Part shown: piece after piece, positions 1 through 64,000 of the stretch
Numbering within the stretch: the first letter of the stretch is position 1
Layout: the number at the start of each line of letters is the position of its first letter
Source of the DNA: Haliotis rufescens
Lineage: Eukaryota
Direction of reading: 5' to 3'
Assembly (NCBI RefSeq): GCF_023055435.1
Contig: NW_025964372.1
Coordinates: 41,602,001-41,666,000 of the forward strand
Length of the DNA: 64,000 nt
The notes under the pieces: model-generated
Seen by the model: only the letters and a program-made list of their open reading frames with translations
The model's database searches: none
What the model was told of the DNA's origin: nothing
Position numbers and translations under genes: made by a program

Positions 1-225
1 CGGTGCTTTGTCAGAGTGATCTGAAAGTAAAGAAAAAAAATGTAAAGAATATGAGAACATAATTAAAATCACAGTGCATCTATACAACTATAGCAAAAAT
101 AGTAACCTCATGAAGTTGGGTTGTTTCTCTGCCCACATTACACATATTCTAAGTAACGCTGACTAACCCTAATATTACACATCACAATACATATTTCAAA
201 AGAAATGCAATATTTATTGAAATTA

Positions 226-483
226 CCTTTGATTTTGTTGCAGTTTTTCATTGTTCTTCTCTATTGCCTCTTGAACTTTAGTTGGGAGGGTTGTCGCTTC
301 CCTTGGGGCAGGCATGAAGGGCTTGAAGTCTGATAGCTTGGTGGTGGGTGTGCGGATGTCCCCAATCTTGAAGGAGGGCATCGCGGGTTGTTGCAGGCTT
401 CTGTCTAAGTTCCCTTGCAAATACACTAAACGGTTGATCCACATCTTCATGCGTGTTCCCCACCATGAGAAAGAAAGTTTCAC
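226..483 (-). pseudogene. Decayed DNA-transposase exon (Sola/DUF7869-like GHTHxDxDxxFS motif)
   Basis: After a ttttcAG acceptor it reads VKLSF[frameshift]MVGNTHEDVDQPFSVFARELRQK, resembling the FLxVGHTHEDIDQxFS motif I recall from Sola-type transposases. It has a frameshift and an H->N change; GT donor near 225. Confidence 0.6.
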
Positions 484-1364
484 CTGAAAATAGTATTTAC
501 ATCAGTATTATCACTATGAAAACAAATCAAATTGTACAAAACTTGTTTATTTTTACAGAATACTGATTTGAGTATTGAGAATATTGAGAGAAAAATCAAT
601 CTTGTGCATTTAAAAAGTTTCAACATTGTGTGCAGATTCTTGTATACTTAGGATGAGCAACTGGACATGAAATACTTGCTTCAAAACAATTCTAATGTGG
701 TTTAAAACAATTTACATAAATTATTAAAATATTAACCACATGTGACTTCAGCATTTACTTTGAATTGTATAGTATAGCCTCAAGGAAAAAATATGCTATA
801 CATGATATTGTATGTGGAGTCATATACCAATACTTCATTGATAACTATCTTCATGATAGCACTAAAAGTGATACCTTGGATTGCAGCGTCCACTTTTGAC
901 TGGCCGACAAAGTCTTGCAGCTTTACTGGTCCTGGAAATGTCAAATAAATATTTGAACAATACATAAATTGCAACTTTAATGTAATTGGATTGTCATACA
1001 AACATAACAATTGCCAATTTCCATTCTCAAATATCCACAATTCCTCCAAAATTAGACAAGCCTACCAGACAAACATTGAATTTATTCAACAGGGCCGTAA
1101 CAAGCATTTAGCTAAGACAAAGATAAATTTCTATCCTTCTAAACGTGTGTTACAAATATAATGTACAAACAAATGTCTTGACATACATGGCACGATCCCA
1201 TTACAAAACAAATCCCATTACATCCTTTACTAATAATATTGGACAAACTACAATAACGTAACCCCTATATGTGCACTGTGGATACTAAGCTCCACTGGTT
1301 TCGAAATAAGAATCTACATAACTCCCTACCAATGGGATATGTAGACAGTAATATATGTTTTGGT

Positions 1365-1531
1365 TTGGTTTGTTGTTTACTGCCGCATTTAGCAATATTC
1401 CACCTATATGACAGCGGTCTGTAATTAATCGAATCTGGACCAGACATTTCAGAGATTCATATCATGAGCATCAATGCAAGTCAGCGAGCCTGACCACGCG
1501 ATACTGTTAGTCGCCTCTTAAGACAAGCATA
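1365..1531 (-). mobile_element. SINE fragment (family A)
   Basis: Reverse-complement match to 15064-15320 and 40997-41215 (GGCGACT..GGTCAGGCTCGCTGACTTG..TCTGGTCCAGA.TCGATT..ATATTGCT, AAAC-type tail). Confidence 0.75.
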
Positions 1532-1749
1532 GAATTCACTGGAAACTGGAAAGGAAATATCACAAAAAGACATGTTGTGCTTGGATACCAATTACACAAT
1601 AATGACCCATTAAATCTTATAATTATTCGGCAACAATGCAGTTTACCGGGCGCAGCCCGAGCTCTACCATCCGCTCAATTACCGCGCTATAGTGCCACGC
1701 TGTCTCGTTATACCGTTACCGTGCCTCACGCTCTGGTGACTCTCGCTTC

Positions 1750-1898
1750 ACGATCCAACACCCGTTTTCGGTCTTAGGGAAACTTACACATCTTTACAAT
1801 CAAACACCCATTCTCGGTCTTAGGGAAACTTACACATCTTTACGATCAAACACCCGTTCTAGGTCTTAGGGAAACTTACACGTCTTTACGATCCAACA
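1750..1898. repeat. 46-bp tandem repeat, about 3 copies
   Basis: GGTCTTAGGGAAACTTACAC recurs at 1770, 1816 and 1862. Confidence 0.9.
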
Positions 1899-4270
1899 TA
1901 TGTTCATAAAGAAACCATGATCCAAACAGAAGGCAAAGGTTCTTCAAGATATATACAGTGTTTGGTGTACAAAAATAGAATAAAATGCCTTACCCATGTC
2001 AACGTTGTTGAAGCAGAGCTGGTGAACCCTCCTCAAGGCATCCAGAGCTTCTCACTGCGACCAGAACTTGGGTTTTCGATGTGATTTACCGACTGGTTGA
2101 ATAGTTATCGTTTGATCGTCTGACAGAACGTTCTCGACGATTTAACGATATTTAACGATACCTGATTAGGGTTAAATCTATATATACCATTTTTATGGTC
2201 GGGCGTCCACGGCTGATTGGTATATCAAATCAAACACAAGGGTGTATATCATGCCCCTGAGTGTTCACGCCTCACTGGGTGGTCACGTAATAAGGTGTGG
2301 CACCAGCATCTCGGGTTACAATTTGATATTAATTCAAGTACTCCACTGATAATGTACATAGGTAGTTAACTTAATTACATTCAGTTTTGTCCGACAAGGA
2401 GCGAGTTTACTTTTTTTTAGACACAGACTTTGTAACAGGCTCTTCCCCTGGAAACAAATATATTGTAAATAAATATTTCGCCATTTCCATCAACCTTATC
2501 ACGTGATGTTCTATAACTGTTGTCTTGTACACTATCCATAGTGTAAGTCAGCTGGCTCGAGGAATTTTCATATAGTATTATCATTAAACAACATACCCTA
2601 TGCAACAGTTATGTTGCTACCCAGACAAAACTATTTTTATATTCTATGTTAAATGTAAACGATCAGTTTTTATTATAAATACAAAACCACCTTTTAAGCG
2701 GTAATACCTATCACGCATTAAACAACATATATGAACAACCATGTTATTATAAAGTCTCACGTTGGTTCCTCCGTGCAACTTCATGCCTGACTTACATTCA
2801 TATTGTTCTTTCACCACACTTACGCTTCTCCAAATTTAGAAAGAAGCTGTGTACACAGTGTTCTTGCGAGTTACAATAACGCGTCCGGTTTGGCTGCAAC
2901 TTCAAAGAGTGGACATATGGTTGCTCCTTCAGGTAGCTTTAATTACCCTCTCTATAATGCAATATCGTATTATCCATTTGTAATGAATGATAGTAACACT
3001 AAATCGGATTGGATTCAGTTAAATCTACATTTCTCAAGGTCTCTAACATCGAGATTTGAAATATCTTTCATGTAAATACCTTCTTTGTCATGTGACTTGT
3101 ATATATTCGTGTATATTCAGAATCGTACCTACGCACAATGTCTTTGCACAATGGCACAAGCAACGTGGTCTCTTTCTGTAAAACATAGCACTCTTTATTT
3201 CAGCCACAGCAAAGATCCCGAACCACGTGCAGTCAGCAGAGTTACAGCGTCTGGTTACCGTCTTGCAGTTACGATACAGGTAAGACGTCACAATATATAT
3301 ATTGTTTTATTTCTGGAAACGCCGACCCTAAAACGTGGATTTTGGTAACACGGTTATTTCATATAACAACAACCAAATAACAACCTGTACTCCAAACAGT
3401 GAATGTTTGGCTCTGCTGCCATGCGAAACGCGTTTTGTAAGAGTCTAATTTTAGTGTATTTATTTCTACCACTTTTGATAAAAAAATACGCAAACAATCT
3501 AATCTGAAAAGGAGATATCTCCATCCCCTATGGTGTTATTGCGACTTGTATATTGTCTACATGTACATTAGGCAACTGATTGTAGCTGTATGGCGACACT
3601 TGAAGTGTAGCTATGTGACCATGAATTTGCCTGTGGTGATCAGTGAAAACACAGAAAATTACAAAATACCAATCCATGCAGTATTTTGATAATTTACATG
3701 CGAGTTTTCTATTATTTATAACGTTAGAAATATTTAGATAAAAATAACTTTATAGACCCAATGTTTATTAATATAACAAATTGTTGTAGTAATGTTTTCC
3801 TAAAATAAACATATATATCATCTTCTCTTATTGCCCAATCAAAGCTGGTGCTGAGACAATTTAGAATACCCAAACGACGCATATTTTTACGTGCCGTGCC
3901 GCCAGACTTCCTGCCAACTTGGCAATTAAATATCCTCGGGTATTGTCACTTCATACGGTGATACATTGTCTCGCGCACGTGGTCGGTGGGTATTGTCTAT
4001 CAGCGCCACGATCACGTGATCGTTTTGTTAATTACTCTGTGTTACGGTCTCGCCGATCCTAAACTTTCAAAGCCTTCAATAAAATTTATGAGATCATTAT
4101 CTTATCTTTATTCCGACTGAATCCACCTTTATTTCAGACGCCCCCTCACACACACACTCCCAATGCAAATTCACTGAGGCTTGACCGTTACCAATTAACA
4201 GCTGTCAATTAAACAGTTCGCATCTAAGTAGTATGTTATCGAATATATTGAAAACCTTAAGCGTGCTACT

Positions 4271-4311
<41 letters not shown>

Positions 4312-4399
4312 AGGAGGGTGTTGGTTGTTCACAGGGTCACTCGACAATCACAATGTAAACGGGTATTTCAATAATTGTATGATATATTTAGTCCTTGGG

Positions 4400-5335
4400 C
4401 AGCCCCAATCTAAAAACAACAATAAAATCCTAACTCTCACCGACTCTCTTAGTGGACTAAAAGCCCTCCAAAACAAAAATACAAAAAAACGACCTAAATT
4501 AATAAACCAAATAGCAGGCAAACAAATAACCTTCTTGTGGATCCCCGCCACCGTAGGAATTTACGGCAACGAAAGCGCCGATAAAGCAGCTAAATTATCT
4601 CTCAAAATACCAGTAATAAACCTAAACCTACCCATCTCAAAATCAGAAATTAAAAGTGTAAACAAACAAAAAATAACCAAAAAATGGCATAATCCATATC
4701 AAAACTCAAATAGCCAAATCAAAAAAGTGCTCAGAAAACCACTAGCCAAACCTAAAATCCTACACCTCTCTAAAAAAATTGACAGATTTATTACAAAACT
4801 CGAAACAGGACACACGAACCTAAATAACCACCTAAAAAAACTTAAAAGACACACCACAGGAAACTGCCCCCACTGCAAACAACCCGAAACCACAGAACAC
4901 GCACTCATCCACTGCACCCACTACCAAACACACAGAACCACACTACAAACCACCCTCAATCTAAATAAGGTTCCTACTCTAGATGAAACCCTCAAAATAA
5001 ACTAGAAAACTTCAAGGCCCTAGGCGTATTCCTAATCAAAACAGACCTAATTAAGCGCATCTAAAAACTAATTAATCTACCAATCCAAAATCCAATAAAC
5101 ATACAAACACCCACCTCACCCGGCTCCCTTAGTTCCCTCCTCCACCCACCTCGGCATTTATTCCAAATTTAAAAATTCCAAAACTTCAATATAAGCAACC
5201 CCTAAAAGCCCCCTCTTGGGTTGCACACATCACTTTCACCCTATTCGGAATACAATAAATGGTCCGGACAGACCCGTGTGCGAAATACGCTACAGTCGGA
5301 AAGCGCACGTTAAATCTCCTATATCAGTCAGTCAG
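4400..5335 (+). mobile_element. 5'-truncated non-LTR retrotransposon (RNase H-bearing, I/Nimb/Loa group), 3' end
   Basis: ORF 4271-5005 contains an RNase H C-terminus (TDSLS..ITFLWIPATVGIYGNESADKAAK) and a CPHCKQPETTEHALIHC zinc knuckle. An A/C-rich 3' UTR ends in (TCAG)3 at about 5323-5335. Confidence 0.85.
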
Positions 5336-6825
5336 ACCCCAGTGTTTCATATCATTTTCCCACCAAACTAAACAAGAATAACCCCCAACTGGATATGTCA
5401 AGCGAACTAATTTTCGTTTCGTCTGTCGATTCATATTTTGGAAATTCAAGGGGAACCACTCCGGCTTATGCAGCACACACATTTGGGAAGGTTGCTTCAA
5501 TAATAATAATACTTCTTACCATGGTTTCACAGTCGTTAGGAACTTTTTTAAGATCTGACACCAGATTATGCTGTCCGAAAATTTATCTTATTTTTTAGTG
5601 GAAACAGGCCTATCGGAAATTCGAACTTGAACAGCAACGCCAAAACCACATTCCGCCGCAGTGACCAGCTGCTGATGACATAGACTAGGCTAGCTTTACA
5701 CTAAGTCTTGTACCAGGCTGTCCCCTCTGGATAGTAGGTCTGGTCTCTCCTTTGTCCTTGGACCCCCTTTCCGATCATAAGGGTTGATAACCCTTGCCAA
5801 ATCCAAATCCTTTTACCTTAGAGCACCCATTTACGACACATGGGGTTAGTTTTGAGTTCGGTTATGGTTTAGAAGTCTCTTGATATAAACATATTTATTT
5901 CCATAAAGTGGAGGGATTGGCAAACAAGCAAATTTTGCTAATCTGAATGCCTCTCCCAAACATGATACATAAGTCTCTTTTAACGAATTAATCCAATTTA
6001 ATTTTCGCAGTATACTCATCCTTATATAATTTCAGCTTCATGACAGTGTGAACATTGAGTGCCCCCTACACAAGTATGCAGTCACTGACAACTGATGGAG
6101 TGACCTATACAAAACGGAAGATGCAGACGACTAGTACAAGCACGCACGCACACACACACTCACACGCACGCACGCACATGCTATATAAGTGCAATTATCT
6201 TGGACGCGACATTCAACCCAATTTCAACTCACCTCACTTATCTTACTTTGTTCATGTGCCTAAAGCTTGTGGAATGTGTTAATTACTGAAATGAAAAGCA
6301 TTTTAATGTTTTTTTCATATCTTTTCAGAATATGTGCACATAGCTTTCAATGACCAGACGAAAAAAAGAATTCATTTCAAGTATGTCGAGAAGAAAACGT
6401 AAGTAAAGCACACTATTTACATTCATAATACATTTTATTCCGCAGGCTCTATTGTAAAGTTAAACTCTAGCTGCGTATAGGCTGCCATTATCCATTATAT
6501 TAGACAATATGGATCCACTCATCTATACATCTATTTTCTTTTGTGACAGGACCCATCTCTGAAAAAATCACCTCACCCAAGAAAATACGACTCATTCATG
6601 AGAATGAAAAGTGCAAAGTCTCCCAAGGAATTGTCTTGTAATATAGCATGTGAATAAATAATTTTTTGAAATATCTCACGAAATTAGTTTTATTTTATTG
6701 CTTGTAATCATGTGAACTAAAAATGTTTGTTTTGAGGAAAAAGGTCATTTGAAGCAACTCCAGGATTAACTATCCAATGATTGAATCTTATTTCTCCTGA
6801 ATTAAAATAATTCTGCTAAATATTA

Positions 6826-6952
6826 CTGCAGAAAAAAATTCGGCCAGAAATTTCTGCAGAAAAAAAAAAATTCGGCCAGAAATTTCTGTAGAAAAAAAAA
6901 ATACTGCCAGAAATTTCTGCAGAAAAAAAAAATTCGGCCAGAAATTTCTGCA
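6826..6952. repeat. About 30-bp tandem repeat x4 (CTGCAG-A(n)-TTCGGCCAGAAATTT)
   Basis: Directly visible; probably internal to a non-autonomous DNA element. Confidence 0.85.
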
Positions 6953-7404
6953 GTAATGCATTTTCTGAGCCAATTTTTGAGCTTATGAACATGGGAACAC
7001 ACTGGGACACACATTATTTGGATTCGTCTCCTCGAGAGCTTTCCAGTGATATAAAACATGTTTTTGTAGCTCGCTTCCTTCTGTGTGGTCAAGTTCGGAC
7101 TCCTGGCCATTCCTAAGTTGTCCCGCTCTGCCTTAAACCAAAAACAGAACGTCCCATGCGGTACAAGGAGAGACGTTTATGAAGCCCTGAGGCGTTATAA
7201 CAAGATATAACTGATGCGTAGACAAATACAGGGTACATAATGAATATTCATGCTTGGGTGTAGTTCAGCACATAACCTTTTGTCATCTACAGGTTCAAGT
7301 GAACAACCGATTTTATAAACCTCAGAGTGTTCATTTGTATTGATCGTTAGGTTTCTTCAGACTTGAGAAAGACCCACATGAGGTTTTACTTGCGTAGAAA
7401 ACCC

Positions 7405-7500
7405 GGGACTTACTGTGGAAGACCCGGGGACTTGATTTTCATCGTTATAAAAAGTTACATATTTCAGATCAAGTCCCTGGGTCTTCCACAGTAAGTCCCC
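7405..7500. repeat. About 32-bp inverted repeat (hairpin)
   Basis: GGGACTTACTGTGGAAGACCCGGGGACTTGAT pairs with ATCAAGTCCCTGGGTCTTCCACAGTAAGTCCC (one mismatch). Confidence 0.8.
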
Positions 7501-7962
7501 AGGACTTCCATACCCTATATTCTTTTTAAAAAACCCGCAATACTAGATTTTCTTCACTTTAATTCAAGTTGACATTTACAATGATATTCTTTGCAGGCAC
7601 CCTTCCTGCAGCAGCGCAGAAACGGTGTAGGTCGGCATTTTTAGTTTTCGTTTGTGTGAGAAATAAATCGTCACCTTCCTCTCTCTCCCACATCTTGCCA
7701 GTAAATGAAAAACTCGACTGTAAGCTGTCCACATTATGACGGAGACGCTCACGGGCAATGCGTGCGTGCACGACCAGCACGTGCATGACGCCAGTAGTCG
7801 TCACTCAACACAGCTCACGGATGCGTTTATAGTCTCGTTATATCGCATATAAAATCCTCGTTATTGCGGCCCTTAGGATCTTCCCTCCCAGGCGGGTTTA
7901 CATTTTCAACCAAAACCTCAGAACGGGTTTTATCCTTCACATGTATCACGGCTGTGTGACTC

Positions 7963-9130
7963 ATGGGTATAACTCACAAAATGGCGTCCCATTTGAAACC
8001 ACCCGAGCCTTACCTTACAGGGAGAACGTCAGCCCTTAAAGTGGAGGCGATTGTTAACATTCTGAGGAGTCCAGATGAGAGCAAGACCATCCAGACTGCC
8101 CCCGCCACACCCCAGGGAGGGGAGGTGTACCTCTATAAGATAACCTCGGGAATGAGAGAAGGTGAGGCAGTTGTGTTCAGGCTTAATATCACCACGAGTC
8201 AGGGATTAATACATATGAACAATGTTAATATTTCATGGAAAGCTGATATTATTTATTACACAATTTGAATTCATTGGGGTTGTTAAGCACACATGACCAA
8301 TGTCCTCAAAAGCCACATTCATATACATGTACGTTATTAGTAATATTCTGCTTGACGTCGGAGTCACCCTGCCCTGGTATCAGCTTCCTTGTACAGCCCT
8401 GTGATAACCGGTTTTATGTTCGCTTATATTGTTAACAAGTGATTTTCGTGCACAAAGTGACTACATGAATTAAGAATATTTGTCTGTATCATTATTAAAA
8501 CGACTTCTTTTGCAATATTTTCTATCTATGTTTTTCTTTTTACTCTTTCCATCCCCTTTACAACAATTGTGTACTTAAATAATGAACATTGTTTGATGTC
8601 AACTTGTAGAAAATCCATTGTTGGATTAATCAATATGGGCTAAACAAGAATCAAGTATCGTGTTGCATCTCAGGGAAGGAAAAAAGGACATGGTATTTAT
8701 CATCACAACCTCTAATACAACATATTTATGCATGACCTTACAGCTGATTTGGCATTAAGGTGGGTTGATTTTAGAGTTATGTTACACTATTGACTGTTCA
8801 CAGTTTTATTAATTAATCAACATCACAGGTGACACACTAACACACACAGCTTTTTGAGGTATAGTTCATCTTCAGGATTACAACATTGTTTGCAATGTTA
8901 TGATGTTATTTTCTATTTGCAGATATCTGGAAGGATGACAAATATCACTTCAGAAGTGATGGAACCCGGAAGCAGCCTGGCTCAAGTCCAGTCATAGTGA
9001 AGCAGTACCACAAGGCTTACACCGAGGACAAGACAACAACAAGGGCCTTTGTCAGAGAAGCATCGTATCTGTACAACCAGCCTCTGAAACACGTTCTAGT
9101 GCAATATATCGGGGACCACACACAGGCACA
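7963..9130 (+). CDS. CG-1-like (CAMTA-type) DNA-binding domain, exons 1-2
   Basis: PQGGEVYLY..DIWKDDKYHF..AFVREASYL..VLVQYIGD parallels the CG-1 pattern PxSGSxFLF..KDGHxW..FQRRxYWL..IVxVHY, recognised from memory. Confidence 0.6.
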
Positions 9131-12100
9131 GCCTGCTCCTCAACGAAAGAAGCGTGGTCATCAGACACTTCATTCCCCAGGTGACAGTAAATGTAGGAAA
9201 GTAGAATCAACTGGTGGAGCTGTGCAGTCAGGTGTCACGGAGAACACTAACTCCAACCTGGACCCTGAAGATCATTCATCACCGACAGAATTGGAAGACA
9301 ACGGTAAATCAAACACTATTCTAGGTGTAACACTGAACGAAGCAAAGGTGTCAGAGACTGAAACAAAGAATGATCACGACACAACTCAAAAACGCAGCAG
9401 GACAGGAGATCATAGAGGTGATGATGACAATGATTATTTGGGTACAACGTCAGGCTCTCCTGTCAAGAAACCCCGTTGGCAGCCTCAACTTGAAAATGAC
9501 AACACAATTGTAACCTGTGTCACTAACACACACTATGCTTATCTGTACACATTTCTAGAAGATGTAGAAAGGAATCGGGATGTGATAAGGGTCGTGCGAC
9601 AAGTCCTAGCATTATCTAGGTTCTGGAACAAGGACTGTACCAACAAAGGCAATCCGTGCTTGTCACTCATTGAAGAGGTCGGCAAGAACTGGATCCTAGA
9701 TGCAATTAAAGCAAGGAACTGGGTTAAATGTTCTGTAAATACTGACGTGCTGAGCTTGAACCAAGACCAGTCAGTTTACATAAACCTCATCGCAGCAGTG
9801 CTTGTTGGAGCATGCCATACCAGGACTGAAGTACAGGACTTTGTGAAAACACTGAAGGATCCTCCTTCACACCTGCAGCATGTACAAGAGGACGTCCCCC
9901 TGTCACGTGACTGTACATACACAGTTGGCTGCTACACCATTAGAGGAGATGTTCTGTCTCGCCTGGAAACCAACGAATGGCTGACAGATGAAGTAAGTAG
10001 TCCACCTGCAATATTTACACAATCACACAAACTACATGCCTAGTTAACCATCCAAGAAAATCATTTCATAGAGCATGAGAGGCCTTCGATTTTATCAAAT
10101 GATGTCAGTATTAGATATTAACTGGGGGCGTGAGGGTGGTGAGTGGTTCAGTCACCTAATACTCATTGATAGTGCCTTGAGGTAGGCGAGCTAGAGCTTG
10201 AGTTTGGTTAAACGCCTCTTTTTGACAGTAGTGTCATGGTGAGTTGGATTAAATTATGAAGAAAGTGATGCACATCTTTGACGTTAACCACTTTGTTGAT
10301 TCCCATGGCGAATCTGCATATCGAAATGCGGCGCCTTGGACTCTATGAGCACCCATCTTAAGATAACACGTCCCATTTTAATTCTGGAAACCCAAAAGTC
10401 CAGAAACTCTACGCTCTTTGCCCAGTCTCGGTTAAAGGTATTTACAAAATTAAACATGCCGTTTTCATGGGAACATACCAAGGAAGAAAAAATGAAAAAA
10501 AAATTGTTTAAAAACTCAATATTTAGACTATGTCGCCCATGGGCCTGCCCATGGGCGAAGTCTGGCCCATGGGCGAGAATATGTTCCTTTACTTAAAACT
10601 CATGTTTTTGTTTCGCAAATACATTTAATGTATTCATTCAAGTATCATGACACAAAATTTAATTCATTTTAACTTAATTCAACGATTTTATAGCGATATT
10701 GAAATATTTCGCCCATGGGCGAGAAAACGGTTTGGCCCATGGGCGAGAATATGTTCCTTTACTTAAAACTCATGATTTTGTTTCGCAAATACATTAAATG
10801 TATTTATTGAAGTATCATGACACAAAATTTAACTCATTTTAACTTAATTCAACGATTTTATAGCGATATTGAAATATTTCGCCCATGGGCGAGAAAACGG
10901 TTTGGCCCATGGGCGAGAATATGTTCCTTTACTTAAAACTCATGATTTTGTTTCGCAAATACATTTAATGTATTCATTCAAGTATCATGACACAAAATTA
11001 AACTCATTTTAACTTAATTCAACGATTTTATAGCGATATTGAAATATTTCGCCCATGGGCGAGAAAAAGGTTTGGCCCATGGGCGAGAATATGTTCCTTT
11101 ACTTAAAACTCATGTTTTTGTTTCGCAAATACATTAAATGTATTTATTGAAGTATCATGACACAAAATTTAACTAATTTTTACTTAATTCAACTATTTTA
11201 CGGCGTTATTAAAATATTTCGCCCATGTTTTCGTCAGTCCCTTTCAAGCATCAACTAACTGTTTGCAAAGTATATTGTATCATGTGAAATATACTTTATA
11301 TTATATCATTACATTACTATTTAAAAAGGGCATTTGGTTGGATGTTTCCTTTAGTTCTACAAATTTCACCTGTTTTACATATTGTAGCGATCTTTAATGA
11401 ACCCGGCCTTACCTCTCAAAACGTTTTGACAGTTTATCATACGAATTCATGTGCGTGTACTCCAATTCATTGGAGTTATTTTCCACAACATTAAATTTTA
11501 GTTAGTTTCTATTTCATTTCCCATTTAATGTCCCGTTGATACATCACACTGGGCAATTACGTGACACTAGGTATGCAATATACAGGTACGCGTGCGCGTA
11601 TTTTAATGAAAAAAACTATTCGTCTTTTATTGCATAACGTTTGGCTGAATATCTTACATTCTAACGAAATCTCGAAATAATTATTTAATTACATGCGGTT
11701 TCGAACTGACCAGTGGGAATTATGTTTCAATGCGATTGAGGAAAACGGGAGTGAATATTGTGACACTAAAGCAACTTTTAACTGCATTGTCACTTTTGGT
11801 ATGAAAATGGTAACAGTTCAGAAAAAACAACAGCCTTCTTATGATAATTCTCATTAGTACGTTGCGTTGTATCTAATTACAGTGTCGGCCTTATTTACAG
11901 GTGATTCTACAATACCTGCTCTCGGTCAATTACGATCTACCACACCACGCGTGAATAAACAGTTATGCAGGTGTTGCTGTGGGCAAATACCTAGCCTGAA
12001 AATGTTTATTTTTTTTAGGATACATGTTTTACAAATGTTCGTTGATATGTGGATATATTAAGCACAAAGACAAAAAAATGTTTATGAAAGATGAATTAGT

Positions 12101-15100
12101 GCCTTGATATATTCATCGAGATGTGTATCATCGTTTAATGGGGTCATTCAATAAACGTATGTTTGGAGGAGATATCAAAGGAGCCGCCCAATATACACAG
12201 TGTCGTCCGGTGAACTACCACCCCACCCTGTCCATTAGAGTTATGTAATCGGTACACAAATATATTTGATGCGGTGTCAGTGCGGAAGGAGTTTGAATTA
12301 CGTCCGCCAGTTGCCACAGAAACAATATACAAGGTCAATCCGTACTAATTACCTAGTGACGCACGTAACAACGACTGTCAATAGGGAAAATGGTGAAAAC
12401 AAATTGAAATAGATTTTAATAAAACATTATTGTACTAAATAACTCGCAAAAGCGGTGCCTAAAATTGTTTGACCGTGTTATGTGTGTTGTAAACTGACGA
12501 ATAGCAAATAATTGTCATGCTGTACGCATGGTTCCATATACAAATTCAGTTATACAACCGGTATGAAACTGAGAACTGAGATACCAAGTACAACCTGCAT
12601 TCACACACGGAAGCAATATACTTGTGTGTATGCCCTCTCCTCTAAAAAATGTATCACTAAAGTATTTGCATTGTAATAAATATAGTAATGATAAAACTTG
12701 GTAATTTGGTAGGTCTCCGACAGATATGATTTTCAGTTTTTTTACACCTTTGATTGATACGGATTACGTACCTGTAGTCTAGTCACTGTCTCTAATGTAT
12801 CTGCTTGTTAGAAATTTCGAATGTCTTGTTATAGCACTGTTCCTAAAATACGGCAGTTTCTTTTATCGGGTATAAATAGTTGATTCGTCTTGTCACGCAG
12901 TCATTTTTACTTGATCGAATGATTTCCACAAAAAATTACGACAGAGAGTTTTGTATTTTATTATATTTTTAGAAGATTTTAGAAGATGCTTACATCACTG
13001 TATCTCAGAACGTAAAACTGATAACATTCAAACATGTAATTAGTACACAGTTAATTGTTACATATAATTTCCTGCATATTCCTTTTTGAACAAAAAGCCT
13101 ACATGTATACTGATATCGGTGTCCACTGTTAAAAGGGTATTAGTGCAGTCAGCCATGGTAAATGGAGAGACAATAATAAGGTGATTAATTATAGTCTGTT
13201 GCAGAATATGCGGTATAAGTGTAGTCATTGATACATATACACATTACACATATACAGATGAAATACACGATATGATGCAGTGCAAGAACAAATTAAGATA
13301 CGGTTTCTATTAAATATAATGATACGATTTTGGATTTAATTAGCATGTTTAAATTTTCAGGCCAACACGGCTGAGATACAGCATCGGCATACTCAACTGG
13401 AGTTGTTTTCTGCCGGTCGTAAGTTCATTGTTTGACTGAGCACTCTCGTGTCGGGGTTGCGATATTTTCTTCTCTTTGTTGGCAGCCTGCCACCGGTCTG
13501 AATTTTGAGAAAGGTCTCAGCATGGGACTGTTAATTACTTCTTAATGATGTCTACAAGCTTACAAACTTGTAGATGTTGGGTGCGGTTAGGACCAAACTT
13601 TTTCAGCTCAGAGTGTTAGTGGTCCTGGAACCCATTGTGTCAAACAGGTTCTGCACAAAACGTCCATCAGATTCTACTGTTCAGCAACATTGTCACTGAA
13701 TTTCAGAATTCTGGCATGATATAATAATCAAGGATTTCGAAGGTGAACGAGGGGAAAGGCAGACGCACGTGGATTTACCCTCAGGTTATTATTGTCTGGA
13801 GTTCACATTTTGGGGCATTTCATGTACTAATTGAACAGAGTTCACCTGCACATGTCCACTTTAGTGATACAGACTGTAACCAAAAATGCAATGAGCCGTA
13901 GCTCTTAATCCCTTATAACAACGGTAACAACAACCAGAGTGAGGACACAGTAAGGTTAAACCGTGTCCAACAGACAATCTGAGGTGGCTATCTCCCATCA
14001 AGTCAGCTCTGTTTTTAAGCGCATAGTTATGTTTTTACATATTGAAATAAAAGGAACAAACCTACACATTACCAAATACAAAACTTTATAACCCTCTCTA
14101 GACTTCGTTCCAATTAACCTAGATCATTCAACTCGCTCGCGATGGTCGTATGCGACTTTAAAGTGAATACGTCTACAGTGTACAAGTAACTTTTAACTGT
14201 ATCATATATACTCATGATAAGCAATTATTTTCGTTCCTAATTCGAATGAGCACATTCTGAGGCTAAATCTGCAAAAGGACAGATAAAATATTTCTTTGTA
14301 CAATGCAAACGATACAAACGTAGCGGCTGATAATAGAGACAATGATTTAATAATCTGCAATATATCAAGTGTTCTCGTTCAATCTATTGTACATATTGAA
14401 GTGATTGTAAAGTTTCAAGGAGTACTAAAATGTTGTGGTATTATGAATGTATTTAGAATATGAATAGCGAAAAACAGTAACCATATCGGATGTACATGTA
14501 TAACTTGTCTTCCAACACCACGCTTGTGCCGAGGCCCATGGTCATAAAACTAATCGGTCCCATAAAAGGAGCAAATAGTTTCGCAGATACTTCTTGCTAT
14601 GGTTCACTCACAATTGTCAGACGACCTAATCATCAGTCAGACCAGTCAAGTGTGACCAGCGTACCTGCCTGGTTTTGGCTCCTAATTACTGAACTGCCCA
14701 ATACTGTCATACTGTGGGCAGAGTAAGCGGCCTCGTTGAGTGATACAGACTAACCAGATTATGATTGTGTTTGTAAGTTGCGTTTAATCTGTGTCGGGTT
14801 GCAGTTGTTTTATTAGTCAAGACTAGGGGTAGTTTTTTCAATGAAACCTTTTAGCCGTTGAGTTTGTTTTGCATTCATTTCATTAAATACATTGTTAGGT
14901 AGAATAATAACACGTTATATGGATTAAACATCTCCCTAATCTGAGTATAATCTCACATGTACTCTAAGTACCGTACTATATTACTTTGCGGAGACACTGA
15001 GTATATTTGTTTAGTTGGCATTGTATGCTGTCTGATGACTTTACACAAATCCCTGCATTCAATAGACCCGTGAAGATCTTCAACAAACCATTCTTGGCGT

Positions 15101-18100
15101 AAAAGGGCGACAGTGCTTGTCGTAAGAAGCGACTACCGGGATCGGGTGGTCAGGCTCGCTGACTTGGTTGATGCATGGCATCGTATCCCAATTGCGTGGA
15201 TCGATGCACATGATGTCAATCACTGGATTGTCTGGTCCAGACTCGATTATTTACAGACCGCCGTCATACAGCTGAAATATTGCTAAGTGTGGCGTTATAC
15301 AACTAACAAACAAACAAAACACAAAAAGAGAAAGTGTATGAGTACTAAAACTTGCAATAGATATGCGTACCCTACGTACACACATGAGTCCCATTCGACA
15401 GTCTACAACACACGAATAACTGTCAAACAAGTTTGGGTACCCCTTCTGTTCAGGCAAGTAATTTGGTTCGATAATTTTGTATTAAAATCCTTTTCAATTT
15501 GTTTTCATCCTTTTTCCCTATTCCATGCATGTTTATGTTGCTACATCTTATTGCTCATGTTTCCAAGTATTGTAAAACACTTTAATGTTTCTCCTTCTTA
15601 ATCTAACGTTATAACATTTCCGGTCATTGCCATCATCTAATACACAAGAGATGATACCAAGACATATTTTATTCGGTTTTGTGGTCTATGCGGTCTTACA
15701 ATTGATTTTATAAGTCTTTAAATCTTATGTCTAGTAAATATTTTCACAAACAGGGCTGTTAACTGATATAAGGAATGTGACATCCAGTTGAGGACTGAAT
15801 ACGACGTACGTTAGTCTGGTAACGACATTTCTACAATAATTTTTTGAATAAACCGTTAATACGCCAGTTGTGACAGGGATGATGGTATGGTAGATGTAGC
15901 AGACATATTGACAGCCGTTGTTACGCGAGTCACTAGGTTATTAGTACGCATTGGCCTTGTTGATTGGTACTATACTTTCTGTGGCCACTAACGGACGTAA
16001 TTCAAACTCCTTCCACACTGACATCGCACCAAATATATTTGTGTACCGATTACATAACTCTTACTGACAGGGTAGGGTGGTAGTTCACGCGAAACGGACG
16101 ACACTGTGTATATTGAGCGGCTCCTTAGATATCGCCTCACAACATACTTTAAATGAATGACCAATTAAACGATGATACACATCAGGATCGCGGAGAAAAT
16201 ACAAGCTTCGTTCGCGTTGAATATATATATATCAAGGCACAAATTCATCTTTCATAAACTTTTTGTGTCTTGGTGCTTAATATATCCACATATCAACGAA
16301 AATATGTAATACATGTATCCACAAAAATATACATGTACAGGCTAGGTATTTGCCCACAGCAACACCTGCATAACTGTTTATTCACGCGTGGTGTGGCAGA
16401 TTGTAATTGACCGACAACAAGTATTGTAGAATCACCTGTAAATAAGGCCGACACTGTAATTAGACACAACGTACTAATGAGAATATGAGAATTATCATAA
16501 GAAGGCTGTTACGTTTTTCTTAACTATTACCATTTTCAAACCAAAAGTGACAATGCAGTTAAAAGTTGCTTTAGTGTCACAATATTCACTCCCGTTTTCC
16601 TCAATCGCATTGAAACATAATTCCCACTGGTCAGTTCGAAACCGCATGTAATTAAATAATTATTTCGAGATTTCGTTAGAATGTAAGATATTCAGCCAAA
16701 CGTTATGCAATAAAAGACGAATAGTTTCTTTCCATTAAAATACGCGCACGCGTACCTGTCACGTAATTGCACATTGGGATGTATCAACGGGTCATAAAAT
16801 GGGAAATGAAATAGAAACTAACTAAAATTTAATGTTGTACACGCACATGAATTCGTATGATAAACTGCCAAAACGTTTTGAGAGATAAGGCCGGGTTCAT
16901 TAAAGATGTTGGGTGCGGTTAGGACCAAACTTTTTCAGCTCACAGTGTTAGTGGTCCTGGAACCCATAGTGTCAAACAGGTTCTGCACAATACGTCCATC
17001 AGATTCTACTGTTCACCAACATTGTCACTGAATTTCAGAACTCTGGCATGATAGAATAATCAAGGATTTCGAAGGCAAAACCTTTGCTCGCCCATGGGCG
17101 AAATATTTCAATAAATCTGTAAAATAGCTGAATTGAGTAAAATTGAGTTACATTATGTGCCATGAAAATAGTAAGAACACCTGCATGTATTTGCGAAACA
17201 AAAACATAAGTTTTAAGTAAAGGAAAATATTCTCGCCCATGGGCCAAACCTTTTTCTCGCCCATGGGCGAAATATTTCAATATCGCTATAAAATCGTTGA
17301 ATTAAGTTAAAATGAGTTAAATTTTGTGTCATGGTACTTGAATAAGTACATTAAATGTATTTGCGAAACAAAATCATGAGTTTTAAGTAAAGGAACATAT
17401 ACTCGCCCATGGGCCAAACCTTTTTCTCGCCCATGGGCGAAATATTTCAATATCGCTATAAAATCGTTGAATTAAGTTAAAATGAGTTAAATTTTGTGTC
17501 ATGGTACTTGAATAAGTACAATAAATGTATTTGCAAAACAAAAACATGAGTTTTAAGTAAAAGAACATATTCTCGCCCATGGGCCTACCCATGGGCCTAC
17601 CCATGGGCGAAATATTTCAATATCGCTATAAAATAGTTGAATTAAGTTAAAATGAGTTAAATTTTGTGTCATGATACTTCAATAAATACATTTAATGTAT
17701 TTGCGAAACAAAATCATGAGTTTTAAGTAAAGGAACACATTCTCGCCCATGGGCCAAACCTTTTTCTCGCCCATGGGCGAAATATTTCAATATCGCTACA
17801 AAATCGTTGAATTAAGTTAAAATGAGTTAAATTTTGTGTCATGATACTTGAATGAATACATTAAATGTATTTGCGAAACAAAATCATGAGTTTTAAGTAA
17901 AGGAACATATTCTCGCCCATGGGCCTGCCCATGGGCCTACCCATGGGCCAGACTTCGCCCATGGGCAGGCCCATGGGCAACACTTCGCCCATGGGCAGGC
18001 CCATGGGCGACATAGTCTAAATATTGAGTTTTTAAACAATTTTTTTTTCATTTTTTCTTCCTTGGTATGTTCCCATGAAAACGGCATGTTTAATTTTGTA

Positions 18101-21100
18101 AATACCTTTAACCGAGACTGGGCAAAGAGCGTAGAGTTTCTGGACTTTTGGGTTTCCAGAATTAAAATGGGACGTGTTAGATTAATACAGCAACTTTTGG
18201 CGGTTTCTTCTTTTTGCACCAGTATTTGTTGACTATCAATTAATATATACTAGTGCTAATTATCAACTCATTGCCATGCATCTCGATTCTGCAATGATAA
18301 CACTACTCACCTGCAATGGGCAATGTGCACACAATCTAGTACATCATCAGTTCAAATGTCAGTCATTGCTAACAGCCGAGATATTCTCTTCATGATGGAT
18401 ATGTGATGTGCAGCGGATCCTGCTTTGATTTGAAACTACAAGCGTTCCTTTTGAAGCGAAAGCATTGGGCGATTAAACAGTATAATAAACATTCTAATAA
18501 ATGAACTCTTACCTGTCCAGATCATGGACACATACCTGCACCTCCTGGAGAGAGAGTGGTGTTCCCGTGTCAGCTTCCACTGTCTGGTGCTGCCTACAGA
18601 GACAATCCTACTGTGGGAGGCAGGACAGTACACAGACAGGATAAGGGGGAAAGATGTGAGTGATGTGAGATTTTTATATTTCTTATGATTCTGTCATTCC
18701 GAGTGTATCTTTGCATGTCCACCCTACCAAGAACAAGGTCAAGACTCGAAAGATATTTTGTAGTAGTTGTATATTTTTTGTGATAACATATGATTCGTCT
18801 ATGCCATGATTGCGTATTCAGTATGATAGTAATTGCCACTTGCAATTGTGCACATGATGGATTCATGTACTGCAATGTGTTTCGATTGAGTCAAAGCCAG
18901 TAACCCCATTGATCATAATGCTATTCGTTTTCAATATGCAGTTACAAAAGCAGATATTGCACATGAACATATTCATCTTGCTACATATTATCGTACGAAG
19001 TGAAAATCTGGTTGTCAGAGAGAGTTCTTTAGAAGTTCTCAGTACCAAGTCCATAATACCAATTCACTTATATCTCTGTTACTACACCATATCCATCTTA
19101 TGTGAAGCACGTGTTTTTGGATATATTGATCGTACACTGGAAAGGCATTTGCTGTGAACTTTCAGGAAACTTTGACAAACTACACGTGGATCTTAATGCC
19201 AGTGAACATGCCACGTAATCAACATTGGGTGCTACTGGTGGCTAATGTCAGGGATGGAACAGTGGGCGTGGTTAGTTCTAAACCCTCCTTAGATGTGGAG
19301 GACAAAGTTGTAGAACACTGGAGGTAGGTGGACAGAACAGTGGGCGTGGTCAATTCCTAACCCGCCTTAGATGTGGAAGACCTATTTTTAAACAACACTA
19401 GAGGTAGATACAAAAAAACACACCAAAAAACAGGACGTGTGGCTGCACATTATAAATGTTAAAACCAAGCTTTCCAATTTGAAATGTTGAAATGGTGATT
19501 TGTCAAAAACAAACATGAATGTAAATAAGATCCATCGATAAATTCTTGATACACTCACATTTGTAGCTTTTACTTTTGGGTAGAAGATATAGAACAACTT
19601 GTTCACAGGGTTACTCAGTTCCCCAAATGGGTACACTGTGGGAATTACTTAAACGCCATAAATACAGTTATGTCACTCATTCATTTAAACAATAACATCT
19701 GTATTTGCTAACATTAAACCTAATGATGGACAAAGCAGGAGAAAACATCAGAAATGCCATATAACTTGAAGCAGATATTAAAGGCACTACTGTATTTACC
19801 TTCTGCTTTACCTTTACTTTAACACCAGTCCACATGAGTCTAGGATGTTATCGCCATCGAGTAATAAACATGTATTCCTCAGGCTCTTTGTAAACCACTT
19901 GAAATCTACGTCTAAGGAAGGGAGCAAGTCATGGATGAAGAAACAGTACCCAGTGATAGAACAGTCTGATGGACACAGCTGTGGGATATTCGTTCTGATG
20001 GTAGGTTGGTTTGAAGCTATGTGTTTGATATGAAAGGCACATGTGTCTCAATAACCACGTATGAAAGATACCTTTTCATTTCTAACCTTCATATTCTCAG
20101 GCTGCTGATGCAATTTTGTCGGAGAAGTCCCCAGGCATCATGAGGAACTGTCACGTTGAGAAATACAGGCTGTATGTGCTTCAGAGGATACTACAGTATG
20201 CCAAGGACAAGGGAGATATGCAAGGTGGGGGAAATCACATGACGGCAGTTGATGGACAGGGTAATGTCCCAAACGAAATTCAAACTGTAACGCTGGAGAC
20301 AAGAGATGTACTGGAAAATAGCTGTACAATGACAACAGAACAAGGAGGTCCAACTATTCATGAAGAGGATGGACATGAAACACATGAAGGAACCGACTGT
20401 GCTGTCGCCAGTGATGAAAGTATGCATTCTGGAGATCATTACTATGTTACGTAATTGTAAGGCGTTACGCAAGGTATTATATTTTATATCCACATGTGCA
20501 ATGTCGACACTGCTTTCTTACAAACGTTATTTATTTTCACAGATACAGAGAACTATCCATGTTTGGATCAGCACCTGTTGCATAAGCAGGAGATGGCGTG
20601 CTTGTTAGTGGTTGCTTTGGCGGAGAATAACCTGGAGGAGAGGATGCTATGGGCAGGGTCTGACACAGGGACTCGCGTGGAAAGAGAAAACTACAAAAAA
20701 TATATTGTTTGGGCACTCAAGGTTTTTGACATCAATGAAGAAGAATACACTGAAAATGTGATGAAACCTATTTTATCCCAATTGGCGGGATGCTGTCTCC
20801 ATCATGAAGCAGGCTCATATAGAATAAGAAATCATGAAGTAGCAATAAAGCTAAGAGAAATACTGCTCAGTGATGTGAGACAGTTGGTTGAAAGGATGGA
20901 TATGGAGTTCATATTTCGTTATGTGACATCTAGCGGTGATCCAACCGAAGCGGAACTACTAGATGTGCCTTTTAAAATCGAATTGAAACATGATGATCTG
21001 CATATTATAGCGAAGCGGTGTGTTGCAGCTGTACATGGCAGAAAGTTTGCCTTTGTGTGCATGCATTCCCTATTCCAGGTAGAGACATTTGTTGATATGG

Positions 21101-24100
21101 TTTGGGAGAATCTCTTGCATAATCTGAACAAGGACAGATCTGAACTGTTGAAAGTATTGTCAAAAAATGACATTGTATATGGATATTCCTTTCTGTTTTG
21201 GGCGAGCGTCACAGACAACTCGAATTTACTGAGGAAAGCATTGAACAGTGTTCAGTTTACGGTAAAGAACAGACAGGAAGCTTTGTTTGGAAGTTGCTTT
21301 GGGAGTAGTTTGGCCAACTTCGAGTACTTGTGTTCCAAAAATAACTGGAAGTTGGATACGTTGTGTATGACGCTACCCGAACTCCCAAGACCTCTTATCA
21401 TCAAACTGCAGTTGGCAGTTGTAGATGATCTGAGAGTAAAGTTTGGTAAATGTTCACTTTTGGACATTGCCTGTATGGGTGGGTTGTCTTTGGTGGCTTC
21501 CAGACTGACACATTTGATGAAGACGAGCAAGACCAAGAACAGTTCAAGAAAAAATACATATGTACATTATGCAGCCATGTGTCAACAGGGCAAAGATATC
21601 ATGGATATAGTTATAAAGAAGGGACAACGTAGCATCAATAACATAGGTCCTGAAGGATCAACACCTTTACATTACGCATGTGCAGTTGGAAATGTTAGCA
21701 TTGTAAGCTATCTGTTACAGGAACGAGTGGACATTGGTGAGCAAAACGAGAATGGTAAAACTGGACTTCATTTGGCATGTATATATGGAAACGCAGAAGT
21801 TGTTAAAATGTTGTTACAGAACAAGGGAATAATTCATGTGACAGATAATGATGGCGGCACACCTCTACATCATGCAGCCTGGCAAGGACATAGGGAGGTT
21901 GTGGAGGTGTTATTACAGAACAAGGCCAATGTGGATGAGGGAGATAAGAAAGGCCGCACACCTCTACATGATGCAGCCTCCCAGGGACATAGGGAGGTTG
22001 TGGGGGTGTTATTGCAGAACAAGGCAAGTGTGGATGAGAAACATCAAGATGGCAGCACACCTCTACATCTTGCAGCCTACCAGGGACACAGGAAGGTTGT
22101 GGAGGTGTTATTACAGAAGAAGGCAAATGTGGATGAGAAAGATAAGGAAGGCTGCACACCTCTACATGATGCAGCCTACCAGGGACATAGGGAGGTTGTG
22201 GAGGTGTTATTACAGAAGAAGGCCAATGTGGATGAGAAAGATAAGGAAGGTTGCACACCTCTACATGATGCAGCCTTCCTGGGACATAAGGAGGTTGTGG
22301 AGCTGTTATTACAGAACAAGGCCAATGTGGATGAGAAAGATAAGGAAGGCCGCACACCTCTAAATCGTGCAGCCTGGCAGGGACATAGGGAGGTTGTGGA
22401 GGTGTTATTACAGAACAAGGCAAATGTGGATGAGAAACGTCAAGATGGCAGCACAACTCTACATCTTGCAGCCTCCCAGGGACATCGGATGGTTGTGGAG
22501 GTGTTATTACAGAACAAGGCAAATGTGGATGAGAAAGATAAGGAAGGTTGCACACCTCTACATCTTGCAGCCTACCAGGGACATAGGGAGGTTGTGGAGG
22601 TGTTATTACAGAACAAGGCAAATGTGCATGAGAAAGATAAGGAAGGCCGCACACCTCTACATCTTGCAGCTGACCAGGGACATAGGGAGGTTATGGAGGT
22701 GTTATTACGGAACAAGGCAAATGTGGATGAGAAACGTCAAGATGGCAGCACAACTCTACATCTTGCAGCTGACCAGGGACAACGGGAGGTTGTGGAGGTG
22801 TTATTACAGAACAAGGCAAATGTGCATGAGAAACGTCAAGATGGCAGCACACCTCTACATCTTGCAGCTTACCAGGGACACAGGGAGGTTGTGGAGGTGT
22901 TATTACAGAACAAGGCAAATGTGCATGAGAAACGTCAAGATGGCAGCACACCTCTACATCTTGCAGCCTACCAGGGACATAGGGAGGGTGTGTCGGTGTT
23001 ATTACAGATCAAGGCCAAGTGGATGAGAAAGATGATGAAGGATGCACACCTCTACATCGTGCAGCTGACCAGGGACACAGGGAGGTTGTGGAGGTGTTAT
23101 TTCAGAACAAGGCAAATGTGCATGAGCAACGTCAAGATGGCAGCACTCTACTACATCTTGCAGCCTACCAGGGACATAGGGAGGGTGTGGAGGTATAGAA
23201 CAAGGCAAATGTTGATGAGAAAGATAAGGAAGGCCGCACACCTCTAAATCGTGCAGCCTGGCAGGGACATCGGGTGGTTGTGGGGGTGTTGTTACAGAAC
23301 AAGGCAATTGTGGATGAAAAACGTCAAGATGGCAGCACACCTCTACATCGTGCAGCCGACCAGGGACATAGGGAGGTTGTGGAGGTGTTATTACAGAACA
23401 AGGCAAATGTGGATGAGAAAGATAAGGAAGGCGGCACACCTCTACATCATGCAGCCTGGCAGGGACATAGGGAGGTTGTGGGGGTGTTATTGAAGAACAA
23501 TGCAAATGTGGATGAGAAAGATAAGGAAGGCCGCACACCTCTACATGATGTAGCCAACCAGGGACATAGGGAGGTTCTGGAGGTGATATTACAGAACAAG
23601 GCAAATGTGGATGAGAAACGTCAAGATGGCAGCACACCTCTACATGATGCAGCCTGGTAGGGACATGGGGAGGTTGTGGAGGTGTTATTACAGAACAATG
23701 CAAATGTGGATGAGAAACGTCAAGATGGCAGCACACCTCTACATCGTGAAGCCCACCAGGGACATCGGGTGATTGAGGAGGTGTTATTACAGAACAAGGC
23801 AAATATGGATGAGAAACGTATGATGGCAGCACACCTCTACATGATGCAGCCAACCAGGGACATCGGGTGGTTGTGGAGGTGTTATTTCAGAACATGGCAA
23901 ATGTGAATGAGAAAGATAAGGAAGGCAGCACACCTCTACATGATGCAGCCCACGAGGGAAATAGGGAGGTTGTGGAGGTGTTATTACAGAACAATGCAAA
24001 TGTGGATGAGAAAGATAAGGAAGGCTGCACACCTCTACATGATGCAGCCAACCAGGGACATCGGGTGGTTGTGGAGGTGTTATTTCAGAACATGGCAAAT

Positions 24101-25892
24101 GTGAATGAGAAAGATAAGGAAGGCAGCACACCTCTACATGATGCAGCCCACGAGGGAAATAGGGAGGTTGTGGAGGTGTTATTACAGAACAATGCAAATG
24201 TGAATGAGAAAGATAAGGAAGGCTGCACACCTTTACATCTTGCAGCCTGGCAGGGACATAGGAAGGTTGTGGAGGTACACAGAACAAGGCAAATGTTTAT
24301 GAGAAAGACGATAAAGAAGAAACTGCTTTACAAAAAGCAGAGGCACAACATCACGATGATATTGCAAGGATTATAACTGAGGCAACAAATATACATGACC
24401 TGACAACCAACCATGGTACAATTATAGATAGGTAAGAGCAATTTGGAAATGATGCTTGAGTTGACAGCCCAAACACATATATTGTGTACGCTGTTTTGCA
24501 GAACAGTTTTGAAACCTCACGAAACCATATGAGACCTCGAAGAGGACAGTACCATCAGACATAAATCAAATATCTATTTCAGCTAAAAAATAATATGGAC
24601 AGTGCATTTCTACAAGGCCCCAGAAACAACATACTAAAAGTCCCAAATCAATCAATCAAATATGTCATGAGAGACCAACAGTGTATTGATATTCCATGTC
24701 TGTCCATGTCTTGGAGGTCATCTTGGATTTTTGGGCCAGTCAGTTAGTGTGACAAGTTTTATGCATATAAGTCCCAGCACACTGTTTCAGAGATAAAAGC
24801 TTCCACAGCCTAACCTCATATTTAGGAAATGTGTCGGCCATCTTGATGTTTTGTAGATTTGTCAATAGTCGAAAACGATCAATAGTTGTGAATATCTTTT
24901 TAGAAACGTAATATGGCTATTTTGCAACACAACACATGCTGTTTTTCATCAAATCATTGAACCTCATCTGAAATAAGGAAAATACTATTGACAGTCGGTT
25001 GCCATATTGGATTATGTAAATTAGACATATTTCCCAAACTTGGATTGCTTGGGACTTTAAGTATGTTGTTTAAGGGACCTTGTAGAAATGCATTGTGGTG
25101 AAATGAACTCTATCGCTATTTGTTTCAAGTGAAACCTTATTTTCTATGGGCTACATATGTCAATGGGGACTTTGCAAAAACACTGAAATTATGTTAACCA
25201 ATATTTGAACTTAATTAGGCTTCACTGTGTATAATATTGAATGATTCAGTGGTTTACGTTTATGAGTATGTGGGGCTTTCATTTAGTTTGGAGTCTTTTT
25301 CATTAGATACGAATTCGAAAGCGCTGGAGTCTTTTACATCTTGATTTTGTATTATATGTCACAATAGCATCACTATTTTGATAAAGTCCTATTTTCTCTG
25401 AAATGTTGTGTCAAGTGCATGTGGTATTGTTTCAGGGTGACAACCGATGGCCAGTTTCTTATGAAATCATCGTCAGTTCCACACGGAAGCTATAACAATG
25501 GCGGTTGGCTTACATCCACACCACCAACATCAACGTGCCCCGTGAACCACGCATCAATAGAATTGCCAGGGGTTTATGTTCCGAGTCAACTGGGACAAGC
25601 AGTTTCCACAGACAGACAAAGTGTTATTGAAGAGATCGCTTTGCAGTCATCCCAACCATATCATATAGACGGAAATCTTAACAACCTCCATACAGATCCT
25701 GCACGCATGGAGATACGTTCACCCAATCAAAGATCAGAAGCTATATATGGAAACTCAAGTCATGTTCCCACCTGTGTCCATGCTCCAGTAGTTGGTGACA
25801 CAGTGCCTAGTTCAGATACCACTAGTAATTCTGAGAATGTCATCATTCACTACACTGAGTCTGGGGAAAAGATAGAGCTGCAGCAGCTCTAA
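7963..25892 (+). CDS. Multi-exon chimeric gene: CG-1-like domain + Ulp1/C48-like protease + STAND-like helical region + ankyrin array (3' array disrupted; possibly a pseudogene)
   Basis: Phase-consistent GT-AG exons: 7963(or 7981)-8161, 8923-9992, 18521-18655, 19166-19323, 19883-20000, 20101-20419 (alternative donor 20260), 20543-24431, 25436-25892. Domain motifs run continuously across the junctions (MRE|DIWKDD; WLTDE|IMDTYL; KD|ETL; W|RLF; VLM|AAD; ID|RVT). Confidence 0.7.
9940..20200 (+). CDS. Ulp1/SENP (peptidase C48)-like domain split over five exons
   Basis: LETNEWLTDE|IMDTYLHLL..; WILMPVNMPRNQHWVLLVA (catalytic His); EQSDGHSCGIFVLM (oxyanion Gln, catalytic Cys); YRLYVLQRI helix. Confidence 0.85.
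10564..11228 (+). repeat. 170-bp subterminal tandem repeat, about 4 copies (left TIR)
   Basis: GGCCCATGGGCGAGAATATG at 10564, 10734, 10904 and 11074. Confidence 0.9.
11390..16907. repeat. Second, internal ~1-kb inverted repeat pair (11390-12383 / 15906-16907)
   Basis: ATCTTTAATGAACCCGGCC... is the reverse complement of ...GGCCGGGTTCATTAAAGAT; similarity continues inward to ACTGTCAATA / TATTGACAG. Confidence 0.9.
15064..15320 (+). mobile_element. SINE (family A) nested in the foldback spacer
   Basis: Shares its body with 40997-41215 and has an (AAAC)n tail. Confidence 0.8.
17085..17925 (-). repeat. 170-bp subterminal tandem repeat, about 5 copies (right TIR)
   Basis: Reverse complement of the 10564-11228 unit, with GCCCATGGGC palindromes. 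Confidence 0.9.
20543..24431 (+). CDS. Large exon: STAND-like helical region followed by ankyrin repeats
   Basis: ORF 20494-23247 and continuation ORFs carry GxTPLHxAAxQGHREVVEVLLQNKANVDEK repeats. Lesions: -1 at ~23019, TAG 23196, TAG 23658, -1 at ~23820, -4 at ~24277. C-cap EETALQKAEAQHHDDIARII. Confidence 0.9.
21850..24300 (+). repeat. 99-bp coding tandem repeat (about 25 ankyrin units)
   Basis: ACACCTCTACAT...GCAGCC...GGGACATAGGGAGGTTGTGGAGGTGTTATTACAGAACAAGGCAAATGTGGATGAGAAA recurs every 99 bp. Confidence 0.95.
24599..25097. mobile_element. MITE-like element in the last intron
   Basis: About 48-bp imperfect TIRs: ACAGTGCATTTCTACAAGG..AAGTCCCAA / TTGGGACTT..CCTTGTAGAAATGCATTGT. Confidence 0.65.
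25436..25892 (+). CDS. Terminal exon (S/T/P-rich tail) of the ankyrin gene
   Basis: The ttcAG|G phase-2 acceptor matches donor GATAG|gtaaga at 24431; open to TAA at 25892. Confidence 0.7.
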
Positions 25893-26879
25893 AAGTGGTC
25901 TAGAAAGGAGTTATCATTGTTAGTATGGTGTCCAGTGATACAGTATACATATACAGTTTTACAACCTCCTTTAGGAGTCAGTCGTCCGAATTTGGTTTGC
26001 AGAAAAAAACGAGTTATTTGTCACTTGTGTCGATGTAGCATTGATGTTTCGGTAAGCATATCAATTCCATAAAAGCAAACATTTTACTCTACAAATGCTA
26101 GGACCATAGCTAACTTCATGACGAAAAAATCCTTTATATTGCTTAGAGAATTACATAATAGATTCTTTCAAATGTTCCTAACTGGACATATGCGTATTTC
26201 AGTGTGAACCGAACTTTCCTTAGGCATTGTGTTAAGTTGAATCGAGTGAGTGTGTGAGTTGGATTTAACGCTGCTTTTAACAGTTTTCAAGTTATATCAC
26301 GGCGTGACAGCTTAATGTGGGAGGAAAGCCCGAAGTGATGGAGGTCTCAGACGTTTACCATTTCGGTGATTTGTGTCAATGTAGTTTTAACGTTTCTGTT
26401 CCCATCTCGATTCCATAAAAAACGCATTGTACGTTACAAAATCTAGGAACATGGCTAACTTTCATGTTTAGAAGATTACATAACAGTTTCTTTCAAATGT
26501 TTATAACTGAACATATGCAGATTTCAGTGTGTTCCAAACTTTCTTAAAGCAAAGTATTTTGTTGAAATTAGTGGGAGTGAGTTCAGATTGACGTACACAA
26601 TGAATGTTTGCAGCTACATGTCGCTGTGTAAAATATGTACTTGCAGGAACACGTGGGTGTCTTTCTATCATAGTCGGTATTGTCACTTTGATTTGTTTCT
26701 GCACCATTTCCAGTGTCAGAGTTGTGAAGTCTCACTCCCAAAACGAAGCCATAAAACCTGTTGCAATATAGACTTTAAAGTACGTTCACGGGGACCTCAT
26801 ATTCAGGAACATAATGACTGTTTTTGTAAAACGATTCGTCGTGAAGCATCACTTTAGATTAGACTGTAGCTAAATATGG

Positions 26880-27210
26880 TGTACACAGTTTTATTTATAT
26901 TCAATGTATTATCCTTCTTTCAAATATCTTATAAACACAAACTGCAAGTCTGAGAAGAATGTGGCTATTTTTGCTGTTCATTAACTGTACAAATTTTCTT
27001 CGTGATGGATACGTATAATAATAGTTAGGCAGGTATTTGATTCTTATATCCTCATATACTGGAAATATCAATAAAACATGGTATTCATTTTCTTGGTTAT
27101 ATTTGCAGAAAGGACACATCGATGTTAAAACATCATTATCTTTGGAGTGTCTGTATAATTGTATATTGAGGGTATGTATACCACACCTGAACTTCGTTAA
27201 GCATCTGCGT
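26880..27210 (-). mobile_element. LINE ORF2 3' fragment (CR1/L2-group C-terminal zinc finger)
   Basis: CPFCKYNQENEYHVLLIFPVYEDIRIKYL; copy at about 48730-49075. Confidence 0.75.
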
Positions 27211-27483
27211 AAAGGGAGAGAGTATCTGCCCAGTGACGTTAAAATATGGTGCTCTTGTTACCCCGCCTGGCGCTCAGCATTAAGGGGATAAGACTGGTCA
27301 ATTTGTGGTCAGTATATTGTGTCAGAGTGGGGTATTCATGTTAAAACTTCGGTATGGTGTATCAGTGGCTTGTTCTGTAAAAACGACATGAGCAGACACA
27401 CATACATATATACACACGCGTGCATGCACGTTACTTCATATAAGAGCAGAATTCTTGAACGCAACGTCAAACCTGCAGATTTT

Positions 27484-27766
27484 CGGGGTACGGTGGCCCA
27501 GTCGTCTAGGGCGCCGCCTTTTGCTGTGTAGAGTTGCGTCCCTTGGGCACGCCAGACACCTGTGATCCTGGGTTCGAATCCCGGTTTGCCCAGATTATGT
27601 TTCTAGGTTTGTCAGCACCATACCCGTCCTCTTGGGTTTCACCGAAGCGGTAAACGTCTGAGACCTGCATCACTTCGGGCTTTCCTCTCACATTAAGCTG
27701 ACACGCCGTGATATAACTGTAATACTGTTAAAAGCAGCGTTGAACCCAACTCACTCACTCACACAC
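27484..27766 (+). mobile_element. tRNA-derived SINE (family B)
   Basis: A box GGTGGCCCAGTCG, B box GGTTCGAATCC, (CACT)n tail. Copies at 49351-49634 (+), 46537-46818 (-) and partial 26243-26368 (-). Confidence 0.75.
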
Positions 27767-29297
27767 TCTGGAGATTTAATTAGAAAGGAAATTAGATTCA
27801 GCCCCACTCACACCCGATATTGACGAAACATGGTGATTGTCCCTTGCCGATCTCAAATTATCAAGATTTCATTTCAATTACATGTTATCGCAAGCTGTAC
27901 TACCAACGCCGTTACAAACATTATCCTGTCAACAAAGTCAATTGTAGACAATGTCAGGGATAGATAGGGTTTAATAATGCATACCACGTTTACAGTAGCT
28001 GGTCAAAGGGAGGCAACTCTGTTTTCAGATATTACGTTAGCATTTGAAAAGTACGGAAGTTATCCTGACGAGACCTGGATACTGTGGGTAAAATGCTTAC
28101 AGGCGTATTGTCAATAGAAGCATCACCTGTAGCTGCTCGTACTGGGCTAAAATGACTTTGTTTTCTGAATGTGGCAAATGTACGTAATAATGACGAAAGG
28201 TATAATGAAATGAAATGCACTGATTTTTAAACGGCTTTAAATGTTGTGTTTTGTGTTGAACTCATTTTCCAAAATGGAAATAGTATTTTCCTGTTTTAAA
28301 TCATACCATGAAGCAAATTTGTTCTTCATTTCATGTACATGAAACTTTGATCTTTTGATCACCACAACCATTGTACCTGTAACCTATTGTTCAGGTTGTG
28401 TGAAAGGGAGAGAAAACGTTTACGCTTACTTATGCTATTTCTGGTGATATAAACAGAGGGACGGTTTGAATATTTGAAACGATGTACAATATGAAGGTTG
28501 TATAGCACTGGGATCGAATTACGAATTACGAAAATGTTCTGATTACTTGAATAATCAGTTTTTTATTCAATTCAATTTAGAAAGTTTGTGAATTTCTGAG
28601 TAATTTATCATTATCACTGCGAGGTGGAGGTATTTGAATTCGTCAGAGATGTTTGTATGGATAAGAGCGACAAAACCCTTTGCATAATCACAAGAAATCT
28701 CTGTAGAAAGCCGACTCCATTTTACGATTCTGACTTTATTAAAAGCATCACTATGAACTTTCATTATTTCCGGGACATATTTCCCATGAAAGCCCCAATC
28801 CGTAGCATTCTAAACTTAATAAATATACAACGCCAGAGAATAACCAGTCTTGATTATCTACCGAAACACATTCCATTGGGCGCATAAGGCAAAATGGGGG
28901 GGGGAAACTATAGGAATGGATAACTGATAATCACTGATGACACCACGTCTTGTGAAAGTGCACGCATGTCCTGCCCAACCGGTAGGAGTCGCCATTGGTA
29001 CAATCTGACTCCACGTGTAGGAGCCGCCATTGGTACAATCTGACTCCACGTGTTCTTAGGGTAAACTTGCAAATGCAGAAAACACAAAGAAACTGTAATT
29101 TGATAAATATATTTATTTTCCAAACATGATGACTGATGATATGACCCTGTTTACTGATTGCTGTATAGTAGACCTGAGATTACAATATTTCGGAACAAGG
29201 TAAAAACGTATGGTCGAAATGATAAAAACACAGTTTGTTTTCATATTTATATAATATTTCTTCTACCAAGGTGCAATTACACTGACAAGGAGGATCG

Positions 29298-30454
29298 TCA
29301 CTGCAGGATGTTGAGAATGTCCTCCCATTCGATCGTGCATCTCTCTTTACATGTCCATAGTGCTTTGACCAGGTCCAGATAGGTGGCCGAATTTCCATTC
29401 CACTGCTTCCATTTAGTGAGCATAATCAAGATCTGCATATACATTGAACATGGGTGTGCAACTCTGCCCTGTTGGATAGCCACAACGCTGAGCCCAAGTT
29501 CAATCCCGACGTGCTCAAATCCATTCCCGACATGTCTCGCAACAAGGCCGAGATCTCGTGGAGTTACAGGAGTCTTCAGTCTCTCGTTCACACAGCGTTT
29601 TGAACCTACACAGAAATCTGTATTACTTGATGTAACACCAATTCTACCACAAAGGCTCACATAAACAGGTTTCTTTCTGTTTTGTGTGATTGACATGTGG
29701 TATCGAATTAACCTTTATTCATCTCCAATGCTCACCGATATTCCAAATAAGCAATACAAATTGACAGAAAAAAAAGTTGCACAAATCGTCCCATATACAT
29801 ATTTGTCATCATAATAACGATCAAAATATGTTGAAAGTTATGCTGAACACATATGGCATATATTACCAAATTTCTGAAATGAAATCATCAAATCATGATA
29901 AAGAATGTCGCACAAAATTATCAATTTAATGGGCAGTTATAATTTAACGCACCTCTGCTTATGATCTGTTCGATCAGCCCGTTGCTTGACTGGTGCATTC
30001 TCTAGAACGAAAATCATACACAATCAATTGTGTGTTGAGATGATATGCTGTAGTATTTCCTGAAAGGCGTTGAATTCAAATACCGTATTATTCTTCAGGT
30101 GGGATGAAACTTCCACACTATAACACTTTATATGGAATGATAAACTTCCACACAATAACACTTAATATGGAATGATAAACTTCCACACTATAACACTTAA
30201 TATGGAATGATAAACTTCCACACAATAATACTGAATATGGAATGATAAACAGAGACAATGTCTGCCGGAACAGGAGTGAGTATATAAAGACTTTGAACAG
30301 TATTTTCGTTACCTTATATCCACTATTAAGCATACAGAAATTATGTGTACATATATTACTACCATTAGTGTACCTTAATGAACAGATCTAAAAGGGCGTT
30401 ATTAAGACGTACCTGATACTGAAGTCCGGAGAAGCACGAGGCAATATTCCCCAT
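29298..30454 (-). CDS. Myristoylated death-domain-only protein A1 (CRADD/RAIDD-like DD)
   Basis: Exons 30454-30413 (MGNIASCFSGLQYQ), 30001-29953 (RMHQSSNGLIEQIISR), 29605-29298 (GSKR..LGLVARHVGNGFEHVGIELGL..HP..ML.KWK..NG.SAT..L..AL); intron phases 0 and 1, GT-AG. Confidence 0.85.
30105..30250. repeat. About 35-bp minisatellite x4 in A1 intron 1
   Basis: AAACTTCCACACTATAACACTTAATATGGAATGAT; only about 2 units in copy B (51977-52050). Confidence 0.8.
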
Positions 30455-30547
30455 GCTGCCTATACATATATGACACTGACGTACACCACTCTGTGTGTTC
30501 AACTGGTATGACTAAATCAAAAACTCTAGGCTATATGTGAGCACTGC

Positions 30548-30640
30548 GGGATGCCCCGGCACGAGAGGGGACACAACGTCTCACTCTCTCTCGCAATAGC
30601 TTCAACCAAAGATTTAGGAATTTCGGATTTTCGGATTTCA
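30548..30640 (-). promoter_or_regulatory. kB-like site GGGGCATCCC and (TCCGAAAA)2 motif upstream of A1
   Basis: 30548-30557 matches GGGRNWYYCC on the - strand; TTTCGGATTTTCGGATTTC at 30621-30639. Confidence 0.5.
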
Positions 30641-31229
30641 AAACTGATATAAAGGCGGAGTTTGGCAAAATGGTGTGTATGTGAAAGAGATTATAATAGA
30701 CCTATGTGGGGGGTTATACCTCTTATCGTGCATTTTAAGTTTGTTGTCACACACTATGACCAACAATAATAAAGAAATAACATCACAGCAGTGTCGATAA
30801 TTGACGTGTGGTCACAAAAGGAACCTGCGGTTCAGTATGCCGCTCACACATGTAGATAAGAGCAGTGAAGTTGTCACTGCTCTCTTATCTACATGTGTAA
30901 GCGGCAGCCTAAAAACTGAAAGAACAAGACCATAGAATGGATCAGAACTTGATGTTAGACGTGTCAGCAATACGAAAATGTCAATGATTGGACTATAATC
31001 ATGATTGGATCTTCTTCAGCTGTAGTCAAGTCGTCCACACGGACAGACGGACACACTATCATACCTCTTCCAAATGTCCACTGCAAGGTCCACGTATCAT
31101 GAATTTTGTTGACAATAATTTCACATACATTCTAATTGTTGACTTTCTACGCCTTGTAAAACATCTTTCAAACGCAGGTAATGTGATGATCAACAACATT
31201 TCTATTAACAGTTCGTTCGTTACATCCAT

Positions 31230-32765
31230 TTCAGTTTCCGGAATTTCAGATTGCGAATGACAGAAGAACCCAATTAGTTATCACTTGCACATTCTTCCGC
31301 GTGAGGGGCGGTAGGGTAGTCCAGTGGTTATAATGTTCGCTCGTCACGCCTAAGACCCGGGTTCGAATCCTCACATGGGTTCAATGTGTGAAGCCCATTT
31401 CTGGTGCCCACCGCAGTGATATTGCTAAAATATTGCTAAAAGCCTTCACTCATTCTCTCTTCCCCGTGTTCATATGAGGCAGAGTGACTAGTCGTTTCGA
31501 AGGACGGATGGATAATTAGCAATTGCTCAACTATAATGTCTCTCTGGGATGATAATTGTAATAATGTGGTCTCCAGCTAGAGCTGCACTACAGCGTTTCT
31601 ATTGCTCTTGATATGTAGAATATCTGTGAAACAACTGAACATGTATGTTAAGCTAGGGCAGATAAAATGTGTAGCTCTGAAGCCCAGATGACAGTAAATC
31701 ATGCATGCTGACGGTATCTTATATAATTAGTGTGAAACGTAGCATGCAGAAAATGTAATCTTCGATTCGCTGATGTTATTATTCAGTCGCTCAGGAAAGA
31801 TAAATTTCGTTGCACAGACCAAACCTAAGCACCCACCCATCGTCAGCTACACAGAATTATAATTCTACTACATTTGTTACATGTAGGTTACAGTCAACGT
31901 CGCATATCATATCACACACGAGGTGAAGAAACGATATATATATCCTGTTACTATATATGACATTTGTTCCTTTCTCAATACCAGTTTATCATCAGTTGGT
32001 GTGTGGCATTGTAAAGGAATGACATTTGGAAACACACGTACTTGACCTCATGGAATACAATTCTTCAATTACGTCATCTTTAAATAAAACCCGTTCTGTA
32101 ATTGGAATAGATCTCGACTTAACGCATGTCATAAGCATGTGCTCAATGTGTTCAACTTCAGTGAAAGCAAAAGAAAACGCTGAACACAAATGAAATCATT
32201 GTACCGCTCTGTGCCGGTCACTGGTGGTTAATATGAAAGGATGGGTTATCTTTCGTGCCAATTCTCGGGAAAGAACAAAAGACTCAAACACATTCCTTGG
32301 TGTGTGGAACTCAAAGGTTGTATACTTGTAAACATTTTTGATAGCCGTTAATATATAACAGTAATCGCATCTTTACCAGTCTTTCACATGTACAAACATC
32401 AACAATATTGAGAAAGTCCTGCATTCACATATACATGTGCACACATTGAACACATTCATGCACTGGAAACATATGATGCAACCCCTGACGTCCCTCTCTG
32501 ATCCCAGCACATCCTTACCTTATGCTCGTATTATCAGCATACTACACGTAGGTCACCAAACATTGTATTCCTGACACCACCGTAGCGTCATGTCTTTACA
32601 TATAATAGTTCCTTGTATGTCCCACGACACTTAACATGCATGACACGAAGTATGACCCTTATATGTGTCACACTGTGATGGCCGTCTCTTTCACATGCAC
32701 TGCAGTTGATAAAGGAGGCCTACCCGATATCTAAATCCTGACAAGCATGATCTAATATTCCCCAT
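31230..32765 (-). pseudogene. Relic DD-family gene with intact myristoylation exon
   Basis: Exon 32765-32724 reads MGNIRSCLSGFRYR|gt. Exon 2 (~32268-32208) has lost its acceptor and has a TGA. A very decayed DD (IVEQ..HPS; KNxQVIT.WVLL) is interrupted by a SINE. Confidence 0.6.
31305..31457 (+). mobile_element. tRNA-derived SINE (family C) with 11-bp TSD
   Basis: A box TAGTCCAGTGG, B box GGTTCGAATCC; TCTTCC(G/C)CGTG at 31293-31303 and 31458-31468; copy at 53508-53679. Confidence 0.8.
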
Positions 32766-34305
32766 GATCATTTTCCCATCTTCGAATCCGCAGCGTGTGA
32801 TATTGTGACACAGCTAACACAATGTAGCCAGCCCAGTTTATACATGCATACCTGATGGGGGGGGACTCCCTTGTACAATTTACCGGCACACTGTAAATCT
32901 CAGACGTATGTAATCAACAAATTACTGTCATTTCTCTAAATCACGGACTTCGGATTTCCGGATTTTCGGCTATGAATCGCCATGTCATTCAGTTACATAG
33001 TTGTCACAACAGGGGGGATATGTTTTCATTCATACTCAGTGGTTATAGGCTGCTTATCAAATCTTCTCAATGTCAACACCACGTGGAGTAAGCTGTCTAC
33101 TTCAGACGCCGTAAAAGCGTGTTTGATCATAGTATTGAGACGAGAGAAGCCATATTATTACCAATAAAACTCGTATATATGATTTGTTTCTTTTGTATAT
33201 ATGTGTGATGAGGTTTTATTTTACTCGAAAAGCGTAAATTCGTGTGGGATAACACACAATATGTTGATGTTGAGCAGTATATCAATCAATATAAGTTATG
33301 GTGTATCAATTAATTGTCTCCTATCATGGGAATCCGGTAAAGTGGACAGGCACACTGACACGTATGCAGGATTTCTGCACTTTCCTCACTTTCTCCAGTA
33401 ATAATGATGATATTAGTGTTAGATTGTCAGATGTTTTCCTGTCGTTTCCGGAGTGAATGAACTTTTCAATTTCATTCGAAAATATGACGCAATTTTGCAT
33501 ACTCTCACTGCAGATACTAATCTATCTATCGAACTAGGGACTATTCTGGTTTGTCTGAAATGGGGGTTGTCTGTGGGCACTACGCAATAAAACGAAACGA
33601 AACGAAACACACTTCGGGCAGCTATATGGCAGATAGTTCATGCAAGATGTGAACAAGACAATCCGACAATCCGACATAGCATATGACGTTTCGTTTGTTT
33701 GTCAAAATCAGTTCATAACACTGTGGTTGAGACAAGCAGTTAGTTCTAGGTAGGATACGGACCTCATGTTATACTACTCATCAGGCATTTAGTACAGGCT
33801 GCCCCCTGAGGTATATATGAAAACTAAGTGGTATTAAATGTAATGGAGATGAAGGAAACTCCCTTACAAACAACATGAAGGTTTATCTGAAAGCATACGA
33901 CGCCGTTGGGTTCGGATGACACCAACACAGCTGAATGACCAACTCTGACCACCTGATTCGCTCCAGTCAGCTCTTGCAGCAATCATAGGATACTGGTGCC
34001 TTATTCATCACCGGATTATACACAGGGCAGATGTAATGTAGTATAATCACATGATCATCATCAGTAGCATAAGCTGGGACGCTTGAAACTACTATCAGAC
34101 TGCCAGTAACACCACGTAGACTAACATAGACTCAAACATCCATATGTGCAATGTATAAATGAACAAAAAACCCTGTAGTTTTAAAAAGCAACATTTATTC
34201 GTGAAACATAAGGAAATATCAAACATGTACGTTATTCTTAACATATACTAGAGCAGTGAGTCGACAGTGTTGTTGTTATTTTAGGTGTGCACTACGAATG
34301 ACACA

Positions 34306-35429
34306 CTAAGTCGATGGTGATTGGAGAATGTTTAGTATGGCATCCATTTCGAGCGTACATCTACCTCTGCATCTCCACAACGCTCTGACGAGCACAAGGC
34401 CAGTGGCAGATCTGCCATTCCTCTCCTTCCACTTGGTGAGCATGTGTAAGGTCTGCATATAAAGTGAAGTTGGGTGTGAAACTTTGCCTTGTTCGATCAC
34501 CACAAGATTGAGTCCAAGTTCGATTCCAATAGATTCAAACCCGATCCCAATATGATTTGCCACCAGGCTGACACCTTTCTGAGAAACAGGGATTCTCAGT
34601 CTTTCCTCATTTACAGGGCCTACAAAACAAATTAACATCACGTTTTATGATTTAAAAAATGTGAATGAAAATTATAGATGAGTTTGCGTTTTGAGTAATT
34701 TTGTTTTTGTCTTTTCAAACTTACATTTTAACAAACACCTTACAAATCAGAACAGATACGGAAAGTATGTTGCGAGACATAGTACATCTTAATATATGCA
34801 GAGGAGAATACATATTCTCTCCACGTCTACAGTATAGCATATGTGTACTTAAGATATTATGCGACGTTCATATTGCATATTTAACATAATCAAATTGATC
34901 AAGATGAAAAGGACATATTCAATGACATTAAATAAACGAACCTGTCAATGTGACCAATGGATTATATGAACGGATCATCTGGTTGTGTGGCTGGTGAAGT
35001 CTCTGGAAGGGAGATGTTTATACCATCACATGTCATGTATAAAATTAAATGTTGCAAGCTTATGTCATANNNNNNNNNNNNNNNNNNNNNNNNNNNNNNN
35101 NNNNNNNNNNNNNNNNNNNNNNNNNNNNNNNNNNNNNNNNNNNNNNNNNNNNNNNNNNNNNNNNNNNNNNNNNNNNNNNNNNNNNNNNNNNNNNNNNNNN
35201 NNNNNNNNNNNNNNNNNNNNNNNNNNNNNNNNNNNNNNNNNNNNNNNNNNNNNNNNNNNNNNNNNNNNNNNNNNNNNACACACACACAGAAATAAAGACA
35301 GACTGTATAAGACCATGCAACCACAAACGTGCACATCGACATGCAAACAATGAGCTCGTTAGTTTCTAATAATTAAAGTTCACCTACCCGATACCCAAAT
35401 CCGGACCAGCATGACACATAATTCCCCAT
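34306..35429 (-). CDS. Myristoylated death-domain-only protein A2
   Basis: Exons 35429-35388 (MGNYVSCWSGFGYR), 35002-34942 (RLHQPHNQMIRSYNPLVTLT), 34619-34306 (GPVNEERL..DD..QSPST). Intron 1 contains an N-gap. Confidence 0.85.
35070..35277. other. Assembly gap
   Basis: Run of N. Confidence 0.99.
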
Positions 35430-35492
35430 TGTCGGCTCTGTACATACGTTTTACCCTCTGCTTTACTGATCTGCTGTCCGTTCAATCGCTTG

Positions 35493-35526
35493 CTCTTTAT
35501 ATGTAGGCTTTGTGAAGGGGATTTCC
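35493..35526 (-). promoter_or_regulatory. TATA box (ATATAAAG) and kB site (GGGGATTTCC, 35517-35526) upstream of A2
   Basis: Consensus match at a position conserved across paralogues. Confidence 0.55.
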
Positions 35527-35745
35527 CTAAACTTGTCGACAAAAATTACTGTTGCAGATAAGCGGCCGCGAGTTTATCGACGGGCGTTTATTGAAGCAAG
35601 ACGCGAGAACGCGAGGTCTTTCCCAGGGTGTAGCATCTAAGAAGACTGAGAGGTAATGCATGCTATACATCATAAATCCGAAAATCCGACTTGTTGTACA
35701 TTCACTTCACAATGTCAACTAGTTAGCGGAAACGTCTTTAGGCTG

Positions 35746-35961
35746 NNNNNNNNNNNNNNNNNNNNNNNNNNNNNNNNNNNNNNNNNNNNNNNNNNNNNNN
35801 NNNNNNNNNNNNNNNNNNNNNNNNNNNNNNNNNNNNNNNNNNNNNNNNNNNNNNNNNNNNNNNNNNNNNNNNNNNNNNNNNNNNNNNNNNNNNNNNNNNN
35901 NNNNNNNNNNNNNNNNNNNNNNNNNNNNNNNNNNNNNNNNNNNNNNNNNNNNNNNNNNNNN
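35746..35961. other. Assembly gap
   Basis: Run of N. Confidence 0.99.
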
Positions 35962-38900
35962 AGCTCAGTGGGATATAACAACATAGCGAAGAGCTTCACT
36001 TGAACTGATTGTGAAGGCGGAACATTCTGCTGTTTGATTGACCTCGATGTGAACAGACAGCAGTTGAATCATCTCACATCTACTCCCTACACATCAAGTT
36101 GTGATTAAAGTGACATGCGTGATAATAAAGGAATATCTGCTATACACTCATCCTGTTGAATTGAATGTACTGGTTACAAAGAGGAATATAGAAAATGGCT
36201 ATAGTGTACAACAATGTCACATTATCCCAAATAGACTCAATATATTATGTTTTAGATATGATACTGACGTTACAGTTGATGAAGTGTTATTATTAAATAA
36301 CTGACAATTGAATAACTATTCTGAAATGCATTGATATTTTTGAATGGACATGTGAATAAATCCAGTTGAAACAGAGAATCTCTGATTGACTGTGTCGGAT
36401 TTTCGGACTAGCTAAGTCACGAGACAAGTAAACGTTCTTGTCGTCTCTTGATTGACTTGGCGATCGACTACGCCTGTCCTATACTTTTTTTTTATCGAAA
36501 AGTACAGCATGAGTAGTATTTCATTTTAGTTGTTTTCATAATTATATTGTAGGTATTTTACATGAGTAAAATTTTAAACTCCCCCTTTTGACAATGTTAT
36601 TGACCCAGGGGGTAAAAAGCACTTAACATCCACGTTAGTGTTCCTGGATATAATGTTAGTATTATGTGACGTACATTAGTGTAGAAATAGTACAAACTAT
36701 ACAAACATCTCGTTCTAGTGATGTTTCAAAGTGAATGTCACGTGGAACAATATGCCTTCAGCTTCGACTTATGTCATCTACATTTCCCTGTTGCTTATGT
36801 ACTTAAACGCATGCACATATCATTCAAATGTCCTGGAAAGACACATTTTTCTTACATCTAAGCTTAAATTCAATCAAGATTCGGCATCACAGGCCTGATC
36901 AAGTCATCCCAGAAATAGGAAATAAGGTAATCTTTTTACTAAATATGACATGCTACCTGTCAAAATCATTTGCAATTCTATCCCTTATAATTACTATGAC
37001 CTTTACAGGGAGATTTCACACCTCCTTACTCACTTACTTAAATGGATCGGGTGGTCATGCTTGGTGACTTGGTTGACAGCGTGGAGTAGTAACCCGACGA
37101 CGTGAGTCATTGCTCATGATAGTGATCCCTGGATTCTTTGGTCGAGACTCGATACTTTACAGGCCACCGTGATATGTCAAGAGTATAGCTGGTAGCGGCA
37201 TTTGGCNNNNNNNNNNNNNNNNNNNNNNNNNNNNNNNNNNNNNNNNNNNNNNNNNNNNNNNNNNNNNNNNNNNNNNNNNNNNNNNNNNNNNNNNNNNNNN
37301 NNNNNNNNNNNNNNNNNNNNNNNNNNNNNNNNNNNNNNNNNNNNNNNNNNNNNNNNNNNNNNNNNNNNNNNNNNNNNNNNNNNNNNNNNNNNNNNNNNNN
37401 NNNNNNNNNNGTGTTTGAACGAACAAAAGACAAACAACAACTTCAACATTTTCATGAAGATGTTTCTGCAGAATGTTCCCTTCGCAAAACTGAAATTTGA
37501 AAAGGATCATATGTTTTTATATCCAGGAAATACTTAATGGGGCAAATTTTACGAGTTGAATGGGCGTGAAAGCATGAATAGCTGCATAAGAGGAAAAATA
37601 GTGGTGGTGTGGATTGGCATACAGGAGAAATGAGACAAGCATGCTGTTAACCAAAGTAAATCGTCTCGTGCACCAATACACGTGAATGTGTTTGCTTTTC
37701 AATAGTACATAATATGATATGAACTTATACACATTAACAGGTCATTTTGCGTTGAGAGCTCAATGGGATATAACAACATAGCAAAGAACTTCACTTGAAC
37801 TGATTGCGAAAGCGGAACCTTCTACTGTTTAATTGACCTCGATGTGTACGTACAGCAGTTGAATCATCTCACATCTATTTTCTATACATCAAGTTTTGAT
37901 AAAAGCGACATGGGTAATAATAAAGGAATATCTTCTAATATTTTCCTCCTATTCATTTTAATGTACTGGTTACAAAAGAATATCTGGGTAATAATAAAGG
38001 AATATCTGCAAATATATCGTCCTGTTCAATTAAATGTACTGGTTACAAAGAGAAATATCGAAAAATGGTTACAGTATACAGCAATGTCACATTAGCCAAA
38101 TAGACTCAACATAATATGTTTTAGATATGGTACTGAGGTAACGGTGCTGCAGTCCGCATTGGTTATTGCAGAGCATGTGTCGGATCTTAAATAACTGACA
38201 ATTGAATAACTATTTTGAAATGCATTGATATTTTTTAATGGAATTTTGACATGTGTTATTATTAAATAACTGACAATTGAATAACTATTCTGAAATGCAT
38301 TGATATTTTTGAATAGATACGTGAATAAATCCAGTTGGAACGGAGAATCTCTGATTGACTGTGTCGGATTTTCGGACTAGCTACGTCACAATCGCCGCCG
38401 ACAAGTAAACGTTCTTGTCGTCTCTTGTACCGGGTCTCGACTACTTCTGTCCTATACCCTGAAGCTGAGATTGTTTTGTCGAAAAGGTACAAAGTAAATA
38501 GTATTTCATTTCAATGGTTTTCATAGTTAGAGTGCAGGTATTTTACATGAAGTAACATTTTAAACTCCCGCTTTTGACAATGTTATTGAACCCAAGGGAT
38601 AAAATGTATATGTGACATACATTAGTGTAGAAATGGGACAAACTATACAAACATCTCGTTCTAGTGATGTTTCAAAGTGAATGTCACGTGGAATAATATG
38701 CCTTCAGCTTCAACTCATGTCATCCATATTTCCCTGTTGCTTGTGTACTTAAACGCATGTGCATATCATTAAATTTCCTGGAAACACACATTTTTCTTAC
38801 AACTAAGCTAAACTTAAATCAAGGTTCGGCATCATAGGCCTGATCAAGTCATTCCAGAAGTAGGAAATTAGGTAGATTTTTTTACGAAATATGACATGCT

Positions 38901-39150
38901 GCCTGTCAAAGTGATTTTCAATTCTATCCCATACTATGACCTTTACAGGGAGATTTCACACCTCCTTACTCACTTACTTAAATGGATCGGGTGGTCATGT
39001 TTTTTGACTTGGTTGACAGCGTGAAGTGGTAACCCGACGACGTGAATCATTGCTCATGATAGTGATCCCTGGATTCTTTGGTCGAGACTCGATGCTTTAC
39101 AGGCCACCGTGATATGTCAGGAGTATTGCTGGTGGCGGCATTTGGCAACA
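35962..39150. repeat. Local tandem duplication (35962-37206 vs 37757-39146)
   Basis: AGCTCA(G/A)TGGGATATAACAACATAGC through the SINE-A fragment ending GGCATTTGGC occurs twice, separated by an N-gap. Confidence 0.8.
37207..37410. other. Assembly gap
   Basis: Run of N. Confidence 0.99.
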
Positions 39151-40409
39151 ACAAACAGCTTACATCTTTTATGAATTTTATGAGTGTGGCGGGTGCTTCT
39201 GGTAGAGCATTACATGCTAATCATTCTGTGGAATACCTGGTGTCATCACTGATTTCCAGTGATCCATTCATATACTTTTCATCACTATTTCATCTTTTCT
39301 ATGCATAAAAATGTGACAGTGTTTCAGGCTTCTCTATTATTGAGAATATGACTTGTAATTTTGTCATTCGAATACTTTGTCAAGATATTTGTAGAATGTA
39401 GGGGAGCATATTATTGAATACATAAAATCGGATTTTCGAAACAACTAGATTTGTCACCCCTACAACTCTGTTGCAATGGTGCATAGATATGAATGCAGTC
39501 ACTTATTGTCCAAATGTTTTATGGTAAAAGTGTAGAAGACTGGATAGAATAGTCATTTCCTTGTCTGTGACGGGTGCCACCAGTGGCACCTTTTCGCGAA
39601 CTTCTGGTATCATCTCTATTTGATTTCATACCTGAGAACCACTATAGCCCATGACCAGTATTTGCAAACTTCCAACCAGGAAATATTCTTACAAATAGAA
39701 TACAGCTACTATAGAAAGTAAAACACTGATTGTAGTCCATAATCAATCAGCAAGATTCTACGACCGGCAAACCCTTGTGAAATTGTTCAAAAGAAGAGAC
39801 AACAGATAAACAGTAAACTTGGAACAACATAACACACATAATTTGACTGTTCAATCGTGACCGGACATTGTGGGTCAAATGGTTATGTGAGACGCAATTA
39901 TGTCTCCGGATTTTCGGATTATGGATGACGTTTAGGCCACATGTATTCATCCCTCGCTAGTTCATCCTCAAATAAAAAAGACAGAAAGACAAGTTGTTAC
40001 AAAAGGCATCACAGCAATTTATTAAAAGCCTTTATTCCCAACACATACACATAGAATCACAATGTATTACAAACGGAAAAGATATTACTGTATAAATGAA
40101 GAGTGTTCAGTGTGCAACTTGAGGAAACAGAAAATCAATCAGATCAGTCAGGATCCCAAATTATGTACAAAAGCCTCAGTGAACCTAGCATCTCGACTCG
40201 ATATTGCAAAGCGGGAACCCAATCAATCAATGATAACTGTACATGAGAAGAGTGTTCAGTGCAGCGCTCGTATATGAGAGAACATAAATGTAGACATGAT
40301 TTCTCTGTATGTGGTCGTGGAAACTCAGTGAAGTATTACTTATATACCCACTCGTGTATTCACAGCATAAAGCAAGACAGTGTCATGTGAAAACAGCTCT
40401 TCGACTTGA

Positions 40410-41573
40410 TTACACAGACACAGTGGACGGTCCCTGAAGGATGTTGAGAATGTCCTCCCACTCAATGGTACACTTGTCATTGCATCTCCACAGTGCTCTG
40501 ACGAGGAACAGGCTGGTTGCAGTTCTTCCGTTCTTCTCCTTCCACTTTGTGAGCATGTGTACAACTTGCATGTACAGTGAACATGGATGTGCAAAAGTCA
40601 CTTGTTCGATAACCACGAGAGTAAGTCCAAGTTCGATGCCAACAGACTCGAACCCGATCCCGATGTGACTTGCAACAAGGCTGAGATCTCTTCCAGATAC
40701 AGGAGTATCCAACATCTCTTCATTTACAGCATATGCTTGGTTCCAGTGTGTTGGCCCTACAACATTAAACTCACAATAAACTACCTATTTACTTGTGTTC
40801 ATTTTGTTTGATAGATGATGTTACAACATTCAGTTCACATTCATTATTCCAAATTAGCTTCACTAAACAAAAAAATATGGTACATACATTAAGTAACGTA
40901 AACAGAAATCATTAGGTACACATAGAACTAAACTCCCTGAATTATAATAAGACAAGCAGATTGTTTAAATTCAATAAAACTAAAACATCAAACTAAAAGG
41001 CGACTGTGCTTGTTGTAAGAGGCGACTAACAGGATCGGGTGGTAAGGCTCGCTAACATGTTTGTTGCATGTCATCGTATCCCAATTGCGTAGATCGATAC
41101 TCATGATGTTAATCGCTGGATTATCTGGTCCAGACTCGATTATTTACAGATCGCCGTCATATAGCTGGAATATTGCTCAGTGCGACATTAAACAACAAAC
41201 AAACAAAAAACAAGCAAACAAAATAACAAACAATGTGATTTAACGTACATGTAACTCTCTCTGTCAGATTGGGTTCATTTTGGCAGTTCATCGAGTTCTC
41301 TGAAGTGGACAGTCTCTGGAATCGAAAAAACACAGTTTCAAACACGATTGATAGCTACACCAGCATAGCAATAAAACAATAAGGATAATCTTACATAAAC
41401 TAAACAAGACAATGCAATGACAAATTCTCTTGAACATGTACACACGCATAATAAACATTAACACGCTAATGTTCGAATAGGGAAAGCACGTGAAATATGC
41501 CTATGGCTGTATACATAACATCTTGACCCACCTGATATCGGAATCTTGGCCAGCATGAAACAGTATTACCCAT
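40410..41573 (-). CDS. Myristoylated death-domain-only protein A3
   Basis: Exons 41573-41532 (MGNTVSCWPRFRYQ), 41315-41249 (RLSTSENSMNCQNEPNLTERVT), 40756-40410 (WPTHWNQAYAVNEEMLDTP..DD..GPSTVSV). Confidence 0.85.
40997..41215 (+). mobile_element. SINE (family A) in A3 intron 2, absent from B3
   Basis: Matches 15064-15320; (AAAC)n tail. Confidence 0.8.
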
Positions 41574-41879
41574 GCTGTCTGTAATTATGCCTCTACTTCA
41601 CACATGTGTATCCCACAGCCAGCTGACACAATCTGATAGTTTCGACTGTACTGATATAGGCTTTATATATCGGAATAGCATAAGGGGATTCACCTTTTTG
41701 TTGACAAGATGTGGTGTGGTACATTTGCAGTCACAGGCATATGCTACAGTCAACTTACAACCGATTTTCGGATCGCAGATCGCGGAGTTCGGATTTAAGG
41801 ATTTCATTCGCCATATCAGGCTGATGGGTATGGGTAAAAAAGGCCGATGATGATGCAGGTGAAGGGACAAGAACTTAGT

Positions 41880-42730
41880 CCTGAAACGTCGTTACAAATA
41901 ATAGAGAAATTGTGATCCATAAGAGTCTCATGTCTGTCTTATAAAGGCTATTCAACAAGTCATATCGATATTTGTCCATTCTTGGCCATCTATCTTGTTC
42001 AGGTGCAGTAAATAATAAACCTGTTAATGTTGCCTTATGTTCAATGAAATCAGATTGTAATGTGACACCTAAGTCGTTGAAGCGTTGGCTCAACACAACG
42101 AAGATCAAGTTAAAATTCCCATCATGGGGACAATGTGTGACGTCTTGTGTCTCTCGCCGTGATTGCTGGAATCTTAGCTGAGTAAAACTGTACGTCTCAC
42201 TCAAAATATTATTTATTGATTTCGGCGTCTTGTGCTGCAAACGATTATTGTACAAAATGTACTTAGGCTGGAGTGGTAAAGGTGATTTCAATTATTAAAA
42301 GTTTTATTTACTTATAATAACTTGTCTTGAACCTCGTTTAATACTTTTAATTTATCTAGAAATATTAACAGCAAGATTCAACCAAAATTCCTTTTATAGT
42401 TACCATTTCACTACTTGATGTATTCAGTTCACTTGTTCATTTGTCTCCTTCATAAGCTCAGGTGTAGATGAACCTGTCGTTCTCATGTTCCTTATCACCA
42501 ATACACGGTATTCAGAATTTGATAAATACAAGAACCATTAAATACATCCCATCACATTTCCTTCGCGGTTACGATTACAAATGCTTCTGTCTTCAGTCTA
42601 TGTTACAGACAATAAATAATAAATACTAAAATAGTCAATAAATAGTATACACATTCTTATGATATCATCCGACATAGTGCCTTGAAGGTGTTTGCACATA
42701 ATATTTGTGGCTCAAAGCAATATTACCAAG
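41880..42730 (-). pseudogene. Old relic DD-family gene
   Basis: NFNLIFVVLSQRFNDLGVTL..FIEH aligns to DLSLVASHIGIGFESVGIEL..VIEQ. After a frameshift, ACA AGA TAG ATG GCC AAG AAT GGA parallels TKWKEKNG. Decayed exon 1 (CTT GGT AAT ATT GCT) near 42715-42730. Confidence 0.45.
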
Positions 42731-43762
42731 GAAAACGATATGTATAAATCGGTGTGTGTAGAAATCTGACACTGGTATATGATACATTAAAAGTGAACCT
42801 TGTTTAAACCGATCGATCATGATAAAAATCCTTGATCCGAAAATCCGAACAAGGCTATAAATACATGTCGCTGTAGGAACTGTTCATACCGGAATGTATA
42901 CATTGTGTCAGGGCTTTTCGGGAAGGCTGGTTGGATATATGATGTCATACTCAAGTTGATCACAGTACATAGGAAATGAGGGGAAATGTGAGCAGTGATG
43001 TGGATTGGGATATTGAGGAAATGATATAATACGTTGTTATCTACATTCATATGTCTCATCATATAAGTGTGCACCAAAATACTTGAACTTGTTTATTTGT
43101 CAATAGAGCATAAGATAATCATGCAGTGATCAATACGTAGTGTAAAATTGACTTACGCCAGAATATATACAAATGATACCCTTACTAAGCTATGAGTACA
43201 TAACAAAGAACTTCCTTTGAACTTATTGTCTAGTGGAACGTTCTACTGTTTGATTGATGTCGATGTGCATGGGAAGCAATTTAGTCACCTCGCATCTACT
43301 CCTGATGCACCTCACGAAGACTGGGGGAGCATGTGAAGATAGAAGCGACAGAATCTTTTTCATACTTATATAAGAAAATCGGGTAAAAAGAAAGAAGGTT
43401 AGAAAGAAGAATATGAAAAATGGTTGTAGTATACATGTATAACATTGTCCCAGTATCTCAAATAAACTCGGCATTATATGGTTAAGATATCGTACCCACC
43501 TCACATAAGTGAAGTGATCATCAGAACAAGTGTCAGATATTAAGTAATTGGAACTGCAGGTTCGGTTTGAACGTACAATGTCTGATTGAAGGTGTCGGGT
43601 TTCCGGTCCAATGATGTGAAATGTTCAATTTACGAAAAAAATATATTTACCTTATCCTGTACCAGGACACTGGTTAGGTTAAATGGCTTCGATCGACTAC
43701 GTCTTTCATATATGTGCTCTCTCTTAAGTCGAGACTGCTTTATCGAAAATGTTAAGTAAAAA

Positions 43763-44259
43763 CTATTTCAATTTATTACTTGCCCGTGAAGAGATCCCAA
43801 TGTGACTTTCAGATACAGGGATATTCAGCCTCTCTTCATTCACAGCATATGGTTCGTTCCCGGGTGTTGTACCTACAAGAATCATCTCACAATAAGCATG
43901 TGTTCACATGTGAGGTGAGGTGAAATTGGGTTTGACGTCGCGTCCAAGATTCCTGCACTTATATAGCGACGTGCATGCACGTGTATGTGTGTGTGTGGGT
44001 GCTTGTACTAGTCCGGACTGACGCCGATTTATAGTGCTAGCTCACTGAGATACCATGCCGCAGTTTAACATGAATACCCCACTCAGACACAGTATACTGA
44101 CTCCGAGCCGACCAGTCCTTGTTTTAGCCCCTTAATGCCGAGCGCCAGACAGGGTAACAACAAGTACAATCTTTTCACGTCTTTTTGTATGACGCGGCCC
44201 GGGATCGAACCCTGGACCTTCCGCTCTCCGGGCGGACGCTCTACCACAAGACCACGGAG

Positions 44260-44311
<52 letters not shown>

Positions 44312-44877
44312 GTATATTTACTGTCAATGTTTAAATTCCCTATCAATATTCTACGTTATTTTAACTTATCTTAAGATTAAATTCACTCAAAAACCAAAGA
44401 GAAAAACATATTGTTAATGTATCACAACGTGTAAAGAAAACGTTTGGGTGGACGCACAGACAATGGGAATAATGTCAAGCTTGCATCTGATAAAGCATAA
44501 CGTGACACACTATCCATATCTTACATTTAGTAAATCGATAAATGCGACTGAACGTACCTCTCGGTTCGAGCTGATGGTTATAATAGCAGGTTATGTGGTC
44601 GTCTGTCTTGGACATTTTCTGGAATCAAAATGAACACAATGAGGCATATTCCTGGTGACGCTTGGATCCCACATATTGTAAACTTTAAACCAGTTTTAAA
44701 CCACGATTGAGAGTTGTAGCGTCACAAGAAGTAGGGTAATGTTACATTCACTAGTATGCATAAATAAACATAAAGTCGCAATTGCACGTGTACATATTCA
44801 TTAATTGTTAAGAAAATACGTGAAGGGAATATTACCTGATATCTGAATCTTGACCAGTATGAAACAATATTACCCAT
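43763..44877 (-). pseudogene. DD-truncated paralogue A4 (myristoylation exon and linker intact, DD deleted)
   Basis: Exons 44877-44836 (MGNIVSYWSRFRYQ), 44618-44558 (KMSKTDDHITCYYNHQLEPR), 43872-43763 (GTTPGNEPYAVNEERLNIPVSESHIGISSRASNKLK*). Confidence 0.75.
43915..44260 (-). mobile_element. tRNA-derived SINE with Meta-like central domain
   Basis: GGTCTTGTGGTAGAGCG..GGTTCGATCCC head followed by GTCATACAAAAAGAC..CCTGTCTGGCGCTCGGCATTAAGGG; related fragments at ~27230-27330 and ~49100-49200. Confidence 0.7.
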
Positions 44878-44992
44878 GCTGCATGTATCTACGACGTCTA
44901 GTGAGAAAATGAAACATACATGTGTATCCCTCAGTCGCCTCGACAATATGACAACTTAACACAACTACATTAAACACATTTGAATTGGGAAA

Positions 44993-45090
44993 GGGGATTC
45001 CCCCTGCTTGCTGTGCGGGAATTGTTGTAGGCCCTGTGAGGCACAGGTGACAATCTTGTTCCAGCTCTCGGACTGCGGATTTTCGGGTTT
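44993..45090 (-). promoter_or_regulatory. kB site GGGGATTCCC and TCCGAAAA-type motif upstream of A4
   Basis: Perfect kB consensus at 44993-45002; CGGATTTTCGG near 45076. Confidence 0.55.
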
Positions 45091-48000
45091 CATAAACCAT
45101 TTCAATCTTGGGGTGTGTGGGGATGAAATAGCAGTGACGGTGTAAATAAGTGTTTCATTCACTGGGCCTGCTTTCTAGTCCAGGTGCATTAAACGACTGG
45201 TTGGTTTGAGTTGAATCATCAGTATGCACATCGTGTGCATTGATACTGGGGCGGTGGGTAGCCCAGCGGTTATAGAGTGTACGTGTAGGTAAAGGGGCAT
45301 CCGGATATGTAATGATATTGGCACTTAATTTCTATCATTAATAATATATCTGTTTTATTAAATGATCTATTTGTTTACTTTGAGCGTGTTGCTTTCATGA
45401 ACTCATGAAAACATTTGCCTGTTGTTCTCAGCACACGTTTCTTATCATCCGAAAAATCCGACAGAACGTGTGCCAGGTATTGACATATTCATTCACTACA
45501 CACTTGACTTCGCCAGGAGAGTTATCGTCCGCCTGTCTATAAATAGCGGCCCATAAATAGGGATAGTCCCTGTCGCACAGCTAATATGATCGAACCAATA
45601 GTGTACACATAGTGTCAAACTCGAGTTTCCAATACACAGAATGTAGGCCTCAAATGATGTAAGAGTCATCAGAGCTTGTGGTGATGTGACCTGGCAGTCT
45701 AGCCAGCCTAGCGCTGTGTAATAGATATATACGAGCCCAGCGTATGGTGTCTTACTGTGTTATCGCCCTTTATGTAAAGGAAGATTAGTAGGGATTACAT
45801 TGTGTGAAGGCTATGGCAAATTTGTCAAAAGTTTGTATTTGAAATCAGGAATAAATTGTTGATACAAGTGTATCAAATAAGATGATGAGGAAACACACCC
45901 TTACGCATTAAGATGCCATTCTAATACAGAATAAATGAGGTGTTTTTTTCAATGCAAACATACTCAACAAGCGATAGTTAATTTGGAGCAGTCAAATCTG
46001 TATTAAAGGCATATAACAGCCTTAGCTATAGAGGAAAGGACATTGTCTGTCTGTCTGTTCCAGTTGTTTGTATCTGCAACCCAACAATTAATTGAGGAGT
46101 TGATGGCTTCCGCATACCTAATAGTCATCATAAGTTGGGAGAGCGTTTTTGTATCTCACATGACTCCGGTGCAGGTAAGGATTTGGCTTACAGCCGTGCC
46201 TTGATGAAACGAATACGTAACACCTGATCACGAACTGCACATGCCCCTTTGACAACCATAATTAGGGGTCAGTCGTCCGAATTTGGTTTGCAGAAACAAA
46301 CGAGTTATTTGTCATTTGTGTTGCTGTAGCATTGATGTTTCGGTAAGCATATCAATTCCATAAAAAACCCAAAACATTTTACTCTACAAAGGCTAGGACC
46401 ATAGCTAACTTCATGACGAAAAAATCCTTTATGTTGCTTAGAGGATTACATAATAGATTCTTTCAAATGTTCCTAACTGGACATATGCACATTTCAGTGT
46501 GTACCGAAGTTCCTGGGGCATTGTGTTAAGTTGAATCGAGTGAGTGTGTGAATTGGATTTAACGCTGCTTTTAACAGTTTTCCAGTTATATCACGGCGTG
46601 ACAGTTTAATATGGGAGGAAAGCCCGAAGTGATGCAGGTCTCAGACGTTTACCACTTCGGTGAAACCCAAGAGCTCGGGTAGGGTGCTGACAAACCTAGA
46701 TACATAGTCTGGGCGAACCTGGATTCGAACCCACAATCATAGGTCTCTGGCGTGCCCGAGGGACGCAACTCTGCACAGCGAATCGCGGCGCCTTAGACGA
46801 CTGGGCCACCCGTACCCCTGTGTTATGTTGAAAGTAGTGGGAGTGATTTGTGTCGATGTAGTTTTGGCGTTTCGGTATGCATCTCGATTCCATAAAAAAC
46901 CCATTGTACGTTACAAATTCTAGGAACATATCTAACTTTAATGTTTAGAAGATTACATAACAGTTTCTTACAAATGTTTATAACTGGACATATGCAGATT
47001 TCAGTGTGTTCCGAACTTTCTTAACGCAAAGTATTTTGTTGAAATTAGTGGGAGTGAGTACAAATTGACGTACACAATGAATGTTTGCAGCTACATGTCG
47101 CTGTGAAAAATATGTACTTGCAGGAACACGTGGGTGTCTTTCTATCATAGTCGGTATTGTCACTTTGAATTGTTTCTGCACCATTTCCAGTGTCAGAGTT
47201 GTGAAGTCTCACTCCCAATACGAAGCCATGTAACCTGTTGTACATGCAATATAGACTTTAAAGTATGTTTCTCATATTCGGGAATATGATGATTGTTTTA
47301 TTTCAAAGCAATTTATCCAATTAATTTCCATGATGTCTTGGCAAACATGAAAATGCTAAGATCAAATAGAATTCTTTGAGCTGTGTCCCTTGAACAAATA
47401 CAGACTATATACTCATGGGCAAAACCAACCAGTATTACATTCGTCCATGATATCTGACATATTCTTATGTGACATATTATGTGATAGATCACTGAACGAA
47501 TCCCCGTGAGATATCGTTTTTATTACAAACATTGTATCTGAAAACGTATCTAAGGAGCGAAAGATGTTGGAAGCACTATTGTTCTAACATTAATGGTGTA
47601 ATTTATCATCAGATAACTCTTGTTAGTGCTGCAGTTAAATGGCCTGTTATATAAGTTGACCCATTGTATAACCCCTTTGTGACTGTAGACCTGCAATTAT
47701 GTTTTTCAATAGAAGTGTTTTTTTATTCATTTATATTTTGTGCTGATTTACTGATATATACAAATGATATATTAACAAATATAGATTGAACCGTTTTCTA
47801 AGTTAACCTTCGCGTTTTAATTCGGAAATCCCCTCGTAACACTGTGCCATACAACATAAACATACAGAGGCGATTAATTTTAAATTCTAAAATGTCACTA
47901 GTTTCGTTCATGTGACAAATATATGAAAATCCTTATGAAATTATGCAGACATACATATACAGTGTAACCCCAAAGTCTTTAACTCGGATGTGCCGATTCC

Positions 48001-48729
48001 ACGAGTCCAGGAGAAATCAGAGTCCAAAATCTAACCATATTTATAGTATTGTTACCTGAAAGCTCGACATCGGTGTTTTGAGTTCAATTTACAGTCCCCA
48101 AAGTTAAAAGGTAAAACTTATCAAGATCCAGGTCGAATTCAAATAGTTCGGATAAGTCGAACTATTTCTTTGGTCCCCAGGGGTTTCGAGGCAATTGGGT
48201 CCGATTGTTCCTTTATGAGTATATATCTGAATATGTATACAGGTAGAAAAAGGTGCTTATCCAAACGCAGTGAAGTCACACAGACAGCCATACCAGTGCA
48301 ACGTGTATCACAATCAGAACCAATCACAAACTATATTCATGCACTATCCTGATCTAAATATACACTTTCCCTGTGAAAAAGACAAATAAGTGTCTTTGTT
48401 AATTATAATCAAAAAAAATAAATGCGTAAAACCAAATCAAAACAAACTAACAATTGAATGAAGTTATCCAGGTTACATGGCATAAATAAGCATCATGTTT
48501 TGCAAGCACAATACATGTGTGATGATGAAGCCTGCTAGAATTGTCATCATACACCATTGCATTTGTAAATACCTTGCTCTGAAATAAAGTGGGCTAGACC
48601 GCCTCCATTGTCTTATGGATAGAGTATCAAACAGATTTATTTCGTATGTGTGGCCATGAGGCCAATAGCACAATGACATTTTGTTGTAAAACAATTCGTC
48701 TTGAAGCTCCACTTGTATATTGATTTGAT

Positions 48730-49075
48730 TGTAGCTAAATATGGTGTACACAGTTTTTTTTATATTCAATGTATTATCCTTCTTTCAAATATCTTATAAA
48801 CACAAACTGCAAGTCTGGGAAGAATATGGCTATTTTTGCTGTTCATTAACTGTACAGATTTTCTTTGTGATGGATACGTGTAATAATAGTCAGGCAGGTA
48901 TTTGATTCTTATATCCTCAAATACTGGACATATCAATAAAACATCGGATTCATTTTCTTGGTTATATTTGCAGAAAGGACACATCGATGTTAAAGCCTCA
49001 TTATCTTTGGAGTGTCTCTATAATTGTATATTGAGGGTATGTATACCACGCCTGAACTTCCTTAAGCATCTGCGT
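48730..49075 (-). mobile_element. LINE ORF2 3' fragment (copy B)
   Basis: CPFCKYNQENESDVLLICPVFEDIRIKYL. Confidence 0.75.
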
Positions 49076-51168
49076 AAAGGTAGAGAGTATCTGCCCAGTA
49101 ACGTTAAAATATGGTGGTCTTGTTACCCCGCCTGGCGCTCAGCATTAAGGGAATAAGACTGGTCAATTTGAGGTCAGTATACTGTGTCGGAGTGGGGTAG
49201 TCATGTTAAAACTTCGGCATGGTGTATCAGTGGCTTGTTTTTCTGTAAAAACGACATGAGCAGACACACATACATATACACACACGCGTGCATGCACGTC
49301 ACCTCATACAAGAGCAGTATTCTTGAACGCAACGTTAAACCTCAAGATTTTCGGGGTACGAGTGGCCCAGTCGTCTAGGGCGCCGCCTTTTGCTGTTTAG
49401 AGTTGCGTCCCTTGGGCACACCAGAAACCTGTGATTGTGGGTTCGAATCCTGGTGCGCCCCGATTATGTTTCTAGGTTTGTCAGCACCATACCCGTGCTC
49501 GTGGGTTTCACCGAAGTGGTAAACGTCTGAGACTTGCATCACTTCGGGCTTTCCTGTCACATTAAGCTGACACGCCGTGATATAACTGTAATACTGTTAA
49601 AAGCAGCGTTGAACCCAACTCACTCACTCACACACTCTGGAGATTTAATTAGAAAGGAAATTAGATTCAGCCCCACTCACACCCGACATTGACGAAACAT
49701 GGGGATTGTCCCTTGCCGATCTCAAATTATCAAGATTTCATTTCAATTACATGTTATCGCAAGCTGTACTACCAACGCCGTTACAAACATTATCCTGTCA
49801 ACAAAGTCAATTGTAGACAATGTCAGGGATAGATAGGGTTGAATAATGCATACCACGTTTACAGTAGCTGGTCAAAGGGAGGCAACTCTGTTTTCAGATA
49901 TTATGTTAGCATTTGAAAAGTACGGAAGTTATCCTGACGAGACCTGGATACTGTTGGTAAAATGCTTACAGGCGTATTGTCAATAGAAGCATCACCTGTA
50001 GCTGTTCGTACTGGGCTAAAATGACTTTGTTTTCTGAATGTGGCAAATTAACGTAATAATGACGAAAGGTATAATGAAATGAAGTGCACTGATTTTTAAA
50101 CGGCTTTAAATGTTGTGTTTTGTGTTGAACTCATTTTCCAAAATGGAAATAGTATTTTCCTGTTTTAAATCATACCATGAAGCAAATTTGTTCTTCATTT
50201 CATGTACATAAAACTTTGATCTCTTGATCACCACAACCATTGTACCTGTAACCTATTGTTCAGGTTGTGAGAAAGGGAGAGAAAGCGTTTACGCTTACTT
50301 ATTCTATTTCTAGTGATATAAACAGAGGGACGGTTTGAATATTTGAAACGATGTACAATATGAAGGTTGTTTAGCACTGGGATCGAATTACGAATTACGA
50401 ATATGTTCTGATTACTGACTTAAATAATCAGTTTTGTATTCAATTCAATTTAGACAGTTTGTGAATTTCTGAGTAATTTATCATTATCACTGTGAGGTGG
50501 AGGTATTTGAATTCGTCAGAGATGTTTGTATGGATAAGAGCGACAAAACCCTTTGCATAATCACAAGAAATCTCTGTTGTAAGCCGACTCCATTTTACGA
50601 TTCTGACTTTATTAAAAGCATCACTATGAACTTTCATTATTTCCGGGAAATATTTCCCATGTAAGCCCCAATCCGTAGCATTCTAAACTTAATAAATATA
50701 CAACGCCAGAGAATAACCAGTCTTGATTATCTACCGAAACACATTCCATTGGGCGTAAAAGGCAAAATAGGGGGGAAAACTATAGGAATGGATAACTGAT
50801 AATCACTGATGACACCATGTCTTGTGAAAGTGCACGCATGTCCTGCCCAACAGGTAGCAGCCGCCATTGGTACAATCTGACTCCACGTGTAGGAGCCGCC
50901 ATTGGTACAATCTGACTCCAGGTGTTCTTGAGGTAAACTTGCAAATGCAGAAAACACAAAGAAACACTGATTTGATAAATGTTTTTATTTCCCAAACATG
51001 ATGACTGATGATATGCTCCCTGTTTACTGATTGCTGTATAGTAGACCTGAGATTACAATATTTCGGAACAAGGTACAAAGGTATGTTCGAAATGATAAAA
51101 ACAGTTTGTTTTCATATTTATGTAATATTTCTTCTACCAAGGTGCAATTACACTGACAAAGAGGACCG

Positions 51169-52278
51169 TCACTGCAGGATGTTGAGAATGTCCTCCCATT
51201 CGATCGTGCATCTCTCTTTACATGTCCATAGTGCTTTGACCAGGTCCAGATAGGTGGCCGAACTGCCATTCCACTGCTTCCATTTAGTGAGTATAATCAA
51301 GATCTGCATATACATTGAACATGGGTGTGCAACTCTGCCCTGTTGGATAGCCACAACGCTGAGCCCAAGTTCAATCCCGATATACTCAAATCCCATCCCG
51401 ATATGTCTCGCAACAAGTCCGAGATCTCGTGGAGTTACAGGAGTCTTCAGTCTCTCGTTCACACAGCGTTTTGAACCTACACGGAAATCTGTATTACTTG
51501 ATGTAACACTAATTCTACCACAAAGGCTCACATAAACAGGTTTCTTTCTGTTTTGTGTGATTGACATGTGGTATCGAATGAACCTTTATTCATCTCCAAT
51601 GCTCATCGATATTCCAAATAAGTAATACAAATTGACAGAAAAAGAAGTTGCACAAATCTTCCCATATACATATATGTCATCATAATAACGATCAAAATAT
51701 GTTGAAAGTTATGCTGAACACATATGGCATATATTGCCAAATTTCTGAAATGAAATCATCAAATCATGATAAAGAATGTCGCGCAAAATTATCAATTTAA
51801 TGGGCAGTTATAATTAACGCACCTCTGCTTATGATCTGTTCGATCAGCTCGTTGCTTGACTGGTGCATTCTCTAGAACGAAAAACACACACAATCAATTG
51901 TGTGTCAAGATGACATGCTGTAGTATTTCCTGAAAGGCGTTGAACTCAAATACAGTATTATTCTTCAGGTGGGATCAAACTTCCCCTCTATAACACTTAA
52001 TATGGGATGATAAACTTCCACACAATAATACTGAATATGGAATGATAAACAGAGACAATGTCTGCCGGAACAGGAGTGAGTATATAAAGACTTTGAACCG
52101 TATGTTCGTTACCTTATATCCACTATTAAGCATATATACAGAATGCCACACGTGTAGTGTTAAATGATGTGTACATATATTACTACCATTATTGCACCTT
52201 AATGAACATATCTAAAAGGGCGTTATTAAGACGTACCTGCCACTGAAGTCCGGAGAAGCACGAGGCAATGTTCCCCAT
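51169..52278 (-). CDS. Myristoylated death-domain-only protein B1
   Basis: Exons 52278-52237 (MGNIASCFSGLQWQ), 51871-51823 (RMHQSSNELIEQIISR), 51476-51169 (DD). Confidence 0.85.
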
Positions 52279-53429
52279 GCTGCCTATTCATGTATGACAC
52301 TGACGTACACCACTCTGTGTGTTCCAACTGGTATGACTAAATCAAAACCTCTAAGCTATATGTGAGCACAGCGGGACGCCCCGGCACGAGAGGGGACACA
52401 ACGTCTCACGCTCTCTCGCAATAGCTTCAACCAAAGATTAAGGAATTTCGGATTTTCGGATTTCAAAACTGATATAAAGGCGGAGTTTGGCAAAATGGTG
52501 TGTATGTGAAAGAGATTATAATAGACCTATGTGGGGGTTATACCTCTTATCGTGCATTTTAAGTTTGTTGTCACACACTATGACCAACAATAATAAAGAA
52601 ATAATATCACAGCAGTGTCGATAATTGACGTGTGGTCACAAAAGCAACATGCGGGTAAGTATGCCTCTTACACATGTAGATAAGAGAGCAGTGACAACTT
52701 CACTGAGATGCCTTTCTCCACTACGTCCAGCTGTTCAGTCAATAACCAAGCCAGCCCTTTCAAGGTTTCATGACTTATATGTTAGTCTTGCAACGAAGAC
52801 AATAGACATGGGAATATTGTCACAAAAATAGTCTTTTAAAAAGGATAATAGGTCTCAATCTAAATAAGTATCTAGAAATCATGACAATATCTGTGATAAT
52901 GCAAGACAAAACTAAATACATGTTGTGTACAAAAGCTGTGGTACATTGTGGGTACTGGGTGACCTGGTCAACGTGTAGGATATATGTGGGCGTTGTTTTG
53001 GCATTGATATGGAATACCGGCTAGCATAAATATGTAGCATGTTTAAGGAACATATTGCTGTCTACAGCTATTTTCTATATATATTAGGCTTTGTAAACTG
53101 CAATCAGCAGCCTAAAAACTGAAAGAACAAGACCATAGAATGGATCAGAACTTGATGTTAGACCTGTCAGCAATACGAAAATGTCCATGATTGGAATATA
53201 ATCAAGATTGGATCTTCTTCAGCTGAAGTCAAGTCGTCCACACGGACAGACTATCATACCTCCTCCAAATGTCCACTGCAAGTTCCACGTATCATGAATT
53301 TTGTTGACAATAATTTCACATACATTCTAATCGTTGACTTTCTTTGTTCCTACGCCTTGTAAAACATCTTTCAAACGCAGGTAATGGGATGATCAACAAC
53401 ATTTCTATTAACAGTTCGTTCGTTACATC

Positions 53430-54928
53430 AATTTTCAGTTTCCGGAATTTCAGATGGCTAATGACAGAAGAACCCATTTAGTTATCACTTGCCCATTCTT
53501 CCCCGTGAGGGGCGGTAGGGTAGTCCAGTGGTTACACTGTTCGCTCGTCACGCCTAAGACCCGGGTTCGAATCCTCAGATGGGTTCAATGTGTGAAGCCC
53601 ATTTCTGGTGCCCACCGCCGTGATATTGCTAAAATATTGCTAAAAGCTGCGTAAACATTACACCATCACTCATTCTCTCTTCCCCATGTACATATGAGGC
53701 AGAGTGACGAGTTGTTTCGAAGGACGGATGGATAATTAGCAGTTGCTCAACTTTAATGTCTCTCTGGGATGATAATTGTAATAATGTGGTCTCCAGCCAG
53801 AGCTGCACTACAGCGTTTCTATTGCTGTTGATATGTAGAATATCTGTGAAACAACTGAACATGTATGTTAAGCTAGGGCAGATAAAATGTGTAGCTCTGA
53901 AGCCCAGATGACAGTAAATCATGCATGCTGACGGTATCTTATATAATTAGTGTGAAACGTAGCATGCAGAAAATGTAATCTTCGATTCGCTGATGTTATT
54001 ATTCAGTCGCTCAGTCAGCTATACAGAATTATAATTCTACTACATTTGTTACATGTAGGTTACAGTCAACGTCGCATATCATATCACACACGAGGTGAAG
54101 AAACGATTTATATATCCTGTTACTATATATGACATTTGTTCCTTTCTCAATACCAGCATATCATCAGTTGGTGTGTGGCATTGTACAGGAATGACATTTC
54201 GAAACACACGTACTTGACCTCATGGAATACAATTCTTCAATTACGTCATCTTTAAATAAAACCCTTTCTGTAATTGGAATAGATCTCGACTAAACGCACC
54301 TCATAAGCATGTGTTCAATGTGTTCAACTTCAATGAAAGAAAAAGAAAACGCTGAACACAAATGAAATCATTGTACCGCTCTGTGCCGGTCACTGGTGGT
54401 TAATATGAAAGGATGTGTTATCTTTCGTGCCAATTCTCGGGAAAAAACAAAAGACTCAAACACATTACTTGGTGTGTGGAACTCAAAGGTTGTAGACTTG
54501 TAAACATTTTTGATAGCCGTTAATATATAACAGTAATCGCATCTTTACCAGTCTTTCATATGTACAAACACCAACAATATTGAGAAAGTCCTGCATTCAC
54601 ATATACATGTGCACACATTCGAACACATTCATGCACTGGAAACATATGCTGCAACCCCTGACTTCCCTCTCTGATCTCAGCACATCCTTACCTTATGCCT
54701 GTATTATCAGCATACTACACGTAGGTCACCAAACATTGTATTTCAGACACTACTGTCTTTATATATGATAGTTCCTTGTTTGTCCAACGACACTTAACAT
54801 GCATGATACGAAGTATGACCCTTATATGTGTCACACAGTGATGGCCGTCTCTCTAACATGCACTGCAGTTGATAAAGAAGGCCTACCCGATATCTAAATC
54901 CTGACAAGCATCACCTAATATTCCCCAT
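53430..54928 (-). pseudogene. Relic DD-family gene (copy B), with stop in exon 1
   Basis: 54928-54887 reads ATG GGG AAT ATT AGG TGA (MGNIR*); same SINE-C insertion in the DD relic. Confidence 0.6.
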
Positions 54929-56479
54929 GATCATTATCCCATCTTCGAATCCGCAGCGTGTGATATTGTGACACAGTTACCACAACGTAGCCAGCCAAGT
55001 TTATACATGCATGACTGATGGTAGGGGACTCCCTTGTACAATTTACCGGCACATTGTAAATCTCAGACGTATGTAACCAACAAATTACTGTCATTTCTCC
55101 AAATAACGGACTTCGGATTTCCGGATTTTCGGCTATGAATCGCCATGTTATTCAGTTACATAGTTGTCACAACAGGGGGGATATATTTTCATTCATACTC
55201 AGTGGTTATAGGCTGCTTATCAAATCTTCTCAATGTCAACACCTCGTGGAGTAAGCTGTCTACTTCAGATGCCGTAAAAGCTTGTTTGATAGCCGTGTGA
55301 TGAATGGAGATCAGGTTGTAGAAAAAGGAGGAACGTTTTTACCATAAGTGACTACAGTATTGAGACGAGAGACGTCATATAATACCGATAAAAGTCTTAT
55401 ATGATTTATTTCTTTTGTATATAGGTGTGATGAGGATTTATTTTACTCGAAAAGTCTTAAATCGTGTGGGATAACAGACGAAATGTTGATGTTGAGCAGT
55501 ATAATCAATCAATATAAGTTATGGTGTATCAATTAATTGTCTCCTATCATGGGAAACCGGTAAAGTGGACGGCACACTGACACGTATGCAGGCTTCCTGC
55601 ACTTTCCTCACTTGCTCCAGTAATAATGATGATATTAGTGTTAGATTGTCAGATGTGCTCCTGTGGTTTCCGGAGTGAATGAGCGTTTCAATTTCATTCG
55701 AAAATATGACCCAATTTTGTTAAGCAACTGGCATACTCTCACTGCAGATACTAATCTATCGAACTAGGGACTATTCTGGTTTGTCTGAAATAAGGAGTGG
55801 CTGTGGGCACTACGCAATAAAATTTAACGAAACGAAACACACTTCGGGCAGCTATATGGCAGATAGTTTATGCAAGATGTGTACAAGACAATCCGACAAT
55901 CCGACATGGCATATGACGTTTCGTTTATTTGTCATGTTATACTACTCATCAGGCATTTAGTACAGGCTGGGCCCTGAGGTATATATGAAAACTAAGTGGT
56001 ATCAAATTTAATGGAGATGAAGGGAACTCCCTTACAAACATAATGAAGGTTTATCTGAAAGCATACGACGCCGTTGGGTTCGGATGACACACACACAGCT
56101 GAGTGACCAACTCTGACCACCTGATTCGCTCCAGTCAGCTCTTGCAGCAATCATAGGATACTGGTGCCTTATTCATCACCGGAATATACACAGGGCAGAT
56201 GCAATGTAGTATAATCACATGATCATCATCAGTAGCATAAGCTGGGACGCTTGGAACTACCATCAGACTGTCAGTAACACCATGTAGACTAACATAGACA
56301 CAACATCCATATGTTCAATGTATAAATGAACAAGAAAAAACTATAGTTTAAAAAGCAACACTTATTCGTGAAACATAAGGAAATATCAAACATGTACGTT
56401 ATTCTTAACATGATCCATTTACTAGAGCAGTGAGCCAACAGTGTTGTTGTTAGGTCAGGTGTGCACTACGAATGACACA

Positions 56480-57772
56480 CTAAGTCGATGGTGATTGGAG
56501 AATGTTTAGTATGGCATCCATTTCGAGCGTACATCTACCTCTGCATCTCCACAACGCTCTGACGAGCACAAGGCCAGTGGCAGATCTGCCATTCCTCTCC
56601 TTCCACTTTGTGAGCATGTGTAAGGTCTGCATATAGAGTGAATGTGGGTGTGAAACTTTGCCTTGTTCGACCGCCACAAGATTGAGTCCAAGTTCGATTC
56701 CAATAGATTCAAACCCTATCCCAATATGATTTGCCACCAGGCTGACACCTTTCTGAGAAACAGGGATTCTAAATCTATCCTCATTTACAGGGCCTACAAA
56801 ACAAATTAACATCACGTTTTATGATTTAAAAAATGTGAATGAAAATTATAGATGAATCTTGCGTTTTGAGTAATTTTGTTTTTGTCTTTTCAAAATTTCA
56901 TTTTAACACACACCTTACAAATCAGAACAAATACGGGAATATAGTACATCTTAATATATGCAGAGGAGAATACATATTCTCTCCACGTCTACGGTATAGC
57001 ATATGTGTACTTAAGATATTATGCGACGTTCATATTGTATATTTAACATAATCAAATTGATCAAGATGAAAAGGACATATTCAATGACATTAAATAAACA
57101 AACCTGCCAATGTGACCAATGGATTATATAAACGGATCATCTGGTTGTGTGGCTGGCGTAGTCTCTGGAAGGGAGATGTTTAGACCATCACATGTCATGT
57201 ATAAGATTAAATGTTGCAAGCTTATAAGATTAAATGTTGCAAGCTTATGTNNNNNNNNNNNNNNNNNNNNNNNNNNNNNNNNNNNNNNNNNNNNNNNNNN
57301 NNNNNNNNNNNNNNNNNNNNNNNNNNNNNNNNNNNNNNNNNNNNNNNNNNNNNNNNNNNNNNNNNNNNNNNNNNNNNNNNNNNNNNNNNNNNNNNNNNNN
57401 NNNNNNNNNNNNNNNNNNNNNNNNNNNNNNNNNNNNNNNNNNNNNNNNNNNNNNNNNNNNNNNNNNNNNNNNNNNNNNNNNNNNNNNNNNNNNNNNNNNN
57501 NNNNNNNNNNNNNNNNNNNNNNNNNNNNNNNNNNNNNNNNNNNNNNNNNNNNNNNNNNNNNNNNNNNNNNNNNNNNNNNNNNNNNNNNNNNNNNNNNNNN
57601 NNNNNNNNNNNNNNNNNNNNNNNNNNNNNNNNNNNNNNNNNNNNNNNNNNNNNNNNNNNNNNNNNNNNNNACGCGCACATCGACATGCAAACAATGTACT
57701 CGTTAGTTTCTAATAATTAAATTCACCTACCCGATACCCAGATCCGGACCAGCATGAGACATAATTCCCCAT
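56480..57772 (-). CDS. Myristoylated death-domain-only protein B2
   Basis: Exons 57772-57731 (MGNYVSCWSGSGYR), 57164-57104 (RLRQPHNQMIRLYNPLVTLA), 56793-56480 (DD). Confidence 0.85.
57251..57670. other. Assembly gap
   Basis: Run of N at the same intron position as the 35070 gap. Confidence 0.99.
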
Positions 57773-58748
57773 TGTCGGCTCTGTACATACGTTTTACCGT
57801 CTGCTGTGGGGATCTGCTGTCCGTTCAATCGCTCGCTATTTATGTAGGCTTTGTGAAGGGGATTTCCCTGAACTCGTTGAATGATTGTATACGGTATAGG
57901 TCAGGTCATCTTCAAGTCGGATTGTACGAATTTGTTCATCCACTATAGAATGTACTGTTTGATAATAACAGCTTCATGGACACTGACATTTTATTCGAGT
58001 CATCCCATACTACAAATAGCAGACTTGTACATTTGTCTTTAATGAATAATAGACTTGTTGGAATTGACATGCAATGACATAACTATGTTGCCTGAAATGA
58101 CTATTGAATGAAATTAAAACATCCTTGAAACATATATATGTATAACGTAAAACATTGTTATGTGAGTATTCAGTTTAGAGTACAGGGGGATGAACGGTGT
58201 AAGAATCATTTATCTCACAATAATTTCTGTTGCAGAAAACCAAAACAGCCGCGTGTTTATAGACGGGCGTTTATTGAAGCAAAACGCGAGAGCCGCGAGG
58301 TCGCGACACTTGAACAATGTCGCGTTCTCGTGATTTTAAGTCAATTGCCTATACAGTTATATGTCACTATTTTCGAAAGCGCGAGAACGCGAGATCGCGA
58401 CACTTGACCAATGTTGCAATCTCGCGTTCTCGTGCTTTTGTGTCAATTACCCATACAGTTATATGTAAATTCATTTGCCAAATCTCGCGTTCACGGGATC
58501 CCGCATTCTCCTGTTTAGGGCATAGTTAGCTCGTTTCGCTGTGATTAGACAAGGGTAAAACAACAGTATTATGCATGCAATATCTTTCCCAGGGTGTAGC
58601 AACTAAGATGACTGAGAGGTTATGCATGCTATACATCATAAATCCGAAAATCCGACTTGTTGTACATTGTACAATGTCATCTAGTTAGCGGAAACGTCTT
58701 AAGGCTGTGTGTGTGTGTTGTTTTGTTTGTGTGTGTCCGTGTATGTGC

Positions 58749-58798
<50 letters not shown>

Positions 58799-60800
58799 CG
58801 TGCGTGCGTGAGTGCGTTCACGAGTGCGTGCGTGTGTGTGTGTGAACGTACAAATGACCAACAACAACTTCAAACATTTCATGAAGATTTTTCTGCAGAA
58901 TGTTTCCTTCGCAAAAAAATAAATTTGAAAAGGACCACATTGTATTATATCCAGGAAATACTCAATGGGACAAAATTACGAGTTGAATGGGCTTGAAAAC
59001 ATGTAGAGGTACAGAAGAGGGAACAGTAGTGGTGGTGTGGATTGGCATACTGGGGAAATGATACAATCATGTTGTTAACCAAAGTAAGCTGTCTCGTCAT
59101 GTAAGTGAGCACCAACACACTTGAAGGTTGTCCTTTTCAATAGTACACAATATAAGATGAACATATATAGGTGAGTAAGTCAGTTCGCATTGAGAGCGAA
59201 ATATGACATGCTGCCTTTGAAAGTGATTTGCAATTCTATCCCATACTGTGACCTTTACAGGGAGATTTCACACCTCCTTATTCACTTACTTAAATGGATC
59301 GGGTGGTCATGCTTGGTGACTTGGTTGACAGCGTGGCGTAGTAACCCGATGATAGTGATCCCTGGATTCTCTGGTCGAGACTCGATACTTTACAGGCCAC
59401 CGTGATATGTCAGGAGTATTGCTGGTGGCGGCATTTTGCAACAACAAATAGCTTTTATTAAATTTGTGAGAGTGGCGGTTGCTTCTGGTAGAGCATTACA
59501 TGCTAATCATTCTGTGGATTACCTGGTGTCATCGCTGATTTTCATTGATTCATTCATTTACTTTTCATCACTATTTTGATATTTTCCATGCATAAAGAAA
59601 GTGACAGTATTTCAGGCTTCTTTATAATTGAGATCATTACTTGTAATTGTGTCATTCGAATTCTTTATCAAGCTAGTTGTAAAATCTAAAAGGGTATATT
59701 ATTGAATACATAAAATCGGATTTTCGAAACAACTAGAATTTTTACCACTACAAATCTGTTGCAATGGTACATAGATATGAGTGCAGTCACAACTTTATTT
59801 ACGCATGTTTCGTCATTACGCCAATCTTTTCCGCTATCCCTTTGCAGTCAGCATGCAAAAGCTTTCACATATTATCCTTCGATAGTTGTCTAAATGTTTT
59901 ATGGTAAAAGTGTAGAGGACTGGAGAGGATAGCCATTTCTTTGTCTGTGACGGGTGCCACCAGTGGGACAGGATACCTTTTCGCGAATTTCTGGTATCAT
60001 CTCCATGTGATTTCATACCTGAGAACCACTACCGCCCATCACCAGTATTTGCAAACTTCCAACCAGGAAATATTCTTACAAATAGAATACAGCTACTATA
60101 GAAAGTAAAAAACAAATTGTCGTCCATAATCAATCAGCAAGATTCTACGACCGGCAAACCCTTGTGAAATTGTTCAAAATAAGAGACAACAGATAAACAG
60201 CTCACTTGGAACAACATAACATGAATACTTTGACTGTTCAATCATGACCGGACATTGTAGAGTCAAATCATATTGTGAGACGCAATTATGTCTCCGGATT
60301 TTCGGATTACGGATGACGTTTAGGGCGCATGTAATCATCCCTCGCTAGTTCTTCCTCAAATATCACAAGAGACAGAAAGACAAGTAGTTACAAAAGGCAT
60401 CACAGCAATTTATTAAAAGCATTTATTCTCAACACATACAAATAGAATCACAATGTATTACAAACGGAAAAGATATTAATGTTCAAATGAAGAGTGTTCA
60501 GTTTGCAACTTGAGGAAACAGAAAATCAATCAGATCAGTCAGGATTCCAAATTATGTACAAAAGTCTCAGTGAACCTAGCATCGCGACTCGATATTTCAA
60601 AACGGGAACCCAATCAATCAATGATAACTGTACATGAGAAGACTGTTCAGTGCAGCGCTAGTATATGAGAGAACATAAATGTAGGCATGATTTCTCTGTA
60701 TGTTGTCGGGGAAACTCAGTGAAGCATTACTTATATACCCACTCGTGTATTCACAGCGTAAAGCAAGACAGCGTCAGGAGCATACAGCTCTCCGACTTGA

Positions 60801-61731
60801 TTACACAGACACAGTGGACGGTCCCTGAAGGATGTTGAGAATGTCCTCCCACTCAATGGTACACCTGTCATTGCAACTCCACAGTGCTCTGACAAGGACC
60901 AGGCTGGTTGCAGTTCTCCCGTTCTTCTCCTTCCACTTTGTAAGCATGTGTACAACTTGCATGTATAGTGAACATGGATGTGCGAAAGTCACTTGTTCGA
61001 TAACCACGAGAGTAAGTCCAAGTTCGATGCCAACAGACTCGAACCCGATCCCGATGTGACTTGCAACAAGGCTGAGATCTCGTCCCGACACAGGAGTATC
61101 CAGCATCTCGTCATTTACAGCATATGCTTGGTTCAGGTGTCTTGGCCCTACAACATTAAACTCACAATAAACTACCTATTTACTTGTGTACATTGTGTGT
61201 GATGGATGTAACAACACTCAGTTCGCTTTCATTATTCTAAATTAGCCTCACTAAACAAAAACAAAAAATACGACCCGTCCATCAATTCATCCACTCATCC
61301 ATATGGTAATGTGGAAAAAATCATTGTGGTACTCATAGAGCTATACTTCCTCAAATATTATAAGACAAACAGATCGTTTCAATTCAATGAAACTAAAAAA
61401 ATGAAACAATGTGTTCCAACGTACCTCTCTCTGCCGGGTCGCGTTTATAATGGCAATTTATCGAGTTCCCTGTGGTGGTCAGTCTCTGGAATCGAATAAA
61501 CACAGTTTTAAACACGATTGATAGCTACACTATCATAGCAATAGATCATCTTACATAAACTAAACTAAACAAAACAATGCAATAACAAATGCACGTGTAC
61601 ACACGCCGACGCGCATTATAAACATTGATACGTTAACGTTCGAATCGGGAAAAGACGTGAAATAAGCCTGTGGCTGTATATATACCCACCTGATATCGGA
61701 ATCTTGACCAGCATGAAACATTATTAGCCAT
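60801..61731 (-). CDS. Death-domain-only protein B3 (Gly2->Ala, predicted non-myristoylated)
   Basis: Exons 61731-61690 (MANNVSCWSRFRYQ), 61485-61425 (RLTTTGNSINCHYKRDPAER), 61147-60801 (GPRHLNQAYAVNDEMLDTP..DD). Confidence 0.85.
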
Positions 61732-61815
61732 GCTGTGAGTATCTTTGCTTCTACTTCACACACGTGTATCCCACAGCCAGCTGACACAGTCTGATACTGT
61801 CGACGGTTCTGACAA

Positions 61816-61849
61816 TCTTTATATATGGTAGTAGCATAAGGGGATTCCC
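61816..61849 (-). promoter_or_regulatory. TATA box (TATATAAAG) and kB site GGGGATTCCC upstream of B3
   Basis: kB consensus at 61840-61849, about 15-20 bp upstream of the TATA box. Confidence 0.55.
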
Positions 61850-64000
61850 CTGCCTTTGGTAGGGAATTGTCAGTCACAGGCAACTTACAACCGGTTTTGG
61901 GATCGCAGTTCGGATTTTAGGATTTCATTCGCCATATCAGGATGATAGGCATGGGTAAAATACTTGTGCCGGTAGTATAAACACTTGCGCCAGTCGTGTG
62001 TTTATAGCCTTTTAGAAGTTGGAAGAATGTGAAAAAATGAAAGGTGTTTGGATGACAACTTCTTGCCCGTTCATCGTGTGACGATGCAGGTGAAAGGTGA
62101 AGAAGTAGCCCTCAAATGTCGTAACAAACAATAGAGAAGTTGTGATCCATAAGAGTTTCACGTGTGTTTGGATCATACTTGCACGCAAGTCATATCGATA
62201 CTAGTCTTCCATGGGCCATCTGTCTTGTTCAGGTGCAGTAAATATTTATTTATTCAGTTAAATTGTCCATTTTGGCTTTCATCAGATCATCTGTAGATAC
62301 GCGTGTTCTCATTTTTCTTATCATCAATACACGGTATGCAGAAACTGATCAAGACAAGAACCATTAAAACCATTTCATCACATTTCTTTTGATGTTACGA
62401 TTATAAATGATTCTGTCTTCAGTCTATGTATTTTGGCAAGGATGTTCAAACAAAAACTTTTGCATATGATATATGTGTCTCAAAGCAATATTACCAAGGA
62501 ACATGATATGTATATACATCGGAAAGTGTTGGAAGCTTACGCCGTAATATTATCAATTAGATCAAACCGATGTACCACACTCAAATCATCGATCCGAAAA
62601 TCCGACAAAATGTTATACATGTAAATACATGTCGCTAGAGGAGCTGTACATACCGGAATGTGTACATAGGAACAGTTATGTTGCTGTGCGGATAAGGATA
62701 TGAGTTCGCGGGTAGTGTCAGTAGGGGGTGTATACGATTTTACGTGCTGAATGGGCTTGAAAATATGAAGAAGAAATGAGGGGAAATATGAGCAGTGATG
62801 TTGTTTGGTATATTGAGGAAATTATATAACATGTTGTCTACATTCACATGTCTCATCATATAAGTGTGCATCATATAAGTGTGCACAAAACACTTGAACT
62901 TGTGTAGTTGTCAATAGTGCATAAGATAACCATGCAGTGATCAATCCGTAGTGTTAAATTGACCTCCGCCAGAATAGATATAAATGATGTCTCACTGTGA
63001 CATGAGTGCATAACGAAGAACTTCGTTTGAACTAATTGTCTAGTGGAACGTTCCACTGTTTGATTGATGTCGATGTGCATGGGAAGCAGTTCAGTCACCT
63101 CGCATCTACTCCCGAAACATCCCGTGAAGACTGGGGGATCATGTGTAGTTAAAATTATGTTCATTATTATAAAAGGAATATCTGCTAAAACCTAATCTTC
63201 ATCAGCTGAAGAGGAATATGCAGAATGGTTATAGCATACAACAATGTACGATTATCCCAGATAAACTCAATATTTTATGGTTAATATATCGTACCCACGT
63301 TACACAGGCGAAGTGAGCATCAGAACAATTGTCAGATATTAAGTAATTGGTGACTGAATAAATTATACATTTGAAGTATACATGGGACAGGTTTTTGGAC
63401 CAATGAATTGAAATTTTCCATTTACAAAGAAAATATATTTACCTTCTTGTGTACCCGGACACAGGCTTACTTGAATGGCTTGACGATCGACTACGTCGGG
63501 TTCGATTCTCAACATGAAAATAACGTTTATGACAAGTTTGATGCGCTTGTGGTATGTGGACATAATAAATTAAAATGTTAAAAACCTTGGTATCACGACT
63601 GCATACAAAATAGTGGTTACTTTTATTATTCTGTTTCGTGTGAGAATTATGCATCACTTGTAGTTTGTGGTACTCTGTTAAAGTTAAATTGTGTGTAAAT
63701 AGTAAAGCGGGCGGTACGACGTTTCAGGACTTTCGGATTTTCGGACTGTCGTGAAAAGGCTTATTGAAAAGAAATGCATGTCGTTACGAATATGTTCTGA
63801 TTACTGTTTACAAACACTTGAATATTTTTTTATCATTGCTATCACTGTGAGGTGGAAGTATTATAAGCCTGCGGCTCGTGGTATTTAACATAGGGCCGGA
63901 CGCATTAAACCACATGACCCCCTCGTGGTACTGCTAAAACGAATTTATCTTACTGACATGTTACACTTGTTAAAGAATTGAAACAAAATCAAAATTGATA

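What the first reader, a model, noticed from the sequence alone, without database searches (positions are those of the whole stretch)
7963..25892. Chimeric CG-1 / Ulp1-protease / NTPase-less STAND / ankyrin gene
Seen: eight exons join in phase across 18 kb. Established: Ulp1-like C48 proteases are common cargo of Mutator-like and other DNA transposons. As I recall, CG-1-like domains also occur in invertebrate transposon proteins. From memory, the segment CLLVVALAENNL..LSQLAGCCLHHEAGSYRIRNHEV..MDMEFIFRYV..FKIEL resembles the winged-helix/helical region after the NTPase in mollusc nSTAND3-ankyrin proteins, but no Walker A/B exon is visible. Inference: transposon-derived DNA-binding and SUMO/Ubl-protease modules replaced the NTPase half of an NLR-like receptor, giving a sensor-protease fusion.
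Basis: partly seen in the sequence, partly recalled or inferred. Interest (0 to 1): 0.8.

Follow-up and report, generated by a model that had tools for sequence, protein, structure and literature searches.

The report
Broken abalone transposase-protease/ankyrin fusion gene
This is one decayed copy of an abalone-only gene family that joins a DNA-binding domain and a SUMO-type protease, both from a Mutator-like transposon, to the ATPase-less remnant and ankyrin array of an immune-type STAND receptor.

Summary
The eight exons and all seven in-phase junctions exist. Spliced contigs from four public runs show the junctions 18655|19166, 19323|19883, 20000|20101 and the key 20419|20543. RefSeq models of paralogues use the same joins. 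So the Ulp1 part and the ankyrin part are one mRNA.

The genome is Haliotis rufescens and the gene is LOC124127928.

Domains:
- CG-1: Pfam score borderline, but a strong profile link to true CG-1 proteins.
- Peptidase_C48: above the Pfam cut-off.
- A winged-helix plus cryptic-ankyrin module homologous to the post-NTPase part of nSTAND3-ankyrin proteins (hhalign 99.4%).
- A long ankyrin array. No NTPase is present.

The CG-1 and C48 parts are collinear with CG-1–MULE–C48–PHD transposases, so the N-terminal half is a transposase that lost its DDE core.

The fusion is old and family-wide: 20 or more tandem copies plus deep paralogues, found in three Haliotis species.

This copy is degenerate. Exon 7 carries five lesions, with the first in-frame stop at 23245. 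The third triad residue is Ser, against Asn in all paralogues. Intron 2 holds a 7.9-kb foldback insertion. RefSeq isoform X2, the only model of it recovered here, is truncated.

The sensor-protease function is untested. The scan already found this family on other DNA of this genome (s1-805557, s1-810260).

The parts
7963..8161 (+). Exon 1 (ATG at 7963, second in-frame ATG at 7981); first half of the CG-1-like domain; donor AG|GTGAGG, phase 1
   Evidence: Sequence. Identical to the start of RefSeq LOC124127928 isoform X2, P0189.
8923..9992 (+). Exon 2: second half of CG-1, a low-complexity linker with basic NLS-like runs, a conserved 'mid' helical region, and the start of the C48 domain (...WLTDE)
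   Evidence: The profile of exon-2 peptides hits CG-1 proteins and MULE transposases. dN/dS is about 0.29 among paralogues.
10290..18190 (.). Insertion of about 7.9 kb with a foldback structure (inverted arms of about 2 kb, 10358-12447 / 15454-18185) inside intron 2. Paralogues have an intron of about 0.64 kb here.
   Evidence: spacing of exon 2 to exon 7 in paralogues is about 3.75 kb.
18521..18655 (+). Exon 3, C48 domain
   Evidence: Joint 18655|19166 and a loose end before 18521 that reads the end of exon 2.
19166..19323 (+). Exon 4, C48 domain: catalytic His (NQHW). The third triad position is Ser here (codon 19274-19276, AGT) and Asn in all paralogues.
   Evidence: All RNA contigs have A at 19275 (table 3).
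19883..20000 (+). Exon 5, C48 domain: oxyanion Gln and catalytic Cys (EQSDGHSCG)
   Evidence: joints 19323|19883 and 20000|20101.
20101..20419 (+). Exon 6: C-terminal helices of C48 and an acidic linker; donor A|GTATGC, phase 1
   Evidence: Joint 20419|20543 in contigs of X1, X5 and X8, with matching loose ends in X2. Same join in P0001, P0009, P0185 and P0190.
20452..20454 (+). TAA reached if the 123-nt intron is retained (the Ulp1-only product)
   Evidence: Paralogue model P0186 ends ...SMHSGDHYFVT. Contig depth in this bin is about 3-4% of the flanks.
20543..20890 (+). Start of exon 7: winged-helix domain, homologous to the WHD that follows the nSTAND3 NTPase
   Evidence: AF2 model pLDDT 82.6. 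VIA matches to Cdc6/ORC1 WHDs, Z about 7.
20990..21445 (+). Exon 7: cryptic ankyrin-like repeats not seen by Pfam, still within the nSTAND3-homologous module
   Evidence: VIA match to TRPA1 and other ANK domains, Z 6.2-8.1, model residues about 150-280; hhalign covers this part.
21600..22990 (+). Exon 7: intact part of the canonical 99-nt ankyrin array (about 14 repeats)
   Evidence: Pfam Ank families; unit lengths.
22990..24431 (+). Exon 7: degenerate part of the array. Lesions: -1 nt near 23017, -6 nt giving TAG 23196-23198, first in-frame stop 23245-23247, TAG 23658-23660, -1 nt near 23820, -4 nt at 24276. Donor AG|GTAAGA at 24431.
25436..25892 (+). Exon 8: C-terminal tail of 151 codons with no known domain; TAA at 25890-25892
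   Evidence: Matches the tail of P0001. In P0189 it is joined out of frame to exon 5.

Best explanation
The locus is Haliotis rufescens LOC124127928. It is one member of an abalone-specific, tandemly amplified family of chimeric genes.

Shown:
- One mRNA joins an N-terminal half (CG-1-like DNA-binding domain, linker, 'mid' region, C48 Ulp1/SENP-type protease) to a C-terminal half (winged-helix plus cryptic ankyrin module homologous to the part of nSTAND3-ankyrin receptors that follows the NTPase, a long ankyrin array, and a tail).
- The N-terminal half is collinear with CG-1-MULE-C48-PHD Mutator-like transposases but lacks the DDE/MULE core.
- The C-terminal half lacks any NTPase.

Inferred:
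- A transposase gene lost its catalytic core and was joined by exon shuffling to the WHD-ankyrin exon of a STAND receptor gene. This happened before the Haliotis species compared here diverged. The gene then multiplied by tandem duplication.
- In intact members, the ankyrin array selects a partner, the C48 domain (His-Asn-Cys with Gln) removes a ubiquitin-like modifier, and CG-1 with basic NLS-like runs places the protein on chromatin. There is no ATP-driven oligomerisation. I give this working mechanism about 0.3.

The window's copy is a decaying member. It has five lesions in exon 7, Asn>Ser at the triad position, and a 7.9-kb insertion in intron 2. At most it yields truncated products.
For: - Splicing: (joints, including 20419|20543 in three runs, plus loose ends in a fourth). 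RefSeq fused models P0001, P0002, P0009, P0185, P0190, P0004, P0010-12 and P0015.
- Domains.
- Link to nSTAND3. WHD plus ANK fold.
- No NTPase.
- Transposase link: P0141 is CG-1+MULE+C48+PHD, P0112 is MULE+C48+PHD, P0075 is CG-1+MULE. P0141 vs P0004 N-terminus is 33% identical, E 3e-21. P0187 vs P0112 gives two collinear matches, E 1e-12 and 2e-6. The mid region matches the pre-C48 part of the MULE protein P0114. Related MULE copies lie in the same genome, one 0.4 Mb from the cluster. Ulp1 in animal Mutator elements is published (PMC2836005).
- Family: 20 or more copies with the same order and spacing. Deep paralogues with the same order lie at C594:5.32 Mb and 21.88 Mb and on C27, C24 and C545.
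- Purifying selection on exon 2: dN/dS about 0.29, and about 0.16 for the CG-1 part.
- Decay of this copy. The only RefSeq product recovered for it is P0189, 579 aa, which skips exons 6-7.
Against: - No activity, binding or expression data exist for this copy.
- The canonical Asp of the C48 triad is Asn in the whole family, so the protease may be weak or have a changed function.
- CG-1 scores 19.3 bits for this gene's product, below Pfam's cut-off of 23.5.
- The lesions in the repetitive array were not checked against DNA reads and could in part be assembly errors.
- Contigs cannot show that a single molecule spans exon 1 to exon 8.
- Fold matches are middling (Z 7-8), and Foldseek found nothing significant.
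- The H. asinina model P0182 has C48 but no WHD or ankyrin part.
- The order of events (which half was 'replaced') was not tested.
Confidence: 0.78

Rival explanations
1. Two neighbouring genes (a CG-1/Ulp1 gene ending at TAA 20452 and a separate ankyrin gene). The fused form would be only rare read-through or an annotation artefact.
For: The TAA lies 33 nt past the donor and is conserved in paralogues. One RefSeq model (P0186) ends there, and several short models exist.
Against: Exon 7 opens at a strong acceptor with no start of its own. Spliced contigs in three runs cross 20419|20543 with long flanks, and a fourth run shows matching loose ends. Depth inside the intron is a few percent of the flanks. 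The same order holds in about 20 close and at least five deep paralogues, and fused models exist in three species.
Confidence: 0.05
2. The window copy is intact and functional. On this view the frameshifts and stops in the array are assembly errors in near-identical 99-nt repeats, or are removed by an intra-exonic intron.
For: The array is highly repetitive. The frame-shifting deletions sum to six bases, so the frame is restored at the 3' end. Some contigs match exon 7 of the window exactly over 120-180 nt (table 8).
Against: The lesions are of five different kinds, including a C>T nonsense change and a 4-nt deletion. This copy alone has Ser at the triad site and the 7.9-kb intron insertion. 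dN/dS of its WHD module against paralogues is 0.7-1.1. RefSeq isoform X2 of this gene, the only model recovered here, skips exons 6-7.
Confidence: 0.15
3. The units are copies of a still-mobile transposon rather than host genes.
For: The CG-1 and C48 modules come from MULE transposases. There are many copies, and some are broken.
Against: There is no MULE/DDE domain in any family member scanned. The copies lie head-to-tail in one cluster and its alternate contigs, with conserved introns and spacing. Exon 2 is under purifying selection. The unit carries a host-type receptor half.
Confidence: 0.04
4. The segment 20543-21450 is only the N-terminal cap of an ankyrin domain and has no descent from STAND receptors.
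For: Half of it folds as ankyrin-like repeats. Fold matches of the first half are to generic winged helices at Z about 7, and Foldseek found nothing significant.
Against: The sequence homology runs through the WHD part and is reciprocal. The nSTAND3 helical query finds the family's exons among more than 100 nSTAND3-type loci. hhalign gives 99.4% over 297 columns starting right after the NTPase. Motifs are shared (F122, R158, H174, F216, W219).
Confidence: 0.07

Closest known systems
Mutator-like (MULE) transposases with an N-terminal CG-1 domain and C-terminal Ulp1/C48 and PHD domains (e.g. P0141, P0112; Ulp1+PHD in animal Mutator elements, PMC2836005)
   Same: The CG-1 domain with its PHGN.K...Y.R.CPSV extension and the C48 domain occur in the same order and are detectably homologous. 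The region before C48 is shared with P0114.
   Different: There is no MULE/DDE core and no PHD. The third triad residue is Asn or Ser rather than Asp. The gene is fused to a WHD-ankyrin half, has a fixed exon structure, and lies in a tandem host-gene cluster.
nSTAND3-ankyrin STAND proteins of molluscs (Pfam PF20720; here L036, L037 and over 100 loci)
   Same: The post-NTPase winged-helix/helical module followed directly by an ankyrin array.
   Different: The P-loop NTPase is absent, so there can be no nucleotide switch or NOD-driven oligomerisation. The N-terminus is a transposase-derived protease module.
SENP/Ulp1 SUMO proteases (clan CE, family C48)
   Same: The fold-defining motifs His-Trp, Gln and Cys, and the WL.DE.I start, align with SENP1/2 and Ulp1.
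   Different: The Asp of the triad is replaced. Identity is low (E about 5e-4 to PDB chains). The substrate is unknown.
CAMTA transcription factors (CG-1, TIG, ankyrin, IQ)
   Same: An N-terminal CG-1 domain and ankyrin repeats in one protein.
   Different: No TIG or IQ motifs were found by Pfam. It has a protease and a STAND remnant. The CG-1 here is closest to transposase CG-1 domains. The ankyrin array is far longer.

Membership tests
Peptidase_C48 (Ulp1/SENP) | Pfam PF02902 score above the gathering cut-off (20.7 bits) | tested here: met
   P0189 (this gene's RefSeq product) scores 35.2 bits; paralogues score 36-57 bits.
Peptidase_C48 (Ulp1/SENP) | Catalytic His, Cys and oxyanion Gln | tested here: met
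   NQHW in exon 4 and EQSDGHSCG in exon 5 align with SENP1/2 H, Q and C.
Peptidase_C48 (Ulp1/SENP) | Catalytic Asp 17 residues after His | tested here: not met
   Ser in the window copy (VVSS) and Asn in all 11 paralogues and deep paralogues (VVNS/IINS). Related transposases keep Asp.
Peptidase_C48 (Ulp1/SENP) | Ubl isopeptidase or processing activity | not testable with these tools
   Needs an enzyme assay.
CG-1 domain (PF03859) | Pfam score above the gathering cut-off (23.5 bits) over the whole domain | tested here: inconclusive
   This gene's product scores 19.3 bits (profile positions 7-114 of 116). Paralogues score 19.7, 23.0, 23.6, 25.0 and 30.9. The exon-2 profile hits proteins with Pfam CG-1 at 1e-40.
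STAND NTPase (nSTAND3, PF20720) | P-loop NTPase domain with Walker A and B | tested here: not met
   No G....GK[ST] motif in any frame of 7000-26500. tblastn with two nSTAND3 NTPase domains gives nothing below E 1.6. No PF20720 hit in family proteins.
STAND NTPase (nSTAND3, PF20720) | Winged-helix/helical module after the NTPase, followed by a repeat sensor | tested here: met
   BLASTP E 1e-10 to residues 257-608 of an nSTAND3-ANK ORF; hhalign 99.4%; WHD fold.
MULE transposase | MULE/DDE RNase H-like catalytic domain (PF10551) | tested here: not met
   Absent from P0001-P0004, P0187, P0189 and the exon-2 ORFs of nine paralogues. Present in relatives P0141, P0112, P0075 and P0114.
Ankyrin repeat proteins | Tandem 33-residue ANK repeats | tested here: met
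   Pfam Ank families at E 1e-129 to 1e-142; 99-nt units.

The most novel reading that the evidence does not exclude
Intact members of this family are a new kind of NTPase-independent innate-immune or genome-defence receptor. A hypervariable ankyrin array with a STAND winged-helix remnant recognises a pathogen or transposon product. This directly licenses a domesticated transposase module (CG-1 DNA binding plus C48 Ubl protease) to act on chromatin or on SUMO/ubiquitin-like conjugates.
Probability: 0.12. Interest if true: 0.8.

Novelty: new variant of a known kind. Interest (0 to 1): 0.5.

Why it matters
The family shows two things at once. A Mutator-like transposase was domesticated with only its accessory domains kept (a CG-1 DNA binder and a Ulp1 protease). 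A STAND receptor was reused without its ATPase. The result then expanded into a large tandem family in abalones. If intact members work as ankyrin-guided Ubl proteases, they would be a receptor-effector design not described in animals. The link between CG-1 and MULE transposases also bears on where the CG-1 domain of CAMTA factors came from. The copy in this window adds little: it is a decaying member.

Tried and rejected
- Pfam on single exons gave no CG-1 or C48 hit. The domains showed only in database proteins.
The spliced model was searched exon by exon, and full-length evidence came from RefSeq proteins returned by the searches.
- Word-based protein searches reached only Haliotis.
- The first AF2 model, from ten sequences, was unusable (pLDDT 52). 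A 22-sequence alignment gave pLDDT 82.6.
- Foldseek against PDB gave nothing significant.
- The protein-atlas look-up of the mid region gave only scores under 0.9.
- The alignment of close paralogues across the 123-nt intron was too similar (97%) to separate fusion from neighbouring genes. The only indels (5, 1 and 1 nt) do fall inside the intron.
- Paper searches found no description of the family.
Thirteen short stretches were fetched instead.
The N run near 57250-57680 was left alone.
Full report
**Observation**

The window is eukaryotic.

Exon borders were read from the sequence:
- e1 7963-8161
- e2 8923-9992
- e3 18521-18655
- e4 19166-19323
- e5 19883-20000
- e6 20101-20419
- e7 20543-24431
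- e8 25436-25892

All borders are GT..AG and all seven joins are in phase.

I laid Logan contigs of four runs from four studies on 18400-21750. The contigs are spliced. They show joints 18655|19166, 19323|19883, 20000|20101 and 20419|20543. The last joint appears in X1 (one contig with 289+947 nt), X5 and X8, and X2 has matching loose ends on both sides. A loose end before 18521 reads ...TGGCTGACAGATGAA, which is the end of exon 2. Depth inside the 123-nt intron is a few percent of the flanks, though contig depth is a poor measure. So the Ulp1 part and the ankyrin part lie on one mRNA.

RefSeq protein P0189 (LOC124127928 isoform X2) is this window's gene, letter for letter through exons 1-5.

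Exon 7 is not open in this copy. Read in frame from 20545 it meets 21 stops, the first at 23245. The 99-nt repeat units show five lesions:
- -1 nt near 23017
- -6 nt creating TAG 23196-23198
- CAG>TAG at 23658-23660
- -1 nt near 23820
- -4 nt at 24276

The third triad codon (19274-19276) is Ser here and Asn in all eleven close paralogues. Every RNA contig has A, not G, at 19275, so the transcripts seen come from paralogues or other alleles.

Intron 2 carries a foldback insertion of about 7.9 kb that paralogues lack.

P0189 joins exon 5 to exon 8 out of frame and ends ...GDNRWPVSYEIIVSSTRKL.

This copy therefore looks like a decaying member.

**Domains**

Single exons gave only ankyrin hits. 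Full-length proteins came from the databases. P0001 (H. cracherodii, 2079 aa) has the same eight-exon product, including ...ASDE-N-TQDYPCL across the key join.

- **C48.** Pfam gives Peptidase_C48 at 35-57 bits against a cut-off of 20.7.
- **CG-1.** Pfam gives 19.3 bits for this gene, 19.7, 23.0 and 23.6 for close paralogues, and 25.0 and 30.9 for deep paralogues, against a cut-off of 23.5. The match always covers profile positions 5-114 of 116.
- **Catalytic residues.** Alignment with SENP1/2 and Ulp1 places His, Gln and Cys correctly and puts Asn or Ser at the Asp position.
- **Exon-2 profile.** A profile of exon-2 peptides from eleven paralogues was searched against 1.84 billion representatives and found 668 proteins. 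Full-length matches are all from Haliotis (H. rufescens, H. cracherodii, H. rubra). The rest mostly match the CG-1 part. One example is a Capitella protein with Pfam CG-1 at 1e-40.

**Transposon origin**

Among the profile hits are these proteins:
- P0141: CG-1 + MULE + Peptidase_C48 + PHD
- P0112: MULE + C48 + PHD, with a CG-1-like N-terminus by our profile
- P0075: CG-1 + MULE
- P0114: ZSWIM/MULE followed by a match to the mid region and the start of C48

Pairwise comparisons support the link:
- P0141 and the family member P0004 share 33% identity over the first ~190 residues, E 3e-21.
- P0187 and P0112 give two collinear matches, CG-1 at E 1e-12 and C48 at E 2e-6.
- The mid region matches the pre-C48 part of P0114 at E 1e-6.

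No family member has a MULE domain. The abalone genome holds MULE copies of this type. One has an open 732-aa frame at C594:42334233-42336161, 0.4 Mb from the cluster. Ulp1 and PHD in animal Mutator elements are published (PMC2836005).

So the N-terminal half is a transposase that kept its accessory domains and lost the DDE core.

**STAND remnant**

- The first 372 residues of exon 7 hit three ORFs elsewhere in the genome.
- Two of these carry Pfam nSTAND3 (73 and 98 bits) before the matched part and ankyrins after it.
- BLASTP aligns window residues 10-356 with residues 257-608 of one of them, E 1e-10.
- Profile-profile comparison gives 99.4%, E 2.5e-21, over 297 columns starting right after the NTPase.
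- The reverse search with the nSTAND3 helical part finds more than 100 loci, among them the exon-7 homologues of deep family members.
- A 22-sequence alignment shows shared motifs and gave an AF2 model with pLDDT 82.6.
- In the model, residues 1-110 form a winged helix. The best matches are Cdc6/ORC1 WHDs at Z about 7.
- Residues 150-280 form ankyrin-like repeats, with TRPA1 at Z 8.1. These Z values are middling, and Foldseek found nothing significant.
- No NTPase sequence and no Walker A motif exist in 7000-26500.

**Family**

- Exon 2 and the WHD exon recur in the same order and on the same strand, about 3.75 kb apart, in some 20 copies on C594 41.6-41.93 Mb and on contigs C6 and C72.
- Deep paralogues (20-35% identity) with the same order lie at C594:5.32 Mb and 21.88 Mb and on C27, C24 and C545.
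- H. rubra P0015 has C48, the WHD module (hhalign E 1.7e-51) and ankyrins.
- One deep paralogue line (P0003) goes from C48 straight to ankyrins.
- The H. asinina model P0182 has only C48.
- Exon 2 is under purifying selection: dN/dS is about 0.29 overall and about 0.16 for CG-1.
- The WHD module evolves faster, at about 0.63, and at 0.7-1.1 against the window copy.

**Mechanism**

The architecture, the splicing and the two origins are shown. The function is inferred. In intact members, the ankyrin array may bind a partner, the C48 domain may remove a ubiquitin-like modifier, and CG-1 with basic runs may place the protein on chromatin, with no nucleotide switch. I rate this at about 0.3. The conserved Asn in place of Asp may mean altered or weak catalysis.

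**Earlier notes of this scan**

Two earlier follow-ups on other pieces of this genome (s1-805557, s1-810260) describe the same family and reach the same reading. I tested those claims independently here.

Noticed in passing
window 10290-18190: Foldback-type insertion of about 7.9 kb in intron 2. It has inverted arms of about 2 kb (95-98% complementary), internal tandem units, and a GC-rich CCCATGGGC motif near the ends. It is absent from paralogous introns.
   Followed up: partly
window 4271-5005: A 244-aa ORF resembling the RNase H end of a non-LTR retrotransposon polyprotein (...FLWIPATVGIYGNESADKAAK...), upstream of the gene. This rests on reading the sequence only.
   Followed up: no
window about 57250-57680: A run of N (assembly gap or masked stretch).
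   Followed up: no
G000:C594:42334233-42337086: A Mutator-like element of the CG-1-MULE-C48 type with an open 732-aa frame (38% identical to P0141). It lies 0.4 Mb from the family cluster and could represent the ancestral type of the N-terminal half.
   Followed up: partly
proteins P0141, P0075, P0040 (metagenome/Logan assemblies): CG-1 domains sit at the N-terminus of MULE transposases, and next to FLYWCH in one protein. This suggests CG-1 is a transposase DNA-binding domain as well as the CAMTA domain.
   Followed up: partly
L001-L024 (paralogues): Against the window copy, synonymous divergence is 0.06-0.15 in exon 2 paralogue loci (L002-L012) but only 0.04-0.07 in WHD-module paralogue loci (L014-L024). 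The two locus sets were not matched copy by copy. This may point to gene conversion in the 3' half of the units.
   Followed up: no
RefSeq models P0184, P0188, P0189: Several paralogues have annotated isoforms that join exon 2 or exon 5 directly to the last exon out of frame. All end ...GDNRWPVSYEIIVSSTRKL.
   Followed up: no
whole genome G000: At least 104 loci carry the nSTAND3-type post-NTPase module, mostly in ORFs of 1000-3000 aa. Abalone therefore has a very large STAND-ankyrin repertoire.
   Followed up: no

Follow-up and report, generated by a model that had tools for sequence, protein, structure and literature searches.

The analysed window, 64,000 nucleotides of the Haliotis rufescens assembly, contains a tandem array of 99-bp ankyrin repeats, which is the tail of a spliced multi-copy Haliotis gene comprising a CG-1-like domain, an Ulp1/C48 domain, a helical region and the array itself, all on the forward strand. 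Coding exon 1 (7963–8161, an exact match to residues 1–66 of the RefSeq model P0008) carries the start of the CG-1-like domain, and exon 2 (8923–9992, P0008 residues 67–423) carries its remainder, two basic motifs which we take to be NLS-like, a linker, a helical region and the start of the C48 domain. Exons 3–5 (18521–18655, 19166–19323 and 19883–20000) encode the Ulp1/Peptidase_C48 domain, match P0008 and are connected by GT..AG joints in RNA-type contigs; exon 6 (20101–20419, matched by P0008 and the same contigs) comprises the end of C48 and an acidic linker. Exon 7 starts with a helical region, a possible winged helix and degenerate ankyrin-like helices (20543–21642), followed by two divergent ankyrin repeats (21643–21840), the 25 high-identity units (21841–24308) and a C-cap repeat with the exon end (24283–24431, P0008 residues 1125–1175), whose joint to the last exon is present in run X19. 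The last exon (25436–25892, P0008 residues 1176–1326, covered by RNA-type contigs) encodes a low-complexity tail.

Four runs were taken as probable RNA, which their exon-only coverage and GT..AG joints fit; their sequences are 90–99% alike, and hence describe the family rather than this particular copy. From C48 through to the ankyrin exon there are four such joints, each present in three or four of the four runs, and the end of exon 2 is carried by these contigs as loose ends before 18521. The upstream CG-1-like and Ulp1 exons had been missed in the original prediction. Six death-domain-like exons in tandem adjoin the gene. Long inverted repeats lie inside intron 2 or downstream, and none were detected around the gene (old repeats could escape detection). 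Intact arrays are those of P0001 and P0009; the H. cracherodii relatives with 24 and 31 units (intact genes XP_071097649 and XP_071097650) are both open. Of the twelve H. rufescens models that include the ankyrin exon, only two extend to the C-cap, one of these with the array skipped, and most are partial.

The Peptidase_C48 Pfam profile scored 41.9–47.6 bits (cut-off 20.7) in all seven full-length relatives, and the catalytic His and Cys and the oxyanion Gln are present in the alignment to yeast Ulp1 (1EUV, E = 0.0035). In the same alignment the triad Asp is absent, its place being taken by Asn in the paralogs and RNA contigs and by Ser in this copy: at position 19275 all four RNA-type runs have the Asn base, versus Ser in the assembly. 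The Pfam CG-1 profile matched the close paralogs at E = 7e-4 to 7e-5 (19.7–23.0 bits, below the cut-off of 23.5) and the relative P0020 at 30.9 bits (same cut-off). As judged by these profiles, the head is a predicted CG-1-like DNA-binding domain combined with a predicted SUMO-type (Ulp1) protease. In the Pfam scan of the seven full-length relatives, TIG, IQ and the NACHT or NB-ARC NOD domains had no match at E ≤ 1, a DDE transposase domain had no match, and neither TIR nor death domains were found in the protein. A supposed link between CG-1, WRKY-GCM1 and transposases was not confirmed in the literature search, and "CG-1" in PMC9815663 proved to be a strain name, not the domain.

The helical region at the start of exon 7 matched no Pfam family, and its relatives were found only in Haliotis: no distant ones emerged among 1.84 billion representatives, where the four matches were three Haliotis sequences and one low-complexity sequence (E = 6e-4), and the matches among proteins of 3640–5000 aa were ankyrin. 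The structure model of the region (pLDDT 45) has helices and a hairpin, and a fold search with this low-confidence model gave no match. The atlas leads for 20545–21225, with scores under 0.9, include the WHD_GPIID and nSTAND4 clusters. A winged helix preceding ankyrin repeats would presumably resemble a STAND NTPase remnant; an hhalign comparison with one NACHT-ANK protein gave no match.

Variation and recombination in the ankyrin array

The tandem array (21809–24308) comprises 25.4 copies with 86% matches. The original prediction was right about the 99-bp period and overstated the likeness of the units as almost identical, since the pairwise identity of the 25 units is on average 86.5% at the nucleotide level (range 75.6–99.0) and 0.72 at the amino acid level; in the paralog arrays the mean amino acid identity is 0.72–0.83. 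Variability is greatest at positions 1–3, 5, 10 and 13. The residues predicted for three of the variable places were all recovered: His, Asp, Leu or Arg at position 10 (PLH-x; 2, 9, 9 and 5 of the 25 units, respectively), seven residues (W/S/Y/F/D/N/H) at position 13 (AA-x), and DKE versus RQD in the beta-turn, with Gly, Arg, Ser or Cys at position 5. The claimed concentration of non-synonymous changes is only partial, as the six variable codons (5, 10, 13 and those of the turn) account for 53% of non-synonymous and 46% of all pairwise differences; variation is also seen at positions 18, 27 and 31. Codons 5 and 10 have no synonymous variants in the 25 units. The variants are not read errors, because paralogs from another species' assembly show identical residues.

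The six positions randomised in the designed protein ANK-N5C (2, 3, 5, 10, 13 and 33) have a mean entropy of 1.59 versus 0.49 (exact p = 1/1716, the comparison being within a set of 13 positions that vary in nature). The same variable positions recur in 116 paralog units (7/1716) and in a second subfamily (9/1716; 25 register-safe units flanked on either side by the 33-aa spacing), whose ankyrin consensus is a different one and shares only 14 of 33 residues. The paralogs were compared at the protein level, and those of subfamily A are not independent, since they hold alleles common by descent.

The repeats have clearly been shuffled by intra-unit recombination. In the PHI test on the aligned units 181 of 435 informative pairs were incompatible (p ≤ 1e-4), the result held without codons 5, 10 and 13 (p = 0.0001–0.0004), and incompatibility rose with distance from 0.23 to 0.82. 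Consistently with the shuffled combinations that had been proposed, 21 of the 25 contact haplotypes are distinct, and the 198-bp dimer at 23841 is indeed duplicated at 24039 with two mismatches per 198 bp. The number of units also differs among the paralogs (25, 24 and 31).

Probable selection at the contact codons

The variation could result either from diversifying selection at the contact codons or from neutral concerted evolution, in which unequal crossover keeps the units of a coding minisatellite alike, purifying selection maintains the fold, and the most tolerant surface positions drift with no ligand-driven selection. Ordinary ankyrins, too, vary most at positions 2, 3, 5, 10 and 13 (excerpt of PMC4308713), and therefore tolerance alone predicts these places. 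The neutral alternative also agrees with the whole-unit omega of 1.03, 78% of sites being at omega = 1, with the general relaxation of selection on young repeats (excerpt of PMC5120217), and with the C-cap being reached by so few H. rufescens models. However, piN at codons 5, 10 and 13 is 0.444, that is, 3.6 times the piS of the whole unit (0.125), whereas at other naturally variable positions (12, 14, 16, 22, 25, 26 and 30) piN is 0–0.09, below piS, and the second subfamily shows the pattern again.

The M2a codon model assigned omega of 5.8 to 9% of sites and selected codons 13, 10 and 5. Recombination inflates the likelihood-ratio test: in neutral simulations with recombination 2dL was at least 5.99 in 24 of 38 runs and at least 27.1 in two of 38, hence the nominal p-value of 1e-6 is really about 0.05, and selection overall is only suggestive. 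The piN of the top three codons was reached in 20–152 of 1000 neutral simulations, and seven residues at one codon in 0–7 of 1000 per setting (nine settings, omega = 1 throughout). A CpG hotspot is an unlikely source, as a five-fold CpG rate left the simulations unchanged. Thus, the per-codon analysis that had been suggested places codon 13 beyond the neutral expectation, where diversifying selection is well supported, and with recombination allowed for it is suggestive at codons 5 and 10. We regard the purely neutral explanation as rather unlikely.

Lesions of this copy as assembled

As assembled, about 12 of the 25 units are in frame. Five lesions, which the original prediction had missed, follow: a −1 frameshift at 23018/19, a 6-bp loss with a TAG stop at 23196–98, a TAG stop at 23658–60, a −1 frameshift near 23820 and a net loss of 4 bp near 24275–82; hence the array is not one open reading frame. 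The frameshifted tail (23019–23247, forward strand) runs to the premature stop, giving a product of about 1567 aa as assembled. This stop is more than 1 kb ahead of the last exon junction, and a stop that far upstream generally makes a transcript a target of NMD.

Alternatively, the animal may carry an intact gene, in which case the lesions would reflect misassembly or the chimeric collapse of a difficult repeat; this would concern this copy and not the family. High-identity repeats are known to misassemble (excerpt of PMC12222747), the two H. cracherodii genes have open frames whereas the H. rufescens models are mostly partial, and a contig of run X5, possibly from a paralog, has four extra letters at the last lesion. 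Such errors would not readily account for a C>T nonsense change, for 6-bp and 4-bp losses with a single common junction at the same position within the unit, or for the triad change outside the repeat; read-supported stops are found in such arrays as well (same excerpt). Core-framework deviations also rise past the first frameshift, to 13/178 versus 24/742 in intact relatives (p = 0.019); the comparison within the copy, 13/178 versus 5/168, is not significant (p = 0.09). We consider assembly error improbable, and this copy, broken as assembled, is likely decaying.

Proposed role and comparison with known systems

The notion of a recombination-diversified recognition module in an animal stands as regards abalone origin, recombination among units and change focused on the binding face; the recognition we infer. 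On balance, we favour, with some reserve, a shuffled ankyrin tail with binding-face variation likely under selection for new ligands, forming a likely variable sensor with a predicted CG-1-like and Ulp1 head, of which this copy is broken and likely decaying. Diversifying selection would retain point mutations at codons 5, 10 and 13 and in the turn, and unequal crossover or gene conversion would redistribute them among the units, the framework meanwhile being homogenised. The protein of the family would be nuclear, its array may bind a foreign or selfish protein that changes fast, and the head may strip SUMO or another ubiquitin-like tag from the bound protein or nearby chromatin. Copies would be born and lost quickly. 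The one described here would give a protein of about 12 units without a cap, its transcript being a candidate for NMD.

Alternatively, rather than acting against pathogens, the family could regulate chromatin or conflict with transposons, as PRDM9 or KRAB-ZNF proteins do, with a transposon-derived DNA-binding and deSUMOylase head retargeted by the array against selfish-element or germ-line proteins. Invertebrate Mutator and Ginger transposons carry Ulp1 domains (excerpt of PMC2836005), the nuclear protein PRDM9 has the same array dynamics (excerpt of PMC5120217), and the protein has NLS-like motifs and no NOD, TIR or death domain. But none of the relatives scanned has a transposase domain, known ankyrin faces bind proteins, the gene adjoins the tandem death-domain exons, and abalone ankyrin expansions are loosely linked to defence (excerpts of PMC12627906 and PMC5405107), so that we hold this role to be unlikely. 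A broader and equally speculative version would be a NOD-less, NLR-like nuclear receptor family of abalones, in which a transposon-derived CG-1/Ulp1 head has been joined, possibly twice independently, to arrays re-dealt each generation, making a heritable repertoire of deSUMOylases against foreign or selfish nuclear proteins.

Should the family be an active, retargetable deSUMOylase, part of the abalone ankyrin expansion, so far unexplained (excerpt of PMC12627906), would gain a concrete function open to testing, and a mollusc would thereby have a type of diversified recognition acting inside the cell. At this locus the array is hidden by the RefSeq model, and therefore such genes escape annotation-based surveys. 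The head-plus-array architecture was not found in the main texts of the openly accessible papers searched; such genes may be listed in the supplementary domain tables that accompany PMC12627906.

Several known systems share parts of this organisation. With the Ulp1-bearing Mutator/Ginger transposons (excerpt of PMC2836005) the family shares a lineage-expanded Ulp1/C48 domain in an invertebrate, but it has no transposase domain and has an ankyrin fusion. In the array, as in the designed ANK-N5C (excerpt of PMC4308713) and DARPins (excerpt of PMC8683736), positions 2, 3, 5, 10 and 13 vary within a constant framework; unlike the designed libraries, the array has position 33 nearly fixed, varies at positions 1 and 18, has 24–31 units, and draws on only 4–7 residues at each site, most of them a single base change away from a central codon. 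The likeness to a natural DARPin library is partly generic, because the designers picked positions already most variable in natural ankyrins (same excerpt of PMC4308713).

CAMTA proteins have the architecture CG-1, TIG, ANK, IQ. The abalone protein likewise combines a predicted CG-1-type domain with ankyrin repeats in a single polypeptide, but has no TIG or IQ match, an inserted C48 domain and a long, young and variable array.

PRDM9 with its zinc-finger array (excerpt of PMC5120217) also joins the head of an animal enzyme to a minisatellite-like array, with selection at contact codons that is likely in the abalone array too; the abalone gene differs in having ankyrin instead of zinc fingers, in being multi-copy, and in that its targets are putative. 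The fungal NLRs with highly conserved ankyrin repeats (Podospora Pa_3_8560; Dyrka et al. 2014, excerpt of PMC4986451) share repeats of high identity, recombination, differences in repeat number, inner-helix and beta-hairpin variation, and broken alleles or paralogs. The fungal criterion is 85% internal conservation over 100 aa by T-REKS, a different measure from the mean pairwise identity of 86.5% (nucleotide) and 0.72 (amino acid) obtained here. The abalone family differs from the fungal NLRs in lacking NACHT/NB-ARC, in its CG-1-like plus Ulp1 head and in being animal, and the number differences seen in it are those between paralogs. Such array dynamics are already known from fungal NLRs and PRDM9; what is new is that in abalone two distinct hypervariable ankyrin arrays are attached to a head of CG-1-like and Ulp1 domains.

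Variation and shuffling of the ankyrin units

The ankyrin array lies where it had been predicted (21809-24308; period 99, 25.4 copies, 86% matches) and, when split into units, comprises two divergent units followed by 25 high-identity ones (mean pairwise identity 86.5%, range 75.6-99.0). In DARPin numbering, variability within the unit is highest at codon 13, with seven residues, at codons 10 and 5, with four each, and in the turn block 1-3 (DKE versus RQD). The original prediction placed the variation at the contact codons and the turn, and this largely holds: six codons (1-3, 5, 10 and 13) account for 46% of the pairwise differences overall and for 53% of the non-synonymous ones, although codons 18, 27 and 31 vary too, to a lesser degree. 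The value of piN is 0.444 at codons 5, 10 and 13 and 0.079 at the remaining 27 codons, with piS of 0.125 across the whole unit. The duplicated 198-bp dimer was recovered, its two copies differing by two mismatches, and the variants do occur in shuffled combinations, 21 of the 25 contact haplotypes being distinct.

Recombination among the units was observed as expected (PHI, p<=1e-4; p 0.0001-0.0004 without codons 5, 10 and 13), with 181 of 435 informative site pairs incompatible; incompatibility is 0.23 for sites within 15 nt of each other and grows to 0.82 for those more than 75 nt apart. Units far apart in the array are no less alike than close ones, as repeated shuffling would produce. Among 116 paralog units, there is no identical counterpart to any of the 25 in the window. 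Most units (21841-24308) hold a weak donor-like motif and an acceptor-like motif separated by ~12 nt (34 and 21 matches); these could allow for in-frame unit skipping or merely mislead gene predictors.

Probable selection at the contact positions

In our own codon models, M2a versus M1a yielded 2dL=27.1, with omega of 5.8 on 9% of sites and posteriors of 1.0 for both codon 13 and codon 10 and 0.88 for codon 5; omega over the whole unit was 1.03. Neutral simulations with recombination reached 2dL>=5.99 in 24 of 38 cases and >=27.1 in two of 38, hence this test by itself is borderline. In tree-free simulations (omega=1 everywhere, nine settings), 0-7 of 1000 produced seven residues at any codon, and 20-152 of 1000 matched the top-3 piN of the real array.

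Positions 2, 3, 5, 10, 13 and 33, randomised in the designed ankyrin library ANK-N5C, make up one binding surface (PMC4308713). They coincide with the variable positions in the window units (exact p 1/1716), in the 116 paralog units (7/1716) and in 25 units of subfamily B, which has another ankyrin consensus (9/1716). As the library used the positions most variable in natural ankyrins (PMC4308713), this match is partly generic. Selection is rather argued for because piN at codons 5, 10 and 13 exceeds piS, while other tolerant positions have low piN. Of the predicted recombination-diversified recognition module, recombination and site-specific variation are observed, whereas ligand-driven selection is what we infer.

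The gene family and the probable decay of this copy

The region upstream of the array has relatives at 83-92%, in Haliotis only. P0008, the H. rufescens RefSeq model of the window gene (XP_048245845.1), maps exon for exon onto 7963-25889, skipping the array and leaving one residue unmatched, at a junction. Peptidase_C48 was above the cut-off in all seven relatives scanned; the CG-1 match was under it in the window gene's subfamily and over it in P0020 of subfamily B. The His, Gln and Cys are kept in the alignment to yeast Ulp1, and where Ulp1 has Asp the paralogs have Asn and this copy has Ser; contigs of four probable RNA runs carry the Asn base. These contigs connect the C48 exons with the ankyrin exon through four GT..AG joints, every one of them present in three or four of the four runs. 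In one of two such runs, the closing repeat (C-cap) is joined to the last exon. Thus, the family, not necessarily this copy, is transcribed with the head and ankyrin architecture. All four RNA-type runs also contain contigs that share only the C48-exon piece 19181-19272 and then continue into other sequence, probably deriving from the divergent subfamily. In RefSeq isoform P0018, as in P0017 from a paralog, the C48 exon is spliced directly to the last exon (20000 to 25436); this predicted splice enters another frame of the latter, hence a head-only protein without ankyrins.

In H. rufescens, three scaffolds together carry at least 16 models of the window gene's subfamily, some of which may be fragments or haplotype duplicates. 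Two H. cracherodii genes have an open frame (24 and 31 units). Subfamily B (P0020, P0022, P0034; ~50% identical in C48) carries the same head on a different ankyrin array, the helical region being absent. The ankyrin-less head relative (P0021, P0031), 1248 aa in both species, has Ser in place of the catalytic Cys and is a conserved, probably inactive paralog; a fragment is present in H. rubra.

The original prediction missed that the array is broken as assembled and falls into more than one reading frame. Single bases are missing at 23018/19 and near 23820, 6 bp are missing together with a TAG at 23196-98, another TAG lies at 23658-60, and there is a net deficit of 4 bp near 24275-82. The open frame stops at 23247, past approximately 12 high-identity units. 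Core-framework deviations number 5/168 before the first frameshift versus 13/178 after it (p=0.09); compared with the intact genes (24/742), the last 13 units (13/178) differ at p=0.019. Three lesions are other than single-base slips, and the triad change to Ser is located outside the repeat. The decay of this copy, as assembled, is more likely real. Of the 12 H. rufescens models having the ankyrin exon, only two extend as far as the C-cap, and one of these leaves out the array; this may reflect birth-and-death or assembly trouble.

Past the gene, on the minus strand, there are six death-domain-like exons (near 29.4, 34.4, 40.5, 51.3, 56.6 and 60.9 kb), four of the five scanned reaching the Pfam Death cut-off; their adjacency hints, weakly, that the surroundings are immune-related. 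They are carried by a tandem segmental duplication of ~22 kb (26810-43700 versus 48669-63500), about 92-95% identical in the longest blocks, with identity falling near its end. Intron 2 contains a foldback-like element of ~8 kb (provisional bounds 10364-18179) with long inverted arms of 170-bp tandem units (10560-11227 and 17074-17925) and nested inverted arms (11485-12383 against 15906-16838). A retroelement fragment with an RNase H / zf-RVT frame (weak Pfam matches) is at 4232-5005.

Possible function and known systems

Diversifying selection on array positions would favour a change of ligand, and the head, by its predicted activity, would strip the array-bound target of SUMO or a similar modifier. 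The protein would be nuclear, given CG-1 and two basic motifs that we take to be NLS-like. The helical region, in our reading, resembles the winged helix of a STAND protein and may be a remnant of one. Leads towards this came from cluster matches below 0.9 (among them WHD_GPIID and nSTAND4) and from a low-confidence model with helices and a hairpin; this origin was not confirmed by a distant-relative search, a fold search or alignment to a NACHT-ANK protein. If so, the gene would be an NLR-like tail with the NTPase replaced.

The array works like fungal NLR ankyrin arrays (PMC4986451) and PRDM9 (PMC5120217). The gene family, however, differs from NLRs in having no NOD, from CAMTA in having no TIG or IQ, and from transposons, of which Ulp1 domains are common cargo (PMC2836005), in having no transposase. 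Ankyrin-tailed immune proteins exist in invertebrates (PMC8195603), and ankyrin expansions are reported in abalone, the available text describing no CG-1/Ulp1/ANK architecture (PMC12627906; PMC5405107); a literature search over openly available main texts found no description of such a family. The diversification regime is familiar, the effector head is apparently new to the literature, and the window shows a broken copy.

What the first reader, a model, noticed from the sequence alone, without database searches (positions are those of the whole stretch)
29298..61731. Tandem family of small N-myristoylated death-domain-only genes
Seen: six intact - strand genes share one 3-exon plan. A 42-nt exon encodes MGNIASCF, MGNYVSCW, MGNTVSCW and so on. 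It is followed by a 49-67 nt fast-diverging linker exon and one exon with a CRADD/RAIDD-like death domain, and nothing else (about 130-150 aa). The ORF track misses the first two exons. Established: MGxxxS is the N-myristoyltransferase consensus, and a nearby Cys (here Cys7) is a typical S-palmitoylation site. DD adaptors such as MyD88, FADD, RAIDD and IMD normally carry a second module. Inference: these are lipid-anchored DD proteins that either nucleate DD filaments at membranes or act as decoys of DD signalling. I do not know of a described family with this architecture.
Basis: partly seen in the sequence, partly recalled or inferred. Interest (0 to 1): 0.9.

Follow-up and report, generated by a model that had tools for sequence, protein, structure and literature searches.

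The report
Abalone lipid-anchored death-domain-only gene array
The six small genes are real. They belong to a very large abalone-only tandem family of proteins that carry a predicted fatty-acid membrane anchor, a short variable linker and a single death domain, each behind an NF-kB-type promoter, which makes this an undescribed likely immune-signalling family whose function is untested.

Summary
Six minus-strand genes share one GT-AG three-exon plan: a 42-nt exon, a linker exon of 49, 61 or 67 nt, and a death-domain (DD) exon. They encode 132-151 aa. All four assembly gaps lie in intron 1 of two genes or between genes. One gene (B1) equals a RefSeq red-abalone protein exactly.

The six are three paralogue types in a block duplicated in tandem. 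They are a small part of a 0.33-1 Mb array with at least 150 DD-exon matches and 109 canonical first exons, although the assembly is partly redundant.

Gly2, Asn3, Ser6 and Cys7 are kept across copies despite synonymous codon changes. dN/dS between types is 0.15-0.25. The modelled DD is closest to the RAIDD DD, but there is no CARD, so these are not CRADD orthologues.

New here:
- A kB consensus site plus a TATA-like box lies 60-140 nt upstream of 20 of 26 first exons.
- The DD genes are co-amplified with a variable ankyrin-repeat gene.
- Close relatives were found only in Haliotis, and no paper on the family was found.

The scan's first readers noted the same family on other pieces of this genome.

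The parts
29298..30454 (-). Gene A1, 132 aa. Exon 1 is 30454-30413 (MGNIASCF...), exon 2 is 30001-29953 (49 nt), exon 3 is 29605-29298 (DD plus stop).
   Evidence: GT-AG at all junctions. Pfam Death 25.3 bits.
34306..35429 (-). Gene B1, 138 aa. Exon 1 is 35429-35388 (MGNYVSCW...), exon 2 is 35002-34942 (61 nt), exon 3 is 34619-34306. Assembly gap 35070-35277 lies in intron 1.
   Evidence: All three exon peptides are found exactly in the RefSeq H. rufescens protein P0168, 138 aa.
40410..41573 (-). Gene C1, 151 aa. Exon 1 is 41573-41532 (MGNTVSCW...), exon 2 is 41315-41249 (67 nt), exon 3 is 40756-40410.
   Evidence: Pfam Death 23.8 bits.
51169..52278 (-). Gene A2, 132 aa. Exon 1 is 52278-52237, exon 2 is 51871-51823 (49 nt), exon 3 is 51476-51169.
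   Evidence: Pfam Death 21.5 bits, just under the 22.6 cut-off. DD exon 93% aa identical to A1.
56480..57772 (-). Gene B2, 138 aa. Exon 1 is 57772-57731, exon 2 is 57164-57104 (61 nt), exon 3 is 56793-56480. Assembly gap 57251-57670 lies in intron 1.
   Evidence: Pfam Death 26.4 bits.
60801..61731 (-). Gene C2, 149 aa. Exon 1 is 61731-61690 (MANNVSCW, so Gly2 is replaced by Ala), exon 2 is 61485-61425 (61 nt), exon 3 is 61147-60801.
   Evidence: Pfam Death 25.8 bits.
32724..32765 (-). Orphan first exon D1 (MGNIRSCL..., GT donor). It has its own kB site at 32860-32870 and no DD exon downstream.
54887..54928 (-). Orphan first exon D2, the copy of D1, carrying an in-frame stop at codon 6.
43793..44877 (-). 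Relic gene E. The first exon at 44877-44836 is intact (MGNIVSYW, Tyr7). Only a 24-aa remnant of the DD exon survives at 43843-43793.
35517..35527 (-). kB consensus site (GGGAAATCCCC) 98 nt upstream of the B1 ATG, followed by a TATA-like box.
57858..57868 (-). kB consensus site 96 nt upstream of the B2 ATG.
61840..61850 (-). kB consensus site (GGGGAATCCCC) 119 nt upstream of the C2 ATG. TATATAAA lies at -94.
41684..41694 (-). Near-consensus kB site (GGTGAATCCCC, one mismatch) upstream of the C1 ATG. TATATAAA lies at -96.
30548..30557 (-). kB consensus site (GGGGCATCCC) 103 nt upstream of the A1 ATG. The A2 counterpart has one mismatch.
44993..45003 (-). kB consensus site 125 nt upstream of the relic E first exon.

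Best explanation
What it is: these are real, separately transcribed three-exon genes of a Haliotis-restricted family. The genome is almost surely the red abalone, H. rufescens. Each protein has three parts. First comes an N-terminal MGNxxSC motif, predicted to receive myristate on Gly2 and palmitate on Cys7. Then come about 30-45 disordered, fast-changing linker residues. Last is one RAIDD/ankyrin-type death domain, and nothing else.

The six window genes are three paralogue types in a tandemly duplicated block. That block lies inside an array of dozens to about a hundred copies, co-amplified with a variable ankyrin-repeat gene on the other strand. Most copies carry a kB site and a TATA-like box just upstream of the first exon.

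Inferred mechanism: Rel/NF-kB switches the genes on. The proteins are acylated and held on the cytosolic face of membranes. There the DD contacts DD-bearing partners. Having no effector module, they most likely act as membrane-localised competitors or gatekeepers of DD assemblies, by analogy with dominant-negative DD-only fragments and with the CARD-only, PYD-only and DED-only regulators.

Shown: gene structure, fold class, motif conservation, promoter motifs and array structure. Inferred: lipidation, induction, partners and the sign of the effect.
For: Gene models:
- All junctions are GT-AG and all frames are kept.
- Linker-exon lengths of 49, 61 and 67 nt differ by multiples of three in all 15 copies checked, with no stops.
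- B1 equals RefSeq P0168 exactly. Independent NCBI models in H. cracherodii, H. rubra and H. rufescens also start MGN.

Death domain:
- Pfam Death matches.
- The family profile hits the ankyrin-3 DD at 6e-10 and the CRADD DD at 2.4e-7.
- The AF2 model shows a six-helix bundle with pLDDT above 93 and a disordered N-terminal 35 residues.
- The Foldseek top hit is the RAIDD DD, target-normalised TM 0.87 and rmsd 1.7 A.

Constraint:
- dN/dS between types is 0.15-0.25.
- Gly2 is kept in 24 of 25 copies through GGG, GGT and GGC. Asn3 is kept in 25 of 25, Ser6 in 22 of 25 through TCG and TCA, and Cys7 in 21 of 25.
- 27 of 29 further first exons, found at 30 other loci that include some duplicate placements, start MGN.

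Start codon:
- In B and C types an in-frame stop lies 7-8 codons upstream, with no in-frame ATG in between.
- A at -3 and G at +4 are present in all copies.

Promoter:
- GGGRNWYYCC occurs 21 times in the window against 2.4 expected.
- 20 of 29 distinct sites in 256 kb lie 60-140 nt upstream of a first exon, and 20 of 26 first exons have one.
- This element is the best conserved block in upstream DNA that is otherwise only 52-56% identical between types.

Array:
- At least 150 DD-exon matches.
- 109 canonical first-exon matches against 1 for the control pattern.
- The ankyrin gene recurs six to seven times between DD clusters.

Restriction to Haliotis: only four clusters score below E 1e-30, all from Haliotis. 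The next hit is at 8e-24.
Against: - No RNA or protein evidence could be obtained here.
- Lipidation is predicted from motif and conservation only.
- Natural variants break the motif: C2 has Ala2, G-type copies have Leu6, E-type copies have Tyr7, and the H. asinina model has Phe6 with an upstream extension.
- NCBI models of some A- and E-type genes start at a Met in exon 2, without exon 1.
- Recent duplicates show dN/dS from 0.1 to above 1, with exons no better conserved than introns in the A and B pairs. Some copies may therefore be drifting.
- About a third of the copies in the 256 kb examined are broken.
- kB motifs in paralogous promoters are not independent observations.
- The homo-oligomer prediction gave no answer.
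Confidence: 0.55

Rival explanations
1. Positive membrane nucleators. The anchored DDs concentrate in two dimensions and seed helical DD assemblies, recruiting DD kinases or caspase adaptors to membranes. They would then amplify rather than damp signalling, as a DD counterpart of the myristoylated TIR adaptor TRAM.
For: The architecture evidence is the same as for the main reading. From my own knowledge, not checked here: forcing Drosophila Tube or Pelle to the membrane with a myristoylation tag activates Toll signalling. kB promoters also fit feed-forward genes.
Against: There is no effector module. From established knowledge, DD-only fragments of FADD, MyD88 and RAIDD usually act as dominant negatives. 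Self-assembly received no support in the one prediction run, which is not evidence either way.
Confidence: 0.25
2. Mostly decaying or non-functional copies. On this reading the array is a by-product of segmental amplification driven by the neighbouring ankyrin gene or by repeats, and the N-terminal motif has no lipidation role.
For: About a third of the copies in 256 kb are frameshifted, truncated or orphan exons. Recent duplicates show dN/dS near or above 1 in some pairs, and exons are no better conserved than introns in the A1/A2 and B1/B2 pairs. Natural G2A, Leu6 and Tyr7 variants exist.
Against: dN/dS between types is 0.15-0.25. Indels in the linker exon preserve the frame in all 15 copies checked. 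Gly2, Asn3 and Ser6 are kept through synonymous codon changes. Splice sites, Kozak context and the kB/TATA promoter are conserved across types whose flanking DNA has otherwise diverged. Orthologous types are kept in H. cracherodii.
Confidence: 0.1
3. The small models are fragments of larger genes. Further coding exons would lie upstream, downstream or in the gaps, so the proteins would not be DD-only.
For: Sequence alone cannot rule out an acceptor just upstream of the ATG, since 'cag' precedes it in A and C types. The H. asinina model P0006 carries a 59-aa N-terminal extension. Gaps sit in intron 1 of B1 and B2.
Against: The stop codon closes each DD exon, and AATAAA hexamers follow within 107-551 nt. 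A kB site and TATA-like box lie 60-140 nt upstream of the ATG. In-frame stops lie 3-8 codons upstream in several copies. NCBI models in three species are 128-149 aa and start at MGN. The AF2 model needs nothing more for a complete DD.
Confidence: 0.07

Closest known systems
CRADD/RAIDD death domain (PIDDosome adaptor)
   Same: It is the closest solved fold: 2o71, target-normalised TM 0.87, rmsd 1.7 A, 25% identity. The family profile hits the CRADD DD at 2.4e-7. NCBI names some members 'CRADD-like'.
   Different: There is no CARD, so there is no route to a caspase. The N-terminus is an acylation motif plus a disordered linker. The family forms its own clade apart from other small Haliotis DD proteins. 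It is restricted to one genus and hugely amplified. CRADD is reported as a conserved gene in molluscs, whose tree follows the species tree (PMC11463336).
TRAM/TICAM2 (N-myristoylated TIR-only sorting adaptor)
   Same: The logic is the same: a fatty-acyl anchor, a short linker and one homotypic interaction domain with no enzymatic part. This comparison rests on my own knowledge.
   Different: The interaction domain here is a DD, not a TIR. There is no sequence relationship. Abalone has many copies where vertebrates have a single TRAM gene.
Death-fold-only regulators: CARD-only (COP/INCA/ICEBERG), PYD-only (POP1-3) and DED-only (cFLIP-short, viral FLIPs)
   Same: These are a single death-fold domain with no effector. 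They arose by lineage-specific tandem duplication, several are inducible by inflammatory signals, and they act as decoys of oligomeric platforms. This comparison rests on my own knowledge.
   Different: Those are CARD, PYD or DED domains, are soluble and have 1-4 copies. Here the domain is a DD, a membrane anchor is predicted and there are dozens of copies. Decoy action has not been tested.
Ankyrin / PIDD / UNC5-type death domains (ZU5-ZU5-UPA-DD supramodule)
   Same: The best sequence match among solved structures is the ankyrin-3 DD, at E 6e-10. The ankyrin-G, ankyrin-1 and PIDD DDs rank among the top structural hits.
   Different: There are no ZU5 or UPA domains, and the proteins are only 132-151 aa.
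Drosophila Tube (DD adaptor without a catalytic domain) and engineered myristoylated Tube/Pelle
   Same: Both place a DD adaptor at the plasma membrane as the key step of a Rel pathway. This comparison rests on my own knowledge.
   Different: Tube is brought to the membrane through MyD88, not by its own lipid. It carries Tube repeats. No orthology is suggested.

Membership tests
Death domain superfamily (Pfam PF00531) | Sequence match to the Death profile at or above the gathering score | tested here: met
   Five of six DD exons score 23.8-26.4 bits against the 22.6 cut-off. A2 scores 21.5 bits. The family profile hits the ankyrin, CRADD, FADD and PIDD DDs in the PDB.
Death domain superfamily (Pfam PF00531) | Six-helix antiparallel bundle | tested here: met
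   The AF2 model of P0007 (the B-type orthologue) has six helices over residues 48-134 with pLDDT above 93. All top Foldseek hits are DDs. This is a prediction, not a solved structure.
CRADD/RAIDD orthologues | N-terminal CARD followed by a C-terminal DD | tested here: not met
   The products are 132-151 aa. Residues 1-35 are modelled as disordered, and no CARD was found by Pfam or by fold.
N-myristoyltransferase substrates | Initiator Met followed by Gly2, with the pattern G-{EDRKHPFYW}-x(2)-[STAGCN]-{P} | tested here: met
   Five of the six window genes fit the pattern. C2 has Ala2. Gly2 is kept in 24 of 25 copies and Ser6 in 22 of 25 in the 256 kb examined. The pattern is quoted from my own knowledge of PROSITE PS00008.
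N-myristoyltransferase substrates | Myristate actually attached to Gly2, and palmitate to a nearby Cys | not testable with these tools
   This needs metabolic labelling or mass spectrometry.
Death-fold-only decoy regulators (COP/POP/FLIP type) | A single death-fold domain, no effector module, and origin by lineage-specific tandem duplication | tested here: met
Death-fold-only decoy regulators (COP/POP/FLIP type) | Inhibits assembly of a parent platform by competing for its death-fold partner | not testable with these tools
   No partner is known. The homo-oligomer prediction gave no answer.
Rel/NF-kB target genes | A kB site (GGGRNWYYCC) in the proximal promoter | tested here: met
Rel/NF-kB target genes | Rel binding and Rel-dependent induction | not testable with these tools
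No expression paper names these loci.

The most novel reading that the evidence does not exclude
The array may be a co-amplified two-component immune module. The variable ankyrin-repeat gene, read by another first-stage reader as carrying a Ulp1-type protease part, would be the sensor. The kB-driven, lipid-anchored DD-only proteins would be its membrane-tethered partners or substrates. For example, the fast-evolving linker could be a cleavage 'tripwire' that releases the DD from the membrane to seed or block a death-fold platform. Such a recognition and signalling system has not been described in animals.
Probability: 0.12. Interest if true: 0.85.

Novelty: new variant of a known kind. Interest (0 to 1): 0.62.

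Why it matters
Death domains are the wiring of Toll, TNF-receptor and caspase-2 signalling. All well-known DD adaptors carry a second module, and none is known to be anchored by its own lipids.

A family that joins a dual-acylation signal to a bare DD, sits behind kB promoters and has been amplified to dozens of copies in one genus suggests a new way of regulating DD platforms at membranes. It also gives molluscan immunology a concrete set of genes to test.

Abalones suffer major infectious diseases, so an inducible, copy-number-variable immune locus could also serve as a marker for breeding. The assembly redundancy found here shows that the locus needs long-read re-assembly before copy number can be used.

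Tried and rejected
Only 256 kb of the array was read as sequence. The remainder on the chromosome contig and the C6 and C72 scaffolds are known only from search tables and from 30 short loci.
- Complex prediction on three copies of the B1-type DD returned no answer, which is no evidence either way.
- Literature searches for a myristoylated or palmitoylated DD protein, for CRADD in abalone and for the RefSeq locus names found nothing on this family.
- 'CRADD orthologue' was rejected because there is no CARD.
- 'Uncollapsed haplotype' as the cause of the in-window duplication is judged unlikely. The two blocks differ by about 5-8% or more, the differences are uneven between genes (dS 0.046, 0.057 and 0.13), and there are large indels. 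True assembly redundancy does exist between scaffolds.
Exons were searched by reference one at a time, and full-length comparisons used database proteins that the tools returned.

Full report
OBSERVATION

ORF listing and Pfam show six minus-strand ORFs ending at 29298, 34306, 40410, 51169, 56480 and 60801. They match the Death domain profile PF00531 at E 8e-6 to 2.5e-4. Five of the six are above the gathering score.

A six-frame scan finds a 42-nt ATG exon 0.6-1.0 kb upstream of each, on the same strand. They read MGNIASCF for A1 and A2, MGNYVSCW for B1 and B2, and MGNTVSCW for C1. C2 reads MANNVSCW, so it has Ala in place of Gly2.

Reading the sequence gives one middle exon per gene: 49 nt in A1 and A2, 61 nt in B1, B2 and C2, and 67 nt in C1. 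Every junction is GT-AG and every frame is kept. The products are 132, 138, 151, 132, 138 and 149 aa.

ASSEMBLY GAPS (tested first, as asked)

- Gaps 35070-35277 and 57251-57670 lie inside intron 1 of B1 and B2, next to a TG run. Complete exons with proper splice sites sit on both sides.
- The three exon peptides of B1 are each found exactly in the RefSeq red-abalone protein P0168, which has the same 138-aa length as the three-exon model (XP_046344830.2 / XP_048247914.1). That independent model therefore needs nothing from the gap.
- Gaps 35746-35961 and 37207-37410 are intergenic.
- I did not try to fill any gap.

WHAT THE SIX GENES ARE

A self-comparison shows that about 26-43.7 kb and 46.2-63.5 kb are two copies of one block. 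They are mostly 90-95% identical, falling to 78-87% near the far end. The six genes are therefore three paralogue types, each present twice:

| Comparison | DD aa identity |
|---|---|
| A1 vs A2 | 93% |
| B1 vs B2 | 95.5% |
| C1 vs C2 | 97% |
| between types | 62-72% |

The window also holds two orphan first exons, at 32765 and at 54928 (its copy, with a stop codon). A relic gene has its first exon at 44877 and a 24-aa DD remnant.

The contig is 54,236,743 bases long, the same as the contig that carries H. rufescens RefSeq proteins of this family. The genome is therefore almost surely the red abalone.

SIZE OF THE FAMILY

- A profile search of the whole assembly returns at least 150 DD-exon matches (150 scored of 400 candidates). 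All but one are on the minus strand of three scaffolds: the chromosome-scale contig C594 at 41.59-41.92 Mb, the 1.03-Mb scaffold C6 and the 0.24-Mb scaffold C72.
- A strict first-exon pattern (ATG GGN AAY, six free bases, TCN TGY TKS) occurs 109 times against once for the control pattern. Nearly all matches are on the same three scaffolds.
- Part of this count is assembly redundancy. C6:1-2150 is identical to window 60508-62657, and three further C6/C594 locus pairs differ at 0-1 of about 3,300 bases. The true copy number therefore lies somewhere between a few dozen and about a hundred.

In 256 kb of contiguous chromosome sequence that I could read (C594 41,570,001-41,826,000):

- There are 30 DD-exon-like hits at about 26 places, all on the minus strand, and 26 first-exon copies.
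- About two thirds of the genes look intact. The rest are frameshifted, truncated or orphan exons.
- Further types exist besides A, B and C. E-type copies have Tyr7, G-type copies have Leu6, and an F type is also present.

EVIDENCE THAT THE GENES ARE UNDER SELECTION

- Between types, dN/dS on the DD exon is 0.15-0.25, with dS of 0.76-1.5.
- The linker exon changes fast. Aligned bases of C1 and C2 are 77% identical there, against 95% in exon 3. Yet in all 15 copies checked it keeps an AG acceptor, a GT donor, no stop and a length of 49, 61 or 67 nt, all of which leave the same reading phase.
- Among the 25 ATG-bearing first exons in the 256 kb:

| Residue | Kept in | Codons used |
|---|---|---|
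| Gly2 | 24 of 25 | GGG 13, GGT 10, GGC 1 |
| Asn3 | 25 of 25 | AAT, AAC |
| Ser6 | 22 of 25 | TCG, TCA |
| Cys7 | 21 of 25 | TGC |

- At the 30 best other loci, some of which are duplicate placements, 29 have a first exon and 27 of these start MGN.
- Recent duplicates tell less. Their dN/dS ranges from 0.08 to above 1 on a handful of changes. In the A and B pairs the exons are no better conserved than the introns.

THE PROTEIN

- A family profile hits solved DDs: ankyrin-3 at 6e-10, CRADD at 2.4e-7, and then ankyrin-2 and ankyrin-1, FADD and PIDD.
- I built an AF2 model of the B-type orthologue P0007 from a 42-row alignment. It gives a six-helix bundle over residues about 40-135 with pLDDT above 93. 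The N-terminal 35 residues are disordered.
- Foldseek ranks the RAIDD DD first (2o71, target-normalised TM 0.87, rmsd 1.7 A, 25% identity). The ankyrin-G, FADD, PIDD, TRADD and RIPK1 DDs follow.
- No CARD or any other module is present, so the NCBI label 'CRADD-like' describes the domain, not the protein.

THE N-TERMINUS

- MGN[ITYN][AVS]SC fits the N-myristoyltransferase pattern, and a Cys next to it is a typical palmitoylation site. I quote both rules from established knowledge. They were not tested here.
- The ATG has A at -3 and G at +4 in every copy. B and C types have an in-frame stop 7-8 codons upstream, with no in-frame ATG in between.
- NCBI models from H. cracherodii (P0003, P0007), H. 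rubra (P0004) and H. rufescens (P0005, P0168-P0171, P0173, P0174) start at this Met.
- Counter-examples exist. P0001, P0002 and P0172 start in exon 2, and the H. asinina model P0006 is extended upstream and has Phe6.

NEW FINDING: THE PROMOTER

- The 120 nt upstream of the ATG contain GGGAAATCCCC (B), GGGGAATCCCC (C2, E), GGGGCATCCC (A1) or GGGAGTCCCC (D). A TATA-like box follows about 20 nt later.
- The kB consensus GGGRNWYYCC occurs 21 times in the window, counting both strands, against 2.4 +/- 1.8 in shuffles.
- In the 256 kb, 20 of 29 distinct sites lie 60-140 nt upstream of a first exon, a zone that makes up 0.8% of the sequence. Of the 26 first exons, 20 have one.
- The copies are paralogues, so these are not independent events. 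However, the element is the best conserved block in upstream DNA that is otherwise only 52-56% identical between types.
- This suggests Rel/NF-kB control. It also places the transcription start just upstream of the ATG, which argues against hidden upstream coding exons. Abalones do have Rel-homology proteins (PMC11103948).
- A first-stage reader of another piece of this genome noted kB-driven copies too. I had found the motif before reading that note.

NEW FINDING: THE NEIGHBOUR GENE

Three ORFs of the plus-strand ankyrin-repeat gene at about 8-26 kb of the window recur six to seven times in the 256 kb. Each recurrence lies in a 20-25 kb space between DD-gene clusters, at 86-93% aa identity. 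The higher-order repeat is therefore one ankyrin gene plus two to six DD genes on the other strand. This supports the 'two-part locus' lead from other first-stage notes. Whether the two products interact is unknown.

DISTRIBUTION

- An exhaustive HMMER search of 1.84 billion cluster representatives gives four clusters below E 1e-30, all from Haliotis. The next hit, at 8e-24, is a multi-DD amphioxus protein.
- Among the 150 best hits, no small DD protein outside this family starts with Met-Gly.
- In a tree, the family forms its own clade (support 80/90), apart from other small Haliotis DD proteins. It has distinct A, B and E groups and an unresolved set of C-type copies. The B type has an H. 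cracherodii orthologue.
- H. rubra and H. asinina members show that the family spans the genus.

MECHANISM

Shown: three-exon genes, a RAIDD-type DD fold, a conserved acylation-type N-terminus, a kB/TATA promoter, and tandem co-amplification with an ankyrin gene.

Inferred: the proteins are induced through Rel, acylated and held on membranes, where the DD engages DD partners. They have no effector part, and DD-only fragments of known adaptors act as dominant negatives. I therefore favour a gatekeeper or decoy role (about 0.55 for the whole picture) over a nucleating adaptor role (0.25). The one complex prediction I ran, three copies of the DD, gave no answer.

COMPARISON AND NOVELTY

The domain belongs to the DD superfamily. 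The proteins are not CRADD orthologues. The logic resembles TRAM (a myristoylated adaptor with a single interaction domain) and the CARD-only, PYD-only and DED-only regulators. A lipid-anchored, DD-only, kB-driven and massively amplified family was not found in the literature searched. I class it as a new variant of a known kind.

LIMITS

Exons were used by reference, and full-length work used proteins that the tools returned.

Noticed in passing
window 8997-25892 (+); also L-loci of C594 41,675,014-41,822,343: The plus-strand ankyrin-repeat gene next to the DD genes recurs six to seven times in 256 kb, at 86-93% aa identity. Each copy lies between DD-gene clusters, so the array unit is one ankyrin gene plus several DD genes.
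   Followed up: partly
window 60508-62657 = G000:C6:1-2150 (L023); L005/L006, L014/L015, L027/L028: The unplaced 1.03-Mb scaffold C6 starts with sequence identical to the chromosome contig (0-1 mismatches per about 3.3 kb). Constant coordinate offsets between matching hits suggest that C72 likewise duplicates the end of C6. Copy counts from the assembly are therefore inflated, and the locus is not resolved.
   Followed up: partly
L033:9013-9201 (-) and L035:7138-7349 (-), just outside the window: A second, much more divergent DD exon (43-45% identical to C1) sits at the upstream end of DD clusters, next to the ankyrin gene. It may correspond to the 117-aa H. cracherodii protein P0016.
   Followed up: no
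window 33854-33863, 47824-33, 56022-31: Three kB-consensus sites do not lie next to a recognised first exon. 33854 and 56022 sit at matching positions in the two copies of the duplicated block.
   Followed up: no
window 21809-24308: A 99-bp tandem periodicity at 84-87% identity corresponds to 33-aa ankyrin repeats in one long ORF (20494-23247; Pfam Ank E 3e-129).
   Followed up: partly
window 10560-11227 and 17074-17948: Arrays with a period of about 170 bp are present in inverted orientation about 6 kb apart, at 90-96% identity. In translation they read as runs of PMG.
   Followed up: no
window 4271-5005 (+): An ORF has weak matches to zf-RVT and RNase H. It is probably a retrotransposon fragment.
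   Followed up: no
L035:4865 (C594:41,670,865, -) and L005, L006, L022: E-type first exons reading MGNIVSYC are followed by GC rather than GT. This is either a rare GC-AG intron or a dead copy.
   Followed up: no
protein P0024 (H. rubra, 136 aa): This more distant DD-only abalone protein has no Met-Gly start. It has a Cys cluster (CTLCGCC) followed by YRRYQ, which resembles the end of the family's first exon. It may be an older, palmitoylation-only relative.
   Followed up: no
window 35430-35450 and 57773-57793 (-): B-type leaders carry an out-of-frame upstream ATG 16 nt before the main ATG, in a weak context.
   Followed up: no

Follow-up and report, generated by a model that had tools for sequence, protein, structure and literature searches.

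A tandem cluster of three-exon Haliotis genes encoding death domain (DD)-only proteins was found in the window, the whole 64,000-nucleotide stretch of Haliotis rufescens DNA analyzed here. On balance, judging from motifs and predicted domains, the promoter module of these genes is probably NF-kB-inducible, and the products are predicted to act as lipid-anchored decoys for DD adaptors.

Nine minus-strand first exons were identified and correspond to five paralogue classes (A to E), not to nine independent cases. The classes are held in a duplication of about 22 kb, with copies that are mostly 90-94% identical and some blocks down to 73%. Class members are numbered in Table 1, where the upper coordinate of each gene is its first-exon start. 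No tenth first exon was found in the window using regular expressions and blastn. An intact DD reading frame lies behind six of the nine first exons, and relics without an intact DD exon lie behind the promoters of B1, B2, and E1, with exon 3 of E1 shortened by a deletion and an early stop. The three relic promoters still carry the motifs described below, a picture that recent decay would also give. The C1 product is identical to RefSeq XP_046344830.2 / XP_048247914.1 of Haliotis rufescens. The first-pass annotation had described a kB-like site in front of every MGN exon; a site does precede all nine first exons, but the one at 61731 (D2) starts MAN, and only six head an intact DD.

Table 1. 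Genes, kB sites, and 12-mer elements in the window
Feature	Position	Strand	Remarks
Gene A1	29298-30454	-	Exons 30454-30413, 30001-29953, 29605-29298 (DD)
B1 orphan first exon	32724-32765	-	42 nt, donor intact, exons 2 and 3 absent
Gene C1	34306-35429	-	Exons 35429-35388, 35002-34942, 34619-34306
Gene D1	40410-41573	-	Exons 41573-41532, 41315-41249, 40756-40410
E1	43777-44877	-	Exons 44877-44836, 44618-44558; exon 3 from 43872; end approximate
Gene A2	51169-52278	-	Exons 52278-52237, 51871-51823, 51476-51169
B2 orphan first exon	54887-54928	-	Stop at codon 6; no exon 2 or 3
Gene C2	56480-57772	-	Exons 57772-57731, 57164-57104, 56793-56480
Gene D2	60801-61731	-	Exons 61731-61690 (Ala at position 2), 61485-61425, 61147-60801
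kB A1	30548-30557	-	Exact, on gene strand only; weak TATA-like box 30531-30536
kB B1	32861-32870	-	Exact; TATAAA 32837-32842
kB C1	35517-35527	-	Exact, 11-bp form; TATA 35495-35501
kB D1	41684-41694	-	One mismatch, in G run; TATA 41663-41669
kB E1	44993-45003	-	Exact 11-bp near-palindrome
kB A2	52373-52382	-	One mismatch; weak TATA-like box 52356-52361
kB B2	55024-55033	-	Exact; TATAAA 55000-55005
kB C2	57858-57868	-	Exact; TATA-like 57837-57843
kB D2	61840-61850	-	Exact 11-bp near-palindrome; TATA 61818-61825
12-mer TCCGAAAATCCG	30624-30635	-	65 bp upstream of kB A1
Four CCG half-sites, array	32944-32970	-	Periods 8, 8, 7; upstream of kB B1
12-mer variant, one mismatch	33662-33673	+	Between gene C1 and promoter B1; ~190 bp from kB match 33854-33863
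12-mer, inverted	35677-35688	+	150 bp upstream of kB C1
12-mer, intergenic	36396-36407	-	Local duplicate at 38365-38376
12-mer variant, intergenic	39429-39440	-	Copy at 59717-59728
12-mer	39907-39918	-	~110 bp beyond D1 poly(A) signals
Two degenerate 12-mers	41761-41801	-	66 and 95 bp upstream of kB D1
12-mer, intergenic	42836-42847	+	Same as 62593-62604; flanks 21% different
Three CCG half-sites, array	45069-45087	-	72 bp upstream of kB E1
12-mer	52449-52460	-	65 bp upstream of kB A2
Four CCG half-sites, array	55107-55133	-	Upstream of kB B2
12-mer, inverted	58643-58654	+	776 bp from kB C2; insertion relative to C1 between them
Three CCG half-sites, array	60295-60313	-	Beyond D2 poly(A) signals
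12-mer variant, one mismatch in 11-mer core	61911-61922	-	60 bp upstream of kB D2
12-mer, intergenic	63734-63745	-	

Both strands were scored against the consensus GGGRNWYYCC. All nine decamers were present at the plus-strand coordinates quoted earlier, with exact matches in seven promoters and one mismatch in two (41684 and 52373). The distances from the low coordinate of the site to the A of the ATG were re-measured, in map order, as 94, 96, 88, 111, 116, 95, 96, 86, and 109 bp, the same 86-116 bp range as in the first-pass annotation, which had called the position fixed; it is tied more to the TATA box than to the ATG, a TATA-like box lying 12-18 bp downstream of the kB site in eight of the nine promoters. 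TATA boxes stand at the four places noted before, a fifth is at 55000-55005, and weaker ones are at three more promoters; no clear box was found at the 44993 (E1) promoter. Outside these promoters, the background per 32-bp window was p=0.022 for a one-mismatch site and p=0.0015 for an exact site. Because the five classes share descent, p^5 is invalid as a test of independent origin, and the evidence from the nine promoters is of retention from one ancestor, not of independent gain. An extra kB match is located at 33854-33863, between gene C1 and promoter B1.

An NF-kB dimer would likely bind the kB site at about -45 to -60 from the start. Proximal kB positions are found in IkB-alpha, A20, IL-8, and IFN-beta PRDII. 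The abalone sites resemble the proximal kB elements of such NF-kB primary-response genes in their consensus match and as single sites shortly upstream of a TATA box, whereas the targets here are an undescribed mollusc family with putative sites. The 11-bp G-rich symmetric form, present in C, D2, and E, would be of the kind favored by p50-type dimers and is shared with the MHC H2 11-bp p50 site; 11-bp sites with 3-4 terminal G are reported to form one complex, the most stable, with the p50 homodimer (PMC9262625).

A second motif, CCGAAAATCCG, recurs across the cluster. Its 11-mer core was found 14 times in the cluster (26.8-64 kb) and zero times in 1-26.8 kb, with 0.006-0.012 expected (Markov order 1-3), the control being this single transposon-rich 26.8-kb stretch of the same window. 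In the first cluster copy alone, CGAAAATCCG was the top over-represented 10-mer (9 observed vs 0.022 expected), and enrichment of the 12-mer was far above that of the kB site. The exact core was found in eight unrelated contexts without common flanking homology, and the 12-mer or a one-mismatch variant lies at most 150 bp upstream of the kB site in eight of nine promoters. At the C2 promoter, the 12-mer is absent within 300 bp of the kB site; C1/C2 homology ends 12 bp upstream of that site. CpG spacing peaked at 6 in both cluster copies (11 and 9 matches vs 1 in the control stretch), and the repeat period is 8. Between duplicates, three differences were counted in 120 motif positions where 12.3 were expected from the flanks (p=0.002), or p=0.14 when the rate was halved for ascertainment. 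In a DNA run from a related organism, read depth was 177-460 in the bins with three of the 12-mers and 20,000-238,000 in true repeats; these three 12-mers sit in low-copy DNA. The 12-mer is a predicted factor site, and probably a genuine one. A literature search returned no relevant paper and no mollusc example of the element. Neither the 12-mer nor the three relics behind promoters had been mentioned in the first-pass annotation.

In part only, the 12-mer resembles a DEAF1-type paired-CpG site. Its two CpG half-sites are spaced by 6, within the 6-11 nt of a DEAF1 element, the second half-site is TTCG in 10/11 contexts, and half-sites form arrays of 2-4; DEAF1 is reported to select two TTCG half-sites with a CpG spacing of 6, 8, or 9 (human, PMC4274154). 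Unlike DEAF1 sites, the first half-site mostly lacks TT (present before the first CpG in 3/11), the sixth base, G in the human consensus, is A in 11/11 first and 9/11 second half-sites, and the spacer is nearly invariant where that of DEAF1 is free. Fly Drosomycin and Metchnikowin are reported to need DEAF1 (PMC3750155), and in open chromatin of the mosquito Anopheles, motifs of Deaf1 type are found together with those of REL type (PMC5640250). The abalone arrangement is like these insect DEAF1 and Rel modules in having CpG half-sites 6 nt apart near kB sites, but many of its 12-mers are intergenic. By analogy, a second factor may read the directly repeated CGG half-sites, both near promoters and between genes, and cooperate with NF-kB as DEAF1 reportedly does in insects; that this factor is DEAF1 itself is a tentative suggestion.

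It is rather unlikely, among readings that keep a real kB site, that the 12-mer serves another factor (an IRF-like one reading the GAAA core, an ETS-like one, or one not yet known) or is what remains of a transposon sub-terminal repeat. A near-invariant spacer and a sixth base of A do depart from the DEAF1 consensus, and GAAA cores lie within the motif, but canonical GAAANNGAAA is absent from all of the 12-mers. An ISRE/IRF element was accordingly rejected, the period-6 repeat of GAAANNGAAA matching none of the period-8 12-mers; close to first exons, GAAANNGAAA was matched at 44905 and nowhere else. DNA transposon ends can hold short CCG repeats, and contig joints of the related organism mark a 34-base island around the motif copy at 60293-60326, as a small repeat could also do. 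Against a transposon origin stand the contexts without flanking homology, the three copies in low-copy DNA, the zero copies in the transposon-rich first 26.8 kb, and the retention of the motif as flanks drift.

Pfam Death (PF00531) scored above the cut-off in 3/3 exons scanned, and the structure model (mean pLDDT 86) gave the RAIDD DD as the best Foldseek match (E 1e-4, TM 0.87); as modelled, the product carries a six-helix death domain fold. The products are 134-149 aa; some 35 residues modelled at low confidence precede the DD, and PF00531 is the sole recorded domain. Ankyrin, RAIDD/CRADD, and PIDD were the closest of 21 PDB sequence matches, with weaker DD matches to FADD (E 0.004), TRADD, RIPK1, and TNFR1 (by fold, RIPK1 and TNFR1 at E 0.07-0.1). 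The nearest multidomain relatives were Roc-COR-DD (13/43 scanned) and CARD-DD (6/43) proteins. Databases label some family members 'CRADD-like', and the CRADD/RAIDD and PIDD DDs (PDB 2o71, 2of5) are among the best matches by fold and sequence; the abalone proteins differ from these in having no CARD and no LRR/ZU5, 24% identity, and an acylation leader instead. A CRADD/RAIDD orthologue was rejected because the N-terminal CARD is absent. In a database search, close relatives were confined to four Haliotis species, and aligned single-domain relatives were 19-35% identical. No longer form of the protein was found except an N-extended model, and no close full-length parent gene was found next door or in databases. 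In a quick tree, the sister of the family was not resolved, and molluscan CARD-DD proteins, those of Haliotis included, fell in the same clade with weak support.

The N-myristoylation consensus has Gly2 with Ser/Thr6. The first exon is a predicted myristoylation start, with Gly2 and Ser6 in 7/9 first exons, Cys7 as well in 6/7 of these, and no Gly2 in D2; an MG start was seen in 0/54 small distant DD relatives. Gly2, Ser6, and Cys7 would likely direct myristoylation and palmitoylation and so place a bare DD at the membrane. At close to an even chance, such a protein, without CARD, DED, TIR, or kinase, would bind and damp a DD protein from the same clade; CRADD/RAIDD, a CARD-DD adaptor, or Roc-COR-DD proteins would be the likeliest partners, ahead of MyD88/IRAK. 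CARD-only and Pyrin-only proteins (CARD16/17/18, POP1/2) are lineage-restricted, duplicated, non-enzymatic decoys, and POP2 is induced by LPS and TNF (PMC3775265). The abalone genes are likewise few-exon, duplicated, and lineage-restricted genes for a single death-fold domain, and their decoy role is predicted; they differ in that the domain is a DD, not a CARD or PYD, in the predicted lipid anchor, and in that no near-identical parent gene was found.

With the same promoter logic, the proteins could instead be activators, which we regard as unlikely: once induced, DD seeds anchored at the membrane would nucleate a CRADD/caspase-2 (or FADD) platform in place of PIDD. Lipid anchoring raises the local concentration of a domain at a surface and would favor nucleation, the DD is nearest the RAIDD/PIDD/ankyrin group, and the weakly supported clade includes the CARD-DD proteins. 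CRADD but no detectable PIDD is reported in molluscs (PMC11463336). The absence of PIDD, however, is reported for all lophotrochozoans, whereas this family was found in Haliotis only; rapid duplication and loss and the loss of Gly2 in D2 would better suit a tunable modulator than a core activator.

Also improbable is specific feedback on Toll/IMD/TNFR complexes by these genes as NF-kB targets, through MyD88/IRAK-, IMD/RIP-, or TNFR-type DDs. NF-kB feedback genes, IkB-alpha and A20 among them, typically have proximal kB sites, a membrane anchor would put the DD beside receptors, and the FADD, TRADD, RIPK1, and TNFR1 DDs do match, more weakly. Against it, MyD88, IRAK, Tube, and Pelle were absent from the 21 PDB sequence matches and the fold matches listed, and no TIR or kinase was among the families shown for the 60 relatives scanned (those of three long proteins not being visible). 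The DD is nearest RAIDD/ankyrin/PIDD, not MyD88/IRAK, and therefore this step of the first-pass annotation has no direct support. Partners of FADD or RIP type, and with them IMD/TNFR, may still be involved.

The promoter alignment proposed earlier showed the site conserved above its flanks at the class level. With the kB site as anchor, the five classes are 0.69 identical within it; the flanks, at 0.24-0.32, are indeed barely alignable, and the coding exon, at 0.63-0.76, comes close to the site. Between recent duplicates, conservation of the site was not visibly above that of the flanks (3 changes across 55 positions, one extra non-promoter pair counted), and D1 has lost one G. It is likewise improbable that NF-kB does not read the decamer, which would then be a G/C-rich core-promoter element (for a zinc-finger or EBF-type factor) or a passive stretch before constitutive or tissue-specific genes. 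Its persistence before three relic genes and the lack of extra conservation between recent duplicates fit such an element, but at the class level passive inheritance is excluded by flanks at the background of 0.24, and variation among classes stays within the kB consensus, read on either strand, in 7/9. Direct NF-kB control, as first proposed, is a fair reading of the consensus match, the TATA-proximal position, and the class-level retention. Gene duplication has served as a natural footprinting experiment, with two elements and little else still common to five diverged promoters. Since the five classes keep the kB site and the recurrent 12-mer, joint induction of the genes upon infection is likely. 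Very improbable is the fullest version, in which inducible lipid-tailed DD seeds fire CRADD/caspase-2 in place of PIDD under NF-kB and a first candidate mollusc immune enhancer code of DEAF1 type or for a new factor.

Transcript evidence came from one of three RNA-type runs (run type presumed), in which four contigs map to D2 but span just exon 3 and the 3' UTR. One stops right at 61147, the predicted acceptor, and has 67 unaligned letters ahead of that point; no junction to D2 exons 1-2 was found in this run, its contigs ending short of exon 1. Of the other two runs, one was small-RNA without aligned reads and one had no coverage of the gene. Six gene ids of the family were not named in a literature text search, and one heat-stress supplement set held no match to the family genes.

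A kB site before an immune gene is ordinary, and the value here lies in a compact, testable mollusc immune promoter model; the abalone promoter-reporter literature found mainly concerns heat-shock genes. If a DEAF1-type factor reads the 12-mer, the Rel-plus-DEAF1 logic of insects would extend to lophotrochozoans. The DD-only proteins, which belong with the RAIDD/PIDD group and are predicted to be acylated, are candidates for control of CRADD in animals that reportedly lack PIDD, and their genes are candidate markers of the abalone disease response.

The first-pass annotation had placed a kB (NF-kB-type) decamer 86-116 bp upstream of the ATG of each of nine first exons in a cluster of death domain (DD) genes. 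All nine decamers were confirmed in the sequence, as was the distance when calculated from the minus-strand ATG positions, and a search of the window found no further first exon. The consensus GGGRNWYYCC was matched on either strand exactly in 7/9 promoters and with one mismatch in 2/9. Elsewhere in the window, outside the nine promoters, there were 3 exact and 43 one-mismatch sites, and the chance per 32-bp window there was p=0.0015 for an exact site and p=0.022 for a one-mismatch site. A TATA or TATA-like box was located 12-18 bp downstream of the kB site in 8/9 promoters, and promoters A1, A2, and D2 (letters for paralogue classes, numbers for duplicate copies) carried an initiator-like sequence ~31 bases past the TATA. 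The kB sites of classes C, D2, and E have an 11-bp symmetric G-rich form, a type on which the p50 homodimer is reported to form a single complex of the highest stability (PMC9262625), which hints by analogy at a p50/p105-type protein as candidate reader.

Self-comparison showed that 26.8-43.7 kb recurs at 48.7-63.5 kb with 73-94% identity by block (mostly 90-94%), and because of this ~22-kb duplication, the nine promoters represent five related classes (A, B, C, and D twice, E once). Either a recent tandem event or two haplotypes assembled in series could fit the duplication, and depth in a related organism suggested several more D-like copies. All nine first exons are 42 nt long and of equal phase; in the intact genes (six of nine) they are followed by a second exon of 49-67 nt and then the DD exon, with compatible phases. 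B1 and B2 consist of exon 1 alone, with a stop at codon 6 in B2, and exon 3 of E1 is truncated. Since length and phase are shared by all first exons, B exon 1 could, judging from the sequence, be spliced to gene A in place of the latter's own first exon. Although nothing but an orphan exon 1 follows them, the B promoters have the fullest set of elements: exact kB, TATAAA, and an array of four half-sites. The predicted C1 product and a RefSeq protein of Haliotis rufescens have the same sequence, and close relatives in database searches were confined to H. rufescens, H. cracherodii, H. rubra, and H. asinina. In another RefSeq protein model (P0005), the start is the Met in exon 2 of A, and such a product would have no lipid anchor.

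Positions of features in the window, with remarks
Feature	Position	Strand	Remark
First-exon ATG	30454	minus	
First-exon ATG	32765	minus	
First-exon ATG	35429	minus	
First-exon ATG	41573	minus	
First-exon ATG	44877	minus	
First-exon ATG	52278	minus	
First-exon ATG	54928	minus	
First-exon ATG	57772	minus	
First-exon ATG	61731	minus	
B promoters	32724-32970, 54887-55133		
Duplicated segments	26810-43703, 48669-63497		
Exact kB off promoters	33854-33863, 56022-56031		12-mer variant at a distance of ~130-190 bp; located between gene C and promoter B; resemble a distal module
Exact kB off promoters	47824-47833		
One-mismatch 12-mer	27486		
12-mer copy with 34-base island	60293-60326		
X20 contigs	60481-61147		
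D2 codon 2	61726-61728		
Ankyrin-repeat reading frame	20461-24383	plus	Long; 99-bp units, ~26 copies; frame breaks near 23200-23800
Long inverted repeats	10358-12327, 15971-18185		94-98%, with 170-bp tandem units, ~3.6 kb enclosed; foldback-like element
Open frame, 379 residues	8904-10040		No Pfam match; probably transposon-derived
Short intergenic high-copy repeats	59291-59351, 59942-59976, 63898-63963		Summed depth 5,000-238,000 in DNA run
N runs, four	35070-35277, 35746-35961, 37207-37410, 57251-57670		Two in intron 1 of C genes, beside simple repeats

Conservation was assessed by an identity alignment anchored on the kB site, using one promoter per class and two choices of representatives. 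Between classes, identity was 0.69 for the kB 11-mer, 0.24-0.32 for four flanking blocks, and 0.63-0.76 for exon 1. The earlier description of the flanks as barely alignable was borne out, and most between-class flank alignments were no better than shuffles (p<=0.05 in 5/20). Given 0.69 against 0.24-0.32, the kB site has in these comparisons outlived the neighbouring DNA, although all copies are of common descent. Between recent duplicates, kB changes (3/55 positions) were not visibly rarer than in the flanks, and D1 has lost a G. Of 264 cross-species variants, the 40 listed included none in the kB site or the 12-mers, too small a share to speak for conservation, and one promoter contig of another organism (organism B) differed at 3/235 bases, the two being too close for power.

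A second block, upstream of kB, first showed in the promoter alignment of the self-comparison. Its 12-mer contains an 11-mer core, CCGAAAATCCG, with 14 occurrences in 26.8-64 kb against 0.006-0.012 expected and none in 1-26.8 kb; in the first cluster copy alone, CGAAAATCCG was the top over-represented 10-mer (9 observed versus 0.022 expected). When the 12-mer was masked and the surroundings were then aligned, they aligned between duplicates only; the exact core thus stands in 8 unrelated contexts, a number that rises to 11 when one mismatch is allowed; the resulting 11-row matrix excludes a one-mismatch match that has no second CpG (27486). In 7/9 promoters the 12-mer precedes kB by 60-95 bp; it is inverted in C1 at 150 bp from kB and displaced to 776 bp in C2, and is also found between genes and just beyond the D poly(A) signals. 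The cluster contains 20 arrays of 2-4 CCG half-sites, mostly with period 7-8, whereas the control stretch (the first 26.8 kb) has none. Between duplicates, the 12-mer differed at 3 of 120 positions versus 12.3 expected (p=0.002; 0.14 at a halved rate). Three copies were in low-copy DNA (depth 177-460 versus 20,000-238,000 in repeats, related-organism DNA run). Three related-organism contigs aligned solely via a 34-base island at one copy, one of them also via the DD exon; at the likeness setting used, this is only suggestive.

On the opposite strand, the 12-mer shows CGG half-sites in direct repeat, at a CpG spacing of 6 nt. Human DEAF1 was reported to select repeated TTCGGG half-sites with spacing 6, 8, or 9 (PMC4274154), two fly antimicrobial peptides reportedly require DEAF1 (PMC3750155), and in the regulatory DNA of mosquitoes, Deaf1-type motifs were described together with those of the REL type (PMC5640250, PMC6322293). 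The 12-mer resembles the human site in its CpG spacing of 6 and in its second half-site, TTCG in 10/11 contexts, but differs in that TT precedes the first CpG in just 3/11 contexts, the sixth base is A rather than G, and the spacer is almost fixed. Because the fit is partial, the 12-mer was filed as SAND-type-like and not assigned to DEAF1; it is a putative site that may work like a paired-CpG SAND-type element. An ISRE was ruled out by the period of 8, a heat-shock element by inspection (alternating GAA/TTC pentamers absent), and a piece of a high-copy repeat by the unrelated contexts of the copies and the low depth of three of them.

Four sequencing runs were compared with the window over 59200-64000. 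X20, presumed to be RNA and bearing another organism code, gave four contigs, all within D2 (exon 3 and 3' UTR), with no depth over D2 exons 1-2 and the proximal promoter. One contig stops exactly at the predicted D2 acceptor and is preceded by 67 unaligned letters. The contigs, reaching exon 3 and the 3' UTR only, agree with spliced mRNA of the DD-only family. Coverage of run X24 was in repeats only, and no reads of the small-RNA run X21 aligned. Codon 2 of D2 is Ala rather than Gly in the window, with predicted loss of myristoylation and a perfect kB; D1 retains Gly2 and has a broken kB, so that the two copies show complementary decay. In the DNA run X13, this D2 codon is Gly, and therefore Ala is likely the derived state.

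Gly2 and Ser6 were present in 7/9 first exons, mostly alongside Cys7, which we take to be the pattern of predicted myristoylation plus palmitoylation; an MG start was found in 0/54 small distant DD relatives. Exon 3 scored above the Pfam Death cut-off, and in a comparison of the DD profile with solved structures, ankyrin DDs, CRADD, and PIDD ranked first and FADD next. A structure model built from 46 sequences had a mean pLDDT of 86 (residues 1-30 below 60), and its top fold match was the RAIDD DD (E 1e-4, TM 0.87). A domain scan of the top 43 relatives gave Roc/COR-DD in 13 and CARD-DD in 6, the named ones being mostly molluscan. In a quick tree of 69 of 160 proteins, the DD-only family formed one clade (99) without a resolved sister.

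Proximal kB sites and decoy death-fold clusters belong to kinds already known. An acylated DD-only family and a cluster-wide 12-mer were not found in the literature searched; supplement tables of abalone challenge studies could already bear on induction. No literature was found naming six gene ids of the cluster family or, judged by title, linking the 12-mer core (both orientations) or a fly DEAF-1 motif to mollusc regulation. None of the mollusc DD/CRADD literature found mentioned myristoylation, and a heat-stress meta-analysis (text and 3 supplement files) contained no match to the cluster genes.

The mechanism proposed here builds on the observed anatomy, motif enrichment, and DD class. Infection would activate NF-kB, which would bind the kB site next to the TATA, and a second factor at the paired-CpG sites may prime or boost the entire cluster. 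The short acylated DD proteins produced would be located at a membrane and, having no effector domain, would sequester and damp a same-clade DD partner. In the main rival reading, the promoter logic is unchanged and the DD proteins would be seeds for CRADD/caspase-2; in its favour, molluscs are reported to possess CRADD but no PIDD (PMC11463336). Feedback on Toll/IMD/TNFR, as the first-pass annotation had it, is possible but the least supported choice of partner; MyD88, IRAK, Tube, and Pelle were absent from the 21 solved-structure sequence matches, and the families displayed for the 60 relatives scanned included no TIR or kinase. With damping of a DD partner, the abalone DD-only proteins would act as decoys in the manner of primate CARD-only and Pyrin-only proteins, which are reported to damp their own partners (PMC3775265).
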